From contig NC_068991.1 in NCBI RefSeq assembly GCF_001194135.2, forward strand, positions 80,807,745 to 80,859,421: 51,677 nt of DNA, read 5' to 3'. A program made the position numbers and the translations under genes. Shown in pieces: positions 1 to 51,677 of this stretch; the stretch's first letter is position 1; every line of letters starts with the position of its first letter. The stretch comes from Octopus bimaculoides. Taxonomy: Eukaryota. The notes beneath the pieces are model-generated. The model did not search any database and was not told where the DNA came from. It was given only the letters and a program-made list of their open reading frames with translations.

Positions 1-268
1 TATCCTCATCCATTCTCACCACATGTCCATACCAGCGCAATCGTCTCTCTTGCACGCCACAACTGATGCTTCTAATGTTCAGCTTTTCTCTCAAGATACT
101 TACACTCTGACGGGTATTCACACTGACATTACACATCCAGCGGAGCATACTGGCTTCATTCCTTGCGAGCTTACGCATGTCCTCAGCAGTTACAGCCCAT
201 GTTTCACTGCCATGTAGCATGGCTGTTCGTACGCATGCGTCATACAGTCTGCCTTTTACTCTGAGTGA

Positions 269-270
<2 letters not shown>
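1..270 (-). mobile_element. RTE-clade LINE, C-terminal ORF fragment
   Basis: Minus strand reads SLRVKGRLYDACVRTAMLHGSETWAVTAEDMRKLARNEASMLRWMCNVSV...RRLRWYGHVVRMDED, the typical post-RT region of RTE elements. Related pieces at ~6150-6420 and ~30820-30905. Confidence 0.85.

Positions 271-324
<54 letters not shown>
271..324. repeat. (AAT)n microsatellite
   Basis: Perfect AAT run; gives the poly-N stretch in ORF 177..578. Confidence 0.95.
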
Positions 325-325
<1 letters not shown>

Positions 326-364
326 GAGAATATCTAAAAGAAATCATTCTGAATTTTGGGTGAG

Positions 365-650
365 GGTATCATCATCATCATCACTTAGTGTCTGCTTTCC
401 ATGCTGGCATCGGTTGGATGCTTTGACTGGAATTGGTAAGCTGGAAAGCTGTTTTAGGTTCCAATTTGATTTGACATGGTTTTTACAGCAGAATGCCCCT
501 CCTAATACCAACCACTCCAAGCGTGTAGTGAGTGCCTTTAATGTGTCGCCAGCACCAGCCATAGCTATGATTTCATGAGTTTTTTTTCAAGTACAGCAAG
601 TAGCCAAAGGTCTCAATCACTTGTCATCTCTGTAAAACCGAACATTCAAA
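365..650 (-). mobile_element. High-copy SINE / RTE-tail repeat (family with (GAT)n tail)
   Basis: (CAT)n then tttccatgctggcat..ggttgga, matching copies at ~14652, 24215, 29785, 31330, 35640, 37390, 43220 and 43955. Confidence 0.7.
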
Positions 651-922
651 GATCATGCTTCACCCAAAACTACATTGCAGAGAAGTAAACATTTTAACCA
701 AACAGTCATGTCTGCACCTATCTCGATTACCAAATTCAAATTATTTACTATTCTTGATTTACAACCGGTATTGGCATAATAGTTGAACGGATTCGTTATT
801 TTTACCCGAAAACCTGGCCCAGGAGTAGGGGTTGGACCAGATCCTATCTTTGGATTTGGAAATGGAACCATTTATGACTGTAAAAGATTTTGGAGAAGTT
901 TCAAATATAAATATGAACAAAC

Positions 923-1003
923 CTTATCTTCGAAGAATTTTCTTTCAATCTGTTCAAGCGTTTTCTGGTGTTGTTCATCTGCGACTCTTAAAGCTTCTTT
1001 CAA
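923..1003 (-). CDS. BBOF1: BBOF1/CCDC176-like exon: LKEALRVADEQHQKTLEQIERKFFEDK
   Basis: 81 nt, AG acceptor (ct at 1004-1005), GT donor (ac at 921-922), phase 0/0. Gapless by-eye match to human BBOF1 LKENLRNTERIHQETLRRLESRFFEEK as recalled. Confidence 0.85.
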
Positions 1004-1379
1004 CTACAAATGATAAAATATTAAATAATCAGATAAAAAGGAGTCACTTTGTTTTCTTTGAATGGCTCTGTTTTCTATTTACTACACAGGCATCGAGTCT
1101 GGCTCTCTTATTTGTACCAATAAACAATGTTCTTTGATTCTTTCACTTGTCTCAGACATTGGGCTGCAGCCATGCTGGAACACTGAATAGGTTAGTTGAA
1201 TAAATCAACCCAATCACCCCAAACCTTATTCTTTTTAAGTCTGGTTCTTAAGTTATCAGTCTTTTGCAGAACTGCAAAGTCACAGCGACATAAACAAACT
1301 GACACCAAACATCAAGTAGTGCAAGGGTGGGGATGGACAAGTGCAAAGTGACACACATGCATACATATATGTGTGCATA

Positions 1380-1545
1380 TACATGACAAGCTTCCATACA
1401 GTTTCCATTTACCAAATTCATTCACAAGACATCAGTTGGTTGGAGGCTAGAGTAGAAGGCATTTTCCAAGGTGCCATCAAGTGGAACTGAACTAGAAACC
1501 ATATGGTTACGAAGCAAGTCTCTTAACCATACAACTAAGTTTGTA
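1380..1545 (-). mobile_element. tRNA-derived SINE with CORE-like domain
   Basis: Reverse complement resembles the 9708-9870 copy (tggttaagag..cttcgtaacc..gttc..agttccact..ggcaccttgg..aatgccttctact). Confidence 0.6.
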
Positions 1546-2544
1546 CCTAGAAGGGGCTTCAGCAATTTGAACTCAAAGAATAGTGGCTTGGAACAAATAC
1601 CAATGATTCTGCCAAGTTCTCAGTTGCATAAATGGTCAATAAAAATAAATAAATAAAAGGACAAAGTAGAAAGGAGAAAGAGAGAAATGTTAAAGGTTCT
1701 TGAAAATGATCCTAATATGGACCCTAATTTTACTTAAAAGCCCCTCACTTCTATCAGTTTAGATTCTGGATATTATTCCTATTGTGGGCACCACATTCTT
1801 GTATGTTGTACTGTATGAAGTGACTAAAACGGTTGACACCAACAAGTGTCAAATACTACCGCTGCAGACAGAGTCGCAGCCAAACGATGCCATCATTAAA
1901 AATGCTGAAGTAAAACGACGATGACCACAACGATTATGATAATCATGATGATTATGATGATGACAACAGCAGTGGAGGTGATAACAATGACAGGTTGGTT
2001 GAGGTGATGATGATGAAAACCTCTGGATATCTACATCCAAAAGAAGCACTAACACTGTTTTACAATCTTTAGCACCATCAATATCCTTACCACTACTACT
2101 TCTACCATCACCACCACTACCACTACTACAAATGCATCTCACATCTTCACTCCTGTCTCTGAGATGTGAGATATTCAAAAATGAATACAAAGACATGGGA
2201 TGAGGTGGTCAAGCATGGCCTTTGAATATTGAACCTCACAGAGGTAATGACAGGAGAGGAGACCTTTGGAGATATGCTGTGATTGAGAAGACCTGGCAAA
2301 TAAAGTGAGATCAGTCAAGCATGTGCAACCCAGTTAAGAGTACGCTGATGCGTCGTGCAATATGATATGCTTCAGAAGACCTGTTGAGTCAAGTAAAACC
2401 AATATCGTAGCTGTAACCAGTGCCCCCTCACTGGCTCCCATGCCAGTGGCATGTAAAATGCACCATCCGAACATGGCCGATGCCAGGTCCACTTGACTGG
2501 CTCCAATGTTTGTGGCATTTAAAAAGCACCAACCAAAAGTGGTC

Positions 2545-3870
2545 GATGTCAGGGAAACTAATCGCATTCTTTGAAGAAAATATCTTGCTGAGTGATACCC
2601 AGCATGGCTTTCGACCAGGTAGGAGCTGCCTGACTCATCTCTTACAATATGACTGGGTATTGAGGTAGTTACAACTCAAATGTGGACGTAATATACCTTG
2701 ATTTTGCAAAAGCTTTTGATAAAGTGGATCATGGTATGATATGCCACAAACTGCGTAATCTCAGCATAGCTGGAAGACTTGGCGAGTGATTACATGACTT
2801 TCTGAAAGATAGAAGTCAGGCAGTAGTGGCCAATGGAGCCACCACCTCAATGTAAACACAAATAGTGAGTGGTGTTCCACAGGGCACTGTCTTGGGACCA
2901 CTGCTTTTCATAGTGGCCCTCTCAGATATGCCCTCAGCAGCCCGGACAGCCACTCTTGCTAGTTACGCAGACGATATGAAAGTCTCGTAGAAAATACAGA
3001 ACTCCAGCAATGTTGCACATCTGCAGCAGAAGTTGAACTCCATTTACAGATGGGCTGAAGATAATAATATGCAGTTTAATGCTGAAAAATTCCAAGCCCT
3101 GCGCTACCAACGTCCAAAACTGAATATGAAACTTACAGAGTACACTGGTCTGCAGGGAATTTCAATCCCAGAGCCTAAATCAGTGAGAGACCTGGGTATC
3201 GACATGAGTGATGATACCTCTTTCCAAGTGTACATTACCAGGATGGCAACAAAGTGCAGACGATTGGCTGGATGGATCCTAAGAACAGAGATAAGGAAGC
3301 CATGATGGTCCTCTGGAGGAAATTTGTCCTCAGCCACCTGGATTAAAACTCCCAGCTATCGTCACTCAACAGTGTAAAATTAACAGTAGACCATGAAGCA
3401 ATCCAGCAAAGATTCACAAAGAAGATTGTCTCTTTGAAATTGCTCAGCTACTGGGAAAGGCTGAAACAGCTAAGACTCTACTCCTTGGAGAGAAGGCGGG
3501 AGAGGTATGCAGTAATGTACATCTGGAAGATCCTGAAAGGAATTGTGCCAAATTTTGGCATTGAAAGCTACACAAATGCCAGAACAGGACGACACTGCAT
3601 AGTACCAAAGATCCCAGCAATGCCATCGCACTTCAGGACCAGTTACTGCAACAGTTTGGGTTTCAGGGGCCCACAGTTTTTTAATATTCCCCCAAAGAGC
3701 CTGAGGAACCTGCACAAAGCAGATGTAGGGGTTTTTAAATCAAAGCTGGACCTCTTCCTGTCGAAAGTCCCAAATGAACCTACCTCACGGCAAGAGGTAC
3801 AAATGAGGGTAGCGACGTCAAACTCCCTTATTCACCAAATGCCACATACTAGAAGAGGTTCTCAATAATA
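2545..3870 (+). mobile_element. CR1/L2-group LINE, 5'-truncated RT and C-terminus, degenerate
   Basis: QHGFRPGRSC, YLDFAKAFDKVDH, GVPQGTVLGPLLF, YADD (~2964), SLERRRERY and VPNEP...SNSL motifs, broken by stops and frameshifts. Confidence 0.9.
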
Positions 3871-4261
3871 ACAGTGTAACAAAACAGTGGTGCCCAATCA
3901 TGGCCACAGCTCTGAACTGAAACTAAATAAAAGAAAAAAAAATGAAATATATATATATATACATATATGTATGAAATATATATACACACACACTTACATG
4001 CACACGAAAGGGGCTTCCATAATTTCCCTCCATCAACCAAATTCCACCCATTACATAATGCCTTCATCAATCCAAGGTTATACTGGAAGGAATTTTACAA
4101 AACACTTCACAGGAGATTTAAACCCAAAAACATAGGTTGTGGATCCCACTTCTCCGACAACTGATAGAACTCTCTTACATGACAAGGGAATTTGGCACCT
4201 ATTTTAGGGGACAAAATATAACAAGGAAAGGATAAAAAATATTTTTTCGAAAGCAACTTAC

Positions 4262-4405
4262 CTCTTCTATTTCCTTCTGCATTTCTTTATTCTCTGCAGA
4301 AATTTGCCGGACTTGTTTGAGGTCATTGTGATAACTATCCGCTTCTTGTCTTTTTGCTTCTAGTTTATCTTCAAGATTGCTTAACTGTTCCTGGAAGTCA
4401 ACAGT
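4262..4405 (-). CDS. BBOF1: BBOF1-like exon: TVDFQEQLSNLEDKLEAKRQEADSYHNDLKQVRQISAENKEMQKEIEE
   Basis: 144 nt, polypyrimidine tract + AG acceptor, GAG|GTAAGT donor, phase 0/0. Coiled coil; aligns without gaps to human ...QINELE...HTELKAVRQ...ERELDD as recalled. Confidence 0.88.
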
Positions 4406-5012
4406 CTAAAGAAGAAAAAAAAATGGTAAAATTCATGCTAAATATGTTTCCTTAGCTAGAAATAATAATTACTCGAGAGGTACCCTTCAATGAGTAATTA
4501 TTACCTCCAAGGTTCTGCTAGCTAGGAAACATATGTAGCCTGGATTTTATCTGCTCCATTTCCTCAATTTGTATTTTAATTTACATTCATAGCAAACCCT
4601 TGTTGCTAAACATAAACTATAAGAATGCTTTCTTCAGCTTATCAAACCTCAATGTGGGAAAAGCTACAACTGTCTCTGCCAATAAACTACTATTGCTTCT
4701 CAGAGTTGTTTTCTTTACCTACCACAGACTGCTCAAAGCTTACTAACTCTCTACACCTAGATCCTTGGGTCTTACAGCTACATATTATTATGGGTTTGAG
4801 TGTCTGTGTGTGTATGTATATATATATATATATATATNNNNNNNNNNNNNNNNNNNNNNTGGGTTTAAACTTTTTCTGGTTTACTATAAAGAAAAAAGTA
4901 GACGAGAAGGAATAGAGAATAAAAAATACAACAGTGGAGTCTGTCAGGGGGAGAAGAAAAATAAAAGTAAAAGAAAAAGAAAGCGAAAGAGAATTAATAA
5001 ATTTATGTCTAC

Positions 5013-5078
5013 CAATATAGAAATTTCTTTCTCGTGCTTCTTTTGGAGTTCACGGACTTCTGTTTGTAATCGGTCAAT
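5013..5078 (-). CDS. BBOF1: BBOF1-like exon: IDRLQTEVRELQKKHEKEISIL
   Basis: 66 nt, ttccag acceptor, GT donor, phase 0/0. Equal in length to human IEKLKQQLNETKEKAQEEKDKL as recalled. Confidence 0.8.
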
Positions 5079-5615
5079 CTGGAAATCAGAAATATGTATT
5101 TTTAGATTGGTTTCAGGAAGGGCACCCAGCTGTAGAAACCCTGCCAAATCAGGCTGGAACCTGGTAGAGCCCTGCAGCTTGCCAGTTCCAGTCAAACCAT
5201 CCAACTCCTGCCAACAATGGAAAGTGGATGCTAAATGACGACAATGATGATGATGATACATATAAAGGGTAAAGACCTCCTTCGGTGATGACTGACCATG
5301 GGATTGCACCTAGAAAGTTTCCCTCCAAGGCACAAGTCCGGGCAAGGTTGTTTATGGAAGACAAGCAGTCGCCCATGCATACCAGCCTCCACTTTCCACG
5401 CCACTGATGTTATCCAAGAGAAAGGCAAAGGTTGATACAGCTGGGCACCAGTAACATCGCTACTCATTTCTACAGCTGACTAAACTGGAGCAACAAGAAC
5501 ACAACACACAGCCTGGACTGGGAATCGAACTCACTACTTTGTGATTGTGAGACCGACACTCTAACCACTGAGCCATGTACCTTCACAAACATATACATAT
5601 ATATATATATATATA

Positions 5616-6560
5616 ACAGAGGAATTCAGAACTGGATGCCCATGGGAACTACTATGTGCTGATGATCTTGCTCTTATTGCTGAATCTGAAGCAGAATTGG
5701 AGAAGAAATTCCAGGTTTGGAAGCAAAACCTGGAATCAAAGGGCCTAAAAGTTAACTTAGCAAAGACTAAAGTTGTTGTTAGCAAGAAAGCAGATAAGAC
5801 TCAAATTCCGTCAAGTAAATGTCGCAGCTTAGTATGTAGGAAAGGAGTGAGAAGTAATTCTATTTGCTGCACTAAGTGTAAACTATAGACACATAAGAGA
5901 TGCAGTGGAATTGCAGGTAAGTTAACAGATAAGGTTGCTTTTATGTGTAGCTGAAGCACAGGACCAATAAGCACTTGGGACTTAGACTCTCTCAAATGCC
6001 CAGGAGGCTCTCTTGAGGTAGTAGATAGTTTCTGCTATTTAGGTGACCATATTAGTAACGGGGGTGGATGCTCTGAAGGAGTTGTTTCTAGAATAAGAAT
6101 AGGATGGAGGAAGTTGAGAGAACTACTACCTCTGTTGGTAACAAAAGATCTATCTCTCTCAGAGTGAAAGGTAGATGATTGTGTGAGAATGGCTATATTA
6201 CATGGTAGTGAGACATGGGCTCTGAATGCAGAGGACATGCATAGACTGGATAGAAATGAAGGTAGCATGCTCCATTGGATTTGCAACATCAGTGTGCATG
6301 ACTGACAAAGCACAACTGTATTGAGAGAAAAGTTACGCATGAGAGGGATTAAATGTGGCATGCAGGAGAGGAGAACGTGTTGGTTTGGGCATGCAATGCA
6401 TACGAGTGAAGACAGCTGTACACAGAAGTGCCTATCACTGAAAGTGGATGGAAACCCAGGAAGACATGGGATGAAGTGGTGAGGACTGATCTTAGGATGT
6501 TGCAGCTCACAGAGGAAATGGCAATGGACCAAGATATTTGGTAATATGAGAAGACCTGCC
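5616..6560 (+). mobile_element. RTE-clade LINE 3' part, degenerate
   Basis: GCPWELLCADDLALIAESE, GLKVNLAKTKV, CxxC..THKRCSG, LHGSETWALNAED and WFGH motifs, with stops and frameshifts. Confidence 0.88.
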
Positions 6561-6982
6561 CACATCAGTGAAACTGAGTGCTAGAAGCATTGTGTCCAAC
6601 CCACATCTAACAGCAAATTTTTCGCACTCCCTACCCCAAGAAACCGAACTACATCTCTTCTTCAAAACTGCAGCTTCCTCTTCCTCACATTTCCTCTTCA
6701 TAAACTATGATTGTCTTCCAATCCTCTTTTCTACCTTCGCTACCCTGCTCACTTGATACTTTCTCCTACCCCATTTTTATACCCAGGTTTGTGCCAGTCA
6801 CTGCAATCCCCGCTCCCTAATTGTGCTTCTTGGCAACACCTGACAGCATATATTATGACCTTTGTACCTCTCTCTTCCTTACTCTACCATCATATCTATG
6901 TTCGATCCTTATTACTTGTGACTATACCCTGGCACTTCACCACAATCTCTCTCCTGCTCTCTCTTGCACTTTTGCTGTTTCA

Positions 6983-6984
<2 letters not shown>

Positions 6985-7028
<44 letters not shown>
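6985..7028. repeat. (CT)n microsatellite
   Basis: Direct reading. Confidence 0.9.
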
Positions 7029-7034
<6 letters not shown>

Positions 7035-7814
7035 TGCTCTTCCCTCTGGCTAGGTAGCCATGTATCTCCTCCACAGCAGCACACCTATTTCTGCCCTCGT
7101 TCTTGATCACTCTCTCTCATTCTCTTGCTTTTCCCCCTGACTAGGTAACCAAGTATCTCCTTCACATCAATACACCTGTTGCTCTCCTCTTTCTTGTACC
7201 GCTCTCACCCATTGGGATTTACACCATTGGCTACTCTTAAATCACAAGCAGTTTTAATAATCATAGATTCTTGCTTCAAGAAGCCTGATACAAGTACACG
7301 GCTAGTACTTTATTTTATTGACCTCAGAAAGATGAAAGAATGTGTGCGATTTAAAGTCAGACTGAAAAGGATTGGAATTAAATATCATAAAGCATTTTTG
7401 TCCAACACTCTACCAATTCTGTTCACTGATACTCTACCAATTCCCTCTCCTCTGTACCCATCCAATATTCTACCCATCCAATTTGTGACCACTCTATTAC
7501 TAAGTTATTCACTTCTCTAACAACTTATCACAACTAGAAATCTGTCCCTCTCACCTTCCCCTTCATCATCCCTACCACATACCTAGAGTTATTGTTCACT
7601 CTTCTTTTCTCTCTCAGTTAAGGGGGCCACTTTAGGTCATTAGTCTTGCAAATTACATGACAATAATTCCTAGTACACTCTATAAAGTGGTTGGGAAGGG
7701 CATCAAGCCATAGAAACCATTCCAAAGCAAACATTGAAGCATAACACAGTTCTTTGACTCATCAGGTCTCAGCAAACCATCCAACACCCATTCAAACTTG
7801 GAAGACAAGCATTT

Positions 7815-8335
7815 AATGATGATGAGGAGGACAAATAATGGCAATTATAATGATGATGATGAGGAGGAGGAGGAGGAGGAGGAGGACAAATAATGACAAT
7901 TATAATGATGATGATGATGATGACNNNNNNNNNNNNNNNNNNNNNNNNNNNNNNNNNNNNNNNNNNNNNNNNNNNNNNNNNNNNNNNNNNNNNNNNNNNN
8001 NNNNNNNNNNNNNNNNNNNNNNNNNNNNNNNNNNNNNNNNNNNNNNNNNNNNNNNNNNNNNNNNNNNNNNNNNNNNNNNNNNNNNNNNNNNNNNNNNNNN
8101 NNNNNNNNNNNNNNNNNNAATGACAATTATAATGATGATGATGATGAGGAGGAGGAGGAGGAGGAGGAGGAGGACAAATAATGACAATTATAATGATGAT
8201 GATGATGAGGAGGAGGAGGAGGAGGACAAATAATGACAATTATAATGATGATGATGAGGAGGAGGAGGAGGAGGAGGAGGAGGACAAATAATGACAATTA
8301 TAATGATGATGATGATGATGACAACAATGATGATA
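7815..8335. repeat. Compound minisatellite, unit GACAAATAATGACAATTATAAT(GAT)n(GAG)n, spanning an N-gap
   Basis: Unit start gacaaataat recurs at ~7830, 7885, 8174, 8225 and 8283, with variable GAT/GAG counts. Confidence 0.9.
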
Positions 8336-8523
8336 ATAAATTCACTGATGCTCTACCAATTCTGCCAATGAATCCACACCCTCCAGAAATGGCATATGGA
8401 CACCAAGTACTTTCTCGCTCTCATAGCAATCCATGCAGATGTCAAAATTTACACACCCATTCAACCATGCCTGCCTAACATAAAGAACAAATGAGAGGAA
8501 CACCAAAAGAAAAGCCATCATAC

Positions 8524-8647
8524 AGATTCCTCTTTTTTGCCATCTTGGGTTTTCAGATAATTCAGCACTTCGATGGTGTCCCATTCAACCTGGCAGATCT
8601 GACTTTGCAGGGATTCATTTTCCATGAGCAACTTAAAGGCATATTCC
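8524..8647 (-). CDS. BBOF1: BBOF1-like exon: (R)EYAFKLLMENESLQSQICQVEWDTIEVLNYLKTQDGKKEES
   Basis: 124 nt, ttccag acceptor, GTATGA donor, phase 2/0. Gapless match to human DTSRILAKSNEDLKKKQCKMEKDIMSVLSYLKKQDQEKDNM as recalled. Confidence 0.88.
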
Positions 8648-9094
8648 CTGGAAATAATAAAACATATAAAAAAGAAACAAGTGAAAAAGGAGAGATGATG
8701 CGGGGAGGGTGATGAGAGAAGAAGCGGCTGATGAAGGAAAGATGGAAGAAAAATAACAAAAAAAAGAACTAAGTCAAAGAAGGAAGGAGACTACAAGCAA
8801 GTGAAAGAAAAGAACTCCCTAATCCTGTCCTCATGACCCCGTTCACTGTATCATTGCAATCCAGTAGCCTCGCACCCACTTCCATACACCCAGGTTTTCA
8901 CCACTCACTGCATTTCCCTCCCCCACTCTCTAGCCACTTATATTATGACCTCCATACCTCAAGGGTAAGCCCTGGCACTTGCCACCAGATCTCACTCTCT
9001 CTCTCCTTTTACTCGACCATCTCATATTCTCCTGCTCTCTTTTGCACTCCTGTTGTCTCTCTCTCTCTTTCCCTCCTTTACAGTAAGATACCTG

Positions 9095-9141
<47 letters not shown>

Positions 9142-9419
9142 ATAATCTTTCATCAACTAACACAAGATCTCCTCTTCCAATGCCCTTCTCCTCCCCTCTC
9201 ATAATTTCTTGTCTTGCAAAGTTACTTTGGTGACCCTGCCAGTGCTTGGTGCCACTTAAAAAACATTCAGTCCACACTCTTGGAGTGGTTGGCATTAAGA
9301 AGGGCATCCAGTTGTAAAAACCATATCAAAACTGACCTTGCCTAAGTCCACTTTGCAGAGTGGTTGGTGTTAGGAAGGACATCCAGCCATAAAACTTTGT
9401 TAAAACAGACACAGAAGTC

Positions 9420-9500
9420 TGGTGTAGCTGGGCATTAAATGACGCTAATGATGCTAATGATGCTAATGATGCTAATGATGATGCTGATGATGCTGATGAT
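9420..9500. repeat. (GATGCTAAT)n / (GAT)n low-complexity repeat
   Basis: Direct reading. Confidence 0.85.
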
Positions 9501-9545
9501 AAGAAAAGGGGGAAACGACTGAGAATGAAAAGATTTGTAGGTTAC

Positions 9546-9656
9546 CTGTAGTGTAACTTGATTTTCTCTGCATTGTTTAACCTAATACCCCAAATAGCTG
9601 AGCTGGCTGCTGCAAGGCCAGCATTGCTTTCTCTCTTCTTTTTTGTATTATTTCTG
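9546..9656 (-). CDS. BBOF1: BBOF1-like exon: RNNTKKKRESNAGLAAASSAIWGIRLNNAEKIKLHY(R)
   Basis: 111 nt (108 with the alternative NAG), acceptor ttcttccag, CAG|GTAACC donor, phase 2/2. AASSAIWGIRL..E......YR matches human AKANASLWEARLEVTELSRIKYR as recalled. Confidence 0.82.
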
Positions 9657-9707
9657 CTGGAAGAACAAGAAAACTTTAATAATTATAAAAAAAGATAAAT
9701 AAATAGA

Positions 9708-9870
9708 GGTGCAGGCACGGCTGTGTGGTAAGTAGCTTGCTTCCCAACCGCATGGAACCGTGTTCAGTCCCACTGCATGGCACCTTGGGCAAGTGTCTTC
9801 TACTATAGCCTTGGACCAATCAAACCCTTGTGAGTAGATTTGGTAGATGGAAACTGAAAGAAGCCCATCA
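9708..9870 (+). mobile_element. tRNA-derived SINE with CORE-like domain
   Basis: A-box-like TGGTAAGTAG, B-box-like GTTCAGTCC, then accttgggcaagtgtcttctactatagcc. Related copies at ~29150-29305(-), 33720-33830(+), 34730-34860(+), 36260-36420(-), 43810-43900(-) and 47215-47350(-). Confidence 0.75.
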
Positions 9871-9949
9871 AAAATATATATATATGTAAAATTCAAATAA
9901 GTTATCATATATATATCATATATATATATTGGATTTGGCTTTCCAATCA

Positions 9950-10930
9950 TGAATTTCATTTCAAAAACAAGTAATCTACCAAGAACCCATTCCTGAAGAA
10001 AGTTAAACTCCACAAACTCCATTTGCAACTGATTTATCAAACACCTGAATATGGGAATTATAGTCGCCAATTCCTTAAGGACAATTCAAGACTACTTCAA
10101 CAACAAATAATCTATCTAAAAGAATTGAAGTTTTCTCTCCAACTGGACTCAACTCTCCCCAAAACCGAAGACATACATAACGGGTAAAAAATATCAACTT
10201 AAAAGACAATTACAGAAAGAAACAAACAAAATCCAGAACAACAAATGCACAAAATCGATACAAAAGAAGACAGGTTAACAGAGAAAATGTCCTTGGATAT
10301 ATAAATAATAAAAAACGGAAAACTTTGAAAAATCATTTTTCTTTTGATCCAACCAACAGAGTTCTCAACACCAGATGGTACAAGCTGAAGATAATTAACC
10401 TAACCCAAAAGTCTCTCAGTAGAAGAAATTGATATCTTGCCAAAAAGCCTAAAATTTACCCCAACACCACAGCACCCGAACTCCAATTAAATACAGAATG
10501 ATATCTCACAGTTCTGTAGAAAACTATGCCTAACAGACAAATTGTATGATAAAGAAATCAGGGACGAATCAATTGTAAGAAACAAGAGCAATTACAAGTC
10601 TACATAAGGTAAGAATAAAGCCTTAGATGAATTTTGTGATTTTATATCTACGTTCGCTTACAAAGAACTTTCACAACCTAGAAACCAAGTCCAATACAAG
10701 TCGAAAGGAATGGGATATTATACATGAACTGAAAAACAATAACAGTATTGTAATTAAAGAAGCAAATAAGGGAAGTGCTATAGTTATTATGGATATTGAA
10801 CACTACAAAAGAGATATACGATCTATATTACAAGATATGAGCCATTATGAAAAGGTAAATAATTACCAAAAATCAAAGACAATGACTAAACTGAACACAC
10901 TCATTCGCAGACATCAACAAGGTTGAACAA
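9950..10930 (+). mobile_element. Penelope-like element N-terminal/pre-RT fragment, degenerate
   Basis: INLTQKSLS..EIDILAKSLKFTPTP-like segment (~10395-10470) and IVIKEANKGSAIVIMD (~10745-10795), typical of the PLE region just before the RT. Confidence 0.65.
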
Positions 10931-11896
10931 ACAAAATCCTGACAACAACTGGGAACTTCCACAGAGACAGTGATGTCCACAAGCTCCTACCTAAGAAGAA
11001 ATGAAGGTGGCGCAGGCTTGAGATCAGGGCAGACAGCCTTCGTATGACTTTTGGTATCACTCAAGCATCACCTGCTGAACAACAGCAGCAAAAATAAATA
11101 TATAAATGCTGTCCTGAAAAGTGAAGTGAGCAACATTTTACACGTTGGCAGTGAACTCCTCAAGAAGCACTCTCTTCCTGATGATCTCCTATAAAGCCCC
11201 AAAACAGCTGGGCTCTCTTACCTCAGAGAAGACCTCAGCATACAAAAAAAAAAGACCATGCATGGGAATGTTGCCTGGAAGTTTGAAGAAGGCAGTAAAA
11301 TTGACACGAAGCATAGCCTCTCTTGGACACAAGACCACTACATCACATCACACTTTGAAGGCTATGCATTTGCAATTTAGGAACAGGAGATTGCCACAAA
11401 GTACCCGGTGAACAAGAGAGACAGTGATGCTCTTGTAATCCCAAGGTGCAACCGCATGTGTAGGCTATGTCATGTTTCTGTGGAAGACATCACGCATGTG
11501 ATTAGCAGCTGTCCTAAAATGTCATAGTCCTTTATGTTGTTGCTAAAACAATTTACAATGCCATCTGCACAAAAGACTGTCCTGAAATAACCTTAGAAAA
11601 TCCCTCTGTTATGAAATACATTCATAAACACCAACTCAAGAAATACTGGAAGAATATTCCAGGATATCTCTGGACAACTGCTTCAAAACCTCCAGCTTCT
11701 GTATCCAGTCTATGAATTCATATTCATACCAATAATAACTGGAACACTAGATTTTGTTAGTAAAATCTTAAAGGAGAATCTGGATAAACTGGGATTTTCA
11801 GAAAGAGAATTTGACTGGCTAATTCGTACATTACAAGTCCAATCTGTGAGTAGAACAGTAAAAATATGCAAGACTTTTCTCAAGTTCCAAATGTGA
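10931..11896 (+). mobile_element. RLE-type (R4/Dong/NeSL-like) non-LTR retrotransposon C-terminal fragment
   Basis: LTTTGNFHRDSD..EGGAGL, CCHC knuckle CRLCHVSVEDITHVISSCP (~11460-11515), and terminal IPIITGTL...LDKLGF...QVQSVSRTVKICKTFLKF*. Confidence 0.75.
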
Positions 11897-12039
11897 ATTT
11901 TGTCTGTGTCAATTACATTCCAAAGATGGAACCTTGTATCTTTGTTGTAAACCAGCTCCCTCCTCAGTGGTAGATTAAAAAATAGAAGAAACATACATAC
12001 ACACACATATATATATAGAAGTTCTGAAAAAGCTTGGTA

Positions 12040-12310
12040 TATCTAACAAGGTGTTGATGTTATCATTTTCTTTCATGAGGGAATGAAAGCTACTATTGTG
12101 TCTGGCAGGGAATCTTCCGTTTCCCTTGATGTTGCAAAGGGCACAAAGCAAGGATGTATCATGGCCACCGTTTTGTTAGCACTCTTTCTTTTCAGTGATG
12201 CTGAGGTATGCTCTTGGCGACATGGAAAATGGTGTTAAATTGCAGTTTCCAACAAGTGGTGAACTATTCAATCATTAGTGTTTCAATGCCAAAGCACTTC
12301 AAAATATCAC
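12040..12310 (+). mobile_element. RTE (BovB-like) RT fragment, degenerate
   Basis: GTKQGCIMAT(V)L...FSVML...NGVKLQF..SGELFN, similar to the RT core of the 19.3-24.1 kb element. Confidence 0.6.
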
Positions 12311-12344
12311 AGAAGAACTCTCAACTGATGGTCTGGTCCTGGGG

Positions 12345-12900
12345 GACAAATTCTTGATGCACAATACTGCGCATGTCATAAAAAACAATGAGCTTGCTTT
12401 TGATTCAGCTGCACTTCTGTCATTCCTTCTTCGGTCATGGAGATATGAAGGGTTCTTCCATTGTGACGACTACTCCCATCATGACAGCGGCATTCTGATG
12501 GAAATCCTGACAGACTTTGGTCTTTCTGCTCAGTGATCAGCAGGCGGGGTGGGGGGGAACTTGTCTGCACGGATCCATATGACAGAGCAACAACATCAGC
12601 AATTTGTTGATTGTCCTCCGACGATCCTGATGAATTTTCTCCACATTTCCAGGAGTGACACTCATGGAAGGTCTTCCAGATCACTCGTCATCTTCCAGGG
12701 ACATTCTTCTGCTTTTGAAACACTCATGCCACTTGAACCCATTGTCTCATTGTTGTAAGCTTGCCAAAGCATGCTCAATGTCTATGTAGCAGACTTTTCA
12801 AGTTTAATGCAACATTTCATGTTGCCACTTTGTTCCAACTCCCTGTCCATCACAAAATTGCAGACGACAGCATACACACATGATCACAAAAACACAAATT
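12345..12900 (-). mobile_element. Mariner transposase N-terminal relic
   Basis: Minus strand NMKCCIKLEKSAT*TLSMLWQAY resembles the mariner HTH start (IKFCVKLGKSATETL.ML..AY). Confidence 0.65.
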
Positions 12901-13157
12901 TCACAACTTTCAAAGTAAACACAACAATGTCACCCTGCCTCATGAGGGTCACTGCTAGCCCTCACTGCACACACAAATGTGTGTTGCCATCTGTCGGTGC
13001 ACTACAGGACTACTGAGATACCACCTCACATCATAATAAAAGAAGGGAAACTAGTCAGAAATATAGAGATATAGCTGGAAAACCTCTCCTGTTTTGCATG
13101 TCCAAAGATGTGGTGGTAGTGGTGTCTCTAATTAGCTAATGTTTTACCATTTCTTAC

Positions 13158-13171
13158 TTAGTCACCATCAT
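13158..13171 (-). CDS. BBOF1: Candidate first coding segment of the BBOF1-like gene (ATG ATG GTG ACT AA)
   Basis: Ends at a strong AA|GTAAGA donor in phase 2, matching the phase-2 start of exon 9656. No homology support because it is only 4-5 codons. Confidence 0.3.
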
Positions 13172-14019
13172 GCTTTGAACTGGTGTACACTGTGTTTACT
13201 TTCGAAATGATTCAAGAATAGTGAAACTGAGGATAATTCTTGTTGCATCCTACACACACACTCACACACACTAAAGTACATGGCATTTTATTATCTCATT
13301 CCTCCCTTGCCACTTTTCTTCACATAATTATCCGTCATATGTAATCAAGAATGATTCTTGCAGGAAATGTTTCCATCTGTGACGGAAATGTCACAAGCAA
13401 ATTGTAACAAAACTCGTTATTTTGACGAACTATTTCATATCTAATTAGATTGTCATTATGAGTAGTTAACAACCAGCCTCTTGGTGGTCATACTGTCTGC
13501 TAGAAAGAGCAGCGAAAATACATATCAGAAAACACTTTACTGTCATATCTAAATTAACTATATCATTATAGACAAACTAAAGAGAGTTTAAGTTTTGATT
13601 CAGTCTACTAGAAACACCAGCCAAATATCTCTCAAATCTCACTTTATCTTTATGTCGAAATTCATTATATAAATATGAGCCAACTCAGGAGTTAATAAGT
13701 TGGTGGTCAATTTGCTAGAAACACCAGCTCAAACATTTCTCAAATTGCATCCTACTGTCTTAAAACAAAAAAAGGAAGGACATATTCAATGAAGTAGCTC
13801 AAGAAGCATTATGTCTGAATGAAAGATATGTTGGTCATCACGGGGAGACTTTTGATCAAATGTCTGTCTGTTCAGAGTTGATCTATGGCTAAATAAATTA
13901 CTGGCGACAACTCTATCCCTAACTGCACCCTAAGTTACATCTTAACTGTGGGTTATTGACCTTACAGTAGGAGATTGATCACATTCTTTGGTAGATAGTT
14001 CAGAGAAAGCGATCCTGGA

Positions 14020-14617
14020 GGAAGCAACATGAGCCACCATTAGCCACCCCAAAAGCGGGTCTTCACCCTAAAAATGTCTTGCTTTGTGTCTGGTGGGATT
14101 GGAAAGGAATTCTGTACTATGAGCTTCTCCCAAGTAAGCAGACAATTAATTCTGAGAAATACTGCACACAACTGGACAAGTTAAAAGCAGCAATTCAAGA
14201 GAAACATCCAGAATTGGCCAACAGGAAGAGTGTTGTTTTCCAACATGATAATGCAAGACTGCACGTTTCTTTGGGAACCAGACAAAAATTGCTGCAGCTC
14301 GGCTGGGATGTGTTACCCACCCTCCATATTCACTAGATATTGCTCCTTCGGATTTCCACTTATTCAAGTTTCTGCAGAATAGTCTTAATGGTAAAAATTT
14401 CAATTCCTTGGATGACGTAAAAAGATACCTTGATGAATTCTTTGCCATGAAACTACCTCAATTCTGGGAAGAGGGTATTTTCAAGTTAAAGGAAAGATGG
14501 AGATGCATTCTGCAACAAAATGGTTCATATTTGGTTGATCAAAAATGGAATGGCAAGTATTTATTGACCTTTTTCTTTCCTTTACAAATCGGCACGAACT
14601 TTCCGGACAACCCAATA
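14020..14617 (+). mobile_element. Mariner (D,D34D) transposase C-terminal half with right TIR
   Basis: LCVWWDWKGILYYELL, FQHDNAR, (H)PPYSLDIAPSDFHLF, GIFKLKERW; ends aactttccggacaacccaaTA. Confidence 0.9.
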
Positions 14618-14651
14618 TATCAAATATACACAATATGTCACATTCTCTACT

Positions 14652-15135
14652 ATCATCATCATCATCGTTTAACATACATCCGTTTTCCATGCTGGCATGG
14701 GTCGGACAGTTCGACTAATGTCTGGGAAGCCAGGAGGCTGCACCAGGCCCAATCTGATCTGGCAGTGTTTCTACAGCTGGATGCCCTTCCTAATGCCAAC
14801 CACCCTGAGATTGTAGTGGGTGCTTTTTATGTGCCACCAGCACAGAGGCCAGAGGAGCTGGCATTGACCACTATCAGATGGTGTTTTTTACGTGCTACCG
14901 GCATGGGGCTCACAACTACAATTTCCATTTGATTTGATTTTGATATTGCTGATGTTGATGTACTTGACTCAATAGGGCTCCTCAAGCATAGCATGTCAAC
15001 CTATGATCCAAGGTACTTTTGAGTGGGCTGGTCATGTGACACTTTCCATGTCTTCTCAGTCTCAGCATACCTTCAGGGGTCATTGTCTTTTGTCATTGTC
15101 TCTGTGAGGCCCAACATTCAAAGGTCATGCTTCAA
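14652..15135 (-). mobile_element. High-copy SINE ((GAT)n-tailed family)
   Basis: (CAT)n-cgtttaac..tttccatgctggcatggg...ctacagctggatgcccttcctaatgccaacc, shared with many copies in the window. Confidence 0.8.
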
Positions 15136-15524
15136 CGAACCATGTAATTCCCACTCTGGAAAATTTATTTCTGTAAAATGTTGGGAGTGGGTAAAATTTC
15201 CAAGACTTCCACCTCACCTCACACCAACCCCTTTTCTGGACCCAAAATGGGTCACTGGAATTCATTAAAAAAAAAATTTCCAATGATTCCAGGATAGGAA
15301 GGGAGCTCTGGTTTCCCACCCCTTTTCCTTTTCAAAACAAAAGAAGGGATTTGCAGCATATTAAGAGGTCAGGCGGCGAGCCAGAAATTTACCCAGAAAT
15401 CAACTGTCCGAAGGTTGATTTCTGTAGTTATTTATTTATCAGTGTATTTTGGCGATTTAAATAAGAGTTTTGACTGTTATTTCCAGTAGGTAGGCATACT
15501 TAGTATGCCCTTTGATTAATTTTA

Positions 15525-15555
<31 letters not shown>

Positions 15556-15997
15556 GGCATAAGTACAGATGGATACACACACACCCCAACTTTGTTGCCT
15601 CATAACTTCCAGAAAAATGGATACTTTTTCAACAAAATCACTTAGATTGAGTGTTTGTAAATATTTGTTGGAAAAAGTATTCTAGAGGGGGTTAGGGAGA
15701 GGAGTTTCGGAAAATTCCCATGATCCGACATTTTCCCCCTGATGTCTGGGAAGCCAGGAGGCTGCACTAGGCCCCAATCTGATCTGGCAGTGTTTCTACA
15801 GCTGGATGCCCTTCCTAATGCCAACCACTCTGAGAGTGTAGTGGGTGCTTTTTATGTGCCACCAGCACAGGGGCCAGAGGAGCTGGCATTGACCACTATC
15901 AGAAATTAATGAAATTGTATACAAATACCTTTCTAACAGTGTAGATTACGATTACAAAGAAATTTGCTGACAAAATCTTTTGGAAGGGGGAGAAGAA

Positions 15998-16114
15998 GTG
16001 TGAATTAAGGGAGATTTGGCAGTTGTTTCCAGCACATCGCAAGACCACAAGGAAACGAGGAGGGAGGTCTTGGGATGTGCTAGAAACAACAGCTAGATCT
16101 CCCTTAAATCACAC
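15998..16114. repeat. Foldback inverted repeat, 49-bp arms, 19-nt loop
   Basis: 15998-16046 versus reverse complement of 16066-16114: 43/49 identical. Confidence 0.9.
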
Positions 16115-17170
16115 ATTTTCTTCTGAAATTATTAACAATTTATCTTTTTTAACCGAAAATGCTTCTCTCATGGATTTTAAGTGAAATTAGAGAAAAATGG
16201 CCAAAATCNNNNNNNNNNNNNNNNNNNNNNNNNNNNNNNNNNNNNNNNNNNNNNNNNNNNNNNNNNNNNNNNNNNNNNNNNNNNNNNNNNNNNNNNNNNN
16301 NNNNNNNNNNNNNNNNNNNNNNNNNNNNNNNNNNNNNNNNNNNNNNNNNNNNNNNNNNNNNNNNNNNNNNNNNNNNNNNNNNNNNNNNNNNNNNNNNNNN
16401 NNNNNNNNNNNNNNNNNNNNNNNNNNNNNNNNNNNNNNNNNNNNNNNNNNNNNNNNNNNNNNNNNNNNNNNNNNNNNNNNNNNNNNNNNNNNNNNNNNNN
16501 NNNNNNNNNNNNNNNNNNNNNNNNNNNNNNNNNNNNNNNNNNNNNNNNNNNNNNNNNNNNNNNNNNNNNNNNNNNNNNNNNNNNNNNNNNNNNNNNNNNN
16601 NNNNNNNNNNNNNNNNNNNNNNNNNNNNNNNNNNNNNNNNNNNNNNNNNNNNNNNNNNNNNNNNNNNNNNNNNNNNNNNNNNNNNNNNNNNNNNNNNNNN
16701 NNNNNNNNNNNNNNNNNNNNNNNNNNNNNNNNNNNNNNNNNNNNNNNNNNNNNNNNNNNNNNNNNNNNNNNNNNNNNNNNNNNNNNNNNNNNNNNNNNNN
16801 NNNNNNNNNNNNNNNNNNNNNNNNNNNNNNNNNNNNNNNNNNNNNNNNNNNNNNNNNNNNNNNNNNNNNNNNNNNNNNNNNNNNNNNNNNNNNNNNNNNN
16901 NNNNNNNNNNNNNNNNNNNNNNNNNNNNNNNNNNNNNNNNNNNNNNNNNNNNNNNNNNNNNNNNNNNNNNNNNNNNNNNNNNNNNNNNNNNNNNNNNNNN
17001 NNNNNNNNNNNNNNNNNNNNNNNNNNNNNNNNNNNNNNNNNNNNNNNNNNNNNNNNNNNNNNNNNNNNNNNNNNNNNNNNNNNNNNNNNNNNNNNNNNNN
17101 NNNNNNNNNNNNNNNNNNNNNNNNNNNNNNNNNNNNNNNNNNNNNNNNNNNNNNNNNNNNNNNNNNNNNN

Positions 17171-17215
<45 letters not shown>

Positions 17216-17589
17216 ATAATTCAATTTCATTTAATTAGTCAAGAAACTAATTTATATTATTTACATTATTTACATTTGACGGATATTCGTCCTCATCTTG
17301 TTTGTTGTTAACACAACGTTTCGGCTGATATACCCTCCATAACTAATTTATGTATGTATGTATGTGTGTGTATATATAAGCGTGTGTGTATAATTTAATA
17401 GATACTTAAACATGACAATTATCAATACGTAAAATCGAAACAAAACGAATAACCCACTCTGTCTTGCGAGCAACGTTTCCTTTCACCATTTTCTGCGGTT
17501 TAGCCACCAGTTCAGCAGGTTAAATTTTCAAGGTATTTATCCATTAGCGATAACGGTTAATTCGTGGTAGCCATGTCTTAAATAATTAT

Positions 17590-17602
17590 GTTGCATAGCA
17601 AC
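17590..17602. promoter_or_regulatory. Candidate RFX X-box GTTGCATAGCAAC
   Basis: One mismatch from the 13-bp X-box form GTTGCCTAGCAAC; in a CpG-retaining stretch upstream of the ciliary gene. Confidence 0.35.
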
Positions 17603-18002
17603 GAAGCTGTAGGTTCATGGGAAAAAAATGGGCAGGATATAGTTTTAATTGAAGTTTTGTTTTTAGATTTGAATATAGATTAATGACTCGTAGCTACGCA
17701 GTATTTCGTTATGCTACCATGATATACTATAAAGTATATTAAATATTTCTATAAGTCAATACTAATGTATTGCTAACGCAATAAACAGATTAGTTTTGTG
17801 TGCGTGCGCGCGTGTGTTCATTTTGTTCTGGAAAATATAATGAAATTTATTTCGTATGTGTATTTCGTGTGCAAGATTCTTGATGTGGATACGTGTGTTG
17901 AAAGAAATACAATTAAACCTTGGGAGAGGCATTATGCCGGTAATAAACACACGCACTGGTTCAGTCCTTTATTAATTTATATAGTTTTTTGTTAAATTAT
18001 TT

Positions 18003-18122
18003 CATTGCACTCTTGCAATCTCTTCAGTAACTTGTCTCTCCACTTCCATTTATTTTGAATATATATTCAAAATAAATGGAAGTGGAGAGACAAGTTACTG
18101 AAGAGATTGCAAGAGTGCAATG
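18003..18122. repeat. Perfect 120-bp palindrome (60-bp arms, no spacer) abutting an N-gap
   Basis: 18003-18062 is the exact reverse complement of 18063-18122. Confidence 0.9.
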
Positions 18123-18705
18123 NNNNNNNNNNNNNNNNNNNNNNNNNNNNNNNNNNNNNNNNNNNNNNNNNNNNNNNNNNNNNNNNNNNNNNNNNNNNNN
18201 NNNNNNNNNNNNNNNNNNNNNNNNNNNNNNNNNNNNNNNNNNNNNNNNNNNNNNNNNNNNNNNNNNNNNNNNNNNNNNNNNNNNNNNNNNNNNNNNNNNN
18301 NNNNNNNNNNNNNNNNNNNNNNNNNNNNNNNNNNNNNNNNNNNNNNNNNNNNNNNNNNNNNNNNNNNNNNNNNNNNNNNNNNNNNNNNNNNNNNNNNNNN
18401 NNNNNNNNNNNNNNNNNNNNNNNNNNNNNNNNNNNNNNNNNNNNNNNNNNNNNNNNNNNNNNNNNNNNNNNNNNNNNNNNNNNNNNNNNNNNNNNNNNNN
18501 NNNNNNNNNNNNNNNNNNNNNNNNNNNNNNNNNNNNNNNNNNNNNNNNNNNNNNNNNNNNNNNNNNNNNNNNNNNNNNNNNNNNNNNNNNNNNNNNNNNN
18601 NNNNNNNNNNNNNNNNNNNNNNNNNNNNNNNNNNNNNNNNNNNNNNNNNNNNNNNNNNNTTTTTGTATTCGAATTTATTTCGTGTAAAAAATTGTCTTAT
18701 TTCGA

Positions 18706-18968
18706 TAATTTCAACCAATCACTGACAAGTATTCAGTTGTTTATATTTACTCCTTTGGCTGATTAAGCGATGTAAAGCGTATTTAATCTCCATACCTTCG
18801 TTTGATTTGCTTTTTTCATTTTAAATTTGCTTTAACCCTAACCCTAACCCTAACCCTAACCCTAACCCTAGGGTTAGGGTTAGGGTTAATTGTTTCAGAA
18901 TCGTTTGTTTGTGTAGTCGGCACTTAATGTATATCGGCTGAATGGACGTCAGTGATTGGTTGAAATTA
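18706..18968. mobile_element. MITE-like element with 21-bp perfect inverted repeats around a telomeric-repeat palindrome
   Basis: TAATTTCAACCAATCACTGAC (18706-18726) inverted at 18948-18968; (TAACCC)6-TA-(GGGTTA)3 at 18833-18888. Confidence 0.6.
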
Positions 18969-19194
18969 CAGAAATACGAAACTTTCACATGGAATAACTT
19001 ATGGATTTTTTCTTTTAAGAAGACTAAGAGAAAAAGACGTTTTATATGACACATTCTACTAGTGTTCCAAGTTTCAAAGTGTTTCGTTAATGAAAAATGT
19101 GGCCCCCGTTTTAAAAAAGATCCCAATTTTCGTTTACCGATGCAGAAGCCCATGGTTGTCTGTAAAATTTTCTTTCATTCTTTAGTATTTTTAT

Positions 19195-19340
19195 TTATTT
19201 TCAAATTCCACCGAGGTTGACTTTGCCTTTCATTCATTCGGAATCGATAAAATAAATACTAGTTGATCACTAGTGTCGATGCAATCGACTAACCTCTCCC
19301 CGAAAATTTCAGGCCTTTGTACCTGTAATAGAAAAGATTA
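19195..19340 (+). mobile_element. SINE (gaggt(c/t)gactttgcctttcat family) whose 3' end is the LINE target site
   Basis: ttcaaattccaccgaggttgactttgcc...ttcaggcctttgtacc. Related copies at ~26740-26880, 31440-31790(-), 44600-44770(-), 47450-47650 and 48000-48130(-). Confidence 0.75.
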
Positions 19341-20164
19341 CCCAGGACATAATGTCCTGGGTAAGGCACAAAACTGCAACCGGTGGTGAAGCTCCAGTTC
19401 GGGAGGACAGGAGTTATGGGGAGCGTGGAGACACCTCTTAGTTGCCATTTCTCTGGCCCGGAGTGGTAGCACATGTTAGGGCCCCACCAATGGGTAAAAA
19501 TTGGATCCTCCCCTGCTGCCTTGCAGGATGCCTCTTTAGGCTAAGGCTACGAGAAGGAATCATCAAGTCCTCAACGGTTGATCAGGCAGACGAAGCGACA
19601 TCTATGTCTCTCAATGGCTGTGACAGCGGAAGAAGGCTATGCCAAGCGGGCTGGCTACAACAAGGCGTGGCCTAAAAGAACTGATCCATGGCAGCTCGCT
19701 GCAACTCACAGGTCAAATTCAGTACGTCTCCTCCACGGTGCCACTGATGACGTCCTCTGAGCCACGTTAGTGGTACTCCGCCTGGCAAGTGGCGGTCCAC
19801 CTTAAACAAAATCACGCCATGGCATCCCGTGCTATTTTCTTCCCTTTCCTACTCCCCCCGCTAAAGTCCTAAGGCGGCGGGCTACGGATAACGGGGACAG
19901 GCCCAGGTGGAGCTGGAAGTCTCTAGTTCCGATCCTACACGTAGGCGGCGAGCATGTGATGACCGCTCAATCAGAGACCTTGCGTCAACTCTGTTGGGCG
20001 GTAGCTATGTTCGCGACTGGACTGGCCTATTTAGGATTCCCGCAGCCCACCTCGAATGAGGAAGGACTTAGAAAAGGTGGGCTAAACATCGGATGTCGCA
20101 ACTCTACCCGGCTGAAAAGCTGCATTCAGCGGGTCACCCATTCTGCTGCCGAAATACTACTGTA

Positions 20165-23100
20165 ATGAACTTTGCTACTTGGAACGTTCGGACACTTCTG
20201 GATCACAAGGACACAAATCGACCTGCCAGAAGAACAGCCCTCGTCACACACGAACTGACCCGTTTCGATGTGGACCTCGCAGCTCTGAGTGAAACCAGGC
20301 TCTCAGGGGAAGGCTCACTTGAAGAACAAGGTTCCTGATATACGATCTTCTGGAAAGGAAAGGAGCATGGCCAACCTCATATGCACGGTGTGGGTTTTGC
20401 AATCAAGACAAAACTCGTAAACTCCCTCAATTTGACTCCGTCCTGCATCACGGAGAGAATCATGTCCATCCGAATTCACCTCTCAACATCTTCTTTCATC
20501 ACCATCTTTTTCATCTACGCTCCAATATTGGATGCTGAGGACAATATAAAGGAAGAGTTCTACCATCAACTCGACCAACAACTCACAGCTGTCCCCAGTT
20601 CAGATAAAATCCTCCTATTGGGTGACTTCAATGCAAGGGTTGGCAAAGACCATCAACTTTGGAAGAAGGTTGTCGGGAAAGACGGAGTCGGGAACTCCAA
20701 TGCAAATGGACTTCTTCTTGGACTGTGCTCTGAACACCAACTTGATGTGACAAACTCCTTCTTCAGGCAACGGAACCGCTTCAAGACCACATGGCAACAT
20801 CCCAGATCCAAGCATTGGCACCTCCTAGACTATGCCATCACAAGACAATGTGATCTCAAAGATGTTCTGATCACTCGTTCTATGCTGTCTGCTGACGACT
20901 GTTGGACCGACCACCGTCTGGTTGTCACGCGGATAAGATGGACTCTGAAGAAGAAGACATTCCCCCCAAGATCAAATTCACCTTCCCGGAGGAAGTACGA
21001 CACCACTGCCCTCCGAGACCTCCAGAAGGTCCGTCTATTTCAAGAGTCTGTCGAAAAGCAGTTAAATGAAAACCCCCCGTGTGACAGCTCTGATCCCAAC
21101 GCAGAGTGGACCACACTTAAGAACATCATCACCAAATCTGCGAGAAAAAACATCGGTTTCCAAAAGCGATCCCGTGCAGACTGGTTCGACTCAAACAGTC
21201 TTGAAATCTCCACCCTGGTTGATGGCAAGCGATTGGCACTCATTGAATATCTGAACAACCCCTCATGTTCCACGAAACTCGCCAGATTCAAGGAAGCCAA
21301 ATCACTCTGCCAAAGAAGGATTCGCGAGATCGAGAATCAATGGTGGCAAGCCAAAGCTGTCCAACTCCAATCCTTTGCTGACAGCCGTGACATGAGAAAC
21401 TTTTTTGCTGGAACCAAGGAAATCTACGGTCCCCAAAGATCATCAACATCCCAGCTGAAAACAGCAGACAACTCAACTGTCATCACCGAGAAGGATGGGG
21501 TTCTTCATTGCTGGAAAGAACACTTCGAAGCCTTGCTGAATCGCCCGTCCACTGCTTCTGAAGACCCGCCGAAGAACATTCCTCAACACCCTATCAGACC
21601 GGAACTGTCACGTTCCCCTTCCCATATCGAATTCATGACCGCTTTCAATCAAATGAAACTTAACAAAGCTCCCGGACCCGACAACATTCCCTTTGAACTC
21701 CTCAAAGCGGGTGGATCTGCTCTTANNNNNNNNNNTCCCGGACCCGACAACATTCCCTTTGAACTCCTCAAAGCGGGTGGATCTGCTCTTAGGGCAAGAC
21801 TCTTCATGCTGATTCTGCAAATCTGGGAGAAGAAACAGATTCTTCAAGATCTCAAAGATGCAGTTATAGGAATGCGTTAAATAGCTCAGCGGGCTGCGTG
21901 TTTGAATCACGTCGGAGGGTCACCACTTTATAGGTTGGTAGTCCAGAATCCATGGCCGCGTTTTTTCTTAGTCGGGGTCACCACTTTATAGGAATGCGTT
22001 AAATAGCTCAGCGGGCTGCGTGTTTGAATCACGTCGGGATCACCAGTATAGGGAAGTAGGTTATACATCATTAGATGTACACCTGACTTTCCTATATTAA
22101 ATTAGAAATTAACGGCAACGCTGAACTCCAAACTATCAACACAAACAACATTTATTCAAGGTGGAAAATATACATCTTCAATCTTGTTTGTTGAGACGTC
22201 TTCGGTGTGTGAGAACATGGTTGTTGGGACGTTGGTATATTGATGTGAGCTGTTTAGCGTGAGTTCGAAAGATGGAGAGACAGCTAGACACGTCCTTGCT
22301 CAATCGCTGGCCAGCAAGAAAGAGAGCGATCAAAGCGGGAAAGCTTGGTTGTTGAATTCCACGCATGCGTGAGACTACGCATGTGCACGGCGTTACTACA
22401 CAGTCATTGTCACCATCTTCAAGAAAGGTGATAGAAGCCTTTGTGGTAACTATCGTGGCATTTCTCTATTTTCAATCGCAGGTAAGATCATCGCTCGAAT
22501 CTTGTTACAACGTCTCCAAGTGGTAGCTGAGTCAGTTTTTCCTGAGTCACAGTGTGGTTTCAGAAGGACAAGTGGTACCATCGACATGATCTTTTGTGCA
22601 CGTCAGATCCAGGAGAATAGCCGGGAGCAACAGAAACCTGTCTTTTTCATCTTCTACGACTTGGAAAAAGCTTTCGACAGTATCCCAAGAGAGGTCATGT
22701 GGGATATCCTGCATCGTTACGGTTTTCCTGGAGGCTTCATTTCTCTGATCAAGGGTTTCCATGATGAAATAGAGGGGAAGAGTCCTTTATCAGACTGACA
22801 TCTCTGAAGAATTCAAGATCACCTGTGGCCTGAAGCAGGGATGTGTTCTTGCTCCAACCCTGTTTTCTCTCTACATCGCTGCCATGCTCTCCGAAATTCC
22901 AACAGACAACCCCGGAGTGGAACTCAGATGTAGATTTGATGGCGGACTTTTCAACGTCTCGCGTTTCCGATCAAGACGTCACTATCGAGAGCACAAGATC
23001 ACTGAGCTTCAATACGCCGATGATAACGCAGCCCCAGCTTCAAGTGCAGAGNNNNNNNNNNNNNNNNNNNNNNNNNNNNNNNNNNNNNNNNNNNNNNNNN

Positions 23101-24047
23101 NNNNNNNNNNNNNNNNNNNNNNNNNNNNNNNNNNNNNNNNNNNNNNNNNNNNNNNNNNNNNNNNNNNNNNNNNNNNNNNNNNNNNNNNNNNNNNNNNNNN
23201 NNNNNNNNNNNNNNNNNNNNNNNNNNNNNNNNNNNNNNNNNNNNNNNNNNNNNNNNNNNNNNNNNNNNNNNNNNNNNNNNNNNNNNNNNNNNNNNNNNNN
23301 NNNNNNNNNNNNNNNNNNNNNNNNNNNNNNNNNNNNNNNNNNNNNNNNNNNNNNNNNNNNNNNNNNNNNNNNNNNNNNNNNNNNNNNNNNNNNNNNNNNN
23401 NNNNNNNNNNNNNNNNNNNNNNNNNNNNNNNNNNNNNNNNNNNNNNNNNNNNNNNNNNNNNNNNNNNNNNNNNNNNNNNNNNNNNNNNNNNNNNNNNNNN
23501 NNNNNNNNNNNNNNNNNNNNNNNNNNNNNNNNNNNNNNNNNNNNNNNNNNNNNNNNNNNNNNNNNNNNNNNNNNNNNNNNNNNNNNNNNNNNNNNNNNNN
23601 NNNNNNNNNNNNNNNNNNNNNNNNNNNNNNNNNNNNNNNNNNNNNNNNNNNNNNNNNNNNNNNNNNNNNNNNNNNNNNNNNNNNNNNNNNNNNNNNNNNN
23701 NNNNNNNNNNNNNNNNNNNNNNNNNNNNNNNNNNNNNNNNNNNNNNNNNNNNNNNNNNNNNNNNNNNNNNNNNNNNNNNNNNNNNNNNNNNNNNNNNNNN
23801 NNNNNNNNNNNNNNNNNNNNNNNNNNNNNNNNNNNNNNNNNNNNNNNNNNNNNNNNNNNNNNNNNNNNNNNNNNNNNNNNNNNNNNNNNNNNNNNNNNNN
23901 NNNNNNNNNNNNNNNNNNNNNNNNNNNNNNNNNNNNNNNNNNNNNNNNNNNNNNNNNNNNNNNATCCCTTGTCCACAATGTTCCCGTATGTTTCATGCAA
24001 CCATTGGATTGCAGAGCCATCTGCGGTTCAAACACCCAGGAAAATGA
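20165..24047 (+). pseudogene. LINE polyprotein: APE endonuclease + reverse transcriptase + C-terminal C2H2 zinc finger
   Basis: TWNVRTL, LSETR, LLGDFNARVG, HLLDY, DCWTDH; APGPDNIP, NYRGISL, QCGFR, DLEKAFDS, KQGCVLAP, YADD (23013-23024); CPQCSRMF...SHLRFKH. Lesions: TGA at 20336-20338, LTR insertion 21865-22400, +1 frameshift near 22780. The gap 23052-23963 hides part of it. Confidence 0.92.
21865..22400 (-). mobile_element. Solo-LTR-like insertion (probably Ty3/gypsy) with tandem tRNA-Trp PBS modules
   Basis: 4-bp TSD CAGT (21861-21864 and 22401-22404). Minus strand begins TGTAGTAA, has AATAAA (22151-22156), and the core LTR ends CCTATA at 22047, followed by TGG-PBS modules. Confidence 0.82.
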
Positions 24048-24214
24048 ACTGGATTGCGAGCTCGGAAACACGAGACGCAGCCAACTACTAGAAAGGATTA
24101 TAATTTGCTACATCACAAACCAATTTGTTTCGCGTAAAGAATACATTTTGGATAATATACCCACTCTACTGACAAATATACGAGTACAACTTTTCCCTGA
24201 CTTATGGTCTATCA

Positions 24215-24425
24215 TCATCATCATCATTGTTTAACGTCCACTTTCCATGCTGGCATGGGTTGGACGGTTTGACTGAGGACAGGCAAATCAGGGGACTGCA
24301 CCAGACTCCAATCTGATCTGGCAAGTTTCTACTGTTGGATGCCCTTCCTAACGCCAACCACTCCAGGACTGTAGAGGCACGGGAGCCAGTCAGGCAGCAC
24401 TAGCATCGACCACGCTCGAATGGTG
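24215..24425 (-). mobile_element. High-copy SINE fragment ((GAT)n-tailed family)
   Basis: (CAT)n-tgtttaacgtccactttccatgctggcatgggttggacgg... Confidence 0.8.
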
Positions 24426-24949
24426 CTATAGCGGCTGTCGTTGGCTGTTCAAATGTGTGACACACTAGATGATGTCCACTCTACACTACAAGGGTGCTCC
24501 CAACCGGTGAAAGTAATAAACATGACAAGGAAAGCGAAGTAACGGTGCTCCGTGACCGAAGTCCTTTGTGATATTTGTTTTGCACTGAGCCAGAGTCTCC
24601 CTTGTCACTGACACTGCCGTCAAAATTGCAGTTAATCAGCGACTGACTGGTTGGTTAACTGTAAACTTACATTATTATATCTATAATTCAGGCACAAGGC
24701 CAGCTTTTTGGGGGAAAGGTGATAGACAATGCCTTCGAAACCAGTACGTGACTAGTACTGATGTCAGCGGGGATTAAACTCAACGTGTAAAGAGGCGAAA
24801 CAAATAGCGCAAGGGATTTTTTCCAAAGCGAGGCTCTCATGATTCAACGTTACAATAAATAATAAATAAACACAATTATTAAAACTGCAAACAAAAAAAA
24901 AGAAAGAAAAAGAGGGGAAAAAGAAAAGACTAGTTGATCGGTTATGAAT

Positions 24950-25305
24950 AATCGTCGCCGTGACACTCCGTCGGTTACGATGACGAGGGTTCCAGTTGAT
25001 CCGATCAACGGAACAGCCTGCTCGTGAAATTAACGTGCAAGTGGCTGAGCACTCCACAGACATGTATATCTTTAAGCGCGACACAAAATGTGACAAGGCT
25101 GGCCCTTTGAAATACAGATACAAGAGTGAGAGAAAGTTGTGGTGAAAAACTAGAGCAGGGTTCGCCACAAACCTCATAAAACTTTGGGTGTTTTCGCTCA
25201 ATAAACACTCACAATACCCAGTCTGAGAGTCGAAACCGCGATCCTACAACCGCGATCCTACAACCGCGAGTCCACTGCCCTAACCACTGGTCCATTGCGC
25301 TTGCA
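24950..25305 (-). mobile_element. tRNA-headed SINE with internal 14-bp tandem duplication
   Basis: Minus strand head gcgcaaTGGACCAGTGGttagggcagtggactcgcgg...GGTTTCGACTC (A/B boxes); CCGCGATCCTACAA twice at ~25237-25264. Confidence 0.65.
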
Positions 25306-25973
25306 CTATGTCTCGTATAAATATAAGGCGAGCTTTCTTTCACCTTGAATACAATGAATACATTTTATTAGTTGCATCCAGTAGGTAGGACAAGAAGAGT
25401 GTTTTTTCGAATAGTAACCGAAACAAATAAACTAGGAGTGGAAGAGAGGTTGTTCAATAAATAATATATAATAGACAGGTGTAATCGTTACGTGGTAATC
25501 GAGGCAATGTAAGTAGAAAGACATTGTAAATACTGCTTTATTCGATTCTCTTGTAAAATACAGAAGGTAATAAGTAAACAAGCTTTTCATTTATTATTTG
25601 ATTTAAAAGTAGTCGCACACAGACACATAAATGTTTTTGTGATTTAAGATAACATAAAAATGCCAGAGCAAATATTAAGAATTGTAATTGCGCATATTAT
25701 ACACGGGTATGTGTGTATGTATATACAGGTTTGGGGTTAGGGTTAGGGTAAATACAATTACACCAACCTTTTGGGTAAATTTTTACAATTAATTTTACCG
25801 TTTTTTTTTTGTATACATGTACACGATGTTAATATTAGTTTTACATTATACTTTTATTTTAGTAGCTGTTTGTAAGTGTATGGAGGGGTAAAACAGGAGC
25901 ATATTTACGTTTTTATTAATAATTGGCAGAAATTATTCTGTAATTTTTGCCGATTACTAATAAAAAAAAATAC

Positions 25974-26038
<65 letters not shown>

Positions 26039-26882
26039 GAACAAACACATACACAAAACACATGTATTTCTTATCTACTAAAAACAAATTTTGAGTTGTA
26101 CCCCGTTTATTTTTGTGTATTGTTTCACTCACTGACAGCTTAATTTGTTTTATCTAACAACCTGCCACGTTTTACAATCACGAGAGTTAATATAATTTCT
26201 TATCAGACACAGCAAAGAGGCGAACCTATATATATATATATATATATATAAATATGAAGTTTGCTATTTCCATGCAAACGACAGCAGTAGTAGTTTACAG
26301 AAACTGGTAAACCTGAAAAGAAAAACAAAAAGGGGAGAGAGTTATTAGTTCTATGTAAAAATAGCAATCCTTGCTAAGTTTTCACATAACTTGACAGCAC
26401 ATCAGGCCGTCTTCCTCTTTCGGTTTTTCTCTACTTGTACAACCGACCACCAGTTTATTCGGTTGAACTGACCCTACACAACAATTCTCATTTGATATTC
26501 AAGTTTCTCCACAAGAGAAATCGGTAAAAACATTGATTCCTCTTCAAACATTCAACTTAATTTTCTGGTGCTTTCAGTTAAAAACGGTGTTAACTGAAAA
26601 AGCATTAACCATGGATTTGTGGTGAGTAAGAATTTAATAGCAAATTTTCTTAGGTTTCCTAATTCTATCCCTCATTTTTATTATTATTATTCTGAATAGC
26701 TAGCTATTCAGAATCGTTAATACGCTGGACAAAGTGCTTAGCGATATTTCTTCTGATTTTATGTTCTGAGTTCAAATGCCGCTGTTGTCAATTTTGCCTT
26801 TTATCATTTCAAGGGTGACAAATTAGTATCAATGAAGCAATCGACTTGGCCCTTGTTTCAAAATTGCTGGCCTTGTGCCTCA

Positions 26883-26957
26883 GCCATTTGAGTCTGACGA
26901 GTCACTTGAACTGCTGAGCGCGATTTACAGGTGCGAAACCAAGTGTCACTCTATGGC
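26883..26957 (+). ncRNA. Type I hammerhead ribozyme (predicted)
   Basis: CUGACGA (26894-26900) and GAAA (26935-26938) cores, GUC cleavage triplet (26945-26947). Stem I GCCAU-UU-GAGU / ACUC-U-AUGGC; stem II G(U)CACUUG / CAGGUGC; 2-bp stem III with a 5-nt loop. Confidence 0.75.
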
Positions 26958-26971
26958 CGACCATAACTTTA

Positions 26972-27014
<43 letters not shown>

Positions 27015-27479
27015 ATTGCTTCATGGTTAAGGAAAAAGCAAGAAACTCCAAGTTTTTCTTTTGTCCTTACTTCCGTGATGTTTCATACAACAGAAATCAT
27101 GAATCTGAATGAATTTTTATCCACAAATTTCAATTTTTTATATTTTTACCCTGCAATTCGTTACCCTTTTCTTTCCCCACGAAGTACCGATAGGTATTCA
27201 GAAACAACATATATAGTTTTAATTCGATGTTACAGTTGCAAATCCCTCTTTTAATGACGATTCTGTCTGACGATTAGGTTAAAAGATTTAAGTGCTTACG
27301 GAACGTTCATCCATTTGTACTACAATTCAATCAGTAACCTATTTTCAACTGGAACATTTGTTAGACTCAATCAACAAGTGTTCGTCATTTACATACAGCC
27401 AGTTCACAAATATTTAAATAAGTTAAAGTCTGTCACAAGTCTATAGTTTCTTTAGGCTAGAGTATATCTTTGTGTCCGT

Positions 27480-28216
27480 AACGTTTACGTAATTGAAGAC
27501 TTTTCACCACCACGAGCACTGAAGTAATCACCGAGCCACCGTGGAGTTATTGTCAATTCCACTTTCATACATGAGCACAATGGGTCGTTTGCCCAAGGAC
27601 CTCAGGAATACAGGGGCGCAATTCCGATCTGTGTATTTTGTGGTTTGGTTTACTGTCAATAAATAAATACTGTAGGACCCACCGCATTGCTTGGGGACCT
27701 AGAATACTGCTAAGATAGTACTGGTTATTGTTCATTCACATTTTCAACTTAGTGGAAACACACACACATATATAAAATACATTTCTATGTATATTTAAAT
27801 CTATCTCCTTCTTTTCTCTGTTGTCACACTCTAAATCGAGAATGATATGGCTAGAGAAATTACTATTTTGCTCTTATTTTTCATCTCTAATGCTTCATTT
27901 GTACATGGGACTGCCGGGCGAAGGTAAAGACTACACACGCCCGGAGTTTAGGGTTTTTGTTACACTGAAAACGGGGTGGTGTGCGTATTCTTTACCTCCG
28001 CCGACAGTCGACCAAAGCTGCTGTCATACCCAGACTCGTAGGTGCTGCAGAATATTGTTGACAAAACTAATTTAATGGATTCGGGTCTTTTTTCTTTTTT
28101 CAAAATTCTTCGGATCTTTTTTAAAACGGGGGCCACATTTTTCATTTCTTCCATCCATTTCGATCGACTCGACAACTTCGTTGAAAACCCTCTATCGCAG
28201 TACTCGGTCCGAATCC
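27480..28216. promoter_or_regulatory. CpG-retaining candidate promoter / first-exon region between the divergent genes
   Basis: More CpG than the surrounding introns; + strand donor-like AAG|GTAAAG at 27923/27924 and - strand donor-like GAG|GTAAAG at 27996/27995. Right side lost in a gap. Confidence 0.35.
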
Positions 28217-29587
28217 NNNNNNNNNNNNNNNNNNNNNNNNNNNNNNNNNNNNNNNNNNNNNNNNNNNNNNNNNNNNNNNNNNNNNNNNNNNNNNNNNNNN
28301 NNNNNNNNNNNNNNNNNNNNNNNNNNNNNNNNNNNNNNNNNNNNNNNNNNNNNNNNNNNNNNNNNNNNNNNNNNNNNNNNNNNNNNNNNNNNNNNNNNNN
28401 NNNNNNNNNNNNNNNNNNNNNNNNNNNNNNNNNNNNNNNNNNNNNNNNNNNNNNNNNNNNNNNNNNNNNNNNNNNNNNNNNNNNNNNNNNNNNNNNNNNN
28501 NNNNNNNNNNNNNNNNNNNNNNNNNNNNNNNNNNNNNNNNNNNNNNNNNNNNNNNNNNNNNNNNNNNNNNNNNNNNNNNNNNNNNNNNNNNNNNNNNNNN
28601 NNNNNNNNNNNNNNNNNNNNNNNNNNNNNNNNNNNNNNNNNNNNNNNNNNNNNNNNNNNNNNNNNNNNNNNNNNNNNNNNNNNNNNNNNNNNNNNNNNNN
28701 NNNNNNNNNNNNNNNNNNNNNNNNNNNNNNNNNNNNNNNNNNNNNNNNNNNNNNNNNNNNNNNNNNNNNNNNNNNNNNNNNNNNNNNNNNNNNNNNNNNN
28801 NNNNNNNNNNNNNNNNNNNNNNNNNNNNNNNNNNNNNNNNNNNNNNNNNNNNNNNNNNNNNNNNNNNNNNNNNNNNNNNNNNNNNNNNNNNNNNNNNNNN
28901 NNNNNNNNNNNNNNNNNNNNNNNNNNNNNNNNNNNNNNNNNNNNNNNNNNNNNNNNNNNNNNNNNNNNNNNNNNNNNNNNNNNNNNNNNNNNNNNNNNNN
29001 NNNNNNNNNNNNATTCTATCAGTCTCTTTTGCCGAACCGCTAAGTTACGGGGACGTAAACGCACCAGCATCGGTTGTCAAGCGATGTTGGGCGGACAAAC
29101 ACAGACACACAAACATATACACACACATACAAATATATACATATATATACGACGGGCTTCTTTCAGTTTCCGCCTACCAAATCCACTCACAAGGCTTTGG
29201 TCGGCCTGAGGCTATAGTAGAAGACACTTGCCCAAGGTGTTACGCAGTGGGACTGAACCCAGAACCATGTGGTTGGTAAACAGCTACTTACCACACAGCC
29301 ACTCAATTAAAATATAATTAGGACTATAAAAAAGTATAACTTGTCATTCCAGAACTACTGAAACGAGTAAGTAAATACTTTGAACTAAGTTACAATTTTT
29401 GGGTCTTGTTTTTCTCATTTGTAAAATGAGCCCCCCTCCCCCCCCCCATCAATGCAACTCTGAATTTTGATTACGATCAACCAATTGCTTTATCTCATAA
29501 ATTAAAGAATCTGATGTAATTTGGCATTAAAGTTGGGAAATTTGGGTAATTTTAGCCAATCAACAGACAGCTTGGCATTAGCACCTT

Positions 29588-29601
29588 GTTACCATGACAA
29601 C
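29588..29601. promoter_or_regulatory. Candidate RFX X-box GTTACCATGACAAC with nearby CCAAT (29556-29560)
   Basis: Close match to GTNRCC-N2-RGYAAC. Could belong to a repeat. Confidence 0.3.
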
Positions 29602-30253
29602 CACATGCTGTGTTGTGGTTTACTGTTGTCTCTGTTGCACTACTTATAATTATAAAATTTTTTATTGAAATAAATTTTTTGAACCATTATGATTTTAAGA
29701 AATGTTACTAATTCGTTTTTGTAATTCAAGAAAGTAAAGTTGCAAGTTTCATTTTTAATTACACCAGTTCATCACAATACATCATCATCATCGTCGTCGT
29801 CGTCGTTTAACGTCCGCTTTCCATGCTAGNNNNNNNNNNNNNNNNNNNNNNNNNNNNNNNNNNNNNNNNNNNNNNNNNNNNNNNNNNNNNNNNNNNNNNN
29901 NNNNNNNNNNNNNNNNNNNNNNNNNNNNNNNNNNNNNNNNNNNNNNNNNNNNNNNNNNNNNNNNNNNNNNNNNNNNNNNNNNNNNNNNNNNNNNNNNNNN
30001 NNNNNNNNNNNNNNNNNNNNNNNNNNNNNNNNNNNNNNNNNNNNNNNNNNNNNNNNNNNNNNNNNNNNNNNNNNNNNNNNNNNNNNNNNNNNNNNNNNNN
30101 NNNNNNNNNNNNNNNNNNNNNNNNNNNNNNNNNNNNNNNNNNNNNNNNNNNNNNNNNNNNNNNNNNNNNNNNNNNNNNNNNNNNNNNNNNNNNNNNNNNN
30201 NNNNNNNNNNNNNNNNNNNNNNNNNNNNNNNNNNNNNNNNNNNNNNNNNNNNN

Positions 30254-30800
30254 GTATCACTGGATACTTGGAGCCTGCCATTGTCAAAGAGTTCGGGAAG
30301 GTCGTTTTCCCTGTCGCCACTGGGGTCCATAGGGTCAAAGTTGTCTTCGACCCTTCCCAGTTGACTGTGGGAGCCAGTTACATTGAGCAACCTGGGGCCA
30401 CTATCCCCCAGGCCTCGCCGGATGGTATCTTCAATCCATCTGGCCTCCATGCCCGGGGGTAGCCCGCACACCCAGGCTCTTATTATTTTTCTCCCACTAT
30501 AAGTGGGGAGGAAGACAACCTTCTTTCTCTCCAAGGGTTTCTCCGTGAAGGTACAGGCTTCCTTGGGGGTACCAAATAGCAACCAGACTGTTGCAAATTT
30601 GTACCCCCAGGAAATAAATTTTACAGTTGGCAGGTATACTGCCAACTCTTTTTCAATGCAATCTTTGTTGAATTGAACGATAATGCTGAGCGACCTAGAA
30701 TAGGTCCTCAGCACCACCATCCGCTTTTCGAAATCTTTCAACCACTGTTTAGGTGGGACAATTTCCAACTCTACAACCTTGTCCTTGTTTTTTGCCATGT
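30254..30800 (-). mobile_element. Possible non-LTR retrotransposon ORF1 (L1/Tx1-like) fragment
   Basis: Open frame MAKNKDKVVELEIVPP...KFATVWLLFGTPKEAC...RAWVCGLPPGM with an RRM-like pattern, no splice structure, running into a gap. Family assignment is inference. Confidence 0.35.
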
Positions 30801-32639
30801 TTTTTTTTAAAGAAAAAAAGGTCCAAAAACAGTTCACACAACTGCATGTCCTCAGCATTTGGGGCCCATGCATCATACAGTCTACCTTTCACTCTGAGTG
30901 AGAGGCTCTTAGTTGCCAGCAAGAGGTAGGAGCCCACTGAACTTTGCCCAGCCCCGCCACCACCTCCATTTCTACCACCACTATTACCATCAACATTTCT
31001 CTCTTTCCCTCTCTCTCTCTCTACCTTTCCTTTCAACTAATCACATTCACTCTGCATCATGTCATGGATGCTTTCCTTCCCTCTTTTTCTCTCTCTCTCT
31101 CTCATTCCAGAAGGTGAAGTAAATAGATTTATTTTATATCAGTCTTCCACTTATAATGTATGTCTCTACTCATCTCTTTGTCTGCTAGTTTATCCCCCTT
31201 TCTCGCTATAATTCCTGTGAGTTAAGGTCATCATTATTGTCATCATCAACCAACTCTTTTTAGTGATTGTTCTTATAGGGGCTTCGTGTCTTGTTAATAG
31301 AAACCAATAGAGACACAGAATTGCTACATCATCATCATCATCATCGTTTAACGTCCGCTTTCCATGCTACGGAGATTAAAATATTTAATTATTGATCTAA
31401 AATTAAGCAATGTGATGTGATTATTGACTCTGATAAAATTCTTAACTCTAGTCTAGTCAAGTATTTTAGCAACCCACATGAAGACAAGAGGCAAAATTGA
31501 TCTTTGTAGGATTTGAACTCAGAATGTAAAAAGCCAGAAGACTTGCCTTTAAGCGTTTTGTCCAACATGCTAATGGTTCTGCCAGTTTGCCCCCTTATCA
31601 CTAATTATGATAATTGTTTCAAATTTTGGAGGCCAGCAGCTTTAGGGAGATGGAGTTAGTTGATGGTATTGACAATTTATTGATCCTTTAATGATGAAAT
31701 GCAAAGTTGACCTCTTTGGGATTTGAACTTAATGTAAAAAGCCACAAGAAATATCACTAAGCATTTTGTCCAATGTGCTAACAATTTTGCTACCTTACTT
31801 CTACTATTACTACTACTACTGCAATAATAAAAGAAGTGAAATAGAATTTGCGTGTGTGTATTTCTTATTGGCATTGTGATCCACCCAAGATACAACAAAC
31901 CACCCCCACTTACACAAGTCTGTCTTGAGCCCTAGTACACCTAAGGCTGGAGTATAACCCTGTTTCTATGCTGTATATGTGATGGAAATTACAAAATTCT
32001 CCACTGAATGGGACACTAGTTTGTTGCAGGAATAACTTCCCAGTTATTGTTGGAATTCATTTACAGCTGAGTGGACTGGAGCACCATGAAATGAAGTGTC
32101 TTGCTCAAGAACACAATGTGCCACCCAGTTTGGAAATCAGAACCAATGTCTTACAATCATGAATGCAACAGCTTAACCACTATGTCATGTGCCATGGCAC
32201 CACATGGGCACTTCTATGTGGCACTGCAGGGGCACTTTTACATTGATATTACCATGAGTGCTTTACACCACTAGCAGGATCAGTCTTAGAAACTTTTGCT
32301 GCAGGATTTGGGTCTTCTTGGTTATGGCAAGGCACCAGGTATCTCAGTCCTTTGTCATCTCGCCTGAAACGTTCAGCTTCCTGAGGTCATTCTTCAGTAG
32401 TTCATCCTATTTCCCTTCCTGGGTCTCTCACTTCCACATATACATAGGCACAACTGTGGCTGTGTGATAAAGGAGTCTGTTTCCGAACCACATGGTTTCA
32501 GGTTGTTCAATCCCACATGACACCTTATGCAAAAATAGAAAAAAAATGGGTATAAAACTGAAAAATAAGTGAAACAAAAATGTATGTATCATTATATAAT
32601 TTATTTTTTCTCTATTTTTCTGTTTTTCTTCTTAGGTAA

Positions 32640-32901
32640 ATGGAAAAGACTTCAATCATTAAACCTAGTCTTTGTAACTCTAGAAGGAAACTCTCTAGGA
32701 TACTTAATTCATTCAGTTTTCCGATGAAGATGTGGGCTGCAGGTTTTACTGTTCTCTGCGTTATGGTAGTTTGGCTCTCTACTGCTTACCGCTGGAATTA
32801 CCCTTCTTCCAAAGAAGGCAAATATATTTATGGCATCATGTTTGATGCTGGAAGCACTGGCTCTAGGATTCATATATTCAGTTTTAGCAACGATAATAAA
32901 G
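32640..32901 (+). CDS. ENTPD5: ENTPD5/6-like NTPDase (GDA1/CD39 family), first coding exon with hydrophobic anchor and ACR1
   Basis: Acceptor ttcttag at 32635, ATG 32640, WAAGFTVLCVMVVWLSTAY, YGIMFDAGSTGSRIHIF (ACR1), donor G|GTGAGT, phase 1. Confidence 0.93.
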
Positions 32902-33064
32902 GTGAGTATTTCAGATATGAACTGTTGACATTATTTGTATGCTTCTACTGTTATTATTTATTTATTCATTTATGCATCGTTATTCTTTGGTTAAATTCAT
33001 CCTTTTACTTGATGTAACTCACCCACTGTTTCACTCATTTGGTCAATCATTTTCACTAAGGTAG

Positions 33065-33119
<55 letters not shown>

Positions 33120-34000
33120 AAGTGAAAAATAATGAACTCTTTACTTTTTTTTTTTTTTCTAACACTGTGTTGTATTTCTTGCAGTGATTTGACAGACCTT
33201 TAGAAATTCTCTGCTGGTTCTTTTACATCTCATGCCTTACTCGTTTACACACATAAAAATGTTGAAATATTAATTCCTTTTCATTTTCAAATGCACTGAT
33301 TTTTGTCTTGCCATTACATACGTACATACATATATACATATATCATCAGCAGCATTTCACATCCATTGTCCATGCCTAGAACTGGTAAGCTGGAAGGCTG
33401 CACCAGACTCCAGTCTGATTTGGCATAGTTTCTATAATTGGATGCCCTTCTTAATTCCAACCACTTTACAGAATGTGCTGGGTGCCTTTATGTGGCACCA
33501 CACAGGTGCTTTTACATAACACTGCCACAGGCACTTTTATGTGACATTGCCATGAGTACTTTACATTACCAGAAGGATCAGTCTTAACGTTTCTGCTGTG
33601 GGATGTGGGTCTTCTTGAGTATGGCCAGGCATCTCTGACAAAGGTTCAGCTTCCTGAGGTCATTCTTCAGTAGTTCATCCCATTTCCCTTCCTGGGTCTC
33701 TCACTTCCACATATACATAGGCACAACTGTGGCTGTGTGATTTAGAAGTCTGTTTCCCAACCACATGGTTTCAGGTTGTTCAATCCCACAACATGACACC
33801 TTGGACAAGTTGTTTTCTATTATACCTCTTTGCTGACCAAAGCTTTGTAACTGAATTTAGTGGACAGAGTCTGAAAAAAGTCAATCGTGTTTGTGTGTGT
33901 GTATGTATTATTCCAGCGGGTGGGGTAACCAGTTTAAAAAGTTCCCAAAGAGCCATAGGCAAAACAAAATATATTTTTGCAGACTAACAATTATGATTAA

Positions 34001-34038
<38 letters not shown>

Positions 34039-35164
34039 GTGAGTGAATATGTGTTTGTGTCTCTTTGTACTGACATTGCATGATAGCAGCAAAGGAACAT
34101 TGCTGTCATATAAACAATATTATTCATTTCTAATATTGTTGAAAAAACATGTTTTGGCATGGGGAAAATATTACCATGATTGGAAATAGGTGGGCATTGG
34201 TGACAAGAAGAGCATCCTGCTGTAGAGAATCTGTTTCAATAAACTCTGCCCAACCTATGCAAGCATAGAAAATTGGACATTAAAGCAATGATGAGACAAT
34301 CTTCTGCTGAACTAAACTTGAATAAATTTAGTCCTGGCTATATTTTCTAATTAAATTGTTGAAGTGTTGGCAGATTTATTTTTGTTCTTATTCCTTTTTC
34401 TTGTCATAAAATATATGTAATGTATTTTCCCCATATTATTAATTTAACAATGTAAGTCACACCACTCACCTAAACACTATCAAAGTAAATAACCTAAACT
34501 AGTACAATCCAAAAAAAGTATGAAATGAACTAATTGAGAACCCCTTAATAATTCCAGAATCAAATATACCTAACTTAAGAACTTGCAAAAAGAACTAAAA
34601 TAAGTCTACAGATAAACACCACAGATATATATCAGAATACAACATTAAAACTTCTAAAAATTCATTGTCAGACATAGATGTCTAGTTTCAACTAAACTTG
34701 TCCCCTTTGTATATTATTTTACTCATGTTTGGTAAGAAGTTTGCTTCCCAACCCCATGATTATGGGTTCATTCCCAGTGCAACTTGGGCAAGTGCCTTCT
34801 GCTGTAGCCCCAGGCCAGCCAAAGCCTTGTTAATGAATTTGAGAGATGGAAAAGCTCATCTTGTATGTATATATGTTTGTGTGTGTGTCCAATGACTGAA
34901 ACAAGTAAAAGATAAAAGCTTATCCAAACTCCTATTTATTGTCTCTTGTCAACTGGAGGCCTTGACTTTCAAATCTTCAGCCATCATAAGTCTTTTCCAG
35001 GTTTTATATAACCTATAACCAATTAAAATATTAAATTTCTTTCATATGATATTACTCATCAGAAACAATAATTTGAGAGAGAAATGCACAACAGAGTTAC
35101 CATCAAAGAACAAGCCAGGTGAGACCTAAATCCAGGGCTTCTGCCAGGGGTGTAGCCAGCCCAC

Positions 35165-35696
35165 TTATGCACACCTTCCTTCATTGGACACTAAACTCCG
35201 CTTGTGAAGACCTGTTGAAGCAAGTGAAATCGAAATCGAACTAAATTCGACAGCTGGCACCCACGCCAACGTCGTCTCCTTCATTGGACACGAAACTCGA
35301 CTTGCGAAGACCTGTTGGAGCAAGCGAAAGCAAAATCGTGATGGCACCTGTGCCCAGCGTCGCCTTCCTGGCACTTGTGCTGGTGGCATGTGTAAAGACA
35401 TTCGAGCGAGATTGTTGCCAGTGCCGCTGGACTGGCTCCTGTGCAAGTGGCACGTAAAATACACCATTTTGAGCGTGGCCGTTGCCAGTACCGCCTGACT
35501 GGCCTTCGTGCCGGTGACATGTAAAAGCACCCACGACACTCTCTGAGTGGTTGGCGTTAGGAAGGGCATCCAGCTGTAGAAACTCTGCCAAATCAGATTG
35601 GAACCTGGTGTAGCCATCTGGTTCACCAGTCCTCAGTCAAATCGTCCAACCCATGCTAGCATGGAAAGCGGATGTTAAACGATGATGATGATGATG
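35165..35696 (+). mobile_element. Young high-copy SINE, (GAT)n-tailed
   Basis: Ends gtccaacccatgctagcatggaaagcggatgttaaacgatgatgatg; near-identical 3' piece at 37292-37443; reverse-strand relative at 51440-51618. Confidence 0.85.
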
Positions 35697-35820
35697 AACA
35701 TGTGTATGTGTTACTTTCGTGCCTCAAATTGCTACATGTAATTAATATCCAGTATAACTTAACATTGAAAATCATGACATTTTAATCTTCAATTCATTCA
35801 TTATTTAATATTTATTTCAG

Positions 35821-35900
35821 AAAAAAAGATGATATTGATAGCAGATATATTTAATGAAATTAAACCCGGATTATCAGCTTATGCTAGTGACCCAAAGAAG
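35821..35900 (+). CDS. ENTPD5: ENTPD5/6-like exon: (E)KKMILIADIFNEIKPGLSAYASDPKK
   Basis: 80 nt, tttcag acceptor, AAG|GTGAGT donor, phase 1/0, KPGLS motif. Confidence 0.93.
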
Positions 35901-38900
35901 GTGAGTTATCATTGAGTACAAAGAACCATGTTTAATTTCTAGATGCTAAGAAGACATCTTTTTCTTTGGTGGAGATATCATCATCATGAACATCATCATT
36001 GTCATATTTTTAATGTCCATATTTCCATGCTTGTATGGGTCAGACAGTGTTCATTGAGGCAGATTTTCTTCAGTCGGATGCCTTTCCTGTCACCAACTTC
36101 ACCTGTTTCTGAGCAAGACAATATTTCCCATAGCCATCCATGATTTTGTAGAATATTGGAAATCAGTGAGACCGCTTGTGTGTGGGTAACACTTGTGTAC
36201 AACGATCACGTGATGTGAAGGAGGCATAAACAAAGAGACATACTCGCACACACATGTATACATATGGTGGGCTTCTTTCAGTCTCCATCTCCCAAACCCA
36301 ACTCCTAGGCTGCGATCAGGCTAAGGCTGAAGTAGAAGACACTTGTTTAAAAAGTGGAGTGAGGCTGAATTCGTAACCATAATTGCTGGGAAGCAAACTT
36401 ATCACTCACACAGCCTTGCCTGCCCCTACCCAATCAGATTAAACAAAACAAAAATTAAATGAAGAAAAGAAAACCTGTATGCAATTTCTCAATCTGCTAG
36501 AAATAACAGCCTAATCTCCTTTTAATCAAACCCAACCATCTTGAAAATCATTGATTAAGGTTTTAAATAGTCATGGACATCTATATTGTGTAGTTTAGCA
36601 CTTATTGGCTTGAGCTAAATTATGACACAGAAGTAGATAATTAAACAAGTTAATTGTTCATGGTTGTAATCAATAATATGTGTCCCATCTGTTTTAGCTG
36701 GCATCATCATGATCATCATTATTATGCATTTGCTTTCCATGCTAGCATTCATTAGATGAGGGTATCGCAGTTCAAGATAATTCTTACATGGCATCACTGC
36801 TCTTCTCGATAGATCAGATGCTGTGTCTTGCTTATGCGTTCTGTTGCAAGTATGGCTTGGAACAGAGGAACAAAATATGGTCTTCCCTACTGCATGATTT
36901 CAGGTTCAGTTCCACTGAGTGGTACATTGGGCAATTGCATTTTACTAAGCATTGGGAGTAGTTTTGATAGACAGAGACTAAAAGGTGCCTCTCTCTGTGT
37001 GTGTGTGTGTGTGTGTTCTGTTTTCTTGTCTCGACATCATGTGATAGTTATAAACAAGCATCACCATCATACAAGTTCTGTCGTTCATTTTCAGTCTTCT
37101 GTGAAGACGTGGCAGTCAGGGTAAATATTACCTTTTTAGGAAATAAGTGAGGGTTGGCAACAGGAAGGGCACATGGCCATAGAATATTCTTCTCAAAAAA
37201 TTCTGTCTGATGCATGTAAGCATAGCAAAAGTCCACATTAAAATAACTAGAAAAGCACTCGGAGAGCACAGACCTCCACCAAGCAGCTCATTTTAAGATA
37301 GGAAGGGCATCCAGCTGTAGAAACTCTGCCAAATCAGACTGGAGCCTGGTGTTGCCATCCGGTTTCACCAGTCCTCAGTCAAATCGTCCAACCCATGCTA
37401 GCATGGAAAGCGGACGTTAAACGATGATGATGATGATGATGATACACAGGTAAAATTACTAATAGAGAACCGAAAATAAACTTTGGAAACAGCAACACCA
37501 CCATAGGTTACGTGGAAACGATGAAGGTGTTTTCAAGGGAGATAATCAAAGAATGTAACATTGTAATACTTCGTGTAAAGTAGATATAACAAATGAAAAA
37601 TCCTTCAAGAATCCATAAAAATTCCTGGATCACTACCAAAATTTCATCATCTGTTCCTTTTGCCAGTACCAACTTTTTCTGCAAGTTTCATCAAATACCA
37701 TTCACAACTTTTTGAGTTATTTTGCACACAGACGGACAGGCGGACAAATCAATGCCGATGAAAACATAACCCCCTTCCTTGGCGGAGGTAATAACGATGA
37801 TGATGATGCATACTTATCAACCACCATTTACATTATGTGACATACTGGTCTTATATAATTTTGTTTATAATGTACTCCATCCATATTATGTGGCATACTG
37901 GTATAATATTTAGAAATTATAACATGTGCTACCCATTTTAAAGATAAAGAATCTCCTTCAAGGAAATTTAGTATAAAAGAAGGTTTAGGTAGGAATAATG
38001 GATTAAAGTATTCTAAGAATTCAGTTAGCTTCCATCTACAGGATTTGAACCATCTTTACTTGCTGACACTGATGACAATCAATAAAGCATTGGATACTAA
38101 AAGCAAAATGTGTGGTTCATCTCCTGCCATTACCATTTCTCAGCAGCCAAGTCTCGATTCTTACTTGTTGTTAGGCCTCAAGTCGGCACTGTTTCAGTAA
38201 ACCTAGAATCAAAAGTATTTCAGCAATGCTAATGTTGTCCTTTTAGGTTAAGCTAAAACTATATTGTTGGAGGGAGATTTAGTTGATATTTCTAGCAAAC
38301 CTAGTGACCATATAGAGACTTCTTTGTTGTATCAGCTTGTTTCTTAGCTATTTAACCCCAAAGTCCACCCTGATCAAGTAAACCCACGATGTAAGGCATT
38401 CCCGCTGCGACCATCCTGTCCTTTTATTAGATGTGGTACTATCTAATGTGTTCCGTCTTTCAAGCTGGTTACGTTGTATCTGGACGAAGACTTGATTGTT
38501 ATTTCTGAGTGATCTTGTAGAGACACTTGTTGAATCATCTTTATTCTTAATACAACCCATTGATGATATATTTTGCTGTGGCAAGCAGTAGTAGCATTGT
38601 ATATTTGCTGAGTGCTTTGTTGGTCTGTGGTGCTGAGTTACTGTAGCTAGAGAATCATTTCTTATTAGAAGAATATTTGTCTCTCTCATCCATTTAGCAC
38701 TAAAGAAACTGGTGATAAATACCAGCTTTGTGGATCTTGGAATTTGGAAAACTATTAGTACACTTTGTTTGTTTAGGTCCTAAATACTTAACTTGTTACT
38801 AAACTTAAACAGTTATGAGTTGTTGAGGAGAGGGGGAGTGAAGTCATCAAGGAGAAGAGGGTGAAGTTGTTGAGGGAAGAGGTGAGAGGGGCTGAGTTGT

Positions 38901-39323
38901 TGAGGAAAAGAACAGTCGAGCCGTTGAGGGGTGGGGGGCAGGGGAATTAAGCCAACTGTATAAATTTGTCAGATGAGAAGGCTCTGTGCCCATAAACTTC
39001 TTAGAACACCACACTGAGACTGGTTGGTGCCCGTCTCCAAGTGAATGTTGCAGGAAAACCATGGATAGGCAAGGGAGCAGGAGTTTTGTGTAAATGCATG
39101 CATCCAATAGGGTATATTTTACTGAAAAGTACCCTAAGAAACCAGATGTGGGTGTTAAAGTGTGCAGCATGCTATGTTGATGATAATCAGGATATTGATA
39201 ATTTATATTGCTACTACTGATAGTAAAAAGATATTGATGGGGTTAGTAATGGTGGTGGGGGTGATGATGATGATGATGATGATGGATATGTTGAATATTA
39301 ATATTTTCTCTTTCTAATTGCAG

Positions 39324-39467
39324 GCAGCTGGTTCTTTACTACCCTTACTTAATTTAGCCAAATCAAAAGTTCCAGAGGACTTGCAGTCATCCTGTGCAAT
39401 TGCCCTGAAGGCCACAGCAGGTTTGCGCTTACTTGGTGAACAACCTGCCAACAATATTCTTCTTGAG
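39324..39467 (+). CDS. ENTPD5: ENTPD5/6-like exon with ACR2 (LKATAGLRLL)
   Basis: 144 nt, ttgcag acceptor, GAG|GTCAGT donor, phase 0/0. Confidence 0.95.
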
Positions 39468-39689
39468 GTCAGTAGAATGGCACAAGTGGTATCTTTTTTT
39501 CTTTGAATTATTTGATACATGTGTTTTCTGATACATGAACAATAAAGAAGCACATGGTGATATTCTTATGATTCTGTTATTGAACTATCTGCTACATGTT
39601 ATATTGTGGTTATGTGATTCTAAGAGTATGTGATATTGTGCTTGTTGGACTATACATGTGATATTCTTAAGCCTAATGCTATGACAATT

Positions 39690-40080
39690 TTCCATTTCTT
39701 CACACAGCTATTTGCATTTTTACGGACATTTGCAAAAGGTGGGTGGTAGATGATAAACAAGGCAGTACTCCAAAATATGGTCTGCTTCTCCACATACACA
39801 GGTGGTTGGGTTTGGTCTTGTAGTCTCAGCTGACCAAAGCAACTTTTCATCATCTCATTGTCATTTTTAGGTGATTGGGTCTCTTCCATTTAATCCATGG
39901 AGGTCTGCAACAGTGGGGATTCTCATGTGAGTTGAAAGAGGATTGTTCTCAAGCTTTTCCTTCAAGAGTTGGAGCCTAGCTTCATCCCGAGATATTGACA
40001 GGAGCTGGACATGGCTGAGGAAGCTGATTCTTCACTTCAGTAGGGTGCTAGCATCCATGGAAGAAGTGGAATTCATAACT
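39690..40080 (-). mobile_element. Degenerate RTE-like C-terminal fragment
   Basis: Minus strand resembles ...W.PK(HG)..GRP.TT and NQLPQPCPAPVNISG; heavily decayed. Confidence 0.4.
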
Positions 40081-40302
40081 AATAACCTTTGTTGTCTCAA
40101 TTCACCTGGCCACCCTCTGCCTGATATCTGCAAGGGCAATGCCAGTGTGGAGGGGTTAGGGTTGTTTTGTGTTGGCAGGGCTTCATGCCATCAGTGACCA
40201 GGTATTGTTCAACATTCTGATCTTTGTTACTTGTAACTATACCTTGGCTCTTCACTATCTCTCTCCTGCTCTCTCTCTTACACTTTTGCTTTTTCCTACT
40301 CA

Positions 40303-40402
<100 letters not shown>

Positions 40403-40448
40403 GCAATTTCTGTATGTGTAATGCATTTTTATTTCCATATTTTACCAG

Positions 40449-40524
40449 GTAGAGAAGCTGTTTAAGAGGTTTCCTTTCAAAATGCTTGAAAATAATACTG
40501 AAATAATGAGTGGCACTAAAGAAG
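40449..40524 (+). CDS. ENTPD5: ENTPD5/6-like exon: VEKLFKRFPFKMLENNTEIMSGTKE(G), ACR3 start
   Basis: 76 nt, accag acceptor, AAG|GTTAGT donor, phase 0/1. Confidence 0.92.
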
Positions 40525-41710
40525 GTTAGTGTGTGTTTTTAGGGTGTATGTTGTTATTTCCAATGTTGAATTTTTCCTCGGGTAAGTTCACATCGAAACT
40601 GGATTCTATAGTTTCTAGTAATGCAGTTTCTTTCTGGTATTCATGTTTACATTTGTTATTCGTGCAAAATTCATTCAAAGATTGACTTCATATTTGAGTC
40701 TTTTTATCTATTAAACTTTTTCATTAATACTGGGTCAACTTTATCTTATGGTTTTCATAACAGAATGGACTTATATGATACCATATTTCTGTTGAAACAC
40801 ACTAACTTTGTTTCAATTAATTTTGAAAATAATGAAGAATTTAGTAAAATAATTTTGTCATTATTAAGCTGATGTTTGGAATGTAAATTAACCTGAAATT
40901 TTGATGGAAGATTTTAATTTAAATCATTTAAACCCTACTGAAATTCACTCATTTATTTCAATTAATTTTGCAAGTAATGAAGAATTTAGTTAAATAACTT
41001 TGTCATTATTAAGTCGGTGTTTGGAACATTCTAAATTATGTTAATTTACATTTGTGAATTAATATAAAATTTTGATGGAAGATTTTATTTCTATGCAGTT
41101 TCCTGCCAAAATATGGTGATAGAGATGCCATGGGGCAAGCAGCACAAAGCTTCAAGAGAAGGCAGAGACTTAAGGCTGCTCTTAATTCTTTGAGATAAAC
41201 TTCCTGTTTTAAAGTGATTGAAATTAAAACCTTCCATCAACATTTTATGTTAATTAATATTTCAAGCAAAGTTATTTTACTAAATTCTGAATCATTTTCA
41301 AAACTAATTAAAACAAAAGCAATGTATTTCAAGACAAATATGGAAATGAAAGGGTTGAAATGGAAATCTCATTTTGTTGATCAGAAGAGATAGGGGTAGA
41401 TAAGTGTATAGTAACTTTTAGGGTGTTACTGATGTGACAATGTTAATAATCTAGTGTGCTTGACAACCAAGATTTCAGTTCAGTCTTACTGTACATCTTT
41501 CTTTTACTTTTGTTTAATTTTATATCCATTTTTCCATGCTAGCATGAGTTAGAATAGTATATTATTGAGACATTGTTTACCTATTATCTGTTTGTTTATT
41601 ATCTATCTTACATCTATTTATCTGTCTGTCTATCTTATTTTGTGTGTGTGTGTGTACATTTATATGTATGAGTGTGTGCATATATGTGTGTGTTCGTGTA
41701 TATTTATGTA

Positions 41711-41753
<43 letters not shown>

Positions 41754-42822
41754 AAATATTACTGTCCCTATAATAATTACTGCCTTTACTCTGGAAATTA
41801 GTATCTACCTCTTAATGTTGTTTACGACCCAACAAGCATGGCAGCCATACTTCTGGTGGTCAACCTCTTGTCTTCTTTACTTGCTACTGCTGCCACTGTA
41901 TATAAACTCCTTTAGACTTACATTATCCTCATAATTACCCTGCCTGCTACCTTCCCCAATGTGCAACTATTTGCATTTCTATCTTGTGTTACGATCCGGC
42001 AAATTCTTGGGTATAAAAAGGAGTGATCTTCTGAACGCAACAACAAAATTGTAAAATCAGTGAATTAACATTCAAGGATGAAATTACGTATCAAAAATGT
42101 ATTTTATATAAGTGAATTAAAGGATATATTTGATAATTTAGCGATCAATTTGCAAAGAATTTAATGTCCAGTATTTGATTGTTCAAAGACATGTTGTAAA
42201 CAGTCCGATCCGTATGCAGCTCTCTTCTCGCACAACACATCACAACACACCAGCACTGACCAATTCCCAGCTCCACATTTTCACACCTACACACCTACAC
42301 ACACACATGTCAAGATCACCAGCCCTCTTCCACACACATACGAACTCTCTTATACACACGCATGCACACCTTTGTTTTGGGATCACCACTACTTTATTAT
42401 CTCCCCTACTTCTAAGCTCTCCTGTGAGACCTTTCTATCCAGCATTCGCCATGATAGATTGCTCACCACTACACATTTTTTTTTTTCTCTCCTTGTTTCT
42501 TTCTGTGTTCCTTTCTGTGGAAGAGCGTAGGCTCAAAACATTAAAGACGTTTTCAATTCCCGAGCATTATATTAATACATCTATTTGTTGTCTACACCAC
42601 CTGNNNNNNNNNNNNNNNNNNNNNNNNNNNNNNNNNNNNNNNNNNNNNNNNNNNNNNNNNNNNNNNNNNNNNNNNNNNNNNNNNNNNNNNNNNNNNNNNN
42701 NNNNNNNNNNNNNNNNNNNNNNNNNNNNNNNNNNNNNNNNNNNNNNNNNNNNNNNNNNNNNTATATATATATATATATATTATGCTTATAACATGTGACC
42801 CTTTCTTGTTTTCTTCTTTTAG

Positions 42823-42858
42823 GAATTTACAGCTGGCTGACTGTCAACTATCTCCTTG
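42823..42858 (+). CDS. ENTPD5: ENTPD5/6-like 36-nt exon: (G)IYSWLTVNYLL, ACR3
   Basis: Long pyrimidine tract + AG, G|GTAAGT donor, phase 1/1. Confidence 0.93.
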
Positions 42859-44944
42859 GTAAGTATCCCCTTTGAGAATCAGTGTTTTACTTAGTGAAAC
42901 GAAATCTCTGATATAACTTTGTTGACCACAACTATCATCACCATCACCGGTTCATGTGTGTACGTGTGTTTAAAAGGTTCACTCTGTTGTTAGTCTGAAA
43001 TGTGTAGTAGTGACAGATACAGCACTAGTCATGTGTGTGTGTGTGTGTGCACTCACGCACGCATACACACACATGCACACGCACACGTCATGATGATTGT
43101 TAAGCATCATCATGTTAATATCCCCACTTTCAATGCTTGCATAGGTCAGACAGTTTGTGGAAGCAGATTTTCAATGATCACAGGCTCTTCCTCTTACCAA
43201 CCCTCACCTGTTTATCATCATCATTTAATGTCTGCTTTCGATGCTGGCATGGGTTGGACAGTTTAACAGGAGCTGGCTAAGCAGAAGACTGCACCACACC
43301 TCTGTGTCTGTTTTGGAAGGGTTTTACAGCTGATGCCCTTCCTAACACCAACCGACATGCAGAGAGAACTGAGTACTTTTAACATGGCACCAGCAAGGTA
43401 GGATTAGTTTTGGCAGGGTTTTTACAGCTGAATGCCCTTCCAAATGCCAACCACTTTTGTGTGGCACCAGCATTGGCAAGGTCACCAAGTAACTTACAAG
43501 ACAAAGATCTTCTGAGAGGGGAGGAGGTGATAAAAAGTTAGTGTGTAACAGATTGACAGAAACAGGTGTCTTGCTGTAGAGGAGATACATAGTTACCTGG
43601 TCAGAGAGAGAGAGAGAGAGAGAGTGATCAAGAATAAAGTAATATTTCCCAAGGCCAGGCATATTTTTACAGGAGATTCAAAATAATGAACGCCACCTAT
43701 ATGATGGTGATAATCTTTTATAATTGTGTGAAGTTAACATCCAGACACACTCTCTCTTTTGTTTCTCTGTCTCTCTCTCTTACACACACACACAAGATTC
43801 TCTGTGTCCCTCTTTAAGATTCATTCACATGGCTTTTGTTGGTCCAAAGCAATAGTAGAAGACACTTGCCTTGGGTGTTATGCAGTGGGACTAAACCTGA
43901 AACTTTTTAACTTCACAGTCGTATACATACATCACAATCATGTACGCATCTTCATCATCATCGTTTAACATCCACTTTCCATGCTGTCATACGTCTTGCG
44001 TGTCCCTGTATAGTTGCTATGGTGATCTGAAACTCTGGCTGAGCGCCTTTATTCTAAGGGAGATAATCCATACATTCATTTTTTTTTGTTGTTGCTTTTA
44101 AATGATACTTCATCACTACTTTCATAGTTCTCGTCATCATCGTCGTCGTTGTCATCACCACCATCATCGTCGCCACCACCAATACTACCACTATCATCAT
44201 CGCTACAACCCATCTTTATTACCATCTTCCTCGTCATCGTGTTTTTCCCTGTTAGTACAGACTGGATGACAACGTACGACAACTCCATTTGTACCAGTCT
44301 CTTCATTTCTTTCTGTATCTTCCTTGGTGTATGCGCGTGTGTGTGTGGGGGGGGGGTAAGCTATAAAGCTAGATTTCTACCTCCCTAACAACTAACAAAT
44401 ATGTTTTTCAGAACATGTATAACCTCTAAACATTACATGTCCAAACTGGGGCAACAGTCTCACTCGCACATGTCTACCAATATTACTTAATACTCTTCTC
44501 TCTCTCTCTCTGGCCAGGTAACCTTGTACCTTCTCTACAACAAGACACCTGCTTCTGTCAAAGTCAACCTTGGCAGAAATAGAACTCAGAATGTAAAGAC
44601 ATAAAATACCTCTAAGTACTTTGCCTGGTGTGCAAATGATTCTGCCTTCTTAATAATAGTAATAATAATAATAATAATCCTTTCTACTAAAGGCACAAGG
44701 CCTAGTGCATAAGTGGTGCTTATTTCAATGACCGTGAAAGGATGAAAGGCAGAGTTGACCTCAGTGGAGTTTGCCTCTGTTTTCATCACTGCCATCAGCC
44801 TTACTTTCACTATCCTCCTTGTCATTATCTCTCATCAGCTTCCTTTTCGTCTCTGTCACCATTCTCCTTATCACCACGTCCCTGTAAGTCCAATGACGAC
44901 AATGATTGTGTAGATGACTAAGAATCTATTTTATTTGTAAACAG

Positions 44945-45110
44945 ATTTACTCGATACACCTAACAGAACCGCTGTAGCTTTGGATCTTGGTGGAGGCTCA
45001 ACCCAGATCACATTTGTACCATCAAAGCCTGGAACATTGCAACAGGTTGGGGAGGATTTCAAGGAATCTGTAACTTTATTTGGACAAAGCTACAATTTAT
45101 ACACTCATAG
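44945..45110 (+). CDS. ENTPD5: ENTPD5/6-like exon with ACR4 (ALDLGGGSTQITF) to YNLYTHS
   Basis: 166 nt, acag acceptor, AG|GTATAC donor, phase 1/2. Confidence 0.94.
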
Positions 45111-45399
45111 GTATACTTTTATTTTACTTGTTTCAGTAATTGCACAGCTGCCTCAAAGGAAAGGAAATTATTTTTATAGAACTTGAAGTAGATAAAGTTA
45201 TACATTATAGTGTGTAGAATATTGGGTTAAAATAACCCTACGATGGAAAAAGATCAAAGGCTGCTTGTGTGATTTGAACTCATATTTTTTGTAAACATGA
45301 TAGGTATTCTATGATACTGAGCTGAGAAGTTCATAGGCCGACAATGAAGGAATAATCTAGAACTGTTAAATATTGCATTAATTTTAAGTTTTCTTATTA

Positions 45400-46560
45400 A
45401 TAACTGCGTTATTTTTTTCCAGCTTCCAAAGTAACTAGTAGAGATTTCTCTTGAAAATTGGTAAAATTTGGAATCAGCATTATCAAGTACCAGCAGAAAA
45501 AGTGTTTCACCCCCATGGACATTCATGCTGACAGGGTTGCTACATTAGGGGATGATGCTCCAGCTTTATCAACAGTGCAAAAGTGGTCAGCTGAATTTAG
45601 GAGGGGAAAGGAGAATCTTTAAGATGACCCAGCTTCCAGATGTCTTCCACTGCCACCATTAGAAAAACATGGATCATGTTCACCACATGGTGATGAATGA
45701 CAGGCGATTGACTCTAAATCAAACAGCCAATACGATTAGCATATCCCATGAGAGAGAGTTAAGAATATTGTGCTCAATGAAGTTGGCATGATGAGGGTTT
45801 CTGCTTTGTGGGTGGCACGTCTTATGATATCTGATCAAAAATACACCAGGCTGATCACATCATGAGAAAATTTGACATTGTTTGGGGCAGACAGCACTTG
45901 TTTCCTTGAACATTTCGTAACCCCAGATGAATGTTGACTTCATCACTTTGAGCCAGAGAGCTTGAGACAATCCATGCAGTGAAAATACCATTCCCTCACC
46001 TCCAAAGATGGCCAAAATCATTTCATCTGCAGAGAAGTTGATGGCCTCAGATATTTGGGATGCAAAAACCATTGTGTTTACTGACTTTCTTCAAAAGGTA
46101 CACACCATCAATGGAGAGTACTATGGCCAATTTAATGAGGCAGTTAGGAAAGGTTATCAAGACCAGGTGTCCAGGAAAACTGACAAAAGGGGTCTTGTTT
46201 CATCAGGAAATGCTCCAGCACAGAAGCCATTTAGTTTCAATGGCTTCTGTGCATGACTGTGGCTTTGCACTAGTTGACTATTCTCCTTATTTAGCCTCAT
46301 ATGACTATCATCTGTTCGCAAAATATGAGAAAGCACTTGGCTGGGAACCAGTACCACAGTGATGATGACATCATATCTGCTGTCGATGACCTTTTTGACC
46401 AACAGGATGAAAGCTTCTTCATCAATAGGATCCAAGCACAGCAACACTGATGGAAGAAGCATGTGGACTGGAAGAAGGAATATGTTGGAAAAAAAGCCTC
46501 ATTTGGCCACATTCCATGAAAGTATCCTGTTCAGCCTATGAACTTTTTAACCGAGACACC
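45400..46560 (+). mobile_element. Near full-length decayed mariner transposase
   Basis: LGDDAPALSTVQKWSAEFRRG, TPDEC.LHHFEPE, ASDIWDAK, HTINGEYY, YSPYLASYDYHLF, with many stops and frameshifts. Confidence 0.88.
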
Positions 46561-47887
46561 TACTTGTTATATCAAAGCAACCATTAAATTTTAGAAACTT
46601 TTTTCTTACTAGTGAGAATTGCAAGATGTTTACATTGTAAGCATTTAGACACTTCAAGAGATATATAAATTTTTTTTAATGGATTGAAGGGTTTTGCCAT
46701 TTCAAGTGACTCTAGCAATTATATCAAGTTTGTTACTTATTCTGTTGTTCATGTTTCACTAATCTACCATGTTATGGAAATGTAAACAAACCAAACCAGT
46801 TGAAAGCAGCGACAAAGACGTGTATAAACACACACACACACACACACTATGCCATAACAGTTTAGAATTTTAAAATGCAAACAGTTTTAAAGCAGAAACT
46901 TAGATTCACTTACTCAAAGGAACTTGAGAGACACTACAATCAGCTGATTGAATTAACCTCAGTATATAACTGGTAATTCAACTCATCATCATCATGACAT
47001 TCACTTTTCTGTGCTTGTATGTCAGATGGAATTCATTGAAGTAGATAACCCCAGGTGCCCATGTTGTTGCCAAGCTTCACTTTTTTCCAAACATGGCTGG
47101 ATATGTTTTCTGGATAATTGGAAATTAAGAATACCACTTTTATGATGGTAATGCACATTACACAGCTACCATGCAATGTGAAGATCAGAAGACACACACA
47201 CACACACACACACAATGAGCTTCTTTCAGTTTCTGTCTATCAACTCCACTTGCAAGGTGTTGGTCAGCTCTTGGCTTTAGTAATAGACACTAGCCCAAGG
47301 TGCCATGTTGTGGGACCGAACCTGAAATCATGTGGTTGGCAAATACTATACTGTCATACCTTTTGTTACCATATTTCTGTTGAAATAATCAGTCTATATT
47401 TCAATCAATTTTTTAACATAAAGAATTTAGTCAAATAACTTTGGCATCAGGCAGAATCATTAGCACAGTGGACAAAATGCTTAGTGGCATTTCTCCTATC
47501 TTTATGTTCTGAGTTCAAATTCTGCTGAGGCTGACTTTGCCTTTCATCTTTTCAGAGCCAATGAAATAAGTACCAGTTACATACTGGGTCGATGTAGGTG
47601 ACTAGCCCTTCCCTTCCTACATATTTCAGGCCTTGTGCCTATAGTAGGAAGGCATATTAAGCCAGTGTTTGGAACATAAATTAGCATGAAAGATGGCCAT
47701 AAGGTTTTAAGGTAGATCATTTTAAGACCTGAATTTTGTATCATAGGACCAGTAGTAATCTTAGTCAGTTGATATCCAACGGTTAATGTTAAATGAACCA
47801 ATGTATTAAATGTACTAATTACAAATGTTATATGCACAGGTGTATTAAATTATATTTTTGTTTTTCTTTTCTTTGTTTAATTTTCAG

Positions 47888-47943
47888 TTACCTTGGACTT
47901 GGTTTGATGTCTGCCAGGTTTAAAGTTTCGGAAAAAGTTAAGA
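47888..47943 (+). CDS. ENTPD5: ENTPD5/6-like exon: (S)YLGLGLMSARFKVSEKVK
   Basis: 56 nt, tttcag acceptor, SYLGxG motif. Donor A|GTTAGT chosen because it gives the phase 1 required by the next exon. Confidence 0.88.
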
Positions 47944-48808
47944 GTTAGTAATATATTTATTTCAAATTTTGGGAAGGCCAGTAGGTTTGAGGGAGGGGCT
48001 AAGTCAATTAAATCAACCCCAGTGTTCAACTGGTACTTATTTTATCAACCCTGAAAGGATGAAAGGCAAAATCAACACCAGCAGAATTTGAACTAAGAAT
48101 GTAAAACTGGATGAAATCACTTGGCGTGCTAACTGTTCTAGCAGGTCACGGCCTTAAGAGTTAAAAGATACATTAATCAGAATATGTGAATGATGGTGGA
48201 TTGATAACAATTCTATAGGGGATAGCCTAAAGAGTTATTGATGTATTAATCTGTATTTATGAAGGGTGGTGGATTAGTAGAATTAGTAGAGCATCTAATA
48301 GAATTTTCTAGAATATTTCATTGATTTAATTTAGACTTTGAGTTCAAATTCTGGCTGGGTCGATCTTTTGCCTTTCAGCCTTCCTTGATTTGATAAAATA
48401 TTGTACCAGTATTTCACAGTACTGTATTACAAATCAATATGGATATGTGTGTATGACTGTATAGTAATATACATCAGGGTGCAGTGGATACATGGAAGTT
48501 CTTTTCTCCATTTTTCTCTCTCTCCTTGTCTATTCTTTTAGAAGATGAGTGTATACTTGAAATATAGAAAACTTTACTTCTCTATTTCTTCCTATTTCCT
48601 CTGTGTAAACCCAACACACTCTGCTTGTATGTTTTGTATATTGCCTTCATGTGATATATATTTTTATTGATTTATATTACTATATGTATGTATGTGCATA
48701 TATATGTGTGTGTGTGTGTGTGTGTATTTATTATTGAACGTGTGCACATTAACATATGTATGTGCATGCATTTATGTATGTATATGTATGCTGCATTGAT
48801 TTATGTTT

Positions 48809-50312
48809 GAGGTCTGATCAAAAAGTATTAGGACTGTTGCTATGGTAATAGAGCTAAAGTACATAGAGCGAACCCACTTTTCACAGATTGAACTTGAATT
48901 CTGTTGTGCATGTACTCTGATGCTCTCACTCACTTCCATTGTTTATAGAAATGCTTGGATGTAAAGTGTGCTGAGCATTGGTCATCTTAAGAAGATTGGG
49001 TTTCAGCTGCGCACGATCTCCTTGATTGTGTTGTGGAAGATGAAAACCGTTTGAAGATGGTCATAACAGGTGATGAATCATGGATCTATGGCTTTGACCC
49101 CGAAACCAAGGCTCAGTCTTTGTAGTGGAAGACTCCGACAAGATTTCAAGACATTAAAGAAATGCAAGAGAATGCAATTATAGTGTAGACTCTATATATT
49201 CATATATTCAAATGTAACAGGTAACAGCTAGCCTTTGGCCACTGTTTGTATCCTGTTGTGTCCACTACTCCGATTGGTTGGTATTGGCACAATTTGTCCC
49301 CTACTCTGTTGTACCAACTGACTGTGGATAGCCAGTCAGAAACTTTAGATAGCATCACGGGAACAACCTTTTACGAACCCTTTTCAAGCCTAGCTTTTTC
49401 TTCATTATACGTCTTTGGTTCCAGACCTTTTAAGGTCTAGCCACTGACCACACAAGACACAGCCAGTTCCAGTGACAACACCACAGCAGCTATGTTGAGG
49501 CTCACCAACTTTGTCCAACAGCATTCAGCAACCTCCATCTCTGTCACAACCATTGTCCTAATGTCAACATCTCTACATACACAATTCAATCAGCAACTCG
49601 CCCAGGTTCTAACACTTCACTGTTTGTGAATTACTTCATCATGGATCAACAGCAAATATACAACCTGCTAGAACTCCTATACCAAGTGACTCAGGCTGCA
49701 GCATCACAGCCACAACTTCACGTACAACATGTACCACAACTGGCTCAGCATCACGGCCGCAACTTCTTGATACAGTATTTCAACTACCGTGTACAGTTGA
49801 CTACAAACTGGTATTTCTCATCTTACTTCTATTTACAGACTCTTTCATTTGTCATTTCTTGTATGTTCTTAACATGCACACATACATCCATGCCTATACA
49901 CACATACATTTGTTCTCATGACAGCCTGTCTATTATTCTGTATACATGACGCACACACACACACACACATTAACATGTCAATAAACCTTCTCTTAAACAT
50001 TCTATTCAGTTGTATCTCCTTTTTCTCACTGGCGCTTAATTGTACTATCCAATTCCTCTTTATTGTATTGGCTGTGTGATGTGCTACAAAAGAGCTATTC
50101 TTGTCACCTCGCATCGCACAGTCCTTACACAATGAAGTGGTTGCTTGTTAATTCAAAAAAGGAGTTCCAGGAATGCTTCCATCAACAGAAATGATGCTGG
50201 ATAAAGTGTGCAGCTTCAGAAGGGAACGACTTTGAAAGAGATTAAATGCCAAAGTGATATGTGCTGTAATTTTCTTTTTCTAACACCAGTTTTGGTACTT
50301 TTTGATCAGGCG
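48809..50312 (+). mobile_element. Internally deleted mariner with unrelated filler between intact TIRs
   Basis: CTGATCAAAAAGTA (48814-48827) inverted at 50296-50309; ITGDESWIYGFDPETKAQS at ~49060-49120; KEFQECF...CW.KC..SEG..FE* at ~50155-50245. Confidence 0.75.
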
Positions 50313-50626
50313 TATGTTTGTGTATGCATTTATGTATGTTTGAATGTATGTGCACACATTGTGTATACATGGTAAAAACTATCAGAATCTAATTTGACAA
50401 AGGAAAGCATGTATATTTATTAAGTGATTGGCCCCTTCTTTATAGTATAAAATGGTTTGGCCTAAATGACTTATAAGAGTTAAACATCTTGTCCAAGCTA
50501 TCTTGATTTCTGTTGCAGAACTAAATGTAAGTTTCCTGCTCTATACTTTATTCCTAAACAACTAGAGAAATTTTTTGCTTTTTAGATATGCTTGAATAAT
50601 TAATTTTAACTTTGTTTCCTTTTCAG

Positions 50627-50711
50627 CTACTCCTCTTCAATTGCAATCAGTATGTATACCAGAGAATACTAAAACCAGCTGGTCCTTTTCTGGGGATACT
50701 TATCAAGTTAG
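50627..50711 (+). CDS. ENTPD5: ENTPD5/6-like exon: (T)TPLQLQSVCIPENTKTSWSFSGDTYQV
   Basis: 85 nt, tttcag acceptor, AG|GTAAAC donor, phase 1/2. SxCxP...W.F.G..Y pattern of the family; the gene continues beyond the window. Confidence 0.9.
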
Positions 50712-50989
50712 GTAAACCATAAACCTTTTTATTATTTTTTTTTTTGTATTGCAAGCATGAGTTATTGCTCTTGGTTGAGTTGTAATATTATTAAAGCAGT
50801 TATTATGTTAACATCTTTTATCCATGCAAGTGTACTGATTTGTAATACCCCAAGTAACTTATTTTTCAATCTGGTATATATTCTGTCAGTCTCTTTTGCC
50901 AAATTATGGGGCTGTAAACAAACCAACACTGGTTGTCAAGCAGTGGGTCACATATGCACATATATACAACAGGCTTCCACTTCTCAAAA

Positions 50990-51235
50990 GGCATTTGGCA
51001 AACTGAGACAATTGTCGATTGAGAAACACATACTGCAGTAGCTTTTGATTGAAGGGCCTAAAGCTATTTAATGCCAACACATCTAAAGGATCTTCATTGA
51101 GTAGGAGTAGATGATTTCAAGAAACAACTTGACCTCTTGCTGTCCAAGATCCCAGATGAACCTATATCATGGCAAGAAACTCAGGGGCAAACTGTGTCGA
51201 ACTCCCTCCTTCACCAAAAGCCAAAACAGGAAGAG
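50990..51235 (+). mobile_element. CR1/L2-group LINE 3' end, same family as 2545-3870
   Basis: DDFKKQLDLLLSKIPDEP...VSNSLLHQ parallels GVFKSKLDLFLSKVPNEP...SNSLIHQ. Confidence 0.8.
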
Positions 51236-51439
51236 ATCCAGTTTTGTTTTGAAGACACTTACATCCACACCATGCAGGTCTTTCAGGCTTTTTGGAAGGA
51301 CATTGTAGAACTATGGGCCCTTGAAACCCAAGCAGTTGCAGTATCTGGCCCTGTATCTTGATAGTAAAGTTGGGATCTTTAGTACTATGCAGTGGTGCCC
51401 TCTTTTGCTGTTTGTCTAACTTTTAATGCTAAAGTTTGG

Positions 51440-51618
51440 TACAGGTCCTTTCAACCACTCCAAGAGTGTAGTGGATGCTTTTACGTGCCACCGACATGAG
51501 GCCAGTCAGGCAGTACTGGCAACAGCCACGCTCAAAATGGTGTATTTTACGTGCCACCTGCACAGGAGCCAGTCCAGGGGCACTGGCAACGATGCACTGG
51601 CAACAATCTCGCTCAAAT
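51440..51618 (-). mobile_element. SINE fragment ((GAT)n-tailed family)
   Basis: Reverse complement of the 35390-35560 segment. Confidence 0.8.
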
Positions 51619-51645
51619 GACTTTATATATAATATAACTAATATG

Positions 51646-51677
<32 letters not shown>

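What the first reader, a model, noticed from the sequence alone, without database searches (positions are those of the whole stretch)
923..50711. Head-to-head BBOF1 / ENTPD5-like gene pair: possible mollusc-vertebrate microsynteny
Seen: five minus-strand exons (9656-9546, 8647-8524, 5078-5013, 4405-4262, 1003-923) splice in frame into a ~175-aa coiled coil. The plus-strand apyrase has eight phase-consistent exons from 32640. Recalled knowledge: the coiled coil aligns almost without gaps to the human BBOF1 (CCDC176) N-terminal third, and human BBOF1 and ENTPD5 are adjacent and divergently transcribed on 14q24.3. Inference: the divergent pair may predate the protostome-deuterostome split and has survived ~23 kb of TE accumulation between the coding regions, in a lineage known for genome rearrangement. 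That suggests a shared regulatory constraint.
Basis: partly seen in the sequence, partly recalled or inferred. Interest (0 to 1): 0.75.

Follow-up and report, generated by a model that had tools for sequence, protein, structure and literature searches.

The report
Ancient BBOF1–ENTPD5 head-to-head gene pair
This octopus window holds the 5' halves of two already annotated genes, a cilia gene (BBOF1) and an ER nucleotidase gene (ENTPD5/6 type), that point away from each other exactly as in frog, abalone, a brachiopod and a ribbon worm, so the pairing is very old; this is a real but fairly ordinary example of conserved gene neighbourhood.

Summary
The window is Octopus bimaculoides scaffold CM046611.1:80,807,745-80,859,421. 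The five minus-strand exons are canonical and in frame. The eight plus-strand exons give exactly residues 1-301 of the NCBI ENTPD5 model.

Two corrections are needed. With it, the product equals residues 1-185 of NCBI's "basal body-orientation factor 1". The start codons are therefore 15.15 kb apart, not ~23 kb, and 7.8 kb of the supposed spacer is BBOF1 intron 1.

No assembly gap touches coding sequence, and colinearity with O. sinensis proteins shows no missing exon.

The same divergent DUF4515/GDA1_CD39 pair occurs in four other species:
- Lingula: 1.4 kb apart
- Lineus: 2.0 kb
- Xenopus laevis: 5.6 kb, with COQ6 downstream as in human
- Haliotis rubra: 22 kb

It is broken in Saccoglossus. 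The octopus apyrase is a co-orthologue of vertebrate ENTPD5 and ENTPD6, not of ENTPD5 alone.

The bilaterian age of the pair is well supported. A shared regulatory constraint is plausible but untested. This is a new named example of a well-known class (conserved ancestral microsyntenic pairs). Interest is low to moderate.

The parts
17458..17489 (-). BBOF1 first coding exon (MVKGNVARKTE, donor GTGGGT).
   Evidence: adding it reproduces residues 1-185 of NCBI O. bimaculoides BBOF1 (P0278) exactly.
9546..9653 (-). BBOF1 coding exon 2.
8524..8647 (-). BBOF1 coding exon 3
   Evidence: 93% identity to O. sinensis BBOF1 residues 43-85.
5013..5078 (-). BBOF1 coding exon 4
4262..4405 (-). BBOF1 coding exon 5
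923..1003 (-). BBOF1 coding exon 6. The gene continues beyond the window start (residues 186-507).
32640..32901 (+). ENTPD5/6-type NTPDase coding exon 1: ATG, N-terminal hydrophobic anchor, ACR1 motif DAGSTGSR. An acceptor AG lies 4 nt before the ATG, which implies an upstream 5'UTR exon.
35821..35900 (+). NTPDase exon 2
39324..39467 (+). NTPDase exon 3 (ACR2 motif LKATAGLRLL)
40449..40524 (+). NTPDase exon 4
42823..42858 (+). NTPDase exon 5 (ACR3 motif, GIYSWLTVNYLL). It lies 61 nt after gap 42604-42761.
44945..45110 (+). NTPDase exon 6 (ACR4 motif LDLGGGSTQITF)
47888..47943 (+). NTPDase exon 7
50627..50711 (+). NTPDase exon 8. The gene continues beyond the window end.
17490..32639 (.). Spacer between the two start codons (15,150 bp, of which about 3.6 kb are N)
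17171..30000 (.). CpG-undepleted block: CpG observed/expected 0.66-1.46, against 0.1-0.4 in both gene bodies. It is probably a germline-unmethylated intergenic domain that holds both promoters.
   Evidence: The methylation reading is inference.
20072..24047 (+). LINE retrotransposon remnant (AP-endonuclease, reverse transcriptase, C2H2 tail) inside the spacer. A gene caller lists it as an RVT_1 'gene'.
13995..14333 (+). Mariner-type transposase fragment in BBOF1 intron 1
   Evidence: Transposase_1, E=1e-27.
29588..29601 (.). Single palindromic X-box-like site GTTACCATGACAAC near the ENTPD-side edge of the CpG block. It is not statistically significant.
   Evidence: 12 of 100 shuffles reach the same count.

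Best explanation
The window carries the 5' parts of two ordinary, already annotated Octopus bimaculoides genes arranged head-to-head. One is BBOF1, a DUF4515 coiled-coil protein of ciliary basal bodies, on the minus strand. The other is the single cephalopod member of the ENTPD5/6 group of GDA1/CD39 nucleoside phosphatases, on the plus strand.

Shown:
- Gene identities, exon structures, orientation and spacing.
- The same arrangement in abalone, brachiopod, nemertean and frog.

Inferred:
- The ancestral state was a compact divergent promoter region, about 1-2 kb as in Lingula and Lineus.
- In octopus (15 kb) and abalone (22 kb) the spacer was inflated by LINE/SINE insertions and repeats without the genes being separated.
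- The most likely reason for retention (my estimate about 0.55) is some shared cis-regulatory dependence of the co-regulation type described by Irimia et al. 2012. That would mean promoters or elements lying in one hypomethylated domain between the two 5' ends.
- A tight bidirectional promoter shorter than 1 kb is unlikely in octopus.
For: Gene models:
- Searches give the exon models, which are exact matches to NCBI proteins P0278 and P0001.

BBOF1 identity:
- Exhaustive HMMER returned 113 hits. The best is O. sinensis BBOF1 (90% identity), followed by shark, lamprey, teleost and marsupial BBOF1.
- The alignment to a mammalian BBOF1 is gap-free.
- DUF4515 scores above its cutoff.

NTPDase identity:
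- GDA1_CD39 at E=2.8e-61, with ACR1-4 present in the sequence.
- In an NJ tree, invertebrates split from vertebrate ENTPD5+ENTPD6 in 200/200 bootstraps.

Synteny, with DUF4515 on the minus strand directly upstream of GDA1_CD39 on the plus strand:
- Lingula: 1,441 bp.
- Lineus: 1,991 bp.
- Xenopus laevis: 5,626 bp, with a COQ6-like gene downstream.
- Haliotis rubra: on the same contig, 22.1 kb, divergent, with no called gene and no large ORF in the 20 kb examined.
- tblastn confirms that these upstream genes are BBOF1 homologues.
- The human and pig order is COQ6-ENTPD5-C14orf45/BBOF1-ALDH6A1.

Spacer:
- It contains a LINE with endonuclease and RT domains and SINE-like repeats.
- A sharp CpG o/e step marks a 13-kb block between the two 5' ends.

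Chance: by my estimate, two specified genes falling adjacent and divergent among about 20,000 genes has a probability of order 1e-4 or less per genome.
Against: - The pair is broken in Saccoglossus, so it is not indispensable.
- The 15-22 kb spacers with transposable elements in octopus and abalone show that close promoter apposition is not required.
- No expression, TSS, chromatin or methylation data were available.
- Three gaps (18123-18659, 28217-29012, 29830-30253) may hide the promoters.
- No cnidarian, amphioxus, echinoderm or arthropod locus could be examined because the look-ups were exhausted.
- A full reciprocal best-hit test against the octopus proteome was not possible.
- Human orientation was not shown by a tool.
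Confidence: 0.85

Rival explanations
1. Neutral inertia. The pair is ancestral but is kept only because the ancestral spacer was very short (1-2 kb) and offered almost no target for rearrangement breakpoints. The octopus and abalone expansions are recent, and no shared regulation exists.
For: - Spacers are short in the slowly evolving Lingula and Lineus.
- The pair was lost in Saccoglossus.
- The two proteins have unrelated functions: ciliary basal body versus ER UDPase (my own knowledge).
- The octopus spacer tolerates a LINE and SINE-like repeats.
Against: - The pair is retained in five of six informative lineages from four phyla, including the heavily rearranged coleoid genome.
- Conserved 5'-5' pairs as a class exceed neutral expectation and are enriched for co-expression (PMC3514665; PMC9023564).
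- The pair is still intact with 15-22 kb spacers, which are no longer small targets.
Confidence: 0.35
2. Independent (convergent) juxtaposition or mistaken orthology. On this reading the octopus neighbours are not the orthologues of the vertebrate pair.
For: - Coiled-coil proteins attract spurious similarity: one generic coiled-coil hit, P0134, appears.
- The first word-indexed search found nothing.
Against: - All named top hits are BBOF1, with end-to-end colinearity.
- The BBOF1-family profile retrieved a single O. bimaculoides protein.
- The identical arrangement occurs in four other lineages.
Confidence: 0.03
3. Assembly artefact. On this reading the many N gaps joined two unlinked octopus regions, so the adjacency is not real in this species.
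For: - Nine gaps lie in the window, five of them in the spacer.
- One gap is a demonstrable join artefact with a 56-nt duplication.
- The locus lies at the very end of the scaffold.
Against: - O. sinensis BBOF1 and ENTPD5 lie on one and the same 77.5-Mb scaffold.
- Abalone has the same divergent arrangement on a gap-free stretch.
- The CpG block runs continuously across the gaps.
Confidence: 0.03

Closest known systems
Conserved ancestral microsyntenic pairs (CAMPs) of Irimia et al. 2012, Genome Res 22:2356 (PMC3514665)
   Same: Two unrelated genes are adjacent in distant metazoan phyla, mostly in conserved 5'-5' orientation. The paper explains this by co-regulation or shared elements.
   Different: This pair is not named in that paper's main text, and its supplementary list was not held. 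The octopus and abalone spacers of 15-22 kb are larger than those of a classic bidirectional promoter. Neither gene is a trans-dev gene, so the GRB/bystander model does not apply.
Vertebrate 14q24.3-type locus COQ6-ENTPD5-BBOF1(C14orf45/CCDC176)-ALDH6A1
   Same: The same two gene families are adjacent. In Xenopus laevis they are divergent, with COQ6 on the other side of ENTPD5.
   Different: In octopus the NTPDase is the undivided ENTPD5/6 pro-orthologue. COQ6 linkage is not seen in Lingula or Lineus. In octopus it cannot be assessed because the scaffold ends.
'Metazoan microsyntenies' retained in coleoid cephalopods (Schmidbaur et al. 2022, PMC9023564)
   Same: Ancient bilaterian gene linkages survive the large coleoid genome reorganisation. 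The paper reports them to be co-expressed and to have larger intergenic regions.
   Different: Those blocks required at least 3 genes, so a two-gene pair would not be listed. Neither gene is mentioned in the main text.
Mammalian bidirectional promoters (spacer <1 kb; Adachi & Lieber 2002, cited in PMC3514665)
   Same: Divergent orientation of two unrelated genes.
   Different: The ATG-to-ATG distance here is 15 kb, with a LINE in between. TSS positions are unknown.

Membership tests
BBOF1 (basal body-orientation factor 1; Pfam DUF4515, PF14988) | DUF4515 domain above Pfam's gathering score | tested here: met
   the 175-aa window product scores 30 bits against a cutoff of 24.5; the full annotated protein scores 40.4 bits.
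BBOF1 (basal body-orientation factor 1; Pfam DUF4515, PF14988) | Best database relatives are BBOF1 proteins, colinear from the N-terminus | tested here: met
   every named hit is BBOF1 (octopus, shark, lamprey, teleosts, marsupials, Oikopleura); 183 aa align with 0 gaps to a mammalian BBOF1.
BBOF1 (basal body-orientation factor 1; Pfam DUF4515, PF14988) | Reciprocal best hit against the complete octopus proteome, or a rooted tree against other DUF4515 paralogues | not testable with these tools
   No octopus proteome was available to search. Partial support: the BBOF1-family profile returned only one O. bimaculoides protein, P0278.
BBOF1 (basal body-orientation factor 1; Pfam DUF4515, PF14988) | Conserved C-terminal motifs (DLTWEQKE..LF.KMN, STN.V, TF.TQ) | tested here: met
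   These lie outside the window. They are present in the annotated continuation P0278 and match the family consensus.
BBOF1 (basal body-orientation factor 1; Pfam DUF4515, PF14988) | Basal-body localisation and a role in cilia orientation | not testable with these tools
   The function is known from Xenopus (Chien et al. 2013, seen only as a reference in PMC4741028).
GDA1/CD39 NTPDase, ENTPD5/6 subgroup | GDA1_CD39 domain (PF01150) | tested here: met
   E=2.8e-61, 207.9 bits.
GDA1/CD39 NTPDase, ENTPD5/6 subgroup | Apyrase conserved regions ACR1-ACR4 | tested here: met
   Read directly in the spliced product: DAGSTGSR, LKATAGLRLL, GTKEGIYSWLTVNYLL, LDLGGGSTQITF.
GDA1/CD39 NTPDase, ENTPD5/6 subgroup | ACR5 and the C-terminal domain | tested here: inconclusive
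   These lie beyond the window. The O. bimaculoides model (370 aa) is truncated at the scaffold end. O. sinensis P0002 (425 aa) has them.
GDA1/CD39 NTPDase, ENTPD5/6 subgroup | One-to-one orthology with vertebrate ENTPD5 rather than ENTPD6 | tested here: not met
   jawed-vertebrate ENTPD5 and ENTPD6 are each monophyletic (200/200), and all invertebrate sequences lie across a single split from both (200/200). HMMER scores are similar to both. The gene is a co-orthologue.
Conserved ancestral microsyntenic pair (CAMP) | Orthologues adjacent in both protostomes and deuterostomes | tested here: met
   plus this window.
Conserved ancestral microsyntenic pair (CAMP) | Conserved 5'-5' orientation | tested here: met
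   DUF4515 on the minus strand and GDA1_CD39 on the plus strand in all five species (the same calls).
Conserved ancestral microsyntenic pair (CAMP) | No intervening host gene | tested here: met
   The octopus spacer holds only a LINE ORF. No gene lies between the pair in Lingula, Lineus or Xenopus. In Haliotis, 20 of 22 kb were examined.
Conserved ancestral microsyntenic pair (CAMP) | Co-expression or a shared regulatory element | not testable with these tools
   No expression or chromatin data were available. Only an indirect CpG o/e pattern was seen.
Classic bidirectional promoter pair | TSS-to-TSS distance below about 1 kb | tested here: inconclusive
   ATG-to-ATG is 15,150 bp. The TSSs are unknown, but the CpG block suggests roughly 12 kb between transcription units.

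The most novel reading that the evidence does not exclude
The BBOF1-ENTPD5/6 pair is held together by a real shared cis-regulatory dependence that survives even when the promoters are pushed 15-22 kb apart by transposable elements. One possibility is a common hypomethylated regulatory domain or a shared element between the two 5' ends, such as the X-box-like site at 29.6 kb. This would link a motile-cilia gene and an ER glycosylation UDPase in one regulatory unit since the bilaterian ancestor.
Probability: 0.3. Interest if true: 0.45.

Novelty: new member of a known kind. Interest (0 to 1): 0.3.

Why it matters
This is a clean, easily checked example of an ancient 5'-5' gene pair that survived the large genome reorganisation of coleoid cephalopods. 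The spacer ranges from 1.4 kb (brachiopod) to 22 kb (abalone). That natural series could be used to ask whether such pairs are kept by shared regulation or by inertia.

In practice, it corrects the local picture in three ways:
- The first BBOF1 exon is placed.
- The spacer is shortened to 15 kb.
- The apyrase is shown to be an ENTPD5/6 co-orthologue.

It does not reveal a new kind of system. Both genes are already annotated, and conserved microsyntenic pairs number in the hundreds.

Tried and rejected
(1) The word-indexed protein search with the 175-aa coiled coil found nothing. This was a false negative, because exhaustive HMMER found a 90%-identical O. sinensis BBOF1.

(2) In one search I first read BBOF1 exons upstream of Octodon ENTPD5. 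This was my error: the file L005.fa also holds L006, and the hits were the Lineus locus. Re-run on L005 alone, there is no BBOF1 signal within 10 kb of the Octodon CDS start. That locus is uninformative, probably because of long 5'UTR introns.

(3) Four contig look-ups returned nothing on record: Xenopus tropicalis, Crassostrea virginica, Haliotis rufescens and Magallana gigas. Oysters therefore remain untested.

(4) I scanned for an X-box (RFX) motif as a possible ciliary promoter element. There is one palindromic site at 29588-29601, not above chance. No consistent site appears in the spacers of other species.

(5) Literature search: no held paper names this pair as conserved synteny. Co-mentions are livestock or CNV gene lists only. 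The supplement of Irimia et al. is not held.

(6) The first NJ run timed out. I repeated it with a faster distance routine.

(7) The large direct-repeat family D1 is an artefact of N runs.

Full report
**Where the window is.** The spliced plus-strand product is 100% identical to NCBI 'ENTPD5 [Octopus bimaculoides]'. The contig fetched for that protein overlaps the window base for base. This places the window at CM046611.1:80,807,745-80,859,421 of assembly GCA_001194135.2, about 9 kb from the end of the 80.87-Mb scaffold.

**The observation.** The eight plus-strand exons (32640-32901, 35821-35900, 39324-39467, 40449-40524, 42823-42858, 44945-45110, 47888-47943, 50627-50711) are canonical and phase-consistent. 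They carry apyrase conserved regions 1-4. Pfam gives DUF4515 for the first product (E=6e-7, above the cutoff) and GDA1_CD39 for the second (E=2.8e-61).

**Two corrections.**
In the window it is 17489-17458 on the minus strand (MVKGNVARKTE, donor GTGGGT).
- With this exon, and with the acceptor at 9653 instead of 9656, the six exons reproduce residues 1-185 of NCBI BBOF1 isoform X2 exactly. The acceptor is a tandem CAGCAG, and both choices are in frame.
- The start codons are therefore 15,150 bp apart, not about 23 kb. The stretch 9654-17457 is BBOF1 intron 1.

**Gaps.**
- None of the nine N runs touches a coding exon.
- Three lie in BBOF1 introns and one in an NTPDase intron, 61 nt before exon 5. 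Five lie in the spacer.
- The annotated proteins come from the same assembly, so the independent test is colinearity with O. sinensis. BBOF1 residues 6-181 are covered exon after exon with nothing missing. The NTPDase aligns over 291 residues at 85% identity with four gapped positions.
- Gap 21726-21735 is flanked by an exact 56-nt duplication, so it is a join artefact.
- Gaps at 18123-18659, 28217-29012 and 29830-30253 may hide promoters or UTR exons.

**Gene identities.**
- An exhaustive HMMER scan of 1.84 billion representatives gave 113 hits for the coiled coil. The best is O. sinensis BBOF1 (90% identity). Next come proteins named BBOF1 in chimaera, lamprey, teleosts and marsupials, and unnamed choanoflagellate homologues.
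- The only non-BBOF1 name sampled was a generic long coiled coil.
- The alignment to a mammalian BBOF1 runs 183 residues without a gap.
- A BBOF1-family profile retrieved a single O. bimaculoides protein, already named BBOF1 by NCBI.
- For the apyrase, vertebrate ENTPD5 and ENTPD6 score alike. In an NJ tree, ENTPD5 and ENTPD6 of jawed vertebrates are each monophyletic, and all invertebrate sequences sit across one split from both (200/200).
- The octopus gene is thus the undivided ENTPD5/6 pro-orthologue. In vertebrates, the copy that kept the BBOF1 neighbour is ENTPD5.

**Synteny.** A DUF4515 gene on the minus strand lies directly upstream of the GDA1_CD39 gene on the plus strand in each of these species:
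- Lingula anatina: 1,441 bp between called genes.
- Lineus longissimus: 1,991 bp.
- Xenopus laevis: 5,626 bp, with a COQ6-like FAD_binding_3 gene on the other side.

Further points:
- tblastn confirms that these upstream genes are BBOF1 homologues.
- In Haliotis rubra both genes lie on contig QXJH01000078.1. BBOF1 is on the minus strand with its 5' end at 2,498,906. The NTPDase is on the plus strand from 2,521,040.
- That is a divergent arrangement 22.1 kb apart. No gene is called, and there is no substantial ORF, in the 20 kb examined.
- Published gene lists give the order COQ6, ENTPD5, C14orf45/BBOF1, ALDH6A1 in human and pig.
- In O. sinensis both genes are on the same 77.5-Mb scaffold, and in Lamellibrachia on the same 181-kb contig.
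- The one counter-example is Saccoglossus, where BBOF1 is head-to-head with an RNF216-like gene.
- Octodon was uninformative (my earlier reading was a file-handling error).
- Cnidarians, amphioxus, echinoderms, arthropods and oysters could not be examined.
- Given that chance adjacency of two named genes is of order 1e-4 per genome (my estimate), common ancestry of the arrangement in protostomes and deuterostomes is the economical conclusion.

**The spacer.**
- Between the start codons lies a LINE remnant on the plus strand, at about 20.07-24.05 kb. It has AP-endonuclease and reverse-transcriptase domains. A gene caller lists it as an RVT_1 gene.
- There are also SINE-like 130-150-nt repeats and 3.6 kb of N.
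- The introns carry mariner and RT fragments.
- CpG observed/expected is 0.1-0.4 across both gene bodies but 0.66-1.46 from about 17.2 to 30 kb.
- In invertebrates with gene-body methylation, this pattern usually marks methylated transcription units against unmethylated intergenic DNA (established knowledge; here an inference).
- The pattern suggests that BBOF1 transcription starts close to its first coding exon. It also suggests that the NTPDase unit starts near 29-30 kb. This is consistent with the acceptor AG 4 nt before the ATG at 32640, which implies a 5'UTR exon.
- The promoters would then be roughly 12 kb apart, which is not a classic bidirectional promoter.

**Mechanism.**
- What is shown is an ancestral 5'-5' pair that has stayed together while its spacer varied from 1.4 to 22 kb.
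- Why it stayed together is not shown.
- Survival in five of six informative lineages, including a coleoid genome, favours some cis-regulatory dependence of the co-regulation type (Irimia et al. 2012; Schmidbaur et al. 2022).
- The loss in Saccoglossus, the unrelated protein functions and the TE-tolerant spacer keep neutral inertia a serious rival.
- I put constraint at about 0.55 and inertia at about 0.35.

**Novelty.**
- Both genes are already annotated.
- Conserved ancestral microsyntenic pairs are a known class of several hundred members, and about 275 ancient blocks are known to persist in cephalopods.
- No held paper names this particular pair, and the relevant supplementary list could not be read.
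- It is best filed as a new named member of a known kind, of modest interest.

Noticed in passing
window 21670-21791: The 10-N gap at 21726-21735 is flanked by an exact 56-nt duplication (21670-21725 = 21736-21791). This is a contig-join artefact inside a LINE ORF. The true sequence probably has one copy and no gap.
   Followed up: yes
window 17171-30000 versus the rest: There is a sharp step in CpG observed/expected: 0.66-1.46 in the spacer against 0.1-0.4 in both gene bodies. This looks like an unmethylated intergenic domain bounded by two methylated transcription units.
   Followed up: partly
window 9651-9656: BBOF1 exon 2 has a tandem (NAGNAG) acceptor, CAGCAG. Both choices are in frame, which fits the X1/X2 isoforms that differ by one residue in NCBI models.
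   Followed up: partly
window 32623-32640: A good acceptor (TTTTTCTTCTTAG) ends 4 nt before the NTPDase ATG. A non-coding first exon should therefore lie upstream, possibly in or near gaps 28217-29012 or 29830-30253.
   Followed up: no
window 29588-29601: The only X-box-like (RFX-type) palindrome in the window, GTTACCATGACAAC, sits at the ENTPD-side edge of the CpG block. It is not above chance (12/100 shuffles).
   Followed up: partly
window 32367-32517 and 33640-33790; 460-590, 14748-14878, 15773-15903; 9738-9885, 29129-29282, 47192-47343: There are three families of 130-150-nt dispersed SINE-like repeats. One pair (96% identical) brackets NTPDase exon 1.
   Followed up: no
L001 36605-37988 (end of scaffold CM046611.1): The O. 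bimaculoides ENTPD5 model is 370 aa and lacks the C-terminal ~55 residues, including ACR5, that O. sinensis has (425 aa). The gene ends 1.4 kb from the scaffold end, among N gaps.
   Followed up: partly
window 13995-14333, 45458-46512: Mariner-type transposase remnants lie in BBOF1 intron 1 (Pfam Transposase_1, E=1e-27). By eye, another lies in NTPDase intron 6.
   Followed up: partly
window 30254-30876 (-): A 207-aa open frame abutting gap 29830-30253 has no Pfam match. It could be an uncharacterised TE protein. It lies between the CpG block and the NTPDase ATG.
   Followed up: partly
L002 5667-6795: In Lingula, a C-type lectin gene is nested in the first intron of BBOF1, on the same strand.
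   Followed up: no
NJ tree: The hagfish protein named ENTPD5 groups with jawed-vertebrate ENTPD6 (194/200 bootstraps), so its name may be wrong or cyclostome paralogy may be unresolved.
   Followed up: no
L009 3189-4865: The abalone spacer contains a 1.7-kb minisatellite with a unit of about 69 nt that reads as a 559-aa open frame.
   Followed up: no
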